Position numbers and translations under genes: made by a program
NCBI GenBank assembly: GCA_045837725.1
Contig: JBEWZL010000253.1
Coordinates: 186,001 to 250,000 of the forward strand
Direction of reading: 5' to 3'
DNA length: 64,000 nt
DNA from: Vermamoeba vermiformis
Taxonomy: Eukaryota
The notes under the pieces: model-generated
Database searches by the model: none
The model's input: the letters and a program-made list of their open reading frames with translations, nothing else
Told to the model about the DNA's origin: nothing
Shown here: positions 1 to 64,000 of the stretch, one piece after another
Numbering within the stretch: position 1 is the first letter of the stretch
How the letters are laid out: every line of letters starts with the position of its first letter

Positions 1-778
1 AATTCAAGCCCAGCTACGGCACCACACTCGTCACGGCCTGGGCCGAGGTGCACGGCTTTCCGATCGGCATCATCGCTAACAACGGGGTAAGTGGCGGGTG
101 TCGCGGTGGTGGTGCTATTTATAGCTGCAGACTGACACGCGTCACAGGTGATCTTCCCCGACACGGCGAACAAGGCCACGCAGTTCATCGAGATCTGCGA
201 GCGCCGCGTGATTCCGCTGCTGTATCTGCACAACATCACGGGGTTCATGGTGGGCAAGAAGTACGAGCACGAGGGCATCATCAAGCACGGCAGCAAGATG
301 ATCAACGCCGTCTCCAACTGCGAGCTGCCAGCGATCAGCATCATCATGGGGGCCTCGTACGGTGCAGGCAATTACGCCATGTGCGGCAGAGCTTACAACC
401 CGCGCTTCTTGTTCACGTGGCCCAACTCCAAGGTCGCAGTCATGGGTACGTAGCTGCAGTCACGTGCTGCACACTGCACATTATTGACACGTGTTATTTG
501 CAGGTTCGGATCAGCTGGCAGGTGTGATGGTGACCATTCAGCGCGATGCAGCGGAGAAGTCAGGCCGCAAGTTCAATGAAGAGGCTGCAGCACAGATGAG
601 CAAGATGTTCAAAGACAAAGTGGACAGTGAGACCACAGCCTATTACTGCACGAGCAGAATGATCGATGACGGCATTGTTGATCCACGTCAGACACGTGAC
701 ATCTTGGGTCTGTGCTTGTCGGTCATTTACACCAATGAGATCAAGCCGAGCGGCAGATATGGTCTGCATCGCATGTAG
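1..778 (+). CDS. Acyl-CoA carboxylase carboxyltransferase (beta) subunit, MCCase/geranyl-CoA carboxylase type; 3' part
   Basis: Exons <1-86, 148-~447, ~504-778 with GT-AG introns. Motifs [42 protein letters not shown]. Confidence 0.9.
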
Positions 779-1523
779 TTATCTGTATAGTAGTGTGTTT
801 GGAGCTAAGCTTGTGTTGGAAATAAAGACAGAGTTCAAACAGTATGAAATTCTAGTCTTTTAGTTGTTTTCATGAGCTGAGAAACTATGCTGCCTGCTGC
901 TGACGTGCTGTCCATTGGATGAATCCAGGCTCCACCATATGCCATCCATGGAGGTTCTTCTCAACAACATAGTAATTTCTTCTTGGTGGCCATTGAAATA
1001 CTGCAATTTTTGGTGGCACTCTTGAGATTCTTGGGGTATCAGGAGGGTTTTTGGATCGCTGAAAGAAGAATGGTATGAAGATTTTGAGCCTGTCCATGAC
1101 TGCACCAGCGACCCAAGCTACTGTGGCATTAGAAGGCTTTGGGCTAAACGCGAGAGGCTGAAAATGGCAATGTTCTGTAAAGAACTTAAGTACTAGAACT
1201 TTGTTCTATTGGCTGCAATACCATTGAAACTTTGGAATCACCTAGATCTATCACTATCTAACAAGAAAATATAAGTAATCATCAAAAATATTGTAGTGGC
1301 AGCAATTTGTAAATTTTCAGCATTAAGTATGAACCCACCCACCAGCACATGTTTGGTACAACACAACTATACGTATTTTATGCAACCCTGAACTTTGGCT
1401 ACAATGCATTGTCACCTGCCTATGAAAAAAAAATTGAATCATCTATACTTTTTTATGTTGTAACTTTGTCCAGTAGGGTGGCAAACCTTGTTATAATGAA
1501 AGGATATGCTTAATCATATACTT

Positions 1524-1697
1524 GGCATATAGAAATCTTGTTAAAATCTTCATACTATATGATGTATGGTCGGCGGACATGTGGTCCGTGGTGGACGTCC
1601 AATTTTTGCCGGACAGGCGTCCGCCAAATGTACGTGGCATAGAAATCTTATTACAGTCCATATGATGTATGGTTGGCAGATGTTTGGTCAGTGGTTG
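1524..1697. repeat. Degenerate direct duplication of about 65 bp in a CpG-poor non-coding tract
   Basis: ggcat(at)agaaatctt...atatgatgtatggt[c/t]ggc[g/a]ga at ~1524-1594 and ~1636-1697. Confidence 0.7.
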
Positions 1698-2934
1698 TAA
1701 TTACAAGCCGGACATGTCTGGGCTGGCATTTTGGCCTTGCCTCACAACAATTGGCCATCCTCCAGTGGGTTTGAATGGACAGCGTTCAGTTTAGGGTTAG
1801 GTGCCAATGAACGGAATAACCCAATTCTGCAGTTATGAACGCAATTGGAAATCTTTCAGCGGTGTTGGAACTGATCAGTTCTTCACAGAACATTTTTGTA
1901 CGGCCAGGATTCTGACAATGAAAACATGAAACTTCAACGAACTCATGATTAAACGTCAGGATTAGCCTTTCCAATATGCTCAAATGGGGTCAGAGGTCAG
2001 CTAGCATATGGTGAGCGGACGTCTGCCTTGGACAGGGTGTCTGCTGACCTTAGGTTTTCTTTGACAGTTGCAGCAATGTATAGATTATTGTATTATTGAA
2101 TATTTCTGCTACAACCACGTATCTGCGAGTCTTGGACTTAAGGAAGCTGGAAAAAGTGCACTCATCTCAGAACTTATCATCTGAAGGCCTCCCTGCTCCA
2201 AAAGGTTACAAATGACTACAATTAGTAGCGTGTGATAATCGAGAACGTCGTTACAGTGAACTTGAAATCTGGTGTGGAGAATCCCGGCACAAAAAGGCAG
2301 CCAGGTGCTGGATACACAATATTTTGATTAAGGACTGAAATTCTTTTCTTAGGTGCTGCCTTGGTTTGAAGGGGTGGCCTGAAGAAGGTGGTGGAGCGAT
2401 GTTAGCGACTGACTAAGAACATTCCGTTTGGGCGCGGTTGCAACAGCGCAGAGGAGCACAATGCCATTCCAATGAACTATTTGCTGCAGGACTATTGAGC
2501 CCAAGCGAAATGCCAAGATCAGAAGTGACGGCAGTTTGGCTGGAAAGTACGGCCAAAAATCTGCCGAAACTGCTTAAGAGTGTCATCTGCGAGCTCCAAC
2601 GAATGCTTTGTAACCATCGATTATGGGATATCATAACATATTCTCTCTATCGTTGTAAATGCGAAGTTCCACAAACGGTCTGATCGCTGATCACGAAAAA
2701 TTTAAATTTTTTTAAAAGGTTTAGGGCTCTTTTTTTACCCCCCCCCCCGTTGTTTTTCTTTTATTTTTTTTTTTTTTTTTTTTTTGGAAAAGCCCCCCCC
2801 CCAAAAATAAAAACCCAAATAATCTATCGAAAAGATAAGTCCAGAATTCTTTGCCTCATTTTGTTCCGTGTTGTAATGAAACAACACAAGTGTAAATATA
2901 ATTGTAAATCTTTGTATATTATTATTCATTCATT

Positions 2935-4043
2935 ATGGATCCTCAACGTTTAGCAGAAATCAAAGCTAAATTGCTGGATGAGTGCGATAAACCATCGGTA
3001 AGATCCTTGAAAAAAATTCAATAATTATTCGGCACATTATTTCATATTCCTGAAGCAATATCTGCTATTAAAATAGCGATGAAGGATTATTTATTATTTC
3101 TGTAATATTTATCAGATCTGATCGTTTTAACAGGGCTCAACACAAGCACAACTCGAACAAGCACTGCCAGGTGTATCATTAGAAGAGCTCGCACTAACAC
3201 TGAACGCTGCTCTCAAAGAGAATCGTTTGACGGTGCTCGCCAACGCCAAGGATTCGTTCTACAAAACAGTGCCGCTCGACGAGTTCGAAAAGTAAGTGCC
3301 TATGCCAGGCCTATGCGCGCAACTAACTGAGCTCGCACGCGCAGATTGAAAGGACTGACCCCCGAGCAGCTGGTCGTGTACAGACTGGTCGAGCAAGTGC
3401 AGCGCGAGGGGATCTGGGCCAAACACTTGCGCGCCAAGAGCAGCTTGCCGCAGCCCTCGTTCTTGAAGGCGATCAAAGTGCTGGAGAGCAAGAAGTTGAT
3501 CAAGGCCTTCAAGTCCGTGACGGCCAAGAACAAGCGGTACTACATCCAGTACAACCTCGAGCCCGCGAGTCAGCACATTGGCGACATCTGGTACAATGCC
3601 GATCTCGACTTTGACAGCGAGTTCGTGGAGGTGATCACGCGCCAGTGCTATCAGTTCATACAGCACAAGGGCTACGCGTCGCTCGATGACTTGCAGCTGC
3701 ACATCACGCAGAGCGGTATCTCGACGATCGAGATCAAAAAAGAACACATTCAGAAGCTCGTCGACACGCTCGAGTACGACGGCAAGGTCGAGGCATTCAT
3801 TCCCACCGCCAGGAAATCTCCGCTCGGGGATGGCACGCTCTACCGACCCACGCGCATTCGTGTGCCTGACAATGGCCTCACTGCGACACCGTGTGGCACC
3901 TGTCCGGTACGGGGGAATTACCATATTTGGTCATGTGCACTTTGTACTCACTGCGCTATTTATAGGTGTTCGAACTGTGTTCGGATGACGGAGAAATTTC
4001 ACCAGCCAAATGTATTTATATTGCTGAGTGGCTAGAATTTTGA
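2935..4043 (+). CDS. POLR3F: RNA polymerase III subunit RPC6 (C34/C39)
   Basis: 4 exons (introns 2998-3133, 3292-3344, 3907-3965). Motifs GIW, LESKKLIKAFKSV, LVDTLEYDGKVE and C-terminal PCGTCPV..C..SPAKC Fe-S cysteines. Confidence 0.93.
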
Positions 4044-4149
4044 TTTGTTGATAAAAATAGAATTGCCTAATATAGTAAGTGCATCGCGGCTATCTCAGGG
4101 GTATTTATTCAAAATTGTTTAACTGTACAAAAAAAATAAGCGCAAAGAC

Positions 4150-5716
4150 TTATTTGCTGGTGGAATACACCACTGGTGCTCGCTTAGGATTGGCTGCCAG
4201 TGTTGGTGCAGGATTCGAATTGACAGGTGTCACATTGGATGTCGCACTGTTGTGGAATGGAGTGGACTGATACGACACGACACTCGGTGTGACAGGTGTC
4301 ACATTATTGGACTGCAGAGGTGTAGACTGATACGGCACGACACTCGGTGTGACAGGTGTCATATTCGGTGTCGCACTGAGAGTGGGACTGTTGGTGCGCA
4401 ATTGCACGCTGTTCGAGGTCGGAATCAGCTGGTAATTCGTGCCCGGATCTGCGCGTCGCTTGGTCATGCCAGGGGACAGCGCCACTTTGGGTGCGGAGTC
4501 AGTGGCACTGCGCGGTGGCATGGGTCCGAACATGTCTGGTGTGCGCGGCACGGGGGCAGTCACCACGCCGAGGGGCTGGGTGGGGCCTGTGTTGAGCTGC
4601 TGCGTGCCAGTGTAGGGCAGCACCGAGGGCGCGGCATTGGTCACCGTGCCAGTGTAGGGCAGCACCGAGGGCGCGGCATTGGTCACCGTGCCAGTGTAGG
4701 GCAGCACCGAGGGCGCGACAGAAGGTTGTGGCCGTGGTGTGAGTGCCGAGTGGGATGGACTGGTAGCTGTTCTCCAAGCGACGTTTGGGCGCGAGACTCG
4801 GTGAGCTGGCCGGGCCCGAGCTGAAGTCAGTGCTGAGCGTGGTGGTGCGATACTGCTCGGGATTGATGGCGCGACGTGAACTGCCCAGCTCGAACATCCA
4901 GCCACGTGTCGTGGAGTGGCGCGCATTGGGCCGCACTGTTTGACTCGTCCAGCCTGTGGCACTCGCTGCTTGTCTCTCTGCGGCGTCGTTGTGCTGCGTG
5001 TAGTACTCCTGCACGGGGTACTGTGCAGTGGAGGCGGTGTTAGCGTTCTGCGCGTAGGGCTCAGGCACGGGTTGATACTCGGGGGTGTCGCGCAGATTCG
5101 GTACGCTAAACGGACGTTTGTTGGTGGAGTTTGGTGACGATGAATATAATGCCTTCTTTTGGTTTTCTTCAAGACAAATATGAGCAAGTTATTCTTATCG
5201 CCAGACTGACAAGATCATACAGAAAGAAAAATTGATCAAAAAAAATAATATTGATTTTGGGATTTGTTTGTTGTCTAATCTAGTACAGTCGAGCTGTATG
5301 ATGCGTATTTATGCGAGAGACGTACCATCGGGAGTTAATTGACTGACTGACTCGTCTATAAATTCTACAACATCGCCAAGGTCTTGTACGACTCTCTTTA
5401 ACTAATCAAACTATTAATATGGTGATGCAATATACATGCAGCACATCGGTGAGTACTGAGAGTACAAAGTAGCATCTAGAACATTGGTAAAAATCATTCT
5501 TACCTGCGGGATCTGAGGCCCCTCTTCGAGAGCATATGTTTGCAAAAATGACAATTTCGCTCGCACTTCATGAATAAAGTTCAACCACTGCTTTAAATCA
5601 AATCTGTATTGTTCCTCAGGGGCAACAAATGGATTGTCTGTAAAATCCAGCTGGTGTTGAGCTTCATCGTGATCGACGTAATTGACGTCGAAATAAGGAG
5701 CAGGTGGAGAACTCAT
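4150..5716 (-). CDS. Uncharacterised protein with a Pro/Ser/Thr-rich repetitive C-terminus; model uncertain, with apparent frameshift(s)
   Basis: ATG 5716 (MSSPPAPYFDVNY), donor near 5503. The PEPYAQNAN frame (5068) switches to the PSVLPYTGT repeat frame near 4750. Stop at 4150. Confidence 0.5.
4265..4360. repeat. 60-bp coding duplication (NVTPVTPSVV.YQSTP)
   Basis: gactgatacg.cacgacactcggtgtgacaggtgtca at 4265 and 4325. Confidence 0.85.
4604..4717. repeat. 42-bp perfect tandem repeat, about 2.7 copies (APSVLPYTGTVTNA)
   Basis: gtgccagtgtagggcagcaccgagggcgcggcattggtcacc at 4604 and 4646, partial copy at 4688. Confidence 0.92.
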
Positions 5717-6180
5717 AATCGTGGTGCTGTGGATCCAAAAAGTGCGTGCAGTGACTTCGAGGAATGAAAACAAAAAAGTAACGTGTCAAGATGTCAAAAT
5801 CGTCTCCGCGTGACATTCGGTTGGGAAGACTCTGAGAAAATGTCCAACTTCTGGAATTGCGCAAATACGAATGGGACTTCTGTTCACTATGCCTGGCTCA
5901 ATTTAGGCCGCGTTTGAGAACATATTTGGCGCAAGATCCGATTTGAAAGGAAATTTAATTTATTGCTTGGCAATTTCGATAGTTGTCGGCACCGACAATG
6001 TACAAATATGGCCACGAGAGTATTAAACAACTAGCTGACACTAATCTAACGAATGTAATGCAACCAGATTCTTAGTGAATCAATTCACATAATTAATTTA
6101 ATTTTAATTTAATTGATATTACTAGCAATATTATTAAGTGCCTATTCACTGAAACCTGACCATTCAACAAGCGCAGTTCG

Positions 6181-8409
6181 TTAATAGGAGAATATCTGGC
6201 CCCACCACTGATTCACAATCACATACAGCCCATTCGTGCGCAAATCCTTCGCCGAACGATAATACGTGATGCCTAAATATGGTCAATAAACACGCCTCCA
6301 CGCAGTACTCCGCAGCGTACCTGAGAAGAGTTCCGTGACCGGAATGGTGTCGTTGCCATTGACAGGTGTCGCATCACTCAAGATGACACGTCCCTCGCCC
6401 TGCGTGTCGCTGTAGTTCAGCACCACCACGCGCTTGTGTGCACTCGAGCTCCAGGTCCACGCCATCAAGCGCCACGCCGTGCTGGCACCAAACACGTTCT
6501 GATACCGCCACTGTCCTTGGAACACCTCGTGCGCGGTGATGGCCGTCAACTGCGCGTACATCTGTTGCACGGCACTCACGGCACTCTCGGGGGCTGCGCG
6601 TCTGTGGGGGGCACCTGTCAGTGTCACGTGTCACAGAGGGGTGCATTACCTTAAATGGACATCGAGTTTGTTGTGATAGCCCTCGCGCTGGCCCTGGAAG
6701 TAGAAGCGCATGCCTGGCAGCGTCATGGTCACCAGGGCTGCTGCGTCTGCGCGCCAGTTACTGCCAAAAAAGGAAGCGGCACGTGGCTCATCATGATTCT
6801 CCACAACTAGCTCGGAGATTAGTGCTATTTTTAGCTTTGCCAGTGACTTACAGCGCGCAGTGTGGTGGTGGTAGTCGATGGACAGGCCGGAGATGTAGCC
6901 GCGAATGTCATCGAGATTGCCTGCTGCCAAGCGATCGTACCTGCAAAGATGATGACACATGTCAAATAATTTGCTGCATGCAGTGACAGGTGTCACTTAC
7001 AGTGTCTTGTCGTAGGTGAAGTCAAAGCCATTGTTTTGCAACTCTTGCTATAAATGGGTATGGATTAGCGGACATTGCCTAATTAGGACAAGAAGCGTAC
7101 CGTCCAAGGATCGTAGACCTCCGCGAGAAATTTCACTTGCGGATACTGTTGCTTGACCTGCTGAATGGCACTGCGCCAGAACTCGCTGCTGGGCTGCGCA
7201 TAGCCCCAAGTGCCGAGTGTCCAGGCCCAGTTCGTGCTGATCTGCGAGTTGAGCAACAAGAACGCCATGTCGCAGCGAATGTAGTCTGCAAAGGATGCTA
7301 TTTTTAGCAGCACGTTGACTTGGTGCTTCACGAAATCAGGACTAAAGATGGTGTGAGTTACTCCGCTGATCTATTTTTAGCTACGTACTTCCAGTAGTTG
7401 AACTGTGCAGTGTCCCTAGTGAAATTTCACAGTCAGCGCGTGTTTCAAACATCAGTCACGTGATGTACAGCAAGTTACGTACGTCCAAGGCTGGCCCCAA
7501 CCAGGGCTGCCGAATGCAATGCCATTGGGCAAGTACTTGTTCGCGTCGTACGGCGGATTGGTGCCACGTGGTGCGCGCACGTACCTGCAAATGACACGTG
7601 TCAAATAATCGTACCTCCTCAAAGCCACAGCTTACCACTCCAAGTGCTGCGTCCAGTTGGAGTCGACAGCGGAGTGATTGGGCACAAAGTCGAGCATCAG
7701 CTGCAGTCCCACGCCGTGCAATGTCGTGCGCAGGCTGCTCAGATCTGCGTCGCTGCCCAACTCGCTGTTCGTCGTGTACTCGGTCACTGCGTAGGGGGAG
7801 CCTGCGCCTCTGTTAGCACATATAGTAATATAATATGTAATAATGATTAGGGAGGCAGTTTCAAGTACCGATAATGAGTAGGGAGGCATACCGATAATGT
7901 CAGCCATGGTGTAGCCTGGCAAGATCTGCGCGTAGGATTGCAACAAGCCTGGATCAGTGCGATCATGATTGAGTCCGTACTTGCCTATTAATACGTATCA
8001 TGAATCAATTACGAGTACTACAAGTAGGGTCCAGTCGTTGCACTGCGACAAACTAAGGTGTAACCATTTAATTTCCGCCTAGTGCAATCAACTTGGTCTG
8101 AAATTGCATGGGAATAGCACTAACAACGCATTTGAAAATTAAATACTACTAACCAAGCTGCCAGACACCCATCATCCACACAACGTCAAATCCAGAGCTC
8201 TTGATCGCTTTGAACTCTTGAAGGGGAATGTCTCTGAGACGCGAGATATTATAGCCATATTTTTGCGACAGTCCGTACAGCCAAGGACGAGTCGATATCT
8301 CGAACATGAGTGGGAACCGCACTGAGCCAGATTGACTTGCCTTGCTTGTCACTTGCACCGCGAGAAATGCCACAGCTAATAAGACGAGCACAGCTTTCAA
8401 GGTGTTCAT
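6181..8409 (-). CDS. Secreted alpha-amylase family (GH13) glycoside hydrolase, bacterial-like subfamily
   Basis: Signal peptide MNTLKAVLVLLAVAFLA. Motifs VWMMGVW, LMLDFVPNH, catalytic IRCDMA, FLAEVY, (spliced) FVENHDEPR. About 10 exons. Confidence 0.88.
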
Positions 8410-9358
8410 ATTTGTCACCGCTAGTGTCGTGCTTCAATGCTGATCAGATTCTAGAATGAATTGTTCAGCAGACATTTCAAAGTAGTTCTCTACCAGGGCC
8501 AGAAGTGCGTCCTACCGTGCTCATTGGACGGCCAAGAAATAGGTGTAATCCCCTTGCTAACTGCGTACCACCTCTCGAAATGCAGCACTGTCGTTTCAAT
8601 ATTGACTAATAGTGGATACTTAAGTCTGCAGCATTCGACTATTATAGAGGCTAGCAAACCTAAGCTGATCCAGCCAATTAATTCGAACCAGTTCTTCCTC
8701 ATTCGGCATCGGCCCGATAATTTTTGTTTATCCAACCATATTAGGCAACGCTCGGCCATTAATTCGGAAATTCTTCTCGCTCTCCCGCACAACATTCAAT
8801 AACACGAACACAACGGCTAGCAAGTAGCTCAATTCTAGTGGGGTTCAATCGACATATACCGCACCCCCGCCGTGGAACTTACAGCTGCAGCTCAATAATT
8901 ACAACCGCAGCAAAGATCTTCTTTAACAACTGTTAGCGTAGAATACTTTAACAGTGTGCTTAAAATAATCGCTTGGTATTTATCCTCAGACGGCAAGTTC
9001 ACCGAGTGAACAGATGAAGCCAGAAATTTTCAAGGTAAGAGTTCATGTCACCCTCGAAGATTACACGACCTACGATTCATTCTAAATTGTACATTGTTGT
9101 ACCGCAAGATCTGCATTTTTTTTTTTTTTTTGTGCAACTTACAAGTATTTTTTGTGCAAGAAAAAAAATTCACAAAACAGAAGTGCTTTTCGCCGTGATG
9201 TAACGTCAATTCAGTATTTCGTTCTTGACTAGCACCACGACTGTACATATTTGTATTAATAGTCCCTCGTTGCAGGATTTTCCAAGCACATCTGGAAACT
9301 GTCAACAAGCTGTAAAATAGTTTAATTGGACTTAAGGGAAGTCGACGACAAAACTGAA

Positions 9359-12300
9359 ATGGCCGATGTTAATAAAGAAGATAGAATACTGCAATATATT
9401 GGCACGAATAATCTTAAATGGGCCAGACAAGTGGATCGCAGTCAATTTTCAATTGAATATTACAACAGCGCCGTAATTGAAGAGCAAGTACCGATAGTAG
9501 TACGAGGGGTGGGTCATGCATTGGGTGCGGACAGAGAACGATTCAGTATCGCGTGGATGAAACAAAATATGGGCCAACAATTGATCGAAGTGCGAGATGT
9601 CACAAACAAGTCAGCTGATAATTGGAGCTTACAAACCTTTGTAGATTACACATCGAGGTAGGCGAGCAAGTTTTATAGAATTAAATTTAATTATGCGGTG
9701 TTTCCCACGCGGAATCCATTCTTTATGTTAAATAACTGACACTTTGACGCGTCGATAATTATCGCCACTCTCCAATCGTGCGCGGAAGTGTCTTATAATT
9801 AGATTCTGATCATTACAAGTACCAGCAAATTTATGAAAATCTTTGGGTCTAACGCCAAAATCTTTGAATAAATTTTGGTTTTTTGGACATCTCCGCAAAT
9901 CCGATCCAACGCTTTTTTGAACAACCGGTACTAGGACCTAGTTGTTATCAAGCAACGGTTCGTTTGTCCCATTGTTAATAATTTACCGATATGTCAGGTG
10001 TATTTACAATCTTTGTGCTATTTTTGGCCCTCAGGGGGCACGCAATTACACAGTGTTTTGGAATTACGATGGTTGCATAATTACTAATAATTGTCTCTAT
10101 ATAGCAATGACCCGTCCAAGGCATTTATTGGTCGATATCACGGCTGTCCTGAGAGCTGGGCCCAATCTCTCGTTCAACACGTGCCTGTCTGTCCCCTTCA
10201 AGGCGGAGATCTATTTGCCGACTTGCCAGAGTACGTATCTATATTTAGGACACCCTATTCGCGTTGTTCGCACTGCATTTGCGTCTCAATTCGTACAATG
10301 CGCAGAACCCGATCGAATTTACGTCAATTACTATGAACTTGCTGCGAAAATCAAAATTTTACTCGCAAAGATACAAAAAACAAAATGATATGAATTTATG
10401 TTTGTAAAAGCAATGTAATTGGTCATTAATTGTTTCAGAAACAGATCGAAATCCAGTTTTTGAAATTTTTAATCAAGAGGACACAATCAAATTAACTTCT
10501 AAATATAGACATCTACGCGCAGTCACTGTTGGATGCGATATTGAGCCAGAAGAGAGTCGCAGCTGCTTTCAGAACGCATGGTGTGGCGCGCTAATGCACT
10601 CGTTGATGATCCACGGCGAACAAGGCGCAGCGAGCTATTGGTTCATCATTCGCGTAAGTACAACGATTCGGCGTACATATATTGCAAATGGAACATTATT
10701 TGAACATTTGATCGTACCTTATCGGAGAGATCCGACAATTTAGATCCGCTCGGAAACTTCCTTATATGGAAAAATCAGAAAACCTATTAATTATATATGC
10801 AGCCTTCTGAGCGAGTTAAAGCTGAGAAAGCTATCAAATCACGTGGTCAGCTGCTCGTTCATGAAATGCCCTGGGTCGAGGTGTCTGAAATGACGCAATC
10901 TCCGTTCGAGATTGAAGTGATCCGCCAACAAGAAGGAGATCTGGTGCTGTTGCCCGCAGACAGCTACTATCAAACACTCACACTGCGCGGTCGTGCTGTC
11001 AAGGCGTGGTGGCACCGTGTCACTCCCAGCACCGTGCGCACATCGTTGCAAAGTTTGCACGTGATGCACAAGTTCTGCAGACCTGAGAAGTATCGGTAAG
11101 TGTTGTGCAGCACGCTGTTTGACACGTGTCACAAACTGACCCCAATGCAGTGTCAAGACGATGGCCTTTTTTGGACTGAATGCGCGCACGGAGCGGATCT
11201 TGAGTGGCAGCAACACGAGTGCGCACTTGAATGCCCTGGTGCGCGAGTGTCACGAACTGACGCAGCTGATTGAAGTGGTGAATGAACACTGCTCGGAGGA
11301 GTGGATCAGCGCCGATCACGTGACTGGACTCGTCTTGGAGCCCGTCAAAGTCGTCGAGCAACACACGCACTCGCGCACCTGTGCTTTTTGTGCCGCGGAC
11401 ATTTGGAACAGGTGAGGGCACTGCTATTTTTAGCATTCGTCATTCGGTGTTTGACACGTGTCATTTGCAGATGTTTTCACTGCGCGCGCTGTGCCCCCGT
11501 AGAGTACGACATTTGTTTGCAGTGCGTGGCTGAAGGACGCGGCTGCGTGCACAACACAGAACTCACGCTGCACGAGGCGCTGTCCATGCGACTGTGCAAG
11601 CACGTGATCGATCGATCGAGACTCGCACATCGCGAGCTGTTGGCGCGCATTGAACAGGGGGCTGCAGCTCAGCCCGGTCTGTTCCTCGACCTCGTGCCTA
11701 AATTCCAAATCAAGGTACTCGATTATTTCCATATATAGTAACCATACTGTGCGAAATCTCCTCGCAATAACTGGTGGTGATTCGAATTTATATGAAATTT
11801 AATTCTTCTGACTTGATTGCCAAACGCACCGTTATTTAAAGGACGTTATACCCAGCAGCCATATAGTATCTAAACTTTACCCGAAGATATCGATTTGCAT
11901 TATTCCTAATTTAGACAGATGGGACAAAAAAGATTTTTGGGCTCACAAAATCTTTGCAACATTTAAATCTCCCGTGGCCGCTGATACTGACGCTATTGTT
12001 ACCATCAGATGCCCGACCAATCCGAGCACTCGATTGCCACGGTGGCGTACAGCATGGTGCGACGCTATCACATCGACAAGGACGAGTGGTGCCACCAGTG
12101 CAAGCTGAAGAAACAAGTCGCGTTCATTGTCACCTGTCACAACGGTCGCTGCAGCAAACGATTCTGCGGCTACTGTTTGTGGAACCGCTACTGCCTGCGC
12201 CAAGTGGACATTGAGAAGATGAAGAACTGGAAGGTGCGTCCCTATCTATATCTTTATATCTATATCTATCTCTATACTTGCAGTACTGACTGTCCCCCAG

Positions 12301-13523
12301 TGCTTGGTGTGCAGTGGCATGTGCAACTGTGCGCGCTGCATGCGCAACAGATCTGAAGACTCGAACAACTTGCAGCTCAAATTCGACGATCCAGAACTCA
12401 GTGGCGACAAGGTACCACGTGACTTCTCGTCTAATTATAGCGCTAATCTCGCCCTTGCAGATTGTGGTGCCCAACTTCCTCAAAGAGAACAGCAAGGCAC
12501 GTGGTTCCATCTACGATCGCGAGCCTCGGCCCCGCGCCACCTCGGAGAAAGAGCGCCGCGCCATCTCCTCGCCCAATCTGCTCATCTCGTACCGCACCAA
12601 GCCCGCCATCTCTGATCGCTTGGCCTCACTCTCGCACGCCAAGGGCTCGCCGAGTGGCACTGGCAAAGCGTACCGCACGCGCTCCAAGGGCGATTTGACG
12701 GTGATTCTGAACGACAGCGACAGCGAGGTGGGCAACAACGACAACGACTACCAGGGCTGGTATCCGAGTGAGACCTCGTCCGTGGCCTCCAACGACTCGG
12801 CACGTGATCGCAGATCTGGTCGCCTCTCCACCACCCTCGATCTGACCGATGAACTCGACAGCGACAGCACCGATGAGAGTCGCAGTCCGACACCGCGGAG
12901 ATCGTTCCGAGCTCGCAAGCGCGGCAGTCGCACACTGGAGGGCGAGGAGATTGGGCCCGAGATCGTGATTCTGACGCCCTTCGCTGACTCGCAAGTGCCT
13001 GCTTCACCCTCCAGTTCACGCAAGCGCGCGCGATTGGGCAGCGGTAAGTCACGTGATTTGTTGCCAGTGTCAGTGCGTGACAGTTCTATTTTTAGTCGAC
13101 GAAGAGAACATCGAGGAGGTCGCGGCAGTGTTGCACTCGATACGCGATGTGACACCCACGCGTCAACGTGTCAAACAGGATGCCATGCAAATCGATGCCA
13201 GCGACGAGCCAGTATCTCCGATGAAGAGATTCAAGAGTGACAGCACACTGCTGCCAGGGCCAGTGAGTCACGTGGCGGTGCATCAACCAGGGCCCTCAGG
13301 CTCGGGCGAGTTGATCTCGCTGTTGAATCAGTTCAAAGAGTTGCAACCGCCCTCGGGCAATCACAATTGGCCTAATTTGGCAACTCCTTTCGGTGCACCA
13401 GTGCCACCACACATCATGTCACGTGACCCGTTCTTGAACAGCGGCAAAGAGAGTCCTTCGCCGCCCCCGACCACCAATGGCGAGCATCACGTGGACTTGC
13501 CGCCGTTCAAGAACTTGAATTGA
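9359..13523 (+). CDS. JmjC-like (degenerate) plus zinc-finger chromatin protein with zf-4CXXC_R1; CbfA/KDM3-like
   Basis: JmjC-type VPIVVRG and QQEGDLVLLP. Finger CAFC..CFHCARC..DICLQC. Finger CHQC..C..CSKRFCGYCL..WKCLVCSGMCNCARC. Disordered C-terminus. Confidence 0.75.
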
Positions 13524-13882
13524 ACGCAACACGCTGTTTGACAGCTGTCAACGACCACACCACCTGTAAAATTGAACGCCAAGGACATCGACATGTACAT
13601 AGCCATATATAGCACTCATATTGCGCGAATTCACCTCTTTTTAGTGACACAGCGCGTACCAGCAGCAGATCTTGTATTATTATCGTAGCTTGTTTTGTTG
13701 TGTCTGCACTCGTACTGCGCGCAAAGTATTTTGAAGTAGTTAGTAAATACCTGTAAATAAATGTTATTGCAATACCTCTCGCGTATTAAGCGCAGTACTT
13801 CGCGCCAAATAATCCGCCAAATGTTGCCGCCATTTTCAGATGTATTATTCAAATTGGATGCAACACCACCATAGCCATTAAC

Positions 13883-16869
13883 ATGACTTCTCCCGCGAGA
13901 CAGTGGTTGAATATCACTCCTCATAAGATCTCGCTCGCTATTTTGATCAACACTTACGTGAATGACCCCGAATTAGATAATCAAACCAAATCCGAAGTCG
14001 GCTGGCTGCTAATTGATGAAATAACCGTATGAATACAGCACAAATATTATGTATATATTATTTTAATAATATTCATCGCTTAGAACTTGAATGAATTCCA
14101 CGAGAAGTCGTTAGATGCGCTCTTCCGAACCATCGAGCAGCTCAAGCCTGATGGAGAACTCGTCAAGCAGCGATTGTGGGGCATGGTACGTACACGATGA
14201 TAGCTCACCATACTGTGGCTCCCTAGCAATCTCTGATGTCTCTCAGCTGTCTCGCTTGCAGTCCCCTGATGATCTGCACGAATTTCTCGCAGGTAATTAG
14301 TCAATAGGACACATATAATATGCACAACATAAATAGCCCACAACAATACAATATGCACAATATATCCATCGCACATGCTGTACGACTGTGTACCGCCCTC
14401 ACTGACCACATCCACCAGCGATAGGCACGCTGTTAGAGCAGCAAGAAGATATCGCGCAGTCACCACTCGTAAGTCTAAAAATAGCATATCAATGTCCATA
14501 TATGGTGCTGACGCGTGACAGGATCGCGGCAGTGTGCTGGGACTATTTCTCCGCAAATTAATGATCAGTTTTCATGAATTGATGTTTGAGGCACTCGCGC
14601 GACTCTTTGACGACTTGACACTTTATCGTGACACCTGTCAAACACAGAACTCTGTTGATGATATCTCGCAGCACGTGCCACAGTTAAATATTCCGCTGTC
14701 ACCGCTCGAGTTTGAAACGTTCATTGAAAACGAAGCCCGCAATGTGGAACGTAAGAATATTTCCTAATTAGGCAATGAACTCGACTGACCATGCACGTCA
14801 GGGGCATTCGGACGACTCTCCGAAGCGGAAATTCAGCACTCCATTGCCCACATCAAGCGCAGCATGCCCAGCGCGTATCAGATCGAGTTCTTGACGTGCG
14901 TAGGGTGCACTTTCCTTATTTGGTAATAATAATCTTTGCAGATACATGAATGCAGTGGCACACGGCGATGTGAACTCCGCAATTGAATCTTTGCACGAAT
15001 ATTTCGATCGATCGCTGCCGACGAGTGCACTGACCGACACGGAGCGGCTAAATATAGGTCTCTTGCCCTACGCGTGTCTAAATTTGGCAAGTCTCTACCT
15101 CAAATTTGGGCAAGTCGATGATGGTCTGCAGGTACGTGCCACACCCGTGCACCACTGCATTTCCTAATTAGGCAAACAGTTGATGTACGAGACGATCTAT
15201 CTCGCGCAGGAGAGCAAAGACGAGGCGTGCATTGCGCGCGCACTGACGCTCATGCACAAACTGCTGCTCGCGAGCTCCAAGGGCGAGATACACAGTCTAT
15301 ATATGGTAACGTCGCATTTACCAGTGCCCAAATATGGTTATTAACGCTGACAGCTATTGCAACGACTCGTGAAACAAGCGCAACGCATCAACATGCCCGA
15401 TTTGGCAAGTGAAGAATTGATTTCGCTCGCCAGCAGTGATCTGCGCTTTCCTAAATTGGAATCACGCCTGCAATCCCTCACCGAGTCCGCTCTAAATTTA
15501 GTAAGTCAAATGCCGCACTCGCTCTCACACACGCTCTCTCATACTCACGCTTGCCAAATTAGGAAACACAGCCGCAGAGTGTGTGGCACCATCTGAACAG
15601 CGCTGCGAGCACAGTGACCAGTGCCGCGACAGGAGCTAAAAATAGCAGCGCGGTGCTTGACGAGATACTGGCCACTGTGTCCGAGGTGCGCGCTGACTCG
15701 TGGCACGTGTTCGGCAATGAGGACATGTCACGTGTCTTCAATCAGAACGCGCTCGACACGTGTTACGGACCTGACTCTGACACGTGTCAAACCACGGCCA
15801 GCAGCAATCTCGCGCTGTGCAAAGCAGCGCTGTCCTTGTCCGAGCAGGGCCAATCACGTGCTGCACTGCGTCTGCTGCTCGAGGCACGTGATCGATATCC
15901 GCTGTCACCTGTCAACAACACGTGGCTGATCTACGCGGGACGAGTGTTGTTCAACGATGCCCTAAATAGGTAAGTGGCACTCTGCCCCCTCACGCCCACT
16001 AACGTCGCGCAGAGGACAGCACGACAAGGCCAGCACAGTGTGCACGCGACTGTTGGCCCTCACACCGCACCAGGGCACCGCGCTGAGTGAGCACATTGAC
16101 ACGTGTCACCGACTCGCATCGCTGTATCTCGCGGTGGGAGATTTGACGCGCGCCAAACAGCTCATCACGCAACTCCTGGATTTGTGCTCGTCACGTGGTC
16201 TCGAACTGCAAAGTGTCAATCTGTTGGTGACACTCGCTGACATTCACCTGGCACGTGTCACCATTGCCTTATTTAGTACCAATGCGACTAACAATCGGTT
16301 CACAGAAATCAGGCTCGCACGTGACAGCACTGCCCCACGTGCTCAAAAGTCTGACACTGACCACGCAGTATCATCTCACCGCACTGCAAGTCATTGCAAC
16401 TATTCAGCTCGCGGAGATTCAATCTCGGCTGTTCAACGACACTCAGCGCGCGTGTCATTTGCTGGACTCGGTGCGCGTGTCACTGCCGCACTGTCCACTC
16501 GTGACACGTGTCAGAGCGCATTTGTTGCGTGTCACGTGTCAATTGCAGCACGACACTCCTGGTACGTCACGTGACAATGCTAAATATGGATTCTAACGTC
16601 TATTTTTAGATCTGAAGGCAGCAGTGACTAATTTGGAAAGTCTGGCAGCTGAATGTGCGCGTGGTGGCATGCTCGATTCACTGAAAGAGGTGTACTATCT
16701 GCTGGCACGTGTGCACCACGAACTCGATCAGACCGAAGCACGTGATCGCTGTGCCGCGCGGTTCAGTGAACTCGAACAGCAGTCACGTGCTCGCGTACCC
16801 TGCACGCACGTGTATTATCTGAACAGCGAATCGATCGAACTGGAGCTCGCACAGCTGCCACGGATGTGA
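13883..16869 (+). CDS. ANAPC5: Anaphase-promoting complex subunit 5
   Basis: N-terminal ITPHKISLAILI, SVLGLFLRK, AIESLHEYFD, YACLNLASL followed by TPR-like helices. Many short introns. Confidence 0.85.
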
Positions 16870-16967
16870 TTGCCTTATTTGGCAAGTGTTCTCGATGTAC
16901 AGCGGAATTATGAATGTAAATTAGCAATGGACTTTACCTATTTCGTCTTTTATTCCTAATTTGGACA

Positions 16968-18084
16968 TTAAAATCGTTCTCGCAGACGCGAGGCAATAGT
17001 GCGCAGCTTGGAGTAGACCTTGCCTGGCGGTGAACCTAAATATAGCGCGGTCAGTGATGGGCCCAAATATGGTAATCCAATCACGTGACTCACCGAGAAT
17101 CAGATCGACCACTGCGTCACGTGCCACTTTGATGTTCGTGAACGAGCCCAGAATGTGAATTTTCCTAATATAGCAACCAGGTCAGTTCCGTGCGAGTCAG
17201 AGTTTGACACTTTTGACACGTACTTGTCAGCGAGCACTATGCGCGTGCGTGTCGCGTTCTCAATGGTGAATTTAGTTTTTCCGTCCTTGCCGGCAATGCG
17301 ACCAATGGCACGTGACAAGTGATCGCCGTGAAGTGTTTTCACTGAATAGCACGGGTGAGTGCCGCACGTATGACCAAATAAGGCAAGTACGTACCGTCAT
17401 CGATCTCAAACGAGTCTATGTACAGGTCATCGAGTCGCAGCAGGGCTATGGCGTCCTGCAGAAGTAGTTAGCTGTGGACTGTATAACACTGTTGACTAGT
17501 CTATATACATCACTATAGACTAGTAGTATATATCACTAGCACGTACATTGATTTCAAAGCCCAAGATGAAGGCGCGCACAAAATCCGCTGACTTTTGTAA
17601 GGCACCAATGTCTTCGGTCTCTGCTGAGGTCTGCGAGAATGAACGGTTATACCCCTATATTTGCCTATGCTATTCTCGTGGCACTACGTACTCTGATCTC
17701 TACGTTGCGGCTGTGAGTGTTGAATCTGATTTGGAGTTTCATGTGCTTGACAATAGGCGTGTATATTTCCATCCAATGCTCTTTCAGAGGACTCAAGCGG
17801 TGTTGCGGCACTGGTACGCGCCGCTCTTGCGAATCACCTTCCTATAACAATACAGCACTACGATTATTTACCGATTTGGATTGAATCGCGATCGACGTTA
17901 ATTTGAAATTACAAAAGGCTATAATATGCATGGAAATATTGCTTACATATTCGTGCGCTTTTAATGGCGCAAAATTGGGTCGTGCGCCCTCTTCGTATTC
18001 GTCCATCTCGTCGTCTCCATCTGCTTCGTGTTCTTGGATCGCACGTGCGAGAAACTCTTCGTCGATAACACTGGTATTGGCCAT
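16968..18084 (-). CDS. PNO1: Pre-rRNA-processing KH protein PNO1/Dim2
   Basis: [40 protein letters not shown]-terminus [16 protein letters not shown], stop at 16968. Confidence 0.95.
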
Positions 18085-18201
18085 ATTGATTGATATTAAT
18101 ATACAGTTGTGGTTGCACTTGTCGGCAGCTGTTAACAACTGAATCCGCTCTTCATCTCAACATTTTATTTTTCACGCGACCGATTAACAACAGCTAGTCT
18201 A

Positions 18202-18773
18202 ATGGACGAGGAGATTTTAGAAGAAAAGAAAATTGAGCTGGTGCGTCACATATATTTATTTATTAGAGCTGTTATCGATTAACTGTTGTTTACAGATTTC
18301 AGATCCCAATCAGCCTCAATTCGCCACGGTGATATTAACCGATGAGGATCACACTATTGGCAACTCACTGCGATATATGTTAATGAAAAAGTAGGTTCGA
18401 TAACTGCGATCTAGATGCGATCCGTCGTTTAAAAATAATATTCAAAAATAGAGAATAATTGTTATCAACTTATTGCACACAATATATATATGACATATTA
18501 TATAGCCAGTAATTAATGCATCCATTTGCAGTCCCAATGTCGATTTCGCTGGCTACAGCATTCCTCATCCCTCTGTAAATAAGTTAAATATGCGCATTCA
18601 AACCACAGGTACCTATCAACCACCAGTATATACATAATATCATGGTTAACGGCCATACAGGTCAACCAGCCGTCGAAGCGCTCGAGAAGTCATTGCGCGA
18701 TCTGAAAGAACTGAACGAGCACGTCTTAGCGACCTTCAAGCACGAATTCGCAAGCTATATTCAGCGCAATTAG
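18202..18773 (+). CDS. POLR1D: RNA polymerase I/III subunit AC19 (not in ORF track)
   Basis: 4 exons. Spliced protein contains [31 protein letters not shown]..MRIQT. Confidence 0.92.
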
Positions 18774-18950
18774 TACTGCTAGTAGAACATTATGTTAATA
18801 AACACCAGTTATGTACAAAGAGGTTTATTGCAGGTCACATCCGCTACAAAACTGCTCAATCTGAGCTACGATGGCAACAAACTGCAAGTAATGACAATGA
18901 GGTGATAAACGAAGACTACTAAAGAGATATATACAAGCTGGCAATCAGCG

Positions 18951-20894
18951 TTAGATGTGGTGCGTGCGACAGAACTCTTCAATGCGATTGCAGGCCTCGG
19001 TGAGCACATCCAGGGGCGCGCAGGTGACCAGTCGAATGTAGTTCTTCATTCTGAACGCTTGACCTGGCAGCACTGCGAGCGACTGTTCGCGCAACAGCTC
19101 GAGTGCGAAGGCCATGTCGTCCGCAATGTCTCTGAACTGCGGCAGCTCAATGCCGATCATCATGTACATGGCTCCCTTGGGTGCGATGCAGCGCAGACCA
19201 GGCACGTGACTCAATCTCGACACGAGATATTCCGCTTGTGTCTTCAGCTTCGTGTTCGTCTCGGCGTAGAACTCGGCGGGAGTGTCGCGCAGAATGTGTG
19301 GCAGAGCACCCTGTTTGACACGTGTCAAATGCAGCCCTCCAAGTACTGTGACACGTGACTTACCTGCACCACAGAGTTCGCACCTAAAATGGTCGTGGAC
19401 AGTGCGAGCAGACCAGTGCGCACGTGACCGAACACGCCGATCGGGTCGTGGATGAGAATCCAGCCCACGCGCCAGCCCGGCACGAGCCACTGCTTGGCAA
19501 TGCCACTGACTGACAGCACGGGCACGTGACTCGCGAGCAGTGCAGCGGGCACGAAGGCGTCAGTCTCGAACACCATGCCACCGTAGATTTCATCGGCGAT
19601 CACGGGCAAGTGATGTTTGGCTGCGAGACTGCAAATGACAGGTGTCAATCCGAGTACAGCACAGCACAGCTCAGTACGTACTTGAGTATGTCGCGGAGGT
19701 GATCACGTGACCAGACAGAGCCGCAGGGATTGGACGGATTGTTGATGAGCAGTGCACGTGTCTTGCGATCGATCTTTGCCTCCAGCGCCGACAGATCTGC
19801 CTGCCACTCCTGCTCGGGCAACAACGGATAGCCGCGGGGTTCAATACCTGTTTCATGAACGACGTGTCAGTGGACTGACAGGTGTCACAGCCGCACCTGC
19901 GCACGTACCCTTGCTGTCGAGCAGTGTCTGGTAGAGCGAGAAGCCTGGCACGGGAATGAGCACGTTGTCGCCCTCATTGGCCAGCACGCCCAAACACATC
20001 TCCAGCGCGTGACTGGCGCCAGAAGTGATGATCACGTCCTCGCTCGTGTACTGCACGGCACCGTGTCTGTTCTGCACCGAGTACTGCTGCGCCACTGCGG
20101 CACGGGTCTCGGGATAGCCGCACGAGTGGGGATAGCCGTCGTACTTGCCACTCTCTAGTGCCTCGCACAGGGCTGTGGTGACTGCGGGGGATTTGGGGAG
20201 ATTGCCAAATACGGTAGGGTCACCTGATCGATCGGATTAGCTGCGTGTACTGGTGCAAGTAAAAGACGATCGAGATCTACTCGCGTGGATTAAATGGTGG
20301 ATTGATGCGAGTCAACCTCAGCATATTAAAATCAATGCATAATATGATAATATTGGATATTCAAATTTGTAATTGGGATCGCATCCGAAACGGATCGAAG
20401 ATTCGGATCCGAAACTTTCTCCGACAATTCAAATCAGATATGACAGTGCAATGTTTGTGTTATTGTTAATCATAGTGCTCTAGTCACAATTATATAGCTC
20501 GTACTCGTTTCAGCGATCAAAAAGTATCGTATTAAATATTTCAGCTTAGGTTTTTGTATTTTAAGGCTGCAATTTCAATCCTTATATGCACATATTTAAT
20601 TTCAATTATGTAACAGCTTGGCAGAGCTAAATAATGCATAGAAAATAGTTTGCTGAAGAGACACATTTTGATCGAGAACAAAATTCTAATCAGCAATGCA
20701 ATGACTGCTTTGAATGTAGTATAAGACGTGCGATACATACCAATAGAGAGCTGTAGACGTGGTTTAGCGGCATTGATTGGAATATTGAGCTGATCGACGA
20801 TCTTGCGGATGGGATTGCTGGTACGCTGCGCAATGATGGACGAGTTGATTGGCGCCCAAGTGCGCGAAGTAGATTGATCGGCTTGATGTGACAT
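18951..20894 (-). CDS. TAT: Tyrosine aminotransferase
   Basis: TSNPIRKIVD, LSIGDPTVFGN, VIITSGAS, NNPSNPCG, IADEIY, PLP lysine motif GIAKQWLVPGWRVGW. Confidence 0.93.
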
Positions 20895-21311
20895 ATATAC
20901 TAATTATGTCTGTAGTGAGCACTGTGGTGCGTGTTAAGTATTATAAAATGAACTATTCAGTAAAGAACAATTTTTTCACGACGGAACAAGTCAACGAAAT
21001 TCAACGCACATTTCAGGGGGTAGTGGGCCCTGATTAAGATCTTAATACGGATGAACTAAGTTGTATATAGGTATCCGAGGCCTGTACCGTTGTCTTGTCT
21101 TGATTGCCTGTTGTTCGTGCAAAATATTTTTCACACCAAATTTATCGCGTTGAGATCCACCACAAGAGTTCGTTTCAACTACAACAGTGTTCATTGTACA
21201 TGTGGTGATTATATTATATTCTTGTTAGAAATATACTACCACCGTCAACATTCAGTCGCGAGTATTTGACGGATCTACCATCAACTGTATTTGTAATTAA
21301 TATCGCCAATT

Positions 21312-24300
21312 ATGGTACGTGGACATTACATTGTGACTTATTATATGCAATTAGTAACATTGAATGATTTTTTCTGCCGTTAAAAAGCGAGATAAATCAG
21401 TCAATTATTGAAATTTAATTAAAAAATTGGTGCAAATACTTATTCGACATGTTATGTTGTAAATTCGATATTGCCAATGAGATGTATATGGTTTGTCATT
21501 ATTTATTGACGAAATAATTATTTAATTTTGCAAATCCGGGCAATTACGCCGCCTATTTCAATAACACCAATCTTGCTTGCTAAATATGGCAATAGAACTA
21601 TTCTCATTACTATATTTGGATAGGATCCCGCTGTACTGGCACAATGTTTGAAGCGTGTCGTGATGGTGCGCGTCAGTGGTCCGGACTACACGCGGATCAA
21701 GATCTTGGGCCGTCCGTTCTATCACGCCGAGTAGGGCTCATTACAGTGTTATTATTGAGACTAAGGACAGTGTATTAACTCATTTGTGCAGCAATGGCGT
21801 CACGACACTCAGTGCTTCAGGCCTGCTGGTCGATGAGAAGAAGGTACTGAGCGTTATTACCATATTAGGCAATGCATTGACCAAATTAGGGCATCATCAT
21901 CACCTCAGCCACACTGCTGAGTCCGTTCATGAATTTCAACGCGCGCAGAGGTGCCAAGGACAACAAATCATTTCCCAAAGCGCTAAAAAAAGACACGGCC
22001 GTGCACGTGCTGTTCGAAGAATCGGCGCAAAGACATCAATTCGCACGTGACGAGAGTGACGTGGCAGTGTCAGACACGAGTCAGTGGCGCGCAGTCTCGT
22101 TGATTGACGTCGTGCCCTGTCAACTCGTCGACGCGTGTCTCAAACAACTCACGGGACTTTCCTTAAATGGTAAGTGCACTGCCTGTCACGCGTGTCAATC
22201 GCTGACCAGTGAGTGACAGGTCAGCCAGGCTGGGAGGTCGGGTGGCACGTGACCTCGCGCGACACCCCCGCAGGCACGGTCAGTCCGCACGACGTCCAGG
22301 CCGCGCAGTCCTGTTGGCGCGGATTCGATCACGTGGCCGTGCTGCAGCTCAGCGAGGGCGACAGACTGGCCTGGCTCGATGCGCACGAGTGGACTGCCCT
22401 CAAATTGGCGAATATGGAGCGATGCGAGGTAATGATCACGTGACGTGTTTGAAGTGCGACGCTAAAAATAGACACAGCGCGGCGAGGCGATGACGATGAT
22501 TGGCTCACCGTTCGGCATCATTTCCCCGCCCATCTTCACCAACTCGACCTTTCAAGCCACGGTCAGCAATGTCATTCGACACTCGCGCCCTGGTGAGTGT
22601 GTTGCGCTATATTTAGATCACGTGCCACTAACGCGATGCAGATCAATCGACCAATCAGCAGGCGCCGTGTCTGTTGATGCTCGATCAGTTGTGTCTGCCG
22701 GGCTGTGAGGGCGGGCCAGTGTTCAATCAGCTCGGTGAACTCGTCGGGGTACGTCGCTAAATATAGCACTTGCCTTATTTGGCAACACACTGACACTTTG
22801 ACAGCTAATCGCTCCCCCACTGCGCAAGAACGACAAGTAAGTATTGCAACAATTTCTCCGCTGTAGCCGCGCATTGACACGTGTCACTTTTTGACAGCTC
22901 GAATGTGGAGGTCAATCTCGTGATTGCTGTCAACAGCTTTGTGTCGCAGTTGTACGAGCAACACGTGCACGTGCCACCACCGCCCTCACCTCCGGTACGC
23001 AGTTTGACAGCTGTCAGTGCGTGTCACTCACCGCGTTCTATAAATAGGCAGCAGTCGCGAATCCAGTGGTGGAAATGATCAAGTCTGTGCAGAAGTCGGT
23101 GGCACTCATCACTGTTGGTGCCTATTGGGGCAGTGGCATTCTCGTCAGTGCTGAGGGCTGTATCCTTTATTGCCTGATTAGGAAACTGTCTCATTTGAAC
23201 GATTGTCTTCCTTAACTGATCATTGCAGATATTTTGACATGCGCGCATTTATTCCGCTCTCTGTTGGTTCACAACGCCCCACTTAGCGAGCTAAAAATAG
23301 ACGCAGCTAAAGAACAAGATATACTTTCCAAATTTGGCAAGAGTCTGAGCACGGGACAGGCGAGTCCGCCCAAGAGCAAGTCGTATCAATATGACCCGTT
23401 CAATCCACAGCTGCAGCCTGGCTACAAAGTTGAAGTGCGGTTAGATCTGTTGGACAGCGCACAACAATATGTCCATAAATGGTATGCTGCAGAGCTCAAA
23501 TACGTCTCGAGCAGTCACTGGGACCTCGCACTGCTCAAATTGAAGAACTTTGTGCCGAGCGAGCTGAATGTCACCATTGAACCGATCAGCATCCCTGACT
23601 TCGAGGTGAGCATCACGTGACAGCACTGTTGACACGTGTCTAACACTGACCTGCAGAGTGACGAGTGCAAAGAGCCGCAGCAAGGCGAGTCTATTTTTGT
23701 GTTGGGCCACGGTCTGTTCGGACCTAGCAAGCGTAAGTGCTGACCTTTGACACGTGTCACTCAGTCACCCGTGCTGACCTGCTTCACAGAAATGTTGCCG
23801 ATGAGTCTGAACGGCATCGTGTCCAAAATAGTCTATTTGCGCGGCAAAGCACAGATCATCGAGACGAGTGCGCGCGTGCACCGAGGCGTGAGTGGCGGCA
23901 TCTTGACCAACAAACAGGGCCAGTTCATTGGCCTCGTCACCTCCAATGCGCGACAGAAGGACGGACGCATCGTGCCCAACATCAACTTCAGCATCCCTGC
24001 GCGTCACTTGCGCGCCATCAGCGAGTACTTGAGCGGTGCTGAAGAGGAGTTGACGGCGCTGCAGTCGTTTGAAGTGCGCGACGAGGAGTGTGCGGCACTG
24101 TGGAAGTTGCGATTGACAGCACCGCACAACATCACGGATGACGCTGTCAAACCGCTCTTCCCGCCAAATCTGAACTCACTGCCGCCCCCTGCAGCTATAA
24201 ATAGCCCCGAGAGTGTGGCACCGCGACCTCCATCGAATTTTTACAACTTTATTGCGCGCTTTGAAGAACAAATGGCCAAGCCGAGCAGCGACCTAGCCCC

Positions 24301-24415
24301 TCTCATGTCGAATACTAACACCCCTGTGAATACTGCCCCTAACAATCATAACACTACTGCGAGTATTGCTTTGAAACAGCCGTCAATATCGGATCTGATC
24401 AAAAGCAAATTGTAA
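21312..24415 (+). CDS. TYSND1: Peroxisomal leader-peptide processing protease TYSND1/DEG15
   Basis: VMVRVSGPD and TTLSASG. First protease-like domain LPGCEGG. Triad LTCAH / WDLALL / HRGVSGG. C-terminal SKL (PTS1). The first exon is probably the ATG alone (21312-21314). Confidence 0.85.
23160..23228 (+). other. U12-type (minor spliceosome) GT-AG intron
   Basis: 5'SS GTATCCTTT, branch TTCCTTAAC at 23208-23216, about 12 nt before CAG. Removal restores EGYILTCAH. Confidence 0.92.
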
Positions 24416-24493
24416 ATCTGTTGTACATTTCTTAAACACTACTAGCACAGTAGTTCTTTATTACACATCGCTATCTACATATGATTATTACTA

Positions 24494-25736
24494 TTATTGT
24501 TTGAAGCTGAAGCCGCTGTTCGCATTGGTCGGTGCAGGCGGCTCTTCAGGCTCCGGTTTCTTGGGCGCAGTGCGGTACTCGGGCTTGAGTTCGTAAGTGC
24601 TCTTGTGCTTGCCACTCGTGTTGTAGCTGCACACTTCGTTCAGCACTTCTTTGAGGTAGTTCTGCAGCGATTAGCAACAGACCAATCATGTATATATATA
24701 TACACACAGCACACTTACGACGGGCTGATTGCAGTAGGTGTTGAGGTCCTTGAGGGTCCAGTAGTCCTGCTTTCTGAAGGCCTTGAAGATGAGCTCCAAC
24801 AGCTTCGTCTTGTCCAATCGCTCGCGCTTGTCAGCCACGCCGCGCTCATCGACTTGTTGACGACGCTTGACCAGTGTGTTCGTGAAGGACTTGGAGGCAC
24901 TGTCCCCGGTGCCAATGTCGTCCTTGATTTTGATTGGTCGACCTTTCTTTTCTGCGAGATTTCGTCGCTGGGCCATCACTTGTCTGGCACGTGTCAAAGT
25001 TAGACTTGCACGCAGAATTCAGTGAATGCGCCTTACTTGTACTCGGGGGCATTGATATTCGCTTTCATTTCAAATCGATACTGCACGAGGCCCTCCATGG
25101 CCAGCAGTCCTGCGTTGAGGGGTCAGATCTGCGCAAAGAAAGCAATTCTTCAACAGCACGTACCGTCTTTAGTCTCAGAAAATATTTCCATAGGCACTGC
25201 CGCGGTGATAGGTGCCATGTTGTAGTCTTTGGGAATAGAGGTGTCTGTTTTCAGTACAAGCGAGACCTGTGAATGGTCAGAATCGGATCTGACTCGTTTG
25301 ATAGCGTTCATTTGAATTATTGCGATCAACATAAATTGTCGGTGCAGTCAAATAAATATCGCAATATTAATTAGATCGTTGATGACAGAAGAATTTGCAA
25401 ATAAATAAAGAAAATTTTCAAAATATTCTAAATATTCATTATCGCATTGTAGCGCTTAAACAATCGTTCGGTTATCATCTAAATATTATTTCATCGTTTT
25501 AAGAATTCGCTGGAATTAATTAGACATACATCTGCTTGATTTGCACCTTCACGGCGCTGAATTCTGACTCTGCCGAGCTCACTGCCCGCAGGATTCTTCA
25601 GCCACTCTTCAGCGACAAAATTGGGCACTTTAACGAGCCACAGCTTGGTGTTGGCTTTCGCTACATTGACTTCTCCTAACAGATGTGTGTCGTCATCATC
25701 GCGTCCATCAATGTCCATACGATTGTTGTTCGACAT
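24494..25736 (-). CDS. GTF2F2: TFIIF beta subunit (RAP30)
   Basis: KLWLVKVPNFVAEEW, LLELIFKAFRKQDYWTLKDL..QP, YELKPEY. Confidence 0.92.
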
Positions 25737-25869
25737 GTTGCGCCACTATTACACAATACTAGCGACATGTTTTTTGGCTAGTTGTTTGTGATCTGCAGCA
25801 AAGTCGCGACTATTTCTGCAAGAATTGACGCAAAGTTTTGTTAGTGACACGAGCAGCGCATTGAACAAC

Positions 25870-26515
25870 ATGAAGAGCTATCGCAAAGAGTTGTGGTTCA
25901 AAACGAAGAATAGGACCGAGTTCATTAACATCACCCCGCAAGTCGAGAAGTGTTTGGAGGAGAGCGGGATCAAGGAGGGCTTGTGTCTCGTGAATGCCAT
26001 GCACATTACTGCATCGGTGTTTATTAATGACGATGAGTCTGGTACGTGCTCGTAACAACAACTACTACTAGTAACAACAATACGCAAGCATGAATAGCGA
26101 AGCATAAATTAAAATTGAAAAATATTCCATTCGGATTAGCAGCCGTGTCTGACTAGGTACTGTTATTATGAAGGACTGCACAAGGATTTTAAAGAATTTT
26201 TGGAACAACAAGCACCGCAGAACAAGCACTGGCACCACAACACTCCCGGTACGTGTCGGATGTGTGCAGTTATTCGTCCTATTGTGGCTGACTATGCCTG
26301 CAGGCGATGCCAATGGTGATGCACATGTGAAGCGAATGGTAAGTACAGTACACTGAGCGCACACACCACTCACATCCACGCAGCTGTTCGGTCGTGACGT
26401 GACAGTGGCCATCACCGAGGGCAAGCTCGACTTTGGGCCGTGGGAACAGATCTTTTACGGCGAATTTGACGGTCAACGTGACAAGCGCGTGTTGGTGAAG
26501 ATCATTGGTGCTTAG
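25870..26515 (+). CDS. yjbQ: YjbQ/UPF0047 family protein (secondary thiamine-phosphate synthase activity reported in E. coli)
   Basis: [48 protein letters not shown]. 4 exons. Confidence 0.9.
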
Positions 26516-26661
26516 TACGGACAATAGTACTGCAATTAAATAGGGCTTTAGTCGCACTCGATTTGGATTTATTTACAAGGCTGAACAGCGTCTTAATTAA
26601 GGTGCGCTATTCAATGGTGCAACACTATGCACAATAGCACTCGCTGCATATTCGCGCTGCA

Positions 26662-28170
26662 CTAGCGTCGGAACAGTTTCTTGTTGAATTTGCTCGAGCT
26701 GATCTGATTGCTGTTGCTCGCTTTCAGACGTCGATAGGCCTCGCGCAAGTGTTCGGGTCTGATCGCGCCTGTGTCGCCCCACTCCTCCATGATCGACCGC
26801 GCTGCACATCACGTTATTGCTGCAATTGCACACTGAGGTAACGTACCGGTCTCAACGAGTTCCCCGACAAATATCTTGGTGATGCCCGACATGACAATCA
26901 CACTCGGCAGACTCACTGTGGAGCCCGAGATCTGCGCCATCAACTGCAAAGAGTGCATTAGTGAGCAGGCACGTGATCAGAGGCATGAGTGATATGCGCT
27001 AGTTGTGTACTCACGCGTTTAATGGCAGCTTTCGGAAAACTCGATCGCCGATACACTTCGTACCGGTCCATTTGTTCGGGTGTGAACTGCGACAAGAGCA
27101 CTCTAAAAATAGCTGGTGAGCGATTACTATATTAGGCAATCAGCTGTTCACTGAACCACGTACTTCATTCGCTTGCCAAACTCCTCGCTCTGTGCCGCAC
27201 GTTCCTCTTCCTGTGACAAGACATGAGTATTTGCAGCACCGCTAGCGTCACTCGTAACGTACAAACAGGCCCTCATCGATCTTCTCGTCGTCATCGTCAG
27301 TGTCCTCGCTCTTCTCTTCCTCGTCCTCGTCCTCATCACCCTCGCTCTTGTCTTCGTCGTCCTCGTCATCGCGCTCGTCTTCATCTTCGTCCTCGTCCTC
27401 GTTGCTGTTGCCCTGTCAATGGCCGCGGCGCAGTCAATATCACTCCGAGACTACACCGCTCTGCTGCACGACATACCCGCTTCGATTCAGTCTCCAGATC
27501 CAGCTCCGTGTCCTCCACGTCCTCCAAGTCCTCGTCGTTCTTCTTCTTTGGCGTTGCTTTGGCGGCATTAGTATTGCTCTCTTCACCTTCTTCTTTCTTT
27601 TTATTCTTCCGCGGTTTCTTCGTTGGTGGACCTTCCTTATTTGGATTGTTCGGGTCATCGGGCTGTTTGCGTTTGCGAGGCTGTTTGGGCGCGTTTGGAT
27701 CTTTTTCTTTTTTAGGTTTGGGAGGCGCATTAGGATCCTTAGGCTTCCTCGGCTTAGGTGGTGCATTAGGATCTTTTGGTTTGCGAGGTTTAGGCGGTGC
27801 ATTTGGGTCTTTTTCTTTTTTTGCTCGGGCTGTTACGCAGTCAGATCCGATCCACATTAAATCAACAACAAATGGCCAAAAAATATTTTTAAAAATATTT
27901 TCTCAATAATATAAATACATAATTAAGATAGTAGACTCGAAATTATACGCTGTGCATTTAAAATAAATTTAGAAAAGTACGCAACATTTTTCACTATTAA
28001 TTTCACACCATCCTTGCGCACCACATGAATAATAGACGCTACGTACGCTTTTTCTCTTTGTCACCACTAGCGGGTGTCTTTTTTGTTCCTGAAGCTGCGC
28101 CTGTTGTTGGAGTTGCAGGCGTGGCTGGTGTGCCAGGAGAAGGCCCGAACAAATCGGGCATATCAGACAT
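26662..28170 (-). CDS. TAF11: TFIID subunit 11 with a long basic-repeat/acidic N-terminus
   Basis: Histone fold [43 protein letters not shown]. Confidence 0.9.
27680..27822 (-). repeat. 36-bp coding tandem repeat KDPNAPPKP(R/K)K, about 4 copies
   Basis: [46 protein letters not shown]. Confidence 0.85.
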
Positions 28171-28304
28171 GATGTGCTCTATACGCTGTGTATTGATACA
28201 ATTGTGTGGTTGCTTTTTTTGGCTGCGTTCGTTTGGGTGGTGACAAGGCACAATTACTTCACACGAGATTTTATTCCTCTATTTATTTTTCAACGCAACC
28301 ACCA

Positions 28305-29767
28305 ATGTCCAGCGCACGATTACTGTTCCAATTAGGCATATTAGGAGGCCTTGGATCTGTCGTTCACAGTGGCTTCAATGACCTTATCAGATGGCAGTTC
28401 TACGTGCTCATGTCCGTAGTTCTCGGTGCCTATTTAGCCACCATCTACTTGATCCCTAAAGTCAAGGAATATTGTTTGAAAGCTGATTTGTTTGGCAGAG
28501 ATATTAACAAGAACTCCACTGAAAAAGTGTAAGATCTGAAATATTTCCGACTATTTTAGAATAATTATACAACGCGATTATTATATCCAAGCGACATCAT
28601 AATAATTTTTACAATTAGACCCGAGTCTCTTGGTGTGGCTGTTGGAGTTGTATTTATTGTGGCCGCTGTGTTGGTGCAACCTTTAATGACATCAATGGTA
28701 AGTCTAATTTTTACTTGTAAAATACCTTCAGTATAATGCATATACGCACGATCAATTAGCTCATTAATTTTTAAATTTTAACTTTCTGACACGTCATTCA
28801 CGGATTGGCTTCTCAGTACTAATTCATTACACCCAACTAGCTCGGTCAATACAATGCCGCCCTATTGAGCATCTGTTTAATGTGGTTCTTGGGATTTGCA
28901 GACGACGTGTTTGATCTGCGCTGGGCCATCAAGATCTTCTGCTCCTTCATCGCGACACTGCCCCTGTTAGTCGCTTACAGTGGTCCTACAAACATCATTG
29001 TGCCCAAACCTCTCCGCGAGTACCTTGGCGGCGAGCTCACGATTGGCTACTTCTATCACTTGTACATGTCACTGATCGCTGTGTTCTGCACCAACAGCAT
29101 CAACATTCACGCGGGCATCAATGGCCTCGAAGCCAGTCAATCAGCCGTGATTGCCGTGTCGATTATCATCCACAACTTCATTGAGCTCAGTGGTCCCTAC
29201 GGCGACGGTCATTTGCTCTCGCTCTACATCATGTTCCCATTCTTGGCGTGCGTGTTGGCACTCTTGTACTTCAACTGGTACGTGTGACAATGCGTTGATA
29301 GTGCGTCACACTAATATACCTTATTTTCAGGTACCCCTCGCAAGTGTTCGTGGGTGACTCGTTCACGTATCTCGCAGGCATGACCTTTGCAGTGAGCGGC
29401 ATTCTCGGTCGATTCAGCAAGACCTTGATGTTGTTCTTCTTGCCCGAACTGCTCAACTTCATTCTCTCCATACCGCAGCTCTTGCGCATCATTCCCTGCC
29501 CCAGACATCGTTTGCCCAAGTAAGTTTCATCGATGCACGCAGTATTTCCGTGCACACCGTACTAATCCTACCTACAGGTTGGACGAGAAGACAGGCAAGT
29601 TGAACTACACCAAGAACTTCACTTTGCTCAATGCTACTCTCTTCCTCGTTGGTCCCACGCACGAGAGAACACTCTGCATTTACATGATCATGTTCCAGAT
29701 CTTCTGCTCTGCTGTCGGCTTCGGCATTCGGTACAGCGATAGATTGACCAACGCTTTTTACGACTAA
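28305..29767 (+). CDS. DPAGT1: UDP-GlcNAc:dolichol-phosphate GlcNAc-1-P transferase
   Basis: [47 protein letters not shown]. Confidence 0.95.
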
Positions 29768-29923
29768 GCATGTATTTCACGATAAACGCGGTACCGTACT
29801 GCAACTAAATTTGATAAAATTTTGGTTGTGTTCGTCCTAGTAATTTTTGCTCACCAAACAAAAAAACACAGAACACCAAACGAGTTTGGTAGGCAAAGCA
29901 CTTTTGATAGCCAAAAGCCTTTG

Positions 29924-31632
29924 ATGGATCAAGAGCAGGCTAAAAATGTAGACCTGCCTGGTCTTAACGAAGCAGATCAACAAAAGGTTGCTGAAGCAGC
30001 CGAACAATCATTCCAATACACGTACCCAGGTGCTTCCTTGCAACGAATAAATTATACCTTGTCTGTAAGTAGCACTTTCGATTTTTTTTCGCATTTTCGT
30101 TTTCGTTTCGGATTAAATCTCATCTGGTTTCATCTGGGCTAATCCGTTTCGGTAGGGCATCGATCCGAACAGCGGACATGAGTACCAACAACAAGGAGAT
30201 GGCATGGATTCGCAAGTGGTACGCATTATTTGCTGGCGAAAGCTTTTGTTGTTATCGGTAATTTGCGCGGGAACTGATCTCACATCAATTAAGGTTCTGG
30301 GCTTGCAAGGACAGGGCATAGTAGGAATGCAAGATGATATAAGTGATGACAGCAAGTCAGAAGACGACGGCGATGGTAAAAAACCTCGATCGAAGAAGCA
30401 GTTAGAGCAAAAGAAAGTGGTAGTCAATTTCATCAAAGCAGTGACTCGGGTGAGCGACGAGATTATGCAAGGTTACTCTGTGGCTGGCAAGCAAAAATCA
30501 TTTCCACTGGACAAGGTAAGGACTGTCCTGCTATCTATGAGACGAGAAGAGTATTGACGCGGTCGATGGCAGCAAAAACTGCTGGATCTGTTCTCTTCGC
30601 ACGTGCAAATTGATCCGCCAGTCACACCGTCAGTGTTTTGGAAGTATACAAAGCGAGAGGTCTACACTGATAAGAACTTGCATCGTAACAGAAAGATGGG
30701 CGGATTCAAAGGTAGGTTTTTAAGGTCTAATCTCATATAATAGTTAGTTAATTAACAGTTAATTATAATAATACTTCGACACTAGGCTTGAGTGGCGTGC
30801 AGTTCCGCAATCCTGAGAATCAAGAGGACCGCAATATTATGGACCGCAGACTGGCTAAGATTGAACAGCACTTGATCCAGCCAAAAGAGAACTTGTACAA
30901 CATTTTGAGGTACTGTCAGTGGCCTATATGAGTGCTCGTCTATTAACTAACAGCCCGTCATTAGCTTTTACAACCGCGAGTCCGAGACTACACCAGCCAA
31001 GAAAGAGCACGGCAATCGCAGGAAGCGCAAAGCCACGCCCGATCAGATGATGGGCATGGAGTACGTGCAACTGCCTTACACTCTGCGCACAGTACGTCAC
31101 AGCACTGATGTTGCATGAACTATGTGTATTAACACGACACTAGGACGGCTTGGACATGACGCAACAAGCACTCGGCGAGGCACATGAAGTGACGGTGGAC
31201 CTCAACAACAGCACCGATGCGGGCAAAGACGAGCAGTCCTCGAGTGAAGGTCCTGAGCCCAAGCGACGCAAGCTGATGACTGGCAGCGACAGTGCGCAGC
31301 GGCAAGTGACAGGTGTCAACGGAGATGTCAACAAGAGTGTCACGCAGCAGTTGATTGATGTCACTGGCGTGGCTTATCCGTCCATTGTGCTGAGTCCTAC
31401 TGCACTAGAGACACTGCGGCTATTGAATGTAAGTACTAGCCAGGTGCTCCGTATTAAGTTATAGTCGTTAGAATGGATCTTTAACCGACACTTGCAGGAT
31501 CCTGAGCTGTTATCGTTGCTACGGCAATTGAAGGACTTGCAGCAAGCGTTGAGCGCCAATGCATTGGCTCCACATATAGTAGCGGCACCAGTAGTGGCGA
31601 ATGTTATACCTGGCACGAGTACGCCAAAGTAA
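29924..31632 (+). CDS. Uncharacterised probable nuclear protein
   Basis: About 8 exons joined by in-frame GT-AG introns. NLS-like RRKRK and PKRRK, acidic patches. No family recognised. Confidence 0.6.
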
Positions 31633-32480
31633 CGGATGTAGATTTGTAAAAAGTAAATTGTAATAAATGCGACAAACAAAATAACACAGTTTAAATTACT
31701 GTAATAATATTTAACCCACAAAATAAAATTATTTCTTCAATCGATGAGCATGTAACCGAAAAGGAATTTGGATTCTCGATCCTCGATCTCAAATTTACTT
31801 GGAGGGGAATGTCATTCACCGTACCATTATCTTATTGTAGCTTCTTACTACCATTTTTTTCTGTAATTTGTGGACAAACGTTAATTCTACGTTCGATCTG
31901 GTTTGTCCGTTAGTCAGATCATCCTTGTATTGCCCACACAGCTCTGTAATTCAGACTAACCACAACATATTTCTTGTGTGTGGAGGCAAAGGGACGACCC
32001 ATAACTTTTTGGTTGTTGAGTTGCGGACAGATATTTTGTGGCTGCGTGTTGACTGGTGTAAATTGGGCAGAGTAGTCATTGGTGCACGTTATGTTATTAA
32101 CTGTGAAATCACCTTCTGGACGAGTACACGTTTGGAAGCGTTATATAGATTCGTTTCAGCGCTGGAACAAATTCAGGTCGGGTATTTCACTAGTTGTAGC
32201 TTATCGGTCGGAGTGGTTCATCGTCTTCTCACCAATTCTTCAATATCTGATGCGACTGAGAACACGGTGGATATGCTTCGTCAAGGCTACAGCTTTGAAA
32301 TTCTTCGATTTGCGACCTGTTCGCGGTGAATTCATCGTGGACAGGTCACTCACCCCCCCTACAGTCATATGATTGTAGATCTATCACTTGACGCAACCAC
32401 CTTGCACTCGCCCGCAAAATTCTTTTTTTTTGTCCAAACGAATGATCGAAAAGGTCTATTTACATGTTTCACCGCTGAGT

Positions 32481-34836
32481 TTACAGTGCCTTTGAGGCGT
32501 CTTTCATAGCTGAGTCGCCCATTGAAGTGAATCCCATCGCTTGGTGCAAGTTGGGATTGTTTTGCATTGCTTCACTAAGGCCTGACACTTCCTCTTTCAA
32601 GTCAACTTCCAGTGCTTTCAAAGTGTCACGGAGATTTTGCAAGCCAAACAAGTAAGTCTCGTCGCGCTTGCTAGCAGGAAAGCTGTGCGCAAAATCGATC
32701 ATCTTCACGTCTGCATTGCCGCCTTCACCCTCGTACATCAACAACACGCTGCTCGACAAGAACAAGAACGTCTCTTGTTCAGTGAACCATGCAATCAATT
32801 CTTCGAGTCTTTTCACCAATTTAGGAATGACATCGACGCGGTGTATCTTGCCTGTGCGCATGTTAGTTCAAATCAATGGCCATCGAGCCGTACCATTGAA
32901 GAAGTACTGGCGCATGGTCTCGTTGAGTGCAGTGACGTTCTTGCTGCTCTCGAGTCCGCCCTTGTTCAACACTTGACCGTCAGTCTGCCACACCTTCATG
33001 CCGGCCACACGAAATCCCAACACGTGTGAGGTCGTCATATTGCTCACAACGCTCTGTTTGAATCGTTTGAGTACACTCGCATTCGGATCTGTGCCCGAAG
33101 AATTTCCGCCCATTTTGATGTCCATCACACTCGGGGACTTGTAGCCTTTGAGCAAGTTCTCTAAAATAATGTAATCTGTGCACGAGTTAAGGGCCAATCA
33201 AATAGTCAACGCAGTCTAAGTAACAATTATTGTGAGGATACGAGAGGGCGTGCTGACGTGGCTAGTTTGGCTGGGCGAGTTGGGCTGTTCAATGTAAATT
33301 GAGCCGTAGAACTTGGGGAAGTAGTTGGCGGGAATTTTAGGGTCTTTTTCGATCTCGTCTTTCAAATAGACGTAGAAGCCGTATTCGTGACTGTTGAGTG
33401 GCTTCAAGATGGTGTTGCCAGTTTCATCGGCCAGCATGGACATCTTGCCCTTGTGACCTGCGACTTGGTGGTCGAACATCTTGTACTTGCACTCCGAGGC
33501 AGCTGTCATGGGGGTCAGTCAAATGCGTTAGAGTGTCAAAAGCGTCAGTTACCTTGCAGCGCTGATTTTAAGCAGAACTTGACCGTGTTTTGCACTATTT
33601 TGTCGTCTTGAAAGGCCACAGCAAAATGTGAAAATTCAATGTTGTCTGCGTCTTTGAGATTGATCCTTAATGCAGCTAGTTAGAGACAATAAATGTGAAC
33701 ATGATCGTACCTCTTCAATATACCGGCCACGCTGTACTTCTGTTCGTCAGTGTCGCTCAGCCCTTCAAACTCACTCGCGCGAGGAGGTGAATAGACCAAG
33801 TTGTTCAACTCGTCCACGGTCAGCTTGCCGTCGTTGTTCTCGTCCAACAGTTTGAAGGCCCCTAGTGCAGCTATTATTAGCACTCATAATGCTGCAGTGT
33901 CATTGTTGTAGACTCACAGATTAGCTTTTGCGTGGGAGTCGCATGTTTGACACGTGACATGCCAATTAAGAACTCGCGCAAACAGATCTTATCGCTGTAC
34001 GCGTGTCGTGGGCTCATTCGTGTGCTGCCACCCGGTGGTGATGTGATATTTCCAAATAAGGTAATGTACATCTCACGCCAGAATCCTTCGCTGCCACGAT
34101 AGACCGCTTTCTGCACGTCTTTGATAAAATCATCGCGGGCTACTGTACCGGACGTGTATTTTTTGCTAAATAAGGAAATATACTTTTGCAGCTTCTCCTT
34201 AGTAACTATGAACGGTATATTTAAGAGGTAGCTCTCAATAACAAGTTGTACGTACATCCAGTTTTCTCCATCAAGTCTTCGTAATTTGCATCTGACATAG
34301 AAGCCAAATTGAGCGATGCGACCTATAATTTGGTAACGATTAAAAATGTACGTAATTGCCGCGCACAATCGAAATTTCCTGCCTTTTTCGCAATGCAATC
34401 CATCCATTCGAGTTTCTCCTTTTCAGATGCGGCTTGAATAAAATATTTTCGTCGCTCGGATGTTATACTGAAGCAATATTCCTTGTTGTCGATTTGTTTT
34501 TCTTCTCCGAGGGCGCTACCGAGTAACGGAATGCGACCCGCGATATCAACTTTCTACGCTGCCATTAATTATCATACAAAAAATGCATTATCATGCTTTG
34601 ATTCATACCACGTCAGTCGGATTGGGTTTGGAGCGAAAATAATAAAGATTATCCTCGTATAAAATTACCCATCGTTTTTTCCAGTTCTTAACAACATCGC
34701 CTATACATGATCAATAAGTATAAATTATTAGTTAAGCAATAGTACATTAAAGCAACGTACCGCGCTTGTTTAACCACCCTTCTTTTTCTTTCGGGCTAGA
34801 CAAAGTGAATGGCAGATCTGAGGCTGGTTTAAGCAT
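32481..34836 (-). CDS. PH domain - EF-hand (NCS/recoverin-like) - inositol polyphosphate kinase fusion
   Basis: PH: KEGWLNKRGDVVKNWKKRWVIL..YFIQAASEKEKLEWM. EF: AFKLLDENNDGKLTVDEL. IPK: QVAGH, PSVMDIKMG, SSVLL, MIDFAH. Confidence 0.82.
33176..33241 (-). other. U12-type GT-AG intron
   Basis: 5'SS GTATCCTC, branch CCCTTAAC about 11 nt before CAG. Removal gives SHYIILENLL. Confidence 0.82.
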
Positions 34837-34997
34837 TTAAGTTGGTGTTTATATTTATCTCTATTGACTAATCTGATCTTCGTGGTATGCTATTCTTTAT
34901 CATAATTAATAACAGTTTGTTCGAAAAATGCGCGAAATTTTGAGATTTGTGAACCATCTGAGACACGTGCAATAAATAAAGGTTTTAGGTACAGAAT

Positions 34998-36755
34998 TTA
35001 TTTCGGATCGCTTTCTTCATCCGACTCATCGGAGTGTTCGTCAAGTTTGTTGCGGCCTCTGTTTTTGTCCCTGCGCTCACTCGCTTGTTCTTCACTCGAC
35101 GACGGGTCGTCGCGCAGTTGAGGTACGCCAGTGACGAGCTCGACAAAGTGTCTGCACACCTGCATCGAGTCGTTGTTCAACAAAAATCCGGTGTAGTTGC
35201 ACTTGATATTGCGCTTGAGCTTGTCAATGTCGTCCTGTTTCACTTGATCGAGTGCGGCGAGGATGGACGTGTCAAACTTCTTCGGGGTCAGCAGAGTGAA
35301 GCCGCGCTGCAAGTACTTGTAAGTGCGCGGCAGAAATGTCTCGGCGTCATCTTGGTTGTTGACGAGCTTGTAATTGATCATCGTGCTCGTGGTGAGTGAC
35401 TGCACGAATGAAGGGGTTCCGAGCACGTCTTTGCCGTCCCAGCCCACTTGACACGCGTCCAAGTCAAAGATGTGCAGAATGACGTCTGGTGCCATGTCAT
35501 CGTCGTACCAAATGAATTGGAACTTGAGCTCTTGGCCCTTCACTTTCGCAATGCGAGTGCGCACATAGGCTGAGTCCTTTTTGCCCTCTTGCACACCACC
35601 ATCAGCCACTGTCTCGAGCTGTTCAGTGAACTTGTCCACGCTGTCGCGGTACTTAATGAAGTCACTGCAAGTGAAGAAGAAATCGAGGTCTTGACTGGTC
35701 GCTACGACTCGACAGTTAACACCAATGTTTATCGTATTTGTCATATTGAGAATATTACCTGCGAATTCCTTGTTCAACAGACAATTGAGCACACTGCCTC
35801 CGACCATGAAAAACTTGTTCCATTTGATCCATTTGGCCCACACGTTGTACTTGAATCGCTTGTTCATCGCGCGCTTGAACTCTTCCTTGCTGCGAATCAA
35901 TGGTGCAACACGTTGTGGCACTTTGTCAGCGGTGAGAGGCGTGCTGGGGTCTTTGTAGTTATAAATGTTGAACAGTTGCAATTCAATTGCATTCAGCGGA
36001 CGAGGGACGAGCATGTTGCGCACGCCAGGGTGATGCAGCGGCAGCAGCGGATTGGACAAGCGATGTTTGTCACCGATCAAGTACTTGTGATATGGTGCTA
36101 GCCGTGACAGGGTCTGGAACTGCGGTGTCAACGAAAAGTGTCGCAGTTGACTGTAACACTTAGCACCAAACACGCCGTTGATGTGTTCAGTGAACAAGTG
36201 ACACTTGAGCAACAACTCTTTGAACTCGGTCCAGTGCTCGTACTGCGAGAACCCGAAGCAAGAAGCGAAGTCCTGGTTATCAGGCAGTTCAAGTTGTGTT
36301 TTGTTGTGGGCTTGGATAAAGTTCTGATAATTGTCCACTATCCAGCCAGCAAGGGATGCTTCGTGCGCGTAATCGTAGTGCAAGCCAACAGTTTTGATCT
36401 GATTCTGAAGCATATTTTTTCAAAATTGCCGTGGCCAGATTCTACGCAGTGTTAGCTAGGGCCAAGGGCCAAAAAATTTAGCTACCGTGTGGTTTACGCA
36501 CCTGAGATTTTTTAAGGTTGTATACCCTCCAGCAAGTTGCAAACAAGCCACCCTTTGTTGCTGCATCTGCGTACGTCAAAATAATTTCGAGTAACTCCGT
36601 TGGCATATAGACACCTAAAAGTAAATTTTAATAATAAGAACAAAATTAAATACTGTTTACACACCGCTATTTTCGGTTGGTGCATCTGACACTTTTGCTT
36701 TCTTGCGCTGTTTCTTTTCCAGCAGACCTGCCTTGGTTGCTGTGCGCTTTGACAT
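34998..36755 (-). CDS. F-box plus Pol-beta-like nucleotidyltransferase-fold protein; apparent +1 frameshift in T6 at 36415-36420
   Basis: Exon 1 MSKRTATK..KKQRKK. F-box MPTELLEIILTY..LFATCWRVY. VGGSVL..QDLDFF..FQFI..FDLDACQVGWDG. In-frame ~54-nt intron near 35703-35757. Confidence 0.65.
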
Positions 36756-36954
36756 CGCTGTGCTGGAGTTGTGTTAATCGGCACATGGTCGCACACCAAA
36801 ATATCGCGCTTTTATGCCAGGGTGACACTCCCTTCCTGGAATTCTCATCGCATTTTTTCCAAGAAAGGAAATGTGTTCCACAGCACGTGATCAGTGACCA
36901 GTCATTGCGCGACCGATACAGAAGGACTTGCTGAAGGCATCTTTATGTACACGT

Positions 36955-37940
36955 TTATCCGATCGAGTCCAGGTACTCAAAGTACGCTAGAAAATAAAAT
37001 ACACTGTCCAACACGAACATCAGATCCGCAATGAAATAAAACACTTGCGTGTAGTCGAACACGGTGTAGAGTGAGTCGATGAGCAAATCTGTCTTGTTCG
37101 TAGTCTCTTGCGTATTGAAGTTGTACTTGAGCAGGCCCATAGCAGCGAATATGACGTACATCCCTGATATCACGTAAATAGCACTCGGCAACACGTTGAA
37201 AAATTCGCCCAAAAAATTGAAGTCGCGCCATTTAGAGTCCGGGGCCAGTGAACACAAGTATGGGTTGTACTTCTTTGGCGCATTGTCGCTAGTGGTACTT
37301 GTCCTCGTATCTCCATTGAGAGATTCCATTAATTTATAACCTGTTTCTTCATCGTCCTTCTTTTTTTCCTTGGCTTGGATCCTCGCTGGTCGAAAACAAA
37401 ATTAGGCTCGATGTCAAATTGAAGTCAGGGCATTATTACCATTTCTCCAAGCACTATAATACATTAGTGACGATAAGAAGAATATCGCAAAGCTGACTTC
37501 AGAGATCCAGTACACAGCAAAAATTGTCGCAAATTGCTCAATCATCGGCGCTTGAACGTCTGTCAAATAGTACAATCCTGATGATACTACGAAACCAATT
37601 GATGCCACTATATTTAGCACCTCACCCCACATGGCTGGGTCCCAATACTGCCAGTATAATTGTTAACTCCATAGGATCGCAGTGATTTATATTAGTTTTG
37701 TACCTTGTGCGACCGCCACTTCCTCCAAGATTCGTAATATAGTATGCTATCTATAAAATACAATATAGATAAAACGAAGTACACCGTGTGCGATGTTGTT
37801 CCTCCGAAAGACGTTGGATCGAAGTATTCAATCAAGTGACACACAACATAGCCAATAGAGGGAATGACGTAGAATAGAGAGGCCCAAAAGTAGACGTCTT
37901 TGAATGTTCCAGGGGGTATTTTGTATTTTCCAAACTTCAT
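36955..37940 (-). CDS. Multi-pass membrane protein (YrhK-like repeats possible)
   Basis: Three hydrophobic exons with repeated W(G/A)xxF/LN..S..Y and F..DS..Y patterns. Confidence 0.6.
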
Positions 37941-38445
37941 TTCGCTGTCGAAGGATCGGTTAGCGACAGATTCGCGTGTCATTTACGAAAGGAAAATATT
38001 GCGCTAATTAATGATCAACAACCTGATAAAATTAGACTTACATGGATGCATTCGGAACATTAATTCTTCGTTACAAAACTGACTTCGCTCCGGATCTGTT
38101 TCGGTTGTTGCAATAGTTTGTATGTATTGTGCTAGACTGGTGTTGTATGAATAACAATCTGGCTGGGGAGAAATAAAATGGGTTGCCAAAATGTTGTGAT
38201 TCCCAATATTATTAACTATTTTCGGCAGACGGTTTGTGGTGGATCCGACACTCGCTCTTGTTGTTGCAGAAAATTAAGTGATAGCGTAGCGAGCGAGTGG
38301 CATGCAAGCCAAAAAAATCACCTCATACCATGTTTCAGTTTGTGAATTGTCACAGTCGGAAAAATAGTTAGGAGTATATCTAAAGTTGTGAACGTACGTG
38401 TGATTAAGGGCCAATTTATTAAGACGCGCAATGTAAATCAGTCGC

Positions 38446-41400
38446 TTAGTGTTTGTCAGCGAGCTTTTCATCGCTGAAGGGGTATCTGCTAATGTAGTAG
38501 CCGAGGGCCCAGATCGGGAAGATGTTCTTGTAGCCGCTGTAGCTGATCGCGCAGCTGAAGTTGAACACACCCGAGATGCCTTGTTGACGCCAGTCTCCGT
38601 TGCCTTCTTGTTCGCGGATCAGTGACTCAATGCCGCGCTTGACAGCAGCCTTGTGTTCAGGGTAAGCAGCCACCATCAGGGCGTGCACAGCCCACGCGGT
38701 GTTGACGACGTGCGACTCTTTGTATTGCACGTATCGGCGCTCGTAACACGACTGCCGCAATCAGTTAGTCCTGCAACACGGTGCACACTCATCGCAGTAC
38801 GTACTCTGAAGTCTTCACCCCAGCCACCGTCTTCCTTCTGTTTGGACAACAAGAAGTCGCAGGCCTTGCGCACAGTCTCGCAGCGCTCTTGACCGGCCTC
38901 GCACAGTGCAATGATGCCGAACCACGCTGCGTAAGTGTAGCACACACCCCAACTGCCGTGCCAGCTGCCGTCTGGTCGTTGAACCTTCTTCAAGTACTCG
39001 CAGCCACGTTCAAGTGCTTTGCTGCACATCAAAGACTATTAGCATTTGAAAGCACTTGCTATGACCGGCCATGAACTTACTGAATCTCGCCAGATCTGTG
39101 AGCCGGGTAGTACTTGCGGAAGAGCAACAAGGTGCGAATGGCAGCAGAACTGCACTCGCAGTACGAGTAGTCGACCATGATGCCATCGAAGCACTCAGCA
39201 GGGTTCAAGTTCTCCAACCAAGCACCAGAGCGCATCAACTCGTACGAGGGCCAGCCACCGTCGTCATTCTGCAACGAGAGCAAGACATTGACTGCGTCGT
39301 ACAAGAGGTTGTCGGGCAGACCGTTGCCGATGACGTCGCCGTACTCGAACTTGAAGCGCAATGCAGTGCGCAGACCTTCAGCTGTGCAATCAGCAATGGG
39401 CCAGCCGTGATCTCTGTTAGAGAAGGGCCAAGCACCCTTGGAGATGTGACGGTAGTATTTGTCCATGTTGGGCGAGTTGTCCAACACTTGGGAGATTTGA
39501 ATGTAGTGTTCACCGAGCTTCATCATCTCGGGGAATTCGCGTGCGAGACCAGTGTCCATGATACCCTGCAACGAGAACGCTGTGTCCCACAATTGACTGC
39601 CGTTGTAGCCCTGGTAGATGACACGTGTCAATCATCGAATGACACGCGAATGCATCGCATCGACACGTACCTGCATCTTCATGCCGTCAGCAGCGAGCCA
39701 CAAGTAGTCCTTCAAGCGCTCGACGTGTTGTTGGAATGCGTCGCTCTTGCCGCCAGTTGCGTAGTACTCGCACAACATGTCCATGCACTTGTTGACCTGT
39801 CAAAAAGCAATGTCAGACATATACGTGAGTAGTCGCTCATAGTAGTGACGCACAGGACCGATGTCAATGTAATGAGTCTGCTCATCCTCGTAGCGAATGT
39901 GGTCCAGTGTCTCAGCCACGGATGATTTGCGCCAGAAAGGAATGGGGCACTTGTCGTAGAGCTTGCACAGACCTGATCACGCGATTAATGGCAGCACTAC
40001 AACAGCTAGTATACAACAGCTGCTATTAATTCGAGGAAATACGTACCAAAGACGACCTTCAAGATGGTCGAGGCAGGTCTGTATTTGTCTTGCGGATTGG
40101 TGTACCAGCGAATTGAAGGCCAGTTGATTTGTTCGTAAGGAGTGGTGTAGACTTCCTATTATGACATTGCATTGTTAGACGAGGGATTAATATGCACCAC
40201 TATTCTATTCTCATTAGACATACCTCTCTGATCTCCTTAATCAACGGAGTAATTTTACCAGTGCTCTTAGTGCCGTAGATGTAAGCCATAGGCAAGTAGA
40301 TCTGCATTGAATGACGAGTGAGTACGCGGCGTAGCGTGCATAGTACGTGGAATAATTAATATGGAATGCAACTTACGACACGGCAATGGCACCAGAAACG
40401 ACCAGGGTGGAAAGGCAACCAGTAAGGCAAGGACCTGCAATACGATCATGATTAGTTTCGTCATCAGTGCATAGGAATAACAAATTAGTATTGTTTAATA
40501 TTATATTAGTTGTTAATATTGGACACGCACCATAATTCGGGCAAGACAGCGTTAACACCTTCCCATTCCATGAGACCGAGTGTTGCCATCCAGAATTTGC
40601 CCCAATGAGGAATGCCCAACATGCCACCTAGTATTCAGGGTTAGTGCCTAATACAATAATCGATGCTATTCGAGAGCGGATCTAGTTCAGAAAATCATTC
40701 ACCGAAGAATTAACGAACAATCGGATTAAACGCAAAAACAATACAATAAGATAAATAGCGTATTAATAATAAATTAACGAAATTGCGACACGTACCGTTG
40801 CGTTGGATCCAGCTACGAGCCTTGACAAGACGAGGATCGTCTTTAGGAACACCCAACAGGCGCATAGTAACGTAGTTCATTCCTGAACCGAACATAGTTG
40901 ATTCAGATTCAATATGCCTATTAGTTGAGCAGCATTAATACTCGCCGTTGCAAAAATATCTTGGATCGGTCAATTAAATTGAAATTCGCTCAGTCATTTA
41001 AAGTAATGGTTCTAATAATATAACTATAAATTATAATAAAATACTTACAAGCCCCAACCTCCATCTTCGCGTTGACAATTGGACAAGTAACGGATCATTT
41101 CAATTCTAACTTCTTCAGCGATAGGAACACCAGTAATATAGCAAGTAATGACCATGCCTATTAGGCGGTAGAATAACCGTTGTTAGGAACATTATTGTTA
41201 CGGGAACTTGCGATCTTACCGGGCATCAAGAAGAGAGGACCGCCATAATCATTAGCCCAATGACCGTCTTCAGTTTGCAATTTCTCGTAAAATTTAATGG
41301 CATTTCTAGTGGCTTCTTCAACACTCTTAGGCTTGGGATATGGAGGGGCGTCTTTGCTCTGTTGGACAGATCAGATCGTAGTCCCGATCAAGCCAAGCAG

Positions 41401-41564
41401 TCCCGATGCTAATGGGACAATTAAATATAGCTTACCACATCGAGGCCTAAGAAATATTTGTCGTAGAACTTTTGTTCTGACGCGTGTTGGTCTGGATTGT
41501 ACTTCCAAACTTGACGACCACGATCGACGTACAATTTCCACTTGGTCAAATCAGTGCGTTCCAT
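38446..41564 (-). CDS. CAS1: Oxidosqualene cyclase, cycloartenol synthase type
   Basis: GRQVW, QW repeats, [27 protein letters not shown] (Tyr/His/Ile = cycloartenol signature). Confidence 0.93.
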
Positions 41565-42397
41565 TGTAATCAGTTGCCCTTATTGTTGTGTGTTACTCTG
41601 TTTCCAACACTGCATAACATTGACCGATATTTTTTTGCTTTTAACCGTTTTTGGCGCATAAAGTTGATAATTTCTAATTTTCTCGTACGCGCTTTCCACG
41701 GTGCGGAGTTCGCGCACTACAACTCCGTCGACAGATTCTACGGTAAACCTAGTATGAATAATCGATCTATTTCAAAACTTTGAGTGAGGAGCTCTAGAAT
41801 AAAAACTCCGTCCCGCTTGCTGTCTCTGAGAACAGCGCCTTTCCATATTTGGGTCTTGTTTTCTCTTCTGGGATCACCAGTAGTCAGTAGAACAAGTTTT
41901 CCCAGGACAGATGAGACTCTGTATCGGCAGCTAGGAGGTCAATTCAAGATCTTTTAAATTCAAAGGGAGTTGCTGTACATCAAGGACTGCCGCGCTTGGG
42001 GTAGGCATTCCGTTAAATAGTACTTTTAAGTTCAAAACTGAAATCAACCTCGACGAGGCCTTTGATTTTTTAGTTGTTGTTGAAATTTTATGCTCCTTGT
42101 TAATATTGACCACAGGTGAGAATTAACGATTACTCATTTATTATAACACGAATACGCGATGGAACAAATGCTCTAAATGGATTATTGTGCCAGATCCAGT
42201 GCCGATCAATAATTAACAAAATAATTCCAGTGACAACAAATAATATTAAAATAATAGTATTTCATGATGAGCCATTATGGTGATAACAAATTCTCAATTC
42301 TGGAGTTGATAGAGCGCATACTAATTTTATTATTTATTTTTACATTATTAGTTGAATTAATTCTGTATTGACACAATATCATTAGATTCGACCCAGC

Positions 42398-42773
42398 ATG
42401 CAGAGTCTATTCAAAAAAATATTAGCACCAACCACAGTAAATAAAATTACATCGCTGGCACCACTGGGTTCAACTGCTTGGTGTCCGATCGTTCCACACA
42501 TCCAATGTCCTCGCAGCAGTGCCCAAGAAGCGCGTCAGTCACCGAAGGACTCGTCTAAAGTGGAAGAATAGAATGTTTATGACACCGCTCACTCACAATC
42601 ACGCTTGCACTAACTGTGGCACTTGGACGCGCAATTACAACATCTGTGGTGGATGTGGCTGGTACGATGGCAAGCCCGTGACTAAAGAGGCTCGTGCTAA
42701 GTTCGCTGAGGAGCAAGACAAGGCTAAGAACGGCGAAGCTGTGGCTACTCAAACTCAAAACCCATCCACGTAA
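42398..42773 (+). CDS. MRPL32: Mitochondrial ribosomal protein bL32m; N-terminus uncertain (ATG 42398 is 1 nt out of frame)
   Basis: AVPKKRVSHRRTR..CTNCG..ICGGCGWYDG. Confidence 0.8.
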
Positions 42774-42941
42774 AATAGCGAAAAACCTGTAATAAAGTCC
42801 GATATTTAAATATATATGTATTATCGCACTATTTACGTCGTGGTGCAGATAAGAAGTTGTTAGAACACGCACGTGGCTGTTGATCGCGGATCTACCTTTT
42901 TGACCGTTTTTATTCTCACCAATGTTAGAAAGGTGACGAAG

Positions 42942-44638
42942 ATGAGGATCGTACGCCATGTTATATATTTATTTATCATATATACCCTATTATCAAATTG
43001 TACAGTAACCGCTGACGACACACCCAAGAAGTTTTTACGTTTTAACCCAGATGGCACGTTCAAGATATTGCAAGTGAGTAATAAAATATTTTTGATATTT
43101 AATAATCGTTTTCCATCGTACGCGTGACTAGTACAGACGGTGGAACAATTTAATGTTAATTAAATTAAATATTTTATTTTCTAGTTCACGGATCTGCACT
43201 ACGGAGAAAATGACGCGTGGGACGAACAAACGGAGTTATTACAAGAGGAAATTTTAAATGCAGAAAAACCGGATCTTGTTGTAATCACTGGCGACATGAT
43301 TTCAGGTTACGCTTATCGAGGTGCGTAATGTAATAGTAGCTAGCTATTGCCGGGCATAATATTGCTGCAAATATTTCAGTTGCTGACGTCATCGATCAGG
43401 CGGCAGTGAGTGGGTGAAGGGGCACTATGAGAAGCTGTTGCGACCCATGATCAAGCTCGGCTATCGCTGGGCCATGGTGCTCGGCAATCACGACGGCGAG
43501 GCTGACTGGCACCGCGCTAAAATCGCTGAATTTGACGCAGGCCACGCACTCAGCTTGACACAGATTGGGCCTGAGAACATCACTGGTGTCACCAACTTTG
43601 TGTATTCGATCTACTCGTCCAAATCACTCGGTAGGTGTTCAACTGCACTTTCTTAATGCAAGCGTGCAATGCTGACCAGGTGTGGCAGGTGAGATCTCAG
43701 CGCGCTTGTACTTCTTTGACTCGAATGCGGTCTCGTGTTTTGGTGTCAAGGGCTGGGGCTGCGTGTACCCCACACAAGTAAGAGCGTGATATATGATAGA
43801 TAGTTGCTAGTATAGCATACGAATTGAAGATTTTATCGTTTCCGCAAGTCGCTGATTGACGCGCCAATGTTCACAGATCGAGTGGTATCGTCGTACCGCA
43901 CAAATGTTCAAGCAACAAGACGGACATCACGCCAAGCCAGCCATGGCCTTTCAACACATCCCTATTCCCGAGTACATGGAGCTGTGGAACTATCATATGA
44001 CTTACGGTACATTGCAAGACGAAGGTAGGCTGATGAGTGCCACACTCGTGAGAGCCAGACTTTGACACGTGTCACTAGGTATTTGTTGTGCAGCCCTCAA
44101 CACAGGTCTCTACGCGGCCATGAAAGAAATGAATGATATCAAAGCACTGTGGGTCGGACACGATCACAAGAATGACTTCTACGGTGATTTTTACGGCATC
44201 ACACTGGGCTACGGACGCAAGACTGGTTATGGCGGCTATGGACCAGCCATTGGTGGGTGACAATAGACTGCAAAAGTAGACAGCATTTGACCTTTGATGT
44301 AGGTACCGCGCGTGGTGCACGAGTGATCATATTGAAAGAAGAGCCATTCAGCTACGAGACCTACATTCGCGAAGAGGGCGGTGGCGTGGACAAACAAGGC
44401 GCGCACAATGCAGGCTATCCGCACTACTACACGTGCTGCTCGAAGGGAGATCGTAAGTGGACCATTGTCTTTGGATGTGCAGCACTCACACCACACAGGC
44501 TATTGGGTCGTATTGAATCGCACCGTGGTGATCACATTGACCATCACAGTCATGTTCTGGTGGATTGTGATGGGTGCAGTCATGATCTTCATTTCAAAGC
44601 GAAAGAAGAACAAGATGAAGAGTGCCAAGTCAATATGA
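42942..44638 (+). CDS. Calcineurin-like metallophosphoesterase (PAP29/DCR2-like) with signal peptide and C-terminal TM
   Basis: FKILQFTDLHYGE, TGDMISG, GNHD, FQHIPIPE, GHDHKND, YGRKTGYGGY. Confidence 0.9.
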
Positions 44639-44706
44639 AAAACAACAATAAATGTCGATTACGCGAGCACAAGGGTAAATAAGAATTTAATTAAATACAG
44701 CTACAA

Positions 44707-45238
44707 TTACATCGGCCGCTCCATGACAGCAGTGCCAGCGCAGCCCTCGTTCAGGCGATTAAGAAGTGACGCGGAGAACGCAATACCCGCACCGATGAGC
44801 ATGATATTGGCCCAGCCCATGAACACGGCGTGCAGGATCATCCAGATCAGATTCAACTTGTTCTTGGGGTCGCGTTCACACTCGTATTGGAACTTGCGAA
44901 TCATAGCGTACGCGATGATGATGGACGCGTACATGGTGAAAGTGAACCACATCACCATCACTGGAGTACCACCGCCGCGGATGTAAATAGCAGTAATGGG
45001 CATGACGTACATCATCATGATCCACACGCGGCCAATGGTGCGGTGCCACGGTCGCAGCTGTTTGATGGGGAGTCTGAGAGATGAAGGCAAGGATCCCGAC
45101 CAGTACGCCGATGTAGCCGGTCAGAAAGTGAACGTAGACGAGCGGTTGGATGCAAGCAACGTAGTCGGGGTAGACCCAAATAGTACCCACTGGCAGGGTC
45201 GCCGTGCCGTTCAGCGGATAGATCTCCTGGCTGGTCAT
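44707..45238 (-). CDS. Small 4-TM His-containing membrane protein (DUF2306-like); frameshift near 45075
   Basis: VHFLTGYIGVLVGILAFIS, then shifted frame RLPIKQLRPWHRTIGRVW..LHAVFM. Confidence 0.6.
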
Positions 45239-45780
45239 TAAGATTTAGTTGAGTAAGCGCGCTTGTGTTTGCTTTGTGTTAGAAATTGAACCGATTTGTA
45301 TTGCCGAACAAATTTGTATTGGTGTGGCTCTCGAGCTCGTTGCGTCTCGTGACCACTTAAAGTGGCCACTTCCTTTTTTAGAACAGGTTCCGGACAAATC
45401 AGGCTCGCAATGCAATGCGGAGCGTGATTCGCATCCAAATGCTGTCATATTTAAAGCACAGCAGTATGCACTTAACAGAGTAGTGCATTACATTTCCTGT
45501 TCGACAACCATTTAACAGCTGGAGTCGGAATTATGATAGGCGATTAAATGATAACTGAATGGCCGATTTAATACGAATATTATGGCTGGTTGGTGATTAA
45601 TTATACGGGGTAATAGCGCCAGCCTTCAACTGCGTATTGTTAAGTACTCACTTTGTTATCTGCTTGATAAAAGCAGCACTTTATTAGTAATTAATAAAGT
45701 TATCTATCGTTGTTTTCAAAACACATAAGGCGTTCTTAAAAATACAAAGCGCCTTAAAATTACTTAATTGCTCGATTGTC

Positions 45781-47112
45781 ATGGGCAATAAGCCAAACAA
45801 AGCGGCCAACCACAACTCTCGCAGTGAGCCCGAAACACAGGTCTTAACTACCGTTGATAAAAGCCAAATGAATAATACAGAGGCTTGGCACGTATTAATA
45901 GTTGCTAATGCAGGTATTTAATAAATGAATTACGGTAAATTAAAACTAATTTAATTCAGCTGCAATACGAAAGTGGTTATCGCAGCAAAAAGACATTACC
46001 AAAGCTTTAACTACCGAGGTTCTAAATCAACAAACAGCGATGCAGCTCATTGTTGGAGGAAGAGCTAATCCATCGTCCGAAGCGATCATAGAATCACTGG
46101 AAGTCTTAATCGAGCATGGAGCGGACGTTAATTATATTCCTCCGAAAGGTGAGGGAAAAATTCGTTGTATATTCGTTCCTAACGTGTTGCCAGGCTCCGA
46201 ATCACGAAGATTGATGCGCGATCCAGTGCCGTACTTGGCAGCGATCCATTGCGAGCCTGCAGTGGTTCAATTTCTGTCCGAACAAGGGGCTGATTTTCGC
46301 ATAGCACATCCCGACATGCCTCAGCGCACTGTCCAGAATCAGTGCAGCTTCATCAATGCATTTACACTGCAAAAACTGCTCGATCCAGCAGCCCATCAGC
46401 AGCACGTGTCATTCAAGCAGACCAATCACCCTGCTAATTATAACCACGACCTCGCGTTGATGAAGTTAGATTGGGTGCACTTCATCAGCGACGGTCAACT
46501 GAAGTCAACGCTGCTCAACGTGCTGCAATCACGTGTCATCACTGCATTCAAAGTTGAGCCCGAGAATAGGACCAACGAACAATATGCGACCAATCAGAAG
46601 ACGGAGATCACTTTTGAATTGCAAATGAATTCTTCAGACGCAACATTGACACCTGTCACTCTCAGTTACTCGTCGGATATCTCTTGCAATGGCTCTGAGA
46701 GGTTCGAATTGGAGCTGACCATGTCACGTGGTGATGAACGAGTTTCGGTGAAATTAACACATGATCTTAATGCATTTATTGGTACGTATACACTGGTAGA
46801 CTAGCCACCAATTCTTATCCGAGCAACATGTTAGGCAATGACCTGGTCCCTTCCCGTAGTGCAGAAGGGTTCGACGGATTTGTGAAAAGTTTGGGTGATG
46901 CATTGCACGCACAAAAATCTCCAGATCTGGGCTACTTGTTCATTCTGCTGCTGTTGTGCCATGTGGATGACAACACACTAGTGCGCAAACAGGGCTGGCA
47001 GTCCAATCGCAGTCGCGTGTTGAGACCTGCCATATTAGGCGCGCTGTCCATTCCTCCCATTGTGGCACAGCTCGCCCGCGATTGGGCACTAGTGCAAGAT
47101 CTAAATGCGTGA
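45781..47112 (+). CDS. N-myristoylation-motif protein with ankyrin-like repeats
   Basis: MGNKPNK start. LEVLIEHGADVNY and VVQFLSEQGADF. Confidence 0.65.
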
Positions 47113-47396
47113 GCGGCACTCGTGTGGTGCTATCAGCGATGTATTATAAACGAATATCTAATACCAGTATTTCGTTGGGTGCAAGGGGATTCAACCAATT
47201 ATTCACATGCGAAGTGTGGCAACAGATCACTGTTAACACTTGCAAAGTGTAGTACGCGAATGAATATCTCTGTGTGACCACATTATTCAGTCAACAAATG
47301 TCGCACGTGCAATGAGTTCCATATGAAACAAGTGAGTTGTAAATTGTATTGCGGGATTTCAGTGTTTGGAAAAAACTGTGATTTTATTAACTAAGA

Positions 47397-48731
47397 CTAA
47401 TCGTTTGTGATTAACATGGCAGCAGGCTGGGTATCTAGACCAAGATTGAGCGTTTGTTGGTAGACAAGTGCCGCAGTATCGATATTAAACCCAGCCAAAA
47501 TGAAATTGGAGTTATCAACCGAGAACCACAGCGAATAAACTGTCCTCGTTGTGCTGTCAAAAGTTAAAGACGGGTCTTTGCCTGCCCAAGTGAGTGGCTT
47601 CGTTGAGCTGATGACGGACTTGCACTTGCCATCCATGCCCAGTGCGCAAAATGCCGTAGAAGGTAACTGACGAAAGTGTCAAACATTTCAATAATGAAAT
47701 ATGGCTCACTTACCGGGATCGTCCCAGTAGAACAGAAAAGGTTGTCCATTGTTAGGATCAAAAAAGATTCGCGAGCGTGTGTTGATGTCTCCGCAGGATT
47801 TGACTTGCTGCTCATTGTAGGGATCCGAGAGAGACACCTAACAGACAGTTAATAAGAGTTTACAATAGCGCAATGGCGTTAGTACTCTGTGCAAATGCAT
47901 GTAATTAAATGTCGCATTGACGAGTTGATCGGTCACCCAGTAGAATAACTGATTGGCCACATCGAACCCGAAGTTAAGTGGTGCAGTGCCATCTTGAAGC
48001 GAGCTGAACGTTCTGATGACTGTTATAGACGTCAATATAGCATTACGAGAGTTAATAATTCGGAGATCCTACCCGTGACGTTCGGCGGCGAGTGGTCTCT
48101 CGGTCCTTCCACCGACAGAAGCTCGATGCCCTTGGGACCATAGCCTGCTACCACGGCCACTGCAATAGTACGATGATTAAGACAAATTATTCGCACAATA
48201 TAAGATTCAAATCAAATTAATAGCATCAAGCGTACCAATGAGGCGATCGTTCTTGTCATCGTATTGCATGCTGAAAATTAAATTAGCAAAAGTTTTCAGA
48301 CGCGAATTAAAATACTCACAAAAAAGCTCTTTTCTTTGGAAAGGTCCAAAAAGGTAGTGATACTTGGTTGACGATGTCTCCTCGATAAATTCTGCTGGAC
48401 CCACCGCTTCCGTAGAAAATATTATTTTCTTGGTCTAGCCCTGCCACATTGTATGTGGTAGCATAGCTATCGAAGGGGTGTTAATGATATTTCCGCTCAG
48501 CATAACAAACTTACTTAGCAATATATGGATCTGGGCCGAATTCAAATTCTGGAAATAGCCCAGAGGCAGAATTGTAGCTAATTAATTGCCATCCCACTTC
48601 CTTCAAATCTCCAGCAAATAGTTGGAAGTTTTGAGCGAAGGCCTGGAAAGAAGTTAGATTTAATTTTCCTTGTAGCCGAACTGTACCAGATGAGCGAAAG
48701 TCGCAATCACTAAAATTAAATAAAATTTCAT
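47397..48731 (-). CDS. Secreted protein, possibly beta-propeller-like
   Basis: Signal MKFYLILVIATFAHLAFA. Repeated blade-like segments LDQENNIFY, YDDKNDRL, FDVANQLFY, FDSTTRTVY. Confidence 0.6.
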
Positions 48732-48974
48732 TGGCAATGCTACTTTGGTTGCGTACATGTGTGCGGGCTATTTGTACAAATAAACGGTTGCCGAAAAGTG
48801 CACCGATTTGTACAACCGGCGGGCGAAATTACCTCGGAAAGTTTTTCGTATAAATTTCTGTACTATTGGAATTTCATCCTAGGATGAGTACTTACGTAAT
48901 ATCCCTGCGAGTGTAGTTGCCTAAGACCGCCTTATCCGATTTTCGTGGTACCAATGCATAATAATATGACGCTG

Positions 48975-50284
48975 TTAATGAAACCACAAGTGATGTGCCC
49001 AGTCGTGTTTGAACGAGTTCTCTAATTCACTGAATTGATGCACCCTGCTGCTCGTCGCGTTGAATAGCAACAGCGCCAGTCTGAAAGTGCTCTGATCGGA
49101 CCAGCGATGCGTCACGAGTCCATTCATTGCCAAAATATAGTCTGCGTAGTGTTGATAGGCAGCAGATCTGAACCAGTTGACGCGACCCACTTGAAATGCA
49201 CCGTGGAATACGGAATTGTTGAGTGCGCGGCGCTCAGCGGGTGTAATGTGCAGACAATCTAGGTAGTGCAGAGTCTCTTGCAGGGCCACGCACTGCTGAG
49301 GGTCATTGCTCTCTGAGTAGACATTAATACTAGGAACGGACGTATAGCTGCATGACTTACGCGTAATGTAACCGTAGAGCAAGTTGTTGTCGTGCAGGTA
49401 TTGGATCGGATCTGGTTCAATTTCTTTGATCGGATACATGTCCGAGTCAATTGAAAGATAGTAGTCGAACTCTTTCATCAGCGGGTGGTCCCACAGGCCT
49501 AACAATAGAAAGTTGTTAGTTGGAAGGCCAGTTGACCTAGTGTTACCTTTGATGCGCCAGTAGTTCATGAACACGTAGTTCATTGAATGCAACGAGTATT
49601 GCTGCAAATTTGACATGCACCGCACGTAGGCGTCAGGGTCTACCACGTGATTGGCAAAGAACTCTTGTTTGACACGTGTCACATCACTGAACACGACGTT
49701 TTGTTCGACAGTCGCGCGATTCAGCCAGTCAATGTCACTGCGCGAGACAGTCTCGTCGTAGAACACTATGACCGAGTAGTCGTGGCGGTGATTATAATAG
49801 CGCCATATGTCCTGCAGGTGATAGTACAGCTCTTTCACATACGATCTAAACCACGGCGTGTTTTTTTCGTTGACGAGCAGATAGACAATCACTCCGCGAG
49901 GTTTCGAGTGCGCATTGGTCGATATGTTAGGTATAATAGCCTCGTATGGCGTTATTTTGCGCAGCTCGGTGCAGTTGGGTGGGACAATGACGGGGAGTTC
50001 GCGGATGTAGGCTAGATATCTCTGCCTTCGCACTTCTGATACCAAAGATTATTGCCACGATTTTTTTAGGTTTATTTTAAATTAAAGTGAAGATAAAAAA
50101 TAAAGATTTGAATTTTTTGGTGGATCTGACGCTGCCAAACGCACCTGCCAAGGGAAAAAATTTTAAAAAGTCAATTACCTCGATATTCTATTAATTTGGG
50201 GAAGCTGACAATCCACAGTATTGTGGCAACTACACAAAAGCCTAATATTCCGTGCAGCACTCTTCTGCTGCGTGCAATCGCCAT
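48975..50284 (-). CDS. GT15 (KRE2/MNT1-like) glycosyltransferase, type II membrane protein
   Basis: N-terminal TM. YVFMNYW, LWDHPLMKEFDYYLSIDSD, WFRSAAY, HRWSDQ. Confidence 0.75.
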
Positions 50285-50455
50285 TCCTTTGCGAGTTAGC
50301 ACAACTATGATATTACGCTTAATACGCGACTGGGTCCTGATTGTGTTGCTCAAAAACGACTTAGAACAACGTTGCAAAAATAATGAGGCATTAGCGTGCT
50401 ATCCGCCCAGCTGCACAACAATTAGTTAAACATATGTTATTTTTATTAACTTGAA

Positions 50456-53400
50456 ATGGACGTAAACAATAAAAAGCGTAAAGGAGAGGATCTGGAGCAC
50501 GATCACCAAAAGAAGCAGCGAGTTAGTGAGAATACTAACGACTTTAATTGTAAGGCTAATTTTAAAAATCTACTAAATTCATTGTCTTATTTACAGCAAT
50601 TTTGAATGATAAATTATAGATCTGGAGTCGTTACCGCTTGAGATTCTTCTTGAGCTAGCAAAGGAAGTTGGCTCTTACTCGGTCGTACTCTTGTCCTTGA
50701 CGTGCAAACATTTCTACGACTCATTCTCTACCGACAACAAGTTCTGGTTCTCGTTGTTTTGCAATGAGCGCCTTGTCAACCGCACTGCTGTAGATCTCGA
50801 CAACTCCTCGCTGCGAGAGGGTAATTGAATTTAGCTCATGGTCATTCTTTTGTTGATAATATTGTAGACTTGGAGGATTTGGAGGATGAAGACTATGTCT
50901 TTGACAGATACGACGATGAATTGACTACTGACACGGCTCAAATACAACGCGAATTAATTTCAGACGATTATCGCCCAAAATATCTCAAAGGCAATGAGTT
51001 AATAGCTCAGGGACAGGAAGACAAGCCAATCAAATACGACGAGCAAATCAACTACAAAGAGTTGGCGGTCGATGAGTGGCTGAAGAGACAGCACTTTGAG
51101 CTCTGGAACGACACTGCTTGTGCCTCACTGTACCAATCAACTTGCAATTGTCGTGCTGAAGAGACAGACCTCGTGTTGTACGACGACAATGGCAATGAGC
51201 TGTCAGTAGACTATTCGGACAATGAATTGGTAGTACTAGACGGACCAGCTGATAGCACCGTGGAATCACTGTCGGACGACGAGTCAGACGAGGATTCAGA
51301 CCAGGAGATGAGTGCTGTGAGCTGTGACAGTGACGCGAGTGAGGCTGATGAAGAGGTTGAGCCTGTGATGTTGACTGCAGAGCTGAGGGACAAAATTATC
51401 GCGTAAGATAACGGTGATTATTGTTGTATCACATGATCTTGGTAATTGACACGGTACGAATAGGAGCGTAGCGGACAGTCCTCAGTTGAAGATATTCGTG
51501 CAAGTGCTCGATGCCGCAGTGCTCGGGCACATTCCTCCGTCGACGTGCCCTGACACGGAAAGACTCGCCGTAAGCAGAGTATATATATCTCTGTAACTTG
51601 GCTTTACTGATGCCTTCCCTAGATAACTAAATTGTATCATAAAGTGGTGCACTTGGGCAATGTCGTCGAGGAAGTGATCGCTCAAATATCACGCGCTGTT
51701 AATTTGGACGCACAAGCGTGTCACATGATGCTGTTTTGTGCCTTACAAAAGCTCTGCCTCACCGACTTGCTGTATTTGGATCAGGCGGTGAAAGCACGAT
51801 TTCCGTATTTTGCAAATGTTTTCTCAGGTCAGTAACAAGGCTAAGGTCGTTGTAACTAACTACTGACACCAACAACAGTGCATAATATTGAGCGCAGCGT
51901 GCCGGCGTCGTGGCATGATTTGGTGGCTTGCAATGAACCACATTGGGCATTCAGCTTTCACGCATCTATGGCCTCGAATGACGAGTTAGATTCGATGCCT
52001 GATTGGTTGTCGCGTGAGAGCTAGCTAACCAATCATATCGACCCCAAACTGACTGCTTCAGTGCGGCACTCCATTCATCGCCTCATGCGTTGCTGGGTAT
52101 TAAATGCTACTCCAAGTGCTACCGGTCAGTATTCACCGTCGATTGTGAGCCTCTAACTCTTTCGCCAGAGCACGCCATCAGTGAACTAGTTGAATTTGTT
52201 CGAAGTACTCTACAGAGTATTATTGAGCTGAAAGGCGCGTCAGATGCGCAATCAATTGAAGTTAGCGAGATTGACGTGTTGAAAGCAGTGTGCAGACATC
52301 CCAAAACGGCAGACTTTGTCCAACCTCACACCATGTACTTGACGAGCAAACTGATGCAAGAGAGCATGGTGCAGTTGCGGTCTGACAGCGAGTGTTCGTA
52401 CGCGAGCAGTTATTCCGATGCAAGTGAAGAGGAGGAGGATTTAAATCAGTTCGTGGAAGAGAATAAAACGAACATACTGCACGGCGGGCAATCACTGGCA
52501 CTGGCCAACAACGAAAACAAAGACGAGGACAGCATTGAAGAGGACTTGAATAATTACCAAGACCTAACCGAGCAAATCAAGGTAATTGAGCTGCGTGTGC
52601 ACGCGCGAGTATTAACTAGTGTCACAGCGCAGCGTTCAGGGCGTGGAAGATGACACGAGCCCATTGTTGATGCGCACAGCAGTCGTGTACGGCCAAACTG
52701 ACTTGACCGCGGAACAACTCAATGACCTCAGTGACGAGGCATTCAGCGACAGCGACGAGCAAGTCGAGGAACAATTGATTGCGTGGTACGTCTGCACAGT
52801 GCTGCATTTGAAGTAAATTAATCGACGAACCAGGCTGGCCGTTGACGATGACATTTACAACCCTGATTATGTGGAGAAAATGATTCACACCCTCAAACAA
52901 GACGCTGCGTACTATGCAGGCAATGGCGAGGCAGGTGATCGAGCAGAGGATGAGATGGGTGCAATCGACAGCAAGGTGCCAGATGATTTGCCTGAGTTGC
53001 GACAAGACTTGTCAGAGGCCCATCGCGCTAAAATACTCGACGTGCGACGTAAGATTGTTTTGCAGAAAAGGAGTCGTTGTTCTAACTTCTTTATTTGCAG
53101 GAGAGACCAATCGGCTGTTAAAAGCAGAAATTATGCGCGAACACAGCGAATTTTTGATGAAAAAGGTGGGATTATTCATTGTTCTTCGAACTAGTGACTG
53201 ATTTCCTTGCCAGTACGATCGACTTTATGACAACTACATCGAGCACGGTGGCGTGCTAGATCCATTGCAAAGCAAGTCGTTGGAGATTAAATTCTTTTCA
53301 GATAACGACAAGAACATCAAGCGCGCTGTCAATGAAGCAATCGAACTGATCGGTGAGTCGAGAACGAGTTCAGTTTTGATAGCTAATATTGACAGCACTG

Positions 53401-54125
53401 ACAGGCAAAATTGAATCTTTGAAAACAATTAAAATTTACGACCACCACGACGCAAAGAATATTGAAGACGTGCCCGATGCTGTTCTCAACGAGCAATCTA
53501 CGCCCATCCAATCACTATTCGACGCTATTCAGAATAGCGCTAGCATCGATACGATCAAGCTTTACAGCTGTCATTTTCTAGACCTAGTGCCGCTGATTAA
53601 GTTGCTGTCGTGCAAGAAATTGGAAAGATTTCACTTCGTTTTTACCGATTCGTAAGTCACATCTGGCCCCAATCTTCTGGCTCTAACCTGCAATATGATT
53701 AGCTTTGAATTAGCCCCAGTCCAGCTCGCACCATTCTTGGACGAATTGAGCAAACATTCGTCGTTAAAAGAGTTGGCAATCGACTATCCAGTGGTCCGCA
53801 GAGCTAACTTTCACATCCAAGAGGCACTGCTATCACTGCTGCCTTCACTTCAAGTTCTCAAATTGGTGTTGCCTTTCGGTTCAGCCGATCGTAAGTACCG
53901 TGCTGTACAATTAAGCATTGATTAACTTGCTCATGCTCAGAGGCAACTCTCGAGCATTTAGAGACTCTGATGCCGAAGTGCAATTCATTGCAGAGAGTGG
54001 TACTGTGCTTCAATCGCTTTGACCTCTTTAAACAACCGACCGAATACTTCACACAAATGTGCCACAATATCACCGAGGCTGCGAAACCTGCTGCGGTGCT
54101 CTTCACGATCAGTCTGAATTGTTGA
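50456..54125 (+). CDS. F-box protein with acidic tracts, a histone-fold-like middle region and C-terminal LRR-like repeats
   Basis: NLS KKRK. F-box LESLPLEILLEL..LSLTCKHFY. LRR-like SLKTIKI, SLKELAI, SLQVLKL. About 12 introns. Confidence 0.65.
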
Positions 54126-54199
54126 GGACAATAAAGGACTCCATCATTGTGATAAAATACTGGGAGCGTTTATCAATTAACTGTTACACAGTCTGGCAT

Positions 54200-55760
54200 C
54201 TAAACGGTGACGTAAGTGGACTCGTGAGCAATACCGCAAGTGTCATCGCCCATAGCCAAGAGGATGTAACCTTGAATACCCCAGTCGGTGTTCCAAGAGT
54301 TGCGCACGATCCAGTAGGGAGTAGGGGCAGTGGTGTCGTAACCAACCAATTGCACGCAGTGGTCGAGGAAGTTGATCCAAGCGCACTCTTCCCAGTCCAT
54401 AACTCCGCTTTGGTAGTCTTGCCAGTTAGCAGCATCGACGCACACACTACACGGAGAGTTAGAACTCGGTACGATCGCACAAAATAGGGTACAATTACCT
54501 CAAAGGACCCTTGGTGACGAGGTTGGCTCTCAATTCGGACTCGCTGTACCAAGTCGTGGACTGTGAGGTCATTAGTCCAAGCACTTCGGAAAGTATATAT
54601 CGACAATCACTTACGTAAGCCCAGCTCTTGATCTTAGCGGCAATGCCAGACTTGTTGAAGGCGCACACACCGTCTTCACCAGTGTAGGGGTAGTACGCAG
54701 CGGATTCGAGACCACCAGCGCTGATGACTGAAGAGACAGTCAGTCAGGTTGCACACAAGTACTCATTGACTGTAGTACGTACCGTAGTCGTAGGCAGTAG
54801 GAGGCTCACCACCTTCACAACCACCGTCAGAACCGTCGCAATCGACGATTTGTTGAGGAGCGAGGTTCAACTTGTCAGCGGTAGACTTGCCAGCCAAGAT
54901 CCAAGCTGACTCGATGGTTTCGGTGGCACTGAAGGCCCAGCAACTGCGCACATTGATTCGTTAGTGCCAGCCCAATTGATGTAGCCAATAATATCTTAAG
55001 ACAAGTTACCTGCCGCATTGACCTTGATCCTTGACGGGAGTAACAGCACCACGGCTTCTCCTATGTAAAGTATAAGTTTCCACACTTAACAAAGGCCGTA
55101 AAATATTGCTGTGTTAACGGTAAATTACCAATCGAGCTTCTTAGGCTCAGCAGCAGCCAAGAGCTCAGCCTTGTTGGCCTTGATGGGGCTAGGAGTAGCA
55201 GGGATCTTGTTCTTCATCAAATAAAGTTCTCTGAACTCTTCAGGAGTGAGATCTGGTTGACACGTTAGTTTTACAGTCGATCTAGCAGCGAAGTCTTTGT
55301 TGATTCCGAGTTACGGATAACGATGGATTACCTGAGAACTTAGTAACGCCGTACTTGGCACCATTAGGGAATCGTCTGGTTCTTTCTTCAACGCGTTGAA
55401 GAGAAGCCTAAAAATAACAGTGTCAATAATTTGGATTTTAGAATCGTCAGTTAGTAAATATTTATGTGATTTATTTGTAAATAATAACAGCTATATATTT
55501 AATTTTATTGTTACATACCTTGAAGTTGTTAAATCTGAGTTGAGCTTCTTCAGCGGTTTTGTAGTTCTTGTTGTAGGCCTTAGTGAACAATTGGAACTCG
55601 TCTAAATAATTAATATGACATTAGTTTTATCGATAAACTCGCGTAATTGCAGTATCCACTTACTGAAAAGTTCGCTTTCAGATCGACCAGAGAATTGAGC
55701 GCTGGCCAAGCAGAGAACGGAGAGGGCGGCCAATAAGCCAATGACAACGGTGAACTTCAT
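54200..55760 (-). CDS. Papain-family (C1A) cysteine protease preproenzyme
   Basis: Signal peptide, GVTKFSDL prodomain, VKDQGQCGSCWAF, DHCVQLVGY, WIVRNSW. Confidence 0.95.
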
Positions 55761-56157
55761 CGTTAAGTGTGTATTACTAACGCGAAGAAAGAATCAAATC
55801 AACAAAAAAGATTATTTTGTTTTTGACACTTCGTTTGACACTTGGACAGGACCAGCATGATTATCAAGCCCGAATTAATATTTAAATACGCAACTAAGTA
55901 CATTTCTAATCAAGTCTTGTTTAATTGCAGCAACGTGATTCAAAACGCGATCCCACGAACATCTTTTTGTAGTTAATAGTGATGCTCGAGGCCTTGATAT
56001 CGAGGTCACAATATCAGCAAAATATGTCGTAGAAATTGGCAGAAATGTTGTAAAAATTTCTTAATTATTGAGCGAAAGACTTTTAAGCCGAGCGTCGTGC
56101 CCTTCTAACCAGTTACATCTCTAATCTAACCATACTAGCACTTCAAATCAAACTTTC

Positions 56158-56650
56158 ATGTCCGCCTCTAAAGAAGCACCAACGCAAAACACTGAAACTC
56201 CGTACTCGGATACTGCAAAGGTCGAGTTGATCGAACCCACGAAGGATAAACCTACTAAGACGAAAGAGTTCAAGACTTCGACGTAAGCTCCTGATTGTTT
56301 GTTATTGTTGTTTGGGACTCTCGCTCGAATATTGACTCATAAAATTTGTAGCGACTTGCCTAGCAAGCCTAGCGATCAAATATACGGTGGAGCGCTAGAA
56401 AATGACCCCAGTAAGTATTTTCATTCGAGTGCAACGTAGTTTCTCGCAATTTTGAGATTTGCCACTGATTTACTTTTCGTTTCCAAATATAGATATGCCG
56501 GCTACAGATCAATCAGCTTTCCCTGTCCCAACAACGAGCTACGAAGAAGTGCGACACCCTGAAGGTGAGGTAGAAGGCGTGCCGAAACTATTCAAAGGTC
56601 AAGCTTTGGACCAAGGCAGGGGTGAGGCCAAGAAGCAAAGTCAATCGTAA
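56158..56650 (+). CDS. Small hydrophilic protein of unknown function
   Basis: 3 exons join in frame (MSASKEAPTQ..DLPSKPSDQ..MPATDQSAF). Confidence 0.55.
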
Positions 56651-56850
56651 AGAAGTTTCTCCGCCTTCTATTGTATCACGAATAAAGTGGTGACTTTGTT
56701 GTAGAATTATTATTTATCTTCATATTACAAATACATTAATAGAAGTGCCACACGATAGTTTGTGGTTTTGGTGTGTGTGTTTTTTTTGTGGGTTTTAAAA
56801 TTTTTTTTTTTGGTTTTTTGGTTTTCCGGCTCACCAGAAACTACGCGAGA

Positions 56851-57863
56851 TTAGTAGTCTGTTTGTTTCGACATGACAGTCAACTTACATTCGTATTGCG
56901 CACGAATAGCAAACATTCCGTCAGGCGACAATACCATGTGCACAGCACCCTCTTCGTTGAACTCGAAGAGTTTAGTGCGCAAGGACTCGCCCGAAATAGT
57001 GCACAGCTCGTACAACGTAGGTCTAATGAGCACGAGATCATTGGATGCTGCACAATATCGTTATGAGCACGCGATGAATGTAAAACAAATTTGACACGTA
57101 CCAGCCCACGCAATGTCGTGCAATTGACCGCTGAGATTATTGCGCGTGAATGAGCCAATCAGCGACGGCGTGTAGTGCTCATCGAAGGCGTACACGACCA
57201 CTTTGTCACTGCCCTCAGGAGTGTGCAGTACAAATGCAATTTGACCGAGGCCTAGTGCGATCATTAGTACGGTAGAAATGATGCAACAATGAGTGACTTA
57301 CTTGAACTCGCAACGTGCGTCACGTCCAAATCAAAGTCCACAGCGCACAACTTGCGTCCTGTTTCGGTGCAGGTGATGGTGCATCGTCGATAATTGCGAC
57401 TAATACGCGCTAGTTTGTGATCGTCCCATTTCAACAGTTGGACTGGCGTGCGTAACACAGCACGTTCTCGGCCCCAGCGGGGTGGCGGTATTGGTTCGTC
57501 AGCAGGCTGCAGAGACATTATTTTGACGCGGTAACCAAATGCTTCTTCGACCTGCGCTGCTCGTTTGATTGCCCGCACGGATTTGGCTCTGTTCGTCGAT
57601 TGCAGTAAATCGTCGAATCCAACAGGGAATATTCTCTTGACGTAGGATTGCAAGCGAGAGTCGACTATGGACTTCAGTTTTGAACAAGTAGTCGCGAGTA
57701 TCAATAAACCTCGAGCACCAACGAAGTTCAACAGATGGAGAAGTGGATCGTCCGGCAAATCTGTCAATGGCGGCTCACTCTGTATACTGGCGCCATTTTT
57801 TTGTTTTTTGTTAGCTTCGAGATCAAGATCGAGATCGGCGCTTGCTTTTCTTTTCTTGTCCAT
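56851..57863 (-). CDS. F-box protein
   Basis: MDKKRK NLS. LTDLPDDPLLHLLNFV..LATTCSKL. Beta-rich C-terminus. Confidence 0.75.
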
Positions 57864-58144
57864 GGCGAATTTCTTCGTGCTTATTTAATAATTACGGCTA
57901 AATTAACGGCGCTTGCGCAGATAGATATTTATGCTGCAAAGCACGTGTCAATCCTATTTTCACGATTTTATTCCTCGAAGGCCGCTAAAATTTACTAAGA
58001 GTTAATGATTAAAGCCAGGCTCATCTTCTTATTTTAAATGGACCATTTAATTACGTAAGGTTCTAAAGTAGGCTTGTTGTGCTGATGCGCTATTCGTTGG
58101 AAATAAAAATCTTGTTTCGTTCGTAAGAGAAAAAGATCACCACG

Positions 58145-58928
58145 ATGAAACACCTGACCTCGTTCGTAGTATTACAAACAATTGTGATATTTTATTTTGC
58201 AATTACAGCTCACTCCGAGGCACTACCTGACGGATTTGTTCATCTGTCTGCGAGTTAATCCGACGATAATTCAAGAAATGCGCTATTATTCAGAGCACAA
58301 TTTTGTAGGTCATAAAATTAATGGCTACGCAGCGCCTGAATGCATATTGACAGTTTCAGCAGCGAAGAATCTTAGCTTCGTGCAACAAGAGCTTCTTTCA
58401 TTAGATCCACCCCTTAGTATTAAAGTATATGACTGTTATAGACCTCAGCGTGCAGTTGATGAATTTTACAGCTGGTCGCTCGATCCACAGCTCACGCAGA
58501 TGCAGCTCGAATTTTATCCAGGCCTGAACAAGAGCACACTATTCGACCTCGGCTATATCGCACGCAAATCAGGACACAGTCGCGGCTCCACCATCGATTT
58601 GACCCTCGTGCCTTACCCTCCACCAGCACAGCCCGCCTACAAACCTGGCATGACACTCACGCCCTGCACCGCACCCTACGGGGTCCGATTTGACGACAAC
58701 AGCATTGACATGGGCACTGGCTTCGACTGTTTCAACGAGTTAGCGCACACCAGCAATCCGAATGTGCACGGCGTACAGCTTGAAAATCGTTTGCTGCTGA
58801 AGCGCATCATGAACAAACACTTCTTCAACAATTATGCGCTGGAGTGGTGGCACTACACATTGATCGACGAGCCATTTCCCGACACTTATTTTGACTTTGA
58901 AATCACGTCAGTTTTATTCGCTTATTAA
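58145..58928 (+). CDS. ddpX: Secreted D-Ala-D-Ala dipeptidase (VanX/DdpX, M15D), intronless; +1 frameshift near 58253
   Basis: Signal MKHLTSFVVL..AHSEA. LPDGFV, YDCYRPQRAV, SGHSRGSTID, DMGTGFD, EWWHY. Confidence 0.88.
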
Positions 58929-59025
58929 GTACATGAACCAGTATTAATTATTTACCCATACAGCCCTTCTTTGAGCGAAGAGTCAACAACGTACTGGTAA
59001 GTGAAATCGCGTTGAGATTATGAAA

Positions 59026-60640
59026 TTACAACGGCCAATTTTGACGCTTCAAGCACATATCCCAAAACATGTATTCCATTTTCATTGCAGTTTTGAAATA
59101 ATCGAGCATGCGTTCTCTTTCTCCTGGAGGTAGCGTTACTGACACTTTGTCCATGAATGCGCGCAGTTTGGAGACCGAGGAGGTGAATTCATTGCCGCAA
59201 TAATACTCGATCCATGTTGCGTAGGTGTCTTTAGCTTGATTGTCGTGCAAATAATGACCAATCTTATTATACAGCAAGAAGCAGGCCAACACTGATGCGA
59301 GACCAACATAGTACGGCTGTTCTCTCGTGACAGTGGTCAAGAACGACAAATAAAGTTGGTTGTTGGGCGCGAGTTGTGTGTTGAGAAAACTGTCCGTAAT
59401 CTTCTTGTAACTGCTCGAGAGGTGCGTAATCATGTCTTTTTCATTCGATCCCGCTTCTAATATCTCGCTCAGTTCTTTTCTGAGCGATGCAGGAGTTTTT
59501 GATACGATCACTGACAGCCGGTCGTCGAAAGTGTTCAAGAACTGCCGGTCTTGTTCGAGAAAGAACTGAAAGCTCTCTTTGGGCAGAGTGCCGTCTAGAA
59601 TGCCCTGCACGAAACCATGAGCTCTGATCGTTTCGTACAGGTGCAGCGAGTGGGTCCAAAGGTACTCGGTGACTGGTTCAGGATGTCTCAGTAGTGGCCG
59701 ACACGAGGTGTGCCAGAAGTGATTTAGAGGACCGTGGCCGTGTCCGACATTCAGTTCATCAGCTCGTTGAATCGCTCCTGCCACGTATTCATGCGCTTGT
59801 TTCACCGCATCCACAATGCTCATGCCCTAGGTTGTGCGTAAGCCTTGATTGAATTTTAGTCGCAGATACTTACTTGTGCGACAAACGCAGCTATTGCAGA
59901 GCTGAAAGTGCATCCACTGCCGTGCGTGTTTTTGGATTCGACTTTTGGGCTTGTAAACTCATGAAACGTGACCCCATCGTATAGTACGTCAGTTAGTGTT
60001 GTATGTCCTTCTAAATGACCTCCTTTAATCTAATTTCCATTAGATGAAATGCATGGCGAAGGGCGTTCCTACCAACACGTTGCGGGATCCAAAATCTTTT
60101 TGTATCTTCGTTGCTGCTTGCTTCATGGTTGGAATATCAGTGATTTTAATGTTCGTGATGAACTCAGCTTCTGGAATGTTCGGAGTTAATAGCGTGACGT
60201 ATTTAAGGTTGGTTTTCAGCTCGATCTAAAAAAAGTATTCGAATTAATTGCAATTTAAAGCTGCAGCGCATATTTACAATGGAGCTCGGTTCCAGCAAGA
60301 TAGACCCTCCTTTGGCAGTCATGACTGGATCCAAAACGATGGGAATATTTGTATCCTTGATCTGATCGAATACCGCCGAAATAGTTTCAGATGTGTGCAG
60401 CATTCCAATCTTGATGCAATCGGTCCTTATGTCGTCAATAACTACTTTAATTTGCTCGCGAATATGTTGTGGAGGAATGTCAAATACCGAAGATACACCA
60501 AGCGTATTTTGCGCAGTAATTGCAGTAATGACGGATGTGGCAAACACGCCCAGCGCAGAGATTGTCTTAATATCCGCTTGAATACCAGCTCCACCGCCAG
60601 AATCAGATCCAGCAATCGTTAAACAGGTAAAGCAAGACAT
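59026..60640 (-). CDS. THI20: HMP/HMP-P kinase (ThiD) - thiaminase II (TenA) fusion, THI20-like
   Basis: LTIAGSDSGGGAGIQAD, LDPVM, TPNIPEA, THGSGC, GHGPLNHF. TenA: FLEQD, LACFLLY, EYMFWD. 3 introns. Confidence 0.93.
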
Positions 60641-60802
60641 TTTGCAAAATGTGAGAGAGGATTTCTCGAATTACTTTTGCTGCAATTTATTGTTAAATAG
60701 TATTTCGAATGAGTTCAGTCTGAACTCACTGCACGGAAAATTTCATTGACAACGTGACAAGTTCTGCAACAAATTTTCTCAATACCTTTCGTCAGATCGA
60801 GG
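60641..60802. promoter_or_regulatory. Probable bidirectional promoter with central 9-1-9 inverted repeat
   Basis: 162 bp between divergent ATGs. TGAGTTCAG-T-CTGAACTCA at 60710-60728. Confidence 0.6.
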
Positions 60803-62351
60803 ATGCTACCACTTGCAAAATGCTTATCAAAAAGATTAGGAAATTATGCAAAAAGAAGTTACAGCACTCACTCCAAGTATGGTGTATATTTGATTTTTGA
60901 AGACAAAATTGCGGATGTGCCGCCTAAAATTGCCATCAATCAAGCCGTAGCAGGAAGTGCGACAATGGTTCAAATACGCGAGAAAAAAAAATCGACAAGC
61001 GAATTTATCAAAGAAGCAAGAGAAATCAAAGCTCTGCTACGTGGCAGCAATGTGCCGTTGATCATAAATGACCGGGTTGATGTGGCCTTGGCATGTGATG
61101 CGGACGGCGTGCATGTTGGACAAACGGACATGGAGGTCAAAGATGCGCGAAGAATATTAGGCCCGAATAAGATCGTTGGCTGCACCGTCAGCACACCTTA
61201 TCAAGCCAAGCTGGCGCTGTTTCAAGGAGCAGACTATCTGGTACGTCGCTGATAGCACTGTTTGCTGACTCAGCAACTCATATTCATATTAGGGCACTGA
61301 CGCTATATTTCCAACCGCAACGAAGCCCGACAGCAAGCCACTCGGCCTCGCAGCGTTCAAGGATATCTGCGCCTCTACTTCTTTGCCTGTTGTGGCTATT
61401 GGCAGTGTTAATCGAAACAACGCGCAATCGTGTCTCGATGCTGGTGCTGCTGGACTTGCAGCGTGTGCCAGTATTTTGGATTCGAGAGTGAATGGTGGTT
61501 CGATCACAGAGGCTTGCAAAGAATTGCATCGGCTGGTGGACCTCTCGCAGCCAAAGTACTCGGACGAGCTTGCACGTGTGGCAGCGGAGGTGATTAGCGC
61601 GGTGAGAATGAAGCATCCACTGATCGTGCACATCACTAATACTGTCACGATCAACGACGTTGCAAATGTCACTTTGCTGTGTGGTGCTTCGCCGGTCATG
61701 GCACAAGAGAACAATGAAATGGTCGAACTAGCCGACGCACTGGTACTCAATATGGGCACGCTGGACAACAATCAAATCGATGTTATGATCAGCTGTGGCC
61801 GCGTAGCCAACAAGCGAGGAATTCCCGTTGTGTTTGACCCTGTTGGTGCTGGTGCTACACCGTATCGAACAGCAGCAGCAAAGCGCATATTGGACAGCAT
61901 TCATGTCGATGTTTTGCGCGGAAACGCCTCTGAGATAGCAGCACTTGCAGATTTACCTGCGAGCACACGTGGGGTTGATTCAGGAATTGTACAGAACAAA
62001 CAAGCAGCACTCAAAGCTCTTGCTTCAACAGATCGAATAGTTATTATGACTGGCAAACACGACTTGCTCAGTGATGGACAGGTAGTCTATGAAGTCCACA
62101 ATAATAGTGCTTGGCTTCAAACTGTTACTGGCACTGGCTGCATGCTCACAGCTGTTCTTGGTGCTTTTTCAACTGTTGGTCAATACTCAAGATTGAACAC
62201 TTCTGCTGCTGCATTATCCTATTTTGCAGCAGCTGCAGAGAGAGCTGAATCTTGCAAACCAAATGGTCCTGCAAGCTTCAAGCAACTCTTTTTTGATGCT
62301 TTGGCTGAGGGAGGATCAGACTTTAAAATATTGTGTTCAAACCTCAAATAA
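60803..62351 (+). CDS. THI6: Thiamine-phosphate synthase (ThiE) - hydroxyethylthiazole kinase (ThiM) fusion, THI6-like, with presequence-like N-terminus
   Basis: VQIREK, LIINDRVDVA, GVHVGQ. ThiM: HITNTV, NMGTL, DPVGAGAT, RGNASEI, TGTGC. Intron 61241-~61291. Confidence 0.93.
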
Positions 62352-63080
62352 ATTTGTTTTAAAACCTTTTTGTGTCTGTTGCACACTGTCATTCTCAGCT
62401 ACAACAAGGATTTTGATATTATCTGCAATTGGATAATAAAAACTTGATGCCATGCTCCTTCCACTTTTTCTCTTTTCTGAGTTAAAGCCAAGGTCAGGGT
62501 AACATCACAGAATGGGTAGACATAAATGACCTTCATATCAGAAGTGCTTTAGATCTTATAAGCTAGTAGTCATCAGTGCAATGGTTTGATCTGCTCTTGG
62601 CCCACTTGGTACTGTACAACCAACTGTACTCTTCAGGTCCTGTCTCAATTATGGCCTCATAAGGTTCTCTAGTGTTCTGAACTCAATTTCTGGATTCCAC
62701 ATCATCTGTTCTTTGCAAATAAAACACATAGTTTACACCAAACTTTGAATCTCAAAAAAGAAAACAACATTTATTTCAATTTCCACCACATAAGAGCTGA
62801 AAAGTAATCAGAGTTACAACAAAAGTCCTAGCTGGGTATCAATGCTTTCTCACTGAGTTGCCACAAGATATGGCAAGGTCCACGAGTCTCAGTCCTGAAG
62901 AAATTCAATTTTTCGAAGAAATGTTCGGAAACTGTAATAATTCATACAACTAAATTAAATAAATAGTACGTTAAAAACAAACAGAGCATACTAGAGAAAA
63001 AACAAAGTTTATGAAAAAGAATTTTGCATATGAAAAAGATGTATTTATTGTAAAACAAAACGTGCTACAGGCAAAAAGTT

Positions 63081-63793
63081 TTACAAGTCAAATGCCCTAC
63101 TTGGCATTAGATTTGGACTTCTTGGTGAAGTTTGTAGGTGACGAAGGTTCATCACGTTTGCGCTTTTGGAAGTTGCCGGGGTTTCATCCATGATGCCAGG
63201 CACATAAGGAGTCTCAGGCAAATCCTCATCCACGGCCATCTTAGCAGGAGTGTCAGGCAGTCCCAGTGGCTCATCATCTTCATCACCTTCTTGCACTTTG
63301 TTTGTAACAATCTCAAACAAAGTGTTTTGAAGGGCAGCGGCATCTTCTTGACTGGAGAAGCGTGAGGAAATGAACCTTGAAACATGCTGGCATGCCACCT
63401 CCTTGTTGTCGGTAAGCATGAAACCAAGGTAGGTGGCTGTCATGTTGACGCAAGTGCTCAGTCTCCGACTCCGTCATTTTTACGTCGTCAACTGTAGCAG
63501 CAAGAATGTAGCAAGGCCATTCCGTAACACCCCTATTGCTGTTTTAGTATTGTGTTAAAAAACAACACCATTATTAACTTACATTTCCTTGAATATCTCG
63601 TATCGATGGTTGCCGCCAAGAATTCGGTACTCGGGTTGCTTGCTTTTCTTCTTCGTTTTTTCGTCGGGCGGCAGCAGTTGAACAAGAAATGGCTCCGTAC
63701 GATTTAAACCATTCATGAAGTCACCAGCTCCTTGCGCAATAATGTTGTTCTTAATGGTGGCTTTTCCTTCTTCGGTAACAGTGCGGTACGTTC
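63081..63793 (-). pseudogene. ParB/sulfiredoxin-like domain gene, spliced, frameshifted; 5' end outside window; possibly part of a mobile element
   Basis: Exon 63793-63583 plus next exon from 63532 give YRTVTEEGKATIKNNI..PFLVQ..YRILGGNHRYEIFKEMGVTEWPCYIL. Frame breaks near 63460 and 63165. Confidence 0.6.
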
Positions 63794-63831
63794 CTATCGA
63801 AAATTATTAGAGCAACTTGAGAACAACAGTG

Positions 63832-63967
63832 AACGCGCCGCGCGTCCACAAATTTTTGAGTTTTTTATCAACGCGCCGCGCGTTCAAAAAAGGTAAAAAT
63901 ATTGTTTAAAAATACTACAACACATGTGCATAATAATCAGCTCTTTGGGCTGAACGCGCGGCGCGTT
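63832..63967. repeat. Three copies of AACGCGCCGCGCGT (two direct, one inverted)
   Basis: Copies at 63832-63845 and 63870-63886, with the exact reverse complement of the latter at 63951-63967, in AT-rich intron sequence. Confidence 0.85.
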
Positions 63968-64000
63968 TATGATTTTTAAAATTTACTTTTCTTTACCTCG

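Follow-up and report, generated by a model that had tools for sequence, protein, structure and literature searches.

A 12-bp palindrome in large excess within genes of one region of the Vermamoeba vermiformis genome

The window analysed here, a 64,000-nt stretch of Vermamoeba vermiformis DNA (contig JBEWZL010000253.1, positions 186,001 to 250,000, forward strand), carries genes for an S/T/P-rich protein, APC5, an aminotransferase and a Ktr-type mannosyltransferase, and contains the palindrome TGACANNTGTCA in 24 exact copies. Dinucleotide shuffles gave an expectation of 0.22, an approximately 100-fold excess that none of 100 shuffles reached, and Markov simulations of order 1, 3 and 5 yielded means of 0.05, 0.18 and 0.83 copies (maximum 4, 40 simulations). 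The original prediction had counted about 24 by eye; every copy that it named is among ours, together with those at 4290 and 4350. Its description of the spacer as nearly always CG, GG/CC or GC applies to 23 of the 24 copies (CG 12, GG/CC 9, GC 2, CA 1), and its claim that copies occur both in introns and in coding exons agrees with our division into 13 copies in 12 short introns, ten in coding exons and one in a 3′ UTR. Intron and exon assignments combine RNA joints with our own gene models; most calls rest on our gene finder, which recovered the short introns confirmed by RNA. Splicing of three motif introns is shown by RNA joints. The copies, and the introns that contain them, are as follows.

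4221–4232: copy, sense TGACACCTGTCA, in the coding tandem repeat of the S/T/P-rich protein (minus strand); encodes VTPV
4290–4301: copy in the tandem coding repeat of 4221, VTPVT; not independent of 4350
4350–4361: copy in the same tandem coding repeat as 4221 and 4290, MTPVT
6941–7000, minus: predicted intron, 60 nt, no RNA joint shown, two copies; 6984–6995 directly follows GTAAG, and 6953–6964 (spacer CA/TG) places a branch-like A 21 nt short of the 3′ end
7585–7635, minus: RNA-confirmed intron, 51 nt, joint 7581>7633 (cut +3) in X22, X24 and X5; copy 7592–7603 then TTTGCAG; no YTRAY candidate other than motif TTGAC, whose A is 16 nt from the end
11096–11150, plus: RNA-confirmed intron, 55 nt, joint 11094>11150 (X5); copy 11120–11131 mid-intron, separate CTGAC downstream
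11412–11470, plus: RNA-confirmed intron, 59 nt, joint 11408>11468 (cut +3, X5); copy 11452–11463 then TTTGCAG, the only branch candidate; GCTATTTTTAGC also present
13539–13550: copy, spacer GC, 16 nt past the stop of the ORF ending at 13523
14629–14640: exonic copy, APC5, RDTCQ; a weak Apc5_N match stops just before it
15778–15789: exonic copy, APC5, SDTCQ (own gene model), inside a cluster of seven CACGTG in about 215 nt, all three frames used
16097–16108: exonic copy, APC5, IDTCH, where a TPR unit begins (TPR_7, exon residues 30–62)
16502–16513: exonic copy, APC5, VTRVR; frame predicted only
19311–19363, minus: predicted intron, 53 nt, aminotransferase gene; X5 record 12 ends at 19309; copy 19316–19327 then AACAG
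19629–19681, minus: predicted intron, 53 nt; copy 19636–19647 then TTTGCAG
19848–19908, minus: predicted intron, 61 nt; copy 19876–19887 mid-intron, separate CTGAC downstream
22837–22897, plus: intron, predicted only, 61 nt; copy 22875–22886, A 20 nt from the 3′ end
23005–23016: intronic copy, spacer GC, predicted only, 10 nt past the GTACGC donor at 22995; predicted as intronic with either of the candidate acceptors
23733–23789, plus: predicted intron, 57 nt; X24 joint 23730>23790 with two stray letters between; copy 23748–23759 close to the 5′ end, separate CTGAC near the 3′ end
31307–31318: exonic copy, VTGVN, predicted exon 31144–31464; sole copy with GG spacer on the sense strand
39611–39670, minus: predicted intron, 60 nt; copy 39619–39630 with no rival branch candidate, its A lying 17 nt short of the end
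44025–44093, plus: predicted intron, 69 nt; copy 44063–44074 supplies the sole YTRAY, its A lying 28 nt before the intron end
46647–46658: exonic copy, LTPVT, in a 284-aa open frame
49670–49681: exonic copy, DVTRVK, mannosyltransferase ORF, minus strand

Three of the ten coding copies fall in a single tandem coding repeat within a 354-aa ORF, where an unbroken RNA contig (X5 record 9) spans 4151–4675. The copies at 4290 and 4350 have 30 nt of flank in common and that at 4221 lies in the same diverged repeat, so that about 22 copies are independent. The APC5 gene (ANAPC5 domain, E 5.8e-10) holds four, and the copy at 13539 is probably in a 3′ UTR because it lies inside a transcript contig (X5 record 11, piece 13095–13699). 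In our gene models the recurring peptides noticed earlier are indeed encoded, namely DTC (14629, 15778, 16097), TRV (16502, 49670) and TPV (4221, 4290, 4350, 46647).

Only the 2-bp spacer is enriched, as other inverted spacings from 0 to 12 gave 0–1 copies each, and a survey of every 5-mer inverted repeat with a gap of 0–6 singled out only the 12-mer and its own sub-word. Information in the flanks does not exceed 0.36 bit per position, and positions −1 and +1 are complementary in just 3 of 22 independent copies; a palindrome that ends at 12 bp, between nearly uninformative flanks, indicates that the recognised unit is the 12 bp and not a hairpin stem. All 24 cores are E-boxes (CANNTG): CACGTG in 12, CAGGTG/CACCTG in 9, CAGCTG in 2 and CACATG in 1. 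Predicted exons contain nine copies, versus 0.29 under synonymous-codon shuffling (largest value 2 in 300 shuffles) and 0.02 under codon-order shuffling, and 54 CACGTG versus 16.8 under synonymous-codon shuffling. The suggestion of a DNA-level word overlaid on the coding sequence thus survives both amino-acid-preserving and Markov shuffles.

The inverted-repeat form of the 12-mer would suit the remnant of a mobile element, a miniature transposon or a member of an intron-creating introner family, with its terminal inverted repeats lying side by side. Introner elements and MITE-derived introns (Micromonas, Aureococcus, dinoflagellates, fungi) are likewise short introns with a repeated inverted-repeat sequence, and a few copies here have short extra flanks in common: AACAG[C/G]GTG[C/T]T at 11120, 13539 and 19316, and TTTGCAG at 7592, 11452 and 19636. 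The best intron pair (11412 and 39611) also scored 21 against a null maximum of 16. However, the flanks are otherwise unrelated, the remaining intron pairs match in the 12-mer plus about six bases at most (scores ≤18), and pairwise comparison of the motif introns found no whole-intron similarity. Because flanks are uninformative and introns are alike only in the word plus at most nine further bases, the 12-mer is not a fragment of a longer dispersed repeat, the outcome that would have undone the original prediction. Unlike introners, all three aminotransferase introns occupy identical positions in a related lineage, and exon insertions are lacking here. At the mannosyltransferase site 49670, the one exonic site that could be compared with homologues, VTRV in the window aligns with VSRV and ITSV with no indel, so the copy replaces residues and adds none, which argues for substitution over insertion. 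No target-site duplications are visible in the flanks of the copies. A mobile-element remnant is accordingly very improbable, being largely refuted by the unrelated flanks, the conserved intron positions and the lack of exonic insertion.

The palindrome had been described as saturating gene bodies, which overstates its reach: the first 24 kb holds 19 of the 24 copies (binomial P 5e-5), and genes past 50 kb in the 64-kb window have none, the last copy ending at 49,681. Long AT-rich introns of the window are also free of it, as had been noticed for AT-rich first introns, and about 31 kb of intergenic, UTR and long-intron sequence contains one or two copies once predicted introns are reassigned. 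This regional, non-uniform enrichment had gone unremarked, as had three other palindromes with a like distribution, CACGTG, CC(A/T)6GG and CTA(A/T)4TAG. Free CACGTG follows the same regional and gene-body pattern (87 versus 13.2 expected, 6.6-fold), and its exonic excess is limited to genes at 9–25 kb (APC5, 17 versus 3.3). One of the four palindromes is present in 21 of 34 short introns before 25 kb versus 0 of 13 past 50 kb.

Density is highest in short introns, at 2.7 copies per kb versus 0.30 in exons. The original prediction overlooked that copies in introns have an orientation and a position like those of branch sites, with TTGACAC on the sense strand 14–28 nt upstream of the 3′ splice site. 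The base directly before the motif is T in 11 of the 13 copies within introns and in 3 of the 11 in exons or the UTR (Fisher P 0.011), and the candidate branch A is within 21 nt of the 3′ end in 7 of 12 copies (P 0.017, uniform placement null). Among 72 listed short introns, ten bear the motif, and in seven of these motif TTGAC is the sole YTRAY 6–40 nt from the 3′ end; other introns of the set have CTGAC, CTAAC or CTAAT. Five of the 13 intronic copies are excluded as branch sites, two by lying at the 5′ end and three by another CTGAC downstream. A sense-strand spacer bias (CC 6 versus GG 1, tandem copies merged) is not significant (P 0.125).

These properties, together with the conservation described below, are as expected of branch-site use, and raise the possibility of an RNA-level splicing element in which the whole 12-mer is a branch site joined to a segment that pairs either with this site or with the region of the 5′ splice site, and exonic copies are incidental. 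Base pairing between the motif and a GUACGUGUC / GUCACGUGUC sequence at the 5′ end links the two ends of the intron in two of 11 motif introns (19311–19363, z −2.41, and 39611–39670). Composite signals of this type do exist: the available text on Trichomonas introns describes a fused branch-site/3′ splice-site word, ACTAACACAYAG (PMC13548475). Like that word, also found in Giardia, the motif is a fixed word before the 3′ splice site in which the branch site is followed by AC, and seven introns here read TTGACAC, then 4–9 nt, then YAG. In those organisms, however, almost all introns contain the word, which lacks palindromic symmetry, whereas here the motif is in 10 of 72 short introns and also in exons. 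Single-strand RNA readers do not select self-complementary words, the palindrome ends at 12 bp, and motif introns fold no more stably than shuffles (mean z about −0.2, 1 of 11 below −2). A splicing element would also leave unexplained the co-enriched exonic CACGTG and a 30-fold exonic excess over synonymous shuffles, as branch-like words in exons would be expected to be neutral or harmful. We consider this explanation unlikely.

The related lineage keeps a one-mismatch version of the 12-mer at two of three orthologous aminotransferase intron sites, reading TGACGCGTGTCAAACAG where intron 19311–19363 has its copy and TGACGCGTGTCATTTGCAG where intron 19629–19681 has its copy; its 47-nt ortholog of intron 19848–19908 lacks the motif. 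The block TGACnCGTGTCA and the 3′ splice site are kept in two of the three introns, and outside them intron 19311–19363 has diverged. As the last ~17 nt of the motif-free intron 17631–17691 are also conserved, such conservation beside the 3′ splice site is no peculiarity of motif introns. Both kept sites are imperfect (TGACGCGTGTCA), with the E-box and one TGACA half-site broken and TGAC intact, a pattern better accounted for by branch-site constraint than by a conserved protein site.

In both sites the difference between window and relative falls at the same position (A versus G), and this could instead reflect a motif-directed drive, in which sequence-specific repair, nuclease-and-repair or biased gene conversion perfects near-matches to the 12-mer and CACGTG, and the word spreads as a by-product where constraint permits, without serving the cell. 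Perfect copies outnumber all one-mismatch variants together (24 versus 13), introns and all three codon frames are affected alike, and the excess is strongly regional, like recombination-dependent processes. In the aminotransferase exons, three CACGTG in the window are not in the relative, each differing by two to three coordinated synonymous changes (xCC CGC G versus xCA CGT G), and none reverse, as all four of the relative's CACGTG in this gene are present in the window too. Over-represented words are familiar from bacteria (Chi, uptake sequences, the CCWGG excess from very-short-patch repair), where they also lie inside genes in any reading frame, and C. elegans PATC signals similarly gather in the introns of genes that belong to certain chromosomal domains. 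Unlike these, the present word is a perfect palindrome in a eukaryote, and the specific loss of one-step neighbours that repair would cause was not found: ATG/CAT are generally deficient (0.64), which accounts for the depletion of CATGTG/CACATG (0.22), and a maximal-order model does not place CATG with the lowest tetramers. The word avoids intergenic DNA and the long AT-rich introns, which are just as unconstrained, and the comparison of window and relative is a two-way one that gives differences rather than a direction of change. We know of no eukaryotic description of such a drive, and a literature search found none. It has, in our view, a modest chance of being correct, slightly better than that of the splicing element.

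We favour, with somewhat less than even confidence, the explanation that the word is maintained within gene bodies as a double-stranded target of a dimeric protein, its intronic copies doubling as branch sites. The 12 bp can be read as an E-box core (CA-SS-TG) between TGA and TCA, or as two inverted TGACA half-sites 2 bp apart, a geometry recognised by dimeric DNA-binding proteins of TALE-homeodomain or bHLH/bZIP type. The site would be kept base-perfect in the GC-richer transcribed parts (exons and short introns) of one chromosomal domain, its copies having presumably arisen by point substitution rather than mobile-element insertion. The surplus of perfect copies over one-mismatch variants speaks for this reading too, as a sign of exactness, and so do the window-only CACGTG of the aminotransferase exons, as a sign of pressure at the DNA level on coding sequence. 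In introns, the left half (sense UUGACAC) may have a second use as the branch site, with the A of TGAC as the probable branch A, which would account for the orientation of these copies and their distance from the 3′ splice site.

bHLH and bZIP proteins may read TGA...TCA-type flanks, and their E-box and G-box sites (CANNTG; CACGTG) share the core of all 24 copies; because CACGTG is also the commonest core, a reader of this type is as good a fit as a TALE protein. The sites here differ in their fixed TGA...TCA flanks, which match no standard E-box flank known to us, and in their gene-body location. The likeness to TALE dimer sites (TGIF1, MEIS, PKNOX) put forward in the original prediction holds as a statement about sequence: these also have inverted TGACA half-sites with a 2-bp G/C spacer and often A/T just outside. 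In the available text of the two studies, the crystal structure of TGIF1 has two monomers bound to a palindromic 16-mer containing TGACAGCTGTCA (PMC6158717) and the SELEX motif of MEIS3 is TGACAGGTGTCA (PMC5449588); the GC and GG/CC forms (11 of 24) are letter-identical to these, whereas the commonest form here, with a CG spacer (12 of 24), is absent from that text. TALE sites also differ in being regulatory DNA, whereas the present copies occupy exons and short introns at about 100 times expectation. That a protein reads the 12-mer is our inference, and we would guess that a bound site in gene bodies acts not as a promoter element but as a chromatin or transcription-coupled mark. Promoters are where transcription-factor sites would normally lie, and the near-emptiness of the ~31 kb of intergenic, UTR and long-intron sequence therefore weakens the protein-site reading.

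The excess of the 12-mer in the genes of this amoeba is not fully explained by any known mechanism. In run X1, motif sites coincide with the ends or starts of DNA contigs whose continuations are unrelated, which suggests that there are many more copies elsewhere.

The palindrome TGACA-NN-TGTCA (the 12-mer, TGACANNTGTCA) occurs 24 times in the window, against 0.22 expected from dinucleotide shuffles (0 of 100 reached 24) and 0.05, 0.18 and 0.83 under Markov models of order 1, 3 and 5 (maximum 4 in 40). Chance or composition is excluded as the source of this count. By definition all 24 copies carry two inverted TGACA half-sites 2 bp apart; enrichment is absent at every other spacing between 0 and 12 bp, and a survey of every 5-mer inverted repeat (gap 0–6) shows nothing else that stands out. 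The spacer is CG in 12 copies, GG/CC in 9, GC in 2 and CA in 1, giving a central E-box (CANNTG) that reads CACGTG in 12, CAGGTG/CACCTG in 9, CAGCTG in 2 and CACATG in 1; a 6 to 1 sense-strand bias of the CC spacer is not significant. One-mismatch variants, all kinds summed, number 13. Four of these have the direct-repeat form TGTCAC[C/G]TGTCA (6622, 12128, 15903 and 16530) and the 9-mer CAC[G/C]TGTCA is found alone about 15 times, so that a half-site plus its E-box half may be an independent unit.

The boundary of the 12-mer is sharp. About 22 copies are independent, those at 4221, 4290 and 4350 belonging to one diverged tandem coding repeat. The original prediction had named, as the outcome that would count against it, that the copies are pieces of a longer dispersed repeat; instead, no position beyond the core has more than 0.36 bit of information (22 copies, 44 half-sites) and the introns are unalike beyond the core. 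The -1/+1 bases are complementary in just 3 of 22 copies. When 74 short introns were aligned all against all, the top local score was 21, compared with 12 for the core alone and a null maximum of 16, and short flanks (AACAG.GTG.T and TTTGCAG) are common to a few sub-groups of copies. A longer repeat, introner or MITE family is rejected, as likeness is limited to a short core and does not run along a whole element.

The window carries densely packed eukaryotic genes interrupted by spliceosomal introns. Its ORFs match Rpc34, a Ktr-type mannosyltransferase, a class I/II aminotransferase, an F-box protein, a D-Ala-D-Ala dipeptidase, TenA/THI-4 and a thiamine-phosphate synthase/thiazole kinase fusion. 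The last ORF shares 85% identity with a protein labelled Vermamoeba vermiformis in EukProt, deduced from a transcript, and 98% with a contig protein; the source is accordingly an amoebozoan akin to that Vermamoeba strain yet distinct from it. No Rfam RNA family was found within the window. RNA reads and contigs of four sequencing runs, aligned to 4001–24000, gave joints that include the following.

Introns with RNA joints
7585–7635, spliced short intron with one 12-mer
11096–11150, spliced short intron with one 12-mer
11412–11470, spliced short intron with one 12-mer
7416–7482, spliced short intron, motif-free
12412–12460, spliced short intron, motif-free
17631–17691, spliced short intron, motif-free
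23606–23656, spliced short intron, motif-free
9658–10104, spliced long AT-rich intron
10231–10508, spliced long AT-rich intron
10654–10802, spliced long AT-rich intron

The remaining introns, and with them most of the gene structure, were predicted by our own gene finder (codon usage plus splice sites), which recovered the RNA-confirmed short introns. One gene, 9658–12460, has two intron classes: the first three introns (447, 278 and 149 nt) are AT-rich and palindrome-free, and the later ones are 49–59 nt long and contain CACGTG or the 12-mer. In a serine/threonine/proline-rich coding gene on the minus strand, a perfect 42-nt tandem repeat spans 4603–4717 (2.7 copies, 100% match); RNA reads of another strain stop at 4262 and 4301 in this gene, which suggests that repeat number differs between strains.

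On the RNA joints and predicted models together, 12 short introns together hold 13 copies of the 12-mer, coding exons hold 10, and the last copy sits directly past a stop codon inside a transcript contig (3'UTR); these are not promoter or enhancer locations. Density is highest in short introns.

Copies of the 12-mer by compartment, after filtering
Exons, 29.6 kb: 9 copies, 0.30 per kb
Short introns, 3.4 kb: 9 copies, 2.66 per kb
Remainder, 31 kb: 6 copies, 0.19 per kb (4 of the 6 are in predicted introns or a repeat exon removed by the filter)

After reassignment, other non-coding DNA (about 31 kb) holds 1–2 copies. An intron-only mononucleotide shuffle expects 0.008 copies in 72 introns, where 11 are found.

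The proposal that the word is overlaid on coding sequence holds when the amino-acid sequence is preserved: predicted exons contain 9 copies, against 0.29 under synonymous-codon shuffling (maximum 2 in 300). Shuffling codon order yields an expectation of 0.02; because the synonymous expectation is higher, the encoded protein sequence on its own already favours the word. The 12-mer influences the choice of codons as well as of amino acids, something unusual in a eukaryote. Four exonic copies (14629, 15778, 16097 and 16502) fall in a gene identified as APC5 by an ANAPC5 domain (E 5.8e-10) and by TPR matches in the copy-bearing exons; a search among longer proteins found no homologue of the APC5 exon. 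The copy at 49670, in the mannosyltransferase gene, encodes DVTRVK, which is also present in a 95%-identical strain protein (P0121). In more distant homologues VTRV aligns without gaps to VSRV and ITSV, so this copy arose by substitution within existing codons, and an insertion origin of exonic copies is rejected at the one testable site. The structure-database alignment of this protein covers residues 185–342 only, and the motif residues lie outside it. A predicted 48-nt intron in the same gene (49313–49360) is in frame and stop-free, so the ORF runs through it.

In geometry, all 24 copies have the half-sites of a TALE-homeodomain dimer site, and all 24 likewise have the CANNTG core of a bHLH site; unlike TALE sites in promoter or enhancer DNA, they sit in exons and introns. 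Two published papers give homeodomain dimer sites identical to the word, from a TGIF1 crystal (PMC6158717) and MEIS3 SELEX (PMC5449588). A literature search with the three 12-mers returned only TALE factors, bacterial parS or regulon sites and unrelated primers. The available text of the CDC-19 genome paper (PMC7125106), supplements aside, reports 3.5 introns per gene in Vermamoeba vermiformis and contains neither 'motif' nor 'palindrom'. Folded as RNA, 11 motif introns have no surplus stability over shuffles (z -2.41 to +1.87, mean about -0.2). Strict dyad symmetry, the sharp 12-bp boundary, the lack of hairpin stability and the identity with these solved or selected sites argue that a dimeric protein would recognize the 12-mer as double-stranded DNA.

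Intronic copies have further properties. Oriented by gene strand, a T precedes the motif in 11 of 13 intronic copies compared with 3 of 11 others (P 0.011), TGACAC is on the sense strand in 11 of 13, and copies are skewed to the intron 3' end (P 0.017). Between 6 and 40 nt from the 3' end, the motif's TTGAC is the sole YTRAY in 7 of 10 motif introns, and its candidate A lies 14–28 nt from that end; in the remaining three a CTGAC lies downstream of the motif. Of 62 motif-free introns, 52 have a YTRAY 7–36 nt from the end, mostly CTGAC, CTAAT or CTAAC. Five intronic copies are not branch sites, two adjoining the 5' splice site and three having CTGAC downstream. UUGACAC could base-pair with U2 at its conserved GUAGUA region and the two preceding bases. 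In Trichomonas the word ACTAACACAYAG is a known example of branch and 3' signals fused into one (PMC13548475); we found nothing in the literature on over-represented palindromic branch-point words in amoeba short introns. At the 5' splice sites of short introns the sequence often continues as GTAAGTCACGTG / GTACGTCACGTG or GTACGTGTCA (for example 13044 and 16562; 19311, 17165, 39611 and 57048 on the minus strand), so that the donor overlaps an E-box or motif half.

Orientation, placement and partial conservation suggest that intronic copies would double as branch sites. A purely RNA-level element could account for these intronic features, yet the module is not confined to introns, 10 copies being exonic, and branch-site use explains neither the exonic excess nor the symmetry; we regard such an element as improbable. 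Since branch-site use alone leaves both unexplained, we favour, tentatively and at somewhat less than even chances, a reading from sequence in which the 12-mer would be a dimer-read DNA site whose intronic copies would also serve in splicing. Such dual use would be a tangible case, open to testing, of a single DNA word acting at two levels.

Using an aminotransferase exon as query, we found a relative as two near-identical metagenome-contig loci (L001/L002), 79–84% identical in DNA to window 17541–21746; the comparison is of one 64-kb window with one relative. All three aminotransferase introns are at identical positions in both loci, so the presence/absence differences that mark introners do not occur among these three. 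The relative has no perfect 12-mer and two copies of a one-mismatch variant: at the 19636 and 19316 sites it reads TGACGCGTGTCA, followed by identical 3' splice-site words. The remainder of intron 19311–19363 is barely alignable, and the intron that corresponds to the 19876 site is shorter in the relative and lacks the word. The relative retains CACGTG at +7 of intron 19311–19363. A motif-free intron, too, keeps its final ~17 nt, so conservation beside the 3' splice site is the rule and by itself no mark of the motif. Because close relatives differ in their preferred variant, the system evolves quickly, which opens comparative tests. That the copies are mobile-element remnants is highly improbable, fitting less well, as does a purely RNA-level element, than dimer recognition with branch-site use or a mutational drive: there is no longer repeat, the introns are present in the relative and the mannosyltransferase copy arose by substitution.

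Three other palindromes are enriched alongside the 12-mer.

Co-enriched palindromes (expected by base composition for CACGTG)
CACGTG: 87 observed, 13.2 expected
CC(A/T)6GG: 33 observed, 2.56 expected; 3921–47039, 28 sites before 24 kb
CTA(A/T)4TAG: 25 observed, 0.64 expected; 115–37617, 22 sites before 24.3 kb

We take CC(A/T)6GG to be the SRF/Mcm1-type CArG form and CTA(A/T)4TAG the MEF2-type form. The A/T-cored words are mostly outside exons and the G/C-cored words are in exons and short introns; the density of CACGTG is 1.82 per kb for exons, 5.6 for short introns and 0.42 for the remaining DNA. Often CC(A/T)6GG lies within TT(G/T)CCTAATTAGGCAA, mostly in introns or other non-coding DNA (for example, 7078, 14763 and 15163), and several CTA(A/T)4TAG coincide with a 3' splice site, as CTATTTTTAG (13086–13095, 16600–16609 and, on the minus strand, 27103–27112). 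Apparent joints 7604>21857 and 11468>14755 in contigs of run X1 are rejected as rearrangements, the contigs coming from other loci; at these points they have ~21 nt in common at a motif, then a CC(A/T)6GG element.

All four words cluster in the first 24 kb and none occurs beyond 50 kb, although short introns of comparable length are present along the whole window. Short introns with at least one of the four words number 21 of 34 before 25 kb, 5 of 25 at 25–50 kb and 0 of 13 beyond. In the palindrome-free part, next to thiamine-salvage genes, the intronless ORF 58188–58928 matches Peptidase_M15 (D-Ala-D-Ala dipeptidase family, E 2.1e-28) and may be of bacterial origin. Exonic CACGTG is in excess only in genes at 9–25 kb, with APC5 extreme (17 versus 3.3 expected); one APC5 exon (15704–15924) has seven in ~215 nt, 24–74 nt apart and in all three codon frames. 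Within the stretch aligned to the relative there are eight CACGTG in the window and four in the relative, all four common to both; three of the window-only sites are exonic, each 2–3 synonymous changes from the relative, whichever lineage changed.

A motif-biased repair or conversion drive would account for perfect copies, coordinated synonymous changes and the regional gradient, but one-step deamination neighbours of the favoured word are not specifically depleted and unconstrained AT-rich DNA is spared; we consider such a drive unlikely. More broadly, and equally doubtful in our estimate, this lineage would possess a system with sequence specificity (a gene-body reader protein or else motif-biased repair/conversion) that rewrites synonymous positions and intron branch regions toward a few perfect palindromes in particular chromosomal domains. 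Transcribed DNA would thereby be supplied with TTGACAC, on one strand or the other, ready for use as a branch site, and this may feed intron evolution. The amoeba palindromes would then parallel, in a eukaryote, the 'genome words' superimposed on coding sequence in bacteria. What calls for explanation is a word like that of a dimeric factor, base-perfect at ~30–100 times expectation in coding sequence and short introns: if read by a protein, it would amount to a DNA code within gene bodies, and this in an amoeba of importance as a major host for giant viruses and intracellular bacteria; if made by repair or conversion bias, it would be a new kind of mutational drive.

A signature of very-short-patch-type repair is rejected, the deficit of CATGTG/CACATG being part of a general ATG/CAT deficit. 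ATG/CAT stands at 0.64 of expectation at 4000–25000 and 0.79 in the rest of the window, and CATG at 4000–25000 is at 0.37 of its first-order expectation.

What the first reader, a model, noticed from the sequence alone, without database searches (positions are those of the whole stretch)
87..61291. Intron branch points are embedded in TGAC-based palindromes
Seen: in many short introns the YTGAC branch-like sequence just upstream of the AG is the left arm of a palindrome. Examples are ctgacacgcgtcacAG (147), ttgacacgtgtcatttgcAG (11470, and minus strand near 7586), ttgacacgtgtcaaacAG (minus ~19311), ttgacacctgtcatttgcAG (minus ~19630), 22875, 39619 and 44063. Variants also occur: TGACGTCA (43384), TGACTCA (56333) and TTGCTGACTCAGCAA (61262-61276). 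Inference: the branch site may double as a DNA-binding site or RNA hairpin, or a symmetric motif may seed new introns on either strand.
Basis: partly seen in the sequence, partly recalled or inferred. Interest (0 to 1): 0.7.

Follow-up and report, generated by a model that had tools for sequence, protein, structure and literature searches.

The report
Conserved E-box palindromes inside short introns
In a group of neighbouring genes of this unidentified eukaryote, many of the roughly 55-base introns carry a conserved CACGTG-centred palindrome whose left arm often doubles as the likely branch site, so a second, still unproven function seems to be layered on the splicing signals.

Summary
TGACACGTGTCA-like words occur 47 times against about 4 expected. 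RNA data confirm several host introns. In 11 of the 16 dyad-bearing short introns, the last branch-like YTRAY word is the dyad's left arm. In 10 it is the only such word.

The element is not a branch-site feature as such. Its core is the E-box CACGTG, within TG(A/T)CA-SS-TG(A/T)CA. It also sits directly after the donor, in mid-intron upstream of a separate CTGAC, and in exons at 43 sites against 18 expected from synonymous shuffles. It is confined to certain genes, all left of about 25 kb, and nearly absent from unassigned sequence.

In a related species, dyad positions in orthologous introns are 85% identical. Other intron positions are 42% identical.

I read it as a separately selected palindromic element that short introns pack against their splice signals. 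It is most likely a binding site for a dimeric protein. An RNA-level role is the main rival. Introner origin is unlikely. The CRE, AP-1 and MARE "variants" occur at chance frequency.

The parts
133..144 (+). Dyad TGACACGCGTCA in predicted intron 87-147. Its CTGAC is the only YTRAY, 12 nt from the 3' end.
   Evidence: intron predicted, not RNA-confirmed (outside the laid stretch)
485..496 (+). Dyad TGACACGTGTTA in predicted intron 446-503, with its branch-like arm 16 nt from the 3' end. A second CACGTG lies at 461-466 in the same intron.
6953..6995 (-). Two dyads in predicted intron 6941-7000. 6984-6995 lies directly after the donor (sense GTAAG-TGACACCTGTCA). 6953-6964 lies at the branch position. 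Both are largely kept in the L007 orthologue.
7585..7604 (-). Exact 20-mer TTGACACGTGTCATTTGCAG ending RNA-confirmed intron 7585-7635. TTGAC is the only YTRAY. The 20-mer is 100% kept in L007 while the rest of the intron is unalignable.
11120..11131 (+). Dyad in mid-intron of RNA-confirmed intron 11096-11150. A separate CTGAC lies 11 nt from the 3' end.
11451..11470 (+). Exact 20-mer ending RNA-confirmed intron 11412-11470. TTGAC is the only YTRAY.
12416..12421 (+). CACGTG overlapping the donor (GTACCACGTG) of RNA-confirmed intron 12412-12460. The branch-like CTAAT lies downstream.
13050..13055 (+). CACGTG directly after the donor (GTAAGT-CACGTG) of RNA-confirmed intron 13044-13095.
19316..19360 (-). 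Two elements in predicted intron 19311-19363: a donor-adjacent E-box and a branch-position dyad (sense TTGACACGTGTCAAACAG). In the predicted RNA fold the two copies pair.
19636..19647 (-). Dyad (sense TTGACACCTGTCA) at the branch position of predicted intron 19629-19681.
19876..19887 (-). Dyad in mid-intron of predicted intron 19848-19908. A separate CTGAC lies downstream.
22875..22886 (+). Dyad at the branch position of predicted intron 22837-22897.
23614..23641 (+). RNA-confirmed intron 23606-23656 carries CACGTG near the donor and the dyad-like TGACACGTGTCT. Separate CTAAC and CTGAC words lie downstream.
23748..23759 (+). Dyad near the 5' end of predicted intron 23733-23789. A separate CTGAC lies 12 nt from the 3' end.
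39619..39630 (-). Dyad at the branch position of predicted intron 39611-39670, in the oxidosqualene-cyclase-like gene. It is one of only two motif introns right of 25 kb.
44063..44074 (+). Dyad in predicted intron 44025-44093. Its TTGAC is the only YTRAY, 28 nt from the 3' end.
15700..16870 (+). Probable TPR-protein gene with about 19 CACGTG sites. The exonic ones I read fall in all three reading frames. Neighbour spacing is mostly 23-36 nt.
4221..4361 (-). Three tandem units, each with sense GTGACACCTGTCA, in the last exon or 3' part of a minus-strand transcript.

Best explanation
What is there is a conserved dyad element, TG(A/T)CA-SS-TG(A/T)CA. Its commonest form is (T)TGACACGTGTCA(C), an extended E-box. 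It is selected for in its own right and lives in the transcribed part of a subset of genes.

Introns here are only about 45-70 nt, so the element is packed against the splice signals. Near the 3' end, its sense-strand arm (T)TGAC(AC) fits the organism's YTRAY branch consensus and is used as the branch site. Next to the 5' end, the donor's last GT supplies the GT-CACGTG flank. Where the element lies elsewhere, the intron has an ordinary CTGAC, CTAAC or CTAAT branch word. Splicing therefore does not need the palindrome.

I think the element is most likely the binding site of a dimeric, sequence-specific protein on DNA, of E-box or bHLH type. Its paired sites sit 23-36 bp apart and mark or regulate particular genes from inside the gene body.

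Shown: enrichment, intron context, gene specificity, conservation.
Inferred: branch-site use, protein binding, any effect on expression.
For: Enrichment:
- 47 matches against 3.97 expected.
- CACGTG is the top 6-mer, 174 against 50 with both strands counted.
- CACGTG per kb: short introns 4.76, exons 1.88, long introns 0.24, unassigned 0.65.
- Of 21 GWCACGTGWC sites, 12 are in short introns, 7 in exons, 1 in a long intron and 1 unassigned.

Core rather than arm:
- All 28 exact-arm dyads found by the SS-restricted scan have centre CG (15), CC/GG (11) or GC (2).
- Both TGACA and TGTCA arms occur.

Independence from the branch site:
- 6 of 16 dyad introns have another YTRAY downstream.
- 7 of 9 RNA-confirmed short introns carry CACGTG, at varied positions.

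Selection:
- Against the orthologue L007, intronic dyad positions are 39/46 identical and other intron positions 82/194. Splice signals are 46/53 and exons 557/667.
- Against the same-species contigs L010 and L011, there are 0 changes in 133 intronic motif positions and 22 in 378 other intron positions (P=0.002).

DNA-type features:
- The element is dyad-symmetric and is a classical E-box.
- Neighbouring CACGTG sites prefer a spacing of 22-35 nt: 13 pairs against 5.2 expected (P=0.004).
- The same introns hold other classical dimer-site look-alikes, TTnCC(W6)GGnAA and GCTA(W4)TAGC. By my reading of the listed instances, their flanks do not co-vary as a hairpin would require.

Gene specificity:
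- 18 CACGTG sites in 1684 nt of short intron in genes left of 25.4 kb, against 2 in 2009 nt to the right.
- Exons of the same genes hold 43 against 18.3 in synonymous shuffles, and 0 of 500 shuffles reach 43.
- The relatives' loci show the same pattern.
Against: - No binding protein is shown.
- The extended element is essentially absent from promoters and other unassigned DNA (1 of 21 sites, and that one lies in an ORF). This is unusual for a transcription-factor site and fits an RNA-level role better.
- Orientation depends on the transcribed strand. The T flank (TTGAC) is on the sense side in 9 of 12 intron dyads (antisense side in 1) and on the antisense side in 6 of 10 exon dyads (sense side in 1) (P=0.004). 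The CACCTG form is on the sense strand in 8 of 9 sites. Avoidance of cryptic CAG|GT donors could explain the latter.
- Exonic E-box positions are no better conserved than other exon positions (23/32 against 557/667).
- The MADS-like blocks are not conserved in L007 (14/30).
- The E-box-rich genes share no functional theme.
- The sample is one 64-kb window plus about 35 kb of relatives that were found through the motif itself.
- Most introns come from my own gene model.
- The MAFFT alignment may favour conserved words.
Confidence: 0.4

Rival explanations
1. The element works at the RNA level. The self-complementary 10-14-mer acts in the pre-mRNA. Two copies in one transcript, or in two, would pair and hide or present the branch site and the 5' splice site, so tuning splicing of particular genes. 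Alternatively, an RNA-binding protein reads it.
For: - The element is confined to transcribed sequence and nearly absent from unassigned DNA.
- Its orientation follows the transcribed strand.
- Copies abut the donor and the branch site.
- A 12-mer duplex is predicted at -19.3 kcal/mol.
- In the two-copy introns 19311, 23606 and L004:720 the predicted fold pairs copy with copy, with z of -3.0, -1.1 and -2.8.
- Motif introns fold slightly better than the others (mean z -0.57 against 0.03, P=0.04).
Against: - A single copy gives only a 4-bp hairpin of -2.1 kcal/mol. Most motif introns have one copy.
- In the L007 orthologue of intron 6941-7000, the 3' copy has lost its right arm, so the copy-to-copy duplex is not kept.
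- No spacing under 18 nt is seen, although shorter loops would be more stable.
- The centre is restricted to S-S, which a loop would not require.
- The better folding is expected from any palindrome.
Confidence: 0.25
2. The element is only a branch site. TTGACAC is simply a strong branch sequence. The CAC after the branch A could extend pairing with the conserved GUAGUA-region of U2; this U2 pairing is recalled, not tested. On this view the right half is part of the spacer and pyrimidine stretch, and the palindrome is incidental.
For: - YTGAC is the commonest branch-like word, with 48 sense occurrences in 78 introns.
- 10 dyad introns have no other YTRAY.
- The T flank is on the sense side in intron dyads.
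- The whole 20-mer, including TTTGCAG, is conserved.
Against: - It does not explain dyads directly after the donor or in mid-intron with a separate branch word (6 of 16 introns).
- It does not explain the TGTCA-armed forms or the exonic excess.
- It does not explain the 100% conserved donor-adjacent dyad in intron 6941-7000.
- It does not explain the gene specificity: plain CTAAC and CTGAC introns dominate right of 25 kb.
Confidence: 0.12
3. The dyads are relics of mobile introns: what remains of the terminal inverted repeats of an introner or MITE family that created these introns.
For: - The same 20-26-nt blocks recur in unrelated introns on both strands.
- Some introns carry a copy at each end (6941, 19311).
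- The 20-mer was found in 11 metagenome loci and in none of the prokaryote or viral collections.
Against: - Outside the motif blocks, the introns share no similarity.
- No target-site duplications or longer family members were seen.
- The six introns compared occupy the same positions in a species about 15% diverged in exons. There the dyads are conserved while the rest is scrambled, which indicates selection and not recent insertion.
- The element is also enriched in exons.
Confidence: 0.08
4. The pattern is due to chance or base composition.
For: - The CRE, AP-1 and MARE 'variants' are at chance frequency.
- Distance pile-ups are not significant after correction.
Against: - 47 matches against 3.97 expected, and no shuffle above 12.
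- GC3 and intron GC are similar in motif-rich and motif-poor genes.
- The element is conserved across species.
Confidence: 0.02

Closest known systems
Short-intron branch-site consensus YTRAY / CTRAY. The fission-yeast and fungal consensus is recalled. The extended GACTGACG box of Ostreococcus comes from earlier finding e1-567831, which I did not check.
   Same: Sense-strand CTGAC, TTGAC, CTAAC and CTAAT lie 9-21 nt before the 3' splice site in most of the 78 short introns.
   Different: Here a subset of branch words is fused to a reverse-complement arm around CACGTG. No branch-site consensus that I know of includes this.
E-box / G-box sites (CACGTG) of bHLH and bZIP proteins. GACACGTGTC is used as a G-box/ABRE-type word in plant papers (search listing only).
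   Same: The palindromic CACGTG core, symmetric flanks, homotypic clusters and gene specificity.
   Different: Classical sites lie in promoters and enhancers. This element lies in exons and short introns and is almost absent from unassigned DNA. No factor is known for this organism.
12-bp dimer sites of TALE homeodomain proteins, TGACAG(C/G)TGTCA (MEIS/PKNOX/TGIF SELEX motifs; recalled, not checked in any call).
   Same: TGACA arms, a 2-bp G/C centre and an extra 5' T. The variants TGACAGCTGTCA and TGACACCTGTCA occur here.
   Different: The CG centre dominates (15 of 28). Bare CACGTG with other flanks is also enriched, and TGTCA-first arms occur.
Introner elements and internally symmetrical (stw)introns of Hypoxylaceae (PMC8469720, abstract read).
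   Same: Shared sequence among introns at unrelated positions, and inverted symmetry inside introns.
   Different: Those have 45-55-nt terminal inverted repeats and near-identical full-length copies of recent origin. Here only 12-26-nt blocks are shared and the introns are old.
Complementary intron segments that bring the 5' splice site and branch site together in budding-yeast introns (recalled), and short inverted repeats that promote circular RNA (PMC4201285, listing abstract only).
   Same: Two-copy introns are predicted to pair a donor-side copy with a branch-side copy.
   Different: Those act in long introns or need 30-40-nt repeats. Here the introns are about 55 nt, most hold one copy, and the pairing is not conserved in L007.

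Membership tests
Spliceosomal branch site (YTRAY) | Sense-strand consensus word at a fixed short distance upstream of the 3' splice site. | tested here: met
   In 11 of 16 dyad introns the last YTRAY is the dyad arm, 10-28 nt from the 3' end. Other introns show 9-21 nt. The words are strongly sense-biased.
Spliceosomal branch site (YTRAY) | The adenosine is the mapped lariat branch point. | not testable with these tools
   The single read-laying run printed no lariat-type joints, and 36 of 51 joints were not shown.
E-box transcription-factor site | Palindromic CANNTG core with conserved symmetric flanks, more frequent than chance. | tested here: met
E-box transcription-factor site | Location in promoters or enhancers and binding by a bHLH/bZIP protein. 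| tested here: inconclusive
   1 of 21 extended sites lies in unassigned DNA. No binding data exist, and transcription start sites are unknown.
Introner / MITE-derived introns | Full-length sequence similarity among many introns. | tested here: not met
   An all-against-all comparison of the 78 short introns finds only motif blocks of 26 nt or less.
Introner / MITE-derived introns | Recent, lineage-specific insertion with target-site duplication. | tested here: not met
   The six introns compared are shared with L007. No duplications were seen. Only one gene was compared.
Structured RNA element (hairpin) | A stable fold and compensatory changes. | tested here: inconclusive
   A single copy folds at -2.1 kcal/mol. 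Two-copy introns fold well. There are too few variants to test covariation. Arm variants such as TGTCACGTGTCA are not compensated.

The most novel reading that the evidence does not exclude
The same 12-20 bases are read twice. As RNA, they form the branch-site and 3' module, or the donor flank, of a minimal intron. As a palindrome, on DNA or as an RNA duplex, they form a gene-body code that marks a specific set of genes. This would couple a sequence-specific factor directly to splice-site use. Intron signals and a regulatory dyad would then have co-evolved into one conserved composite element. Such an arrangement did not turn up in my literature searches.
Probability: 0.2. Interest if true: 0.8.

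Novelty: new variant of a known kind. Interest (0 to 1): 0.55.

Why it matters
Introns of 50-60 nt are usually thought to hold nothing beyond their splice signals. Here about a quarter of them (23 of 78) hold an extra element. In the one gene that could be compared, that element is as conserved as the splice signals themselves. It overlaps the branch site or donor, and it is restricted to certain genes.

If confirmed genome-wide, this would be a tractable case of overlapping codes, splicing plus a palindromic recognition site. It would also offer a way to ask how regulatory information is housed in minimal introns.

It bears on annotation too. In this lineage, TTGACACGTGTCA should be accepted as a branch-site context, and E-box density separates two classes of genes.

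Tried and rejected
- Whole genome: none is held.
- Indexed runs: no RNA holder is listed. Three raw-read RNA runs of the same species label and one contig run were laid instead. Only 15 of 51 joints were printed, and the cap prevents a second lay.
- Gene model: the first versions over-predicted, with 250-407 introns, and were discarded. The final list drops one predicted intron (12234-12460) that RNA joints contradict. It misses at least one intron (6807-6851) seen.
- Rfam and tRNA scans of the window: nothing.
- Earlier findings of this scan: nothing on this genome or on relatives. One note on an Ostreococcus branch box.
- The 20-mer in prokaryote genomes and viral contigs: 0 hits each.
- Literature: searches found no paper describing this palindrome in introns.
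- Fixed-distance test: the largest pile-up is 4 of 27 against a null mean of 2.8 (P=0.13). The window of 8-14 nt from the 3' end holds 7 against 4.4 (P=0.14). The single-position P=0.004 for +7 is post hoc.
- The pooled positions include relatives' introns that were found through the 20-mer itself, so their 3' distances are biased. I do not use them.
- Functional theme among E-box-rich genes: none. The set includes a carboxyltransferase, alpha-amylase family, TPR, aminotransferase, peptidase, p115, Myb, PP2A-A-like HEAT and DENN proteins.
- Organism: not identified. One ORF's best named relative is a Physarum transcript at 34% identity. I guessed a free-living amoeba and read genome statistics in PMC7125106 (passages). 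Neither confirms nor excludes the guess.
- One search failed because one reference was in the wrong frame. It was re-sent without that reference.

Full report
**What the window is.**
The window is nuclear DNA of an unidentified eukaryote with GC-rich codons, AT-richer spacers and many short GT-AG introns. No whole genome is held. Pfam matches on single exons show ordinary housekeeping genes:
- carboxyltransferase of the methylcrotonyl-CoA carboxylase type;
- Rpc34;
- an alpha-amylase-family enzyme;
- a TPR protein;
- a class I/II aminotransferase;
- TFIIF-beta;
- a family-4 glycosyltransferase;
- inositol polyphosphate kinase;
- a squalene/oxidosqualene-cyclase-like protein;
- a papain-like protease;
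- a TENA/THI-4 protein.

**Introns.**
I laid three RNA raw-read runs and one contig run on 4001-24000. The raw-read runs carry the same species label and are 95-99% alike. The output printed 15 of 51 joints, and all 15 have GT..AG ends once the cut shifts are applied.
- Nine of these introns are 49-67 nt and six are 102-447 nt.
- For the rest of the window I wrote a simple Viterbi exon/intron model, using codon log-odds plus donor and acceptor matrices trained on the 15 introns.
- Early versions over-predicted and were discarded. The final one recovers 8-10 of the 15.
- Merged with the RNA joints, and after dropping one prediction that the joints contradict, it gives 78 introns of 100 nt or less (4620 nt in all). 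Nine of them are RNA-confirmed.
- This model is imperfect. It missed at least intron 6807-6851, and region 16471-16609 is ambiguous.

**The observation.**
- TGACACGTGTCA with up to two mismatches occurs 47 times, against 3.97 expected (largest shuffle 12). Twelve matches are exact.
- TTGACACGTGTCATTTGCAG occurs twice exactly, once on each strand, each time ending an RNA-confirmed intron. Five further copies have 1-3 mismatches.
- CACGTG is the most over-represented hexamer and TGACACGT the most over-represented octamer.

**Branch words.**
On the sense strand of the 78 short introns, branch-like words are frequent and strongly strand-biased. They are concentrated in the last 35 nt:

| Sense word | Count | Antisense word | Count |
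|---|---|---|---|
| CTGAC | 24 | GTCAG | 3 |
| TTGAC | 24 | GTCAA | 8 |
| CTAAC | 15 | GTTAG | 2 |
| CTAAT | 17 | ATTAG | 7 |

YTRAY, mostly YTGAC, is therefore the likely branch consensus.
- Sixteen short introns carry a dyad, defined as TGACA-NN-TGTCA with at most one arm mismatch.
- In 11 of them, the last YTRAY before the 3' splice site is the dyad's left arm. In 10 it is the only YTRAY.
- If those arms were not counted, 10 of 16 dyad introns would lack any branch word, against 14 of 62 other introns (P=0.005).

**Why this is not a branch-site feature as such.**
1. In 6 of 16 dyad introns the dyad lies near the 5' end or in mid-intron, and a separate CTGAC or CTAAC lies downstream. These include the RNA-confirmed introns 11096-11150 and 23606-23656.
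2. CACGTG also sits directly after the donor, as GTAAGT-CACGTG, GTGAGT-CACGTG or GTACGT-CACGTG. It does so in four window introns and in one intron of a relative.
3. The arms can be TGTCA as well as TGACA. The exact-arm scan, which required a G/C centre, found 28 dyads with centre CG, CC/GG or GC. A looser listing shows one further exact-arm dyad with a CA centre. The invariant part is thus an E-box with TGW flanks.
4. Exons of the same genes are enriched too, with 43 CACGTG against 18.3 (sd 3.0) in shuffles that keep each gene's protein and codon pool. In the examples I read, they fall in all three frames.
5. Fixed-distance pile-ups are not significant once the choice of position is allowed for (P about 0.13).

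**Where it is and is not.**
- CACGTG per kb is 4.76 in short introns, 1.88 in exons, 0.24 in long introns and 0.65 in unassigned sequence.
- Of the 21 sites of the extended form GWCACGTGWC, 12 are in short introns, 7 in exons, 1 in a long intron and 1 in unassigned sequence. That last one lies in an open frame continuing the TPR gene.
- The element is gene-specific. Genes left of about 25.4 kb have 18 CACGTG in 1684 nt of short intron. Genes to the right have 2 in 2009 nt (P=5e-5). GC3 and intron GC are similar in both sets.
- The Rpc34 gene in the left part has none.
- In relative locus L004, one gene holds 8 of the 11 sites, the other 3 lie just beside it, and its neighbour gene has none.
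- Neighbouring sites prefer a spacing of 22-35 nt: 13 pairs against 5.2 (P=0.004).

**Relatives and conservation.**
A metagenome scan for the 20-mer found 11 loci.
- L010 and L011 are 98% identical to the window. L007 is the orthologue of 6665-8399 from a related species, at 72-78% identity.
- Several other loci show the same kind of introns.
- In the alignment of the alpha-amylase-family gene, all six introns compared are at the same positions in both species.
- The 20-mer of intron 7585-7635 and the donor-adjacent dyad of intron 6941-7000 are identical in both species. The rest of those introns cannot be aligned.
- Identity by class:

| Class | Identical / total | % |
|---|---|---|
| Intronic dyad positions | 39/46 | 85 |
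| Splice-signal positions | 46/53 | 87 |
| Exons | 557/667 | 84 |
| Other intron positions | 82/194 | 42 |

  The alignment may favour conserved words.
- Not all copies are kept. The CACGTG of intron 7416-7482 is absent in L007.
- Exonic E-box positions are no better conserved than other exon positions (23/32).
- Between the window and L010/L011, intronic motif positions show 0 changes in 133. Other intron positions show 22 in 378 (P=0.002). Thirteen of the 22 lie in one microsatellite-like intron.

**Other palindromic blocks.**
The same introns often hold TTnCC(W6)GGnAA and GCTA(W4)TAGC blocks, which look like SRF/Mcm1-type and MEF2/Rlm1-type sites. Those names are recalled and come from no call.
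- C[CT]W6[AG]G occurs 16 times in short introns of the left-hand genes and 0 times in those of the right-hand genes.
- Some copies lie just upstream of predicted gene starts, and some overlap donors.
- They are not conserved in L007 (14/30). Part of their excess may be 3' splice-site-like sequence.

**Reading.**
The dyad is selected in its own right, and tiny introns pack it against their splice signals.
- I favour a protein-binding site on DNA (0.4). The reasons are the classical E-box dyad form, the restricted S-S centre, the preferred spacing, the co-occurring dimer-site look-alikes without compensating flanks, and the gene specificity.
- The strongest counter-evidence is its near-absence from non-transcribed DNA and its strand-dependent orientation. 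These keep an RNA-level role alive (0.25).
- For the RNA-level role: a 12-mer duplex is strong (-19.3 kcal/mol), and two-copy introns are predicted to pair copy with copy. But single copies fold weakly, and the pairing is not kept in L007.
- A pure branch-site explanation (0.12) fails on the non-branch copies and on the exons.
- An introner origin (0.08) fails on the lack of similarity outside the blocks and on the age of the introns.
- The CRE, AP-1 and MARE 'variants' are at chance frequency in the window. CTGACGTCAT does recur twice in one relative locus.

**Literature.**
Four full-text searches found no description of this palindrome in introns.
- The nearest items are plant G-box/ABRE uses of GACACGTGTC (listing only).
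- Symmetrical stwintrons of Hypoxylaceae are also close (PMC8469720, abstract read). They differ in size, copy identity and age.
- I could not see supplements of any paper, and none bears on the claims.

Noticed in passing
window 34998-36413 (-): An intron-less ORF of 471 aa with no Pfam hit at E<=0.01 in my scan. Its database relatives all carry PF26128 (Gabija anti-defence 2 family). The protein atlas places it with eukaryotic (fungal) and phage Gad2 clusters. Its best named relative is a Physarum transcript at 34% identity.
   Followed up: partly
window 3921, 7078, 14914, 15163, 15554, 17063, 17374, 21860-21890, 22773 and others: Blocks of 14-17 nt of the form TTnCC(W6)GGnAA and GCTA(W4)TAGC recur in short introns. 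Some lie just upstream of predicted starts, and four overlap donors in the same register (CCW6G|GT). 28 of 33 CC(W6)GG sites lie left of 24 kb.
   Followed up: partly
window 5240-8173 and 9735-12565 versus L010 and L011: Short-intron positions outside motifs differ at 5.8% between the window and 98%-identical contigs. Unassigned DNA and long introns differ at about 1.1%, and exons at 0.5%. Much of the intron excess comes from one microsatellite-like intron (12234-12300).
   Followed up: partly
window 4208-4372 and 4603-4728: Two tandem arrays lie in the 3' part of a minus-strand transcript: three units of about 60-69 nt, each with a dyad, and three 42-nt units. RNA reads of the related strain break off or join elsewhere at 4262, 4301 and 4302, which suggests a structural difference there.
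   Followed up: no
window 2700-2830 and 56780-56830: Long runs of C, T, A and G homopolymers look like low-quality long-read assembly and not biology.
   Followed up: no
L010, L011: Two low-coverage contigs filed under a human oral metagenome are 98% identical to the window. The organism, or its DNA, turns up in unrelated data sets, as also suggested by many differently labelled runs that hold 16-31% of the sampled words.
   Followed up: no
window 6980, 11132, 11452, 22873: Contigs of run X6 stop matching the window exactly at or beside dyads and continue with unrelated sequence. One continuation itself contains TGACAGCTGTCA (table 7). The cause could be strain differences, paralogues or template switching at palindromes.
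   Followed up: no
window 9658-10104, 10231-10508, 10654-10802, 11715-12008: A second class of AT-rich long introns (149-447 nt, RNA-confirmed) carries no CACGTG. Three of them lie in the 5' part of the transcript that starts near 9235.
   Followed up: no
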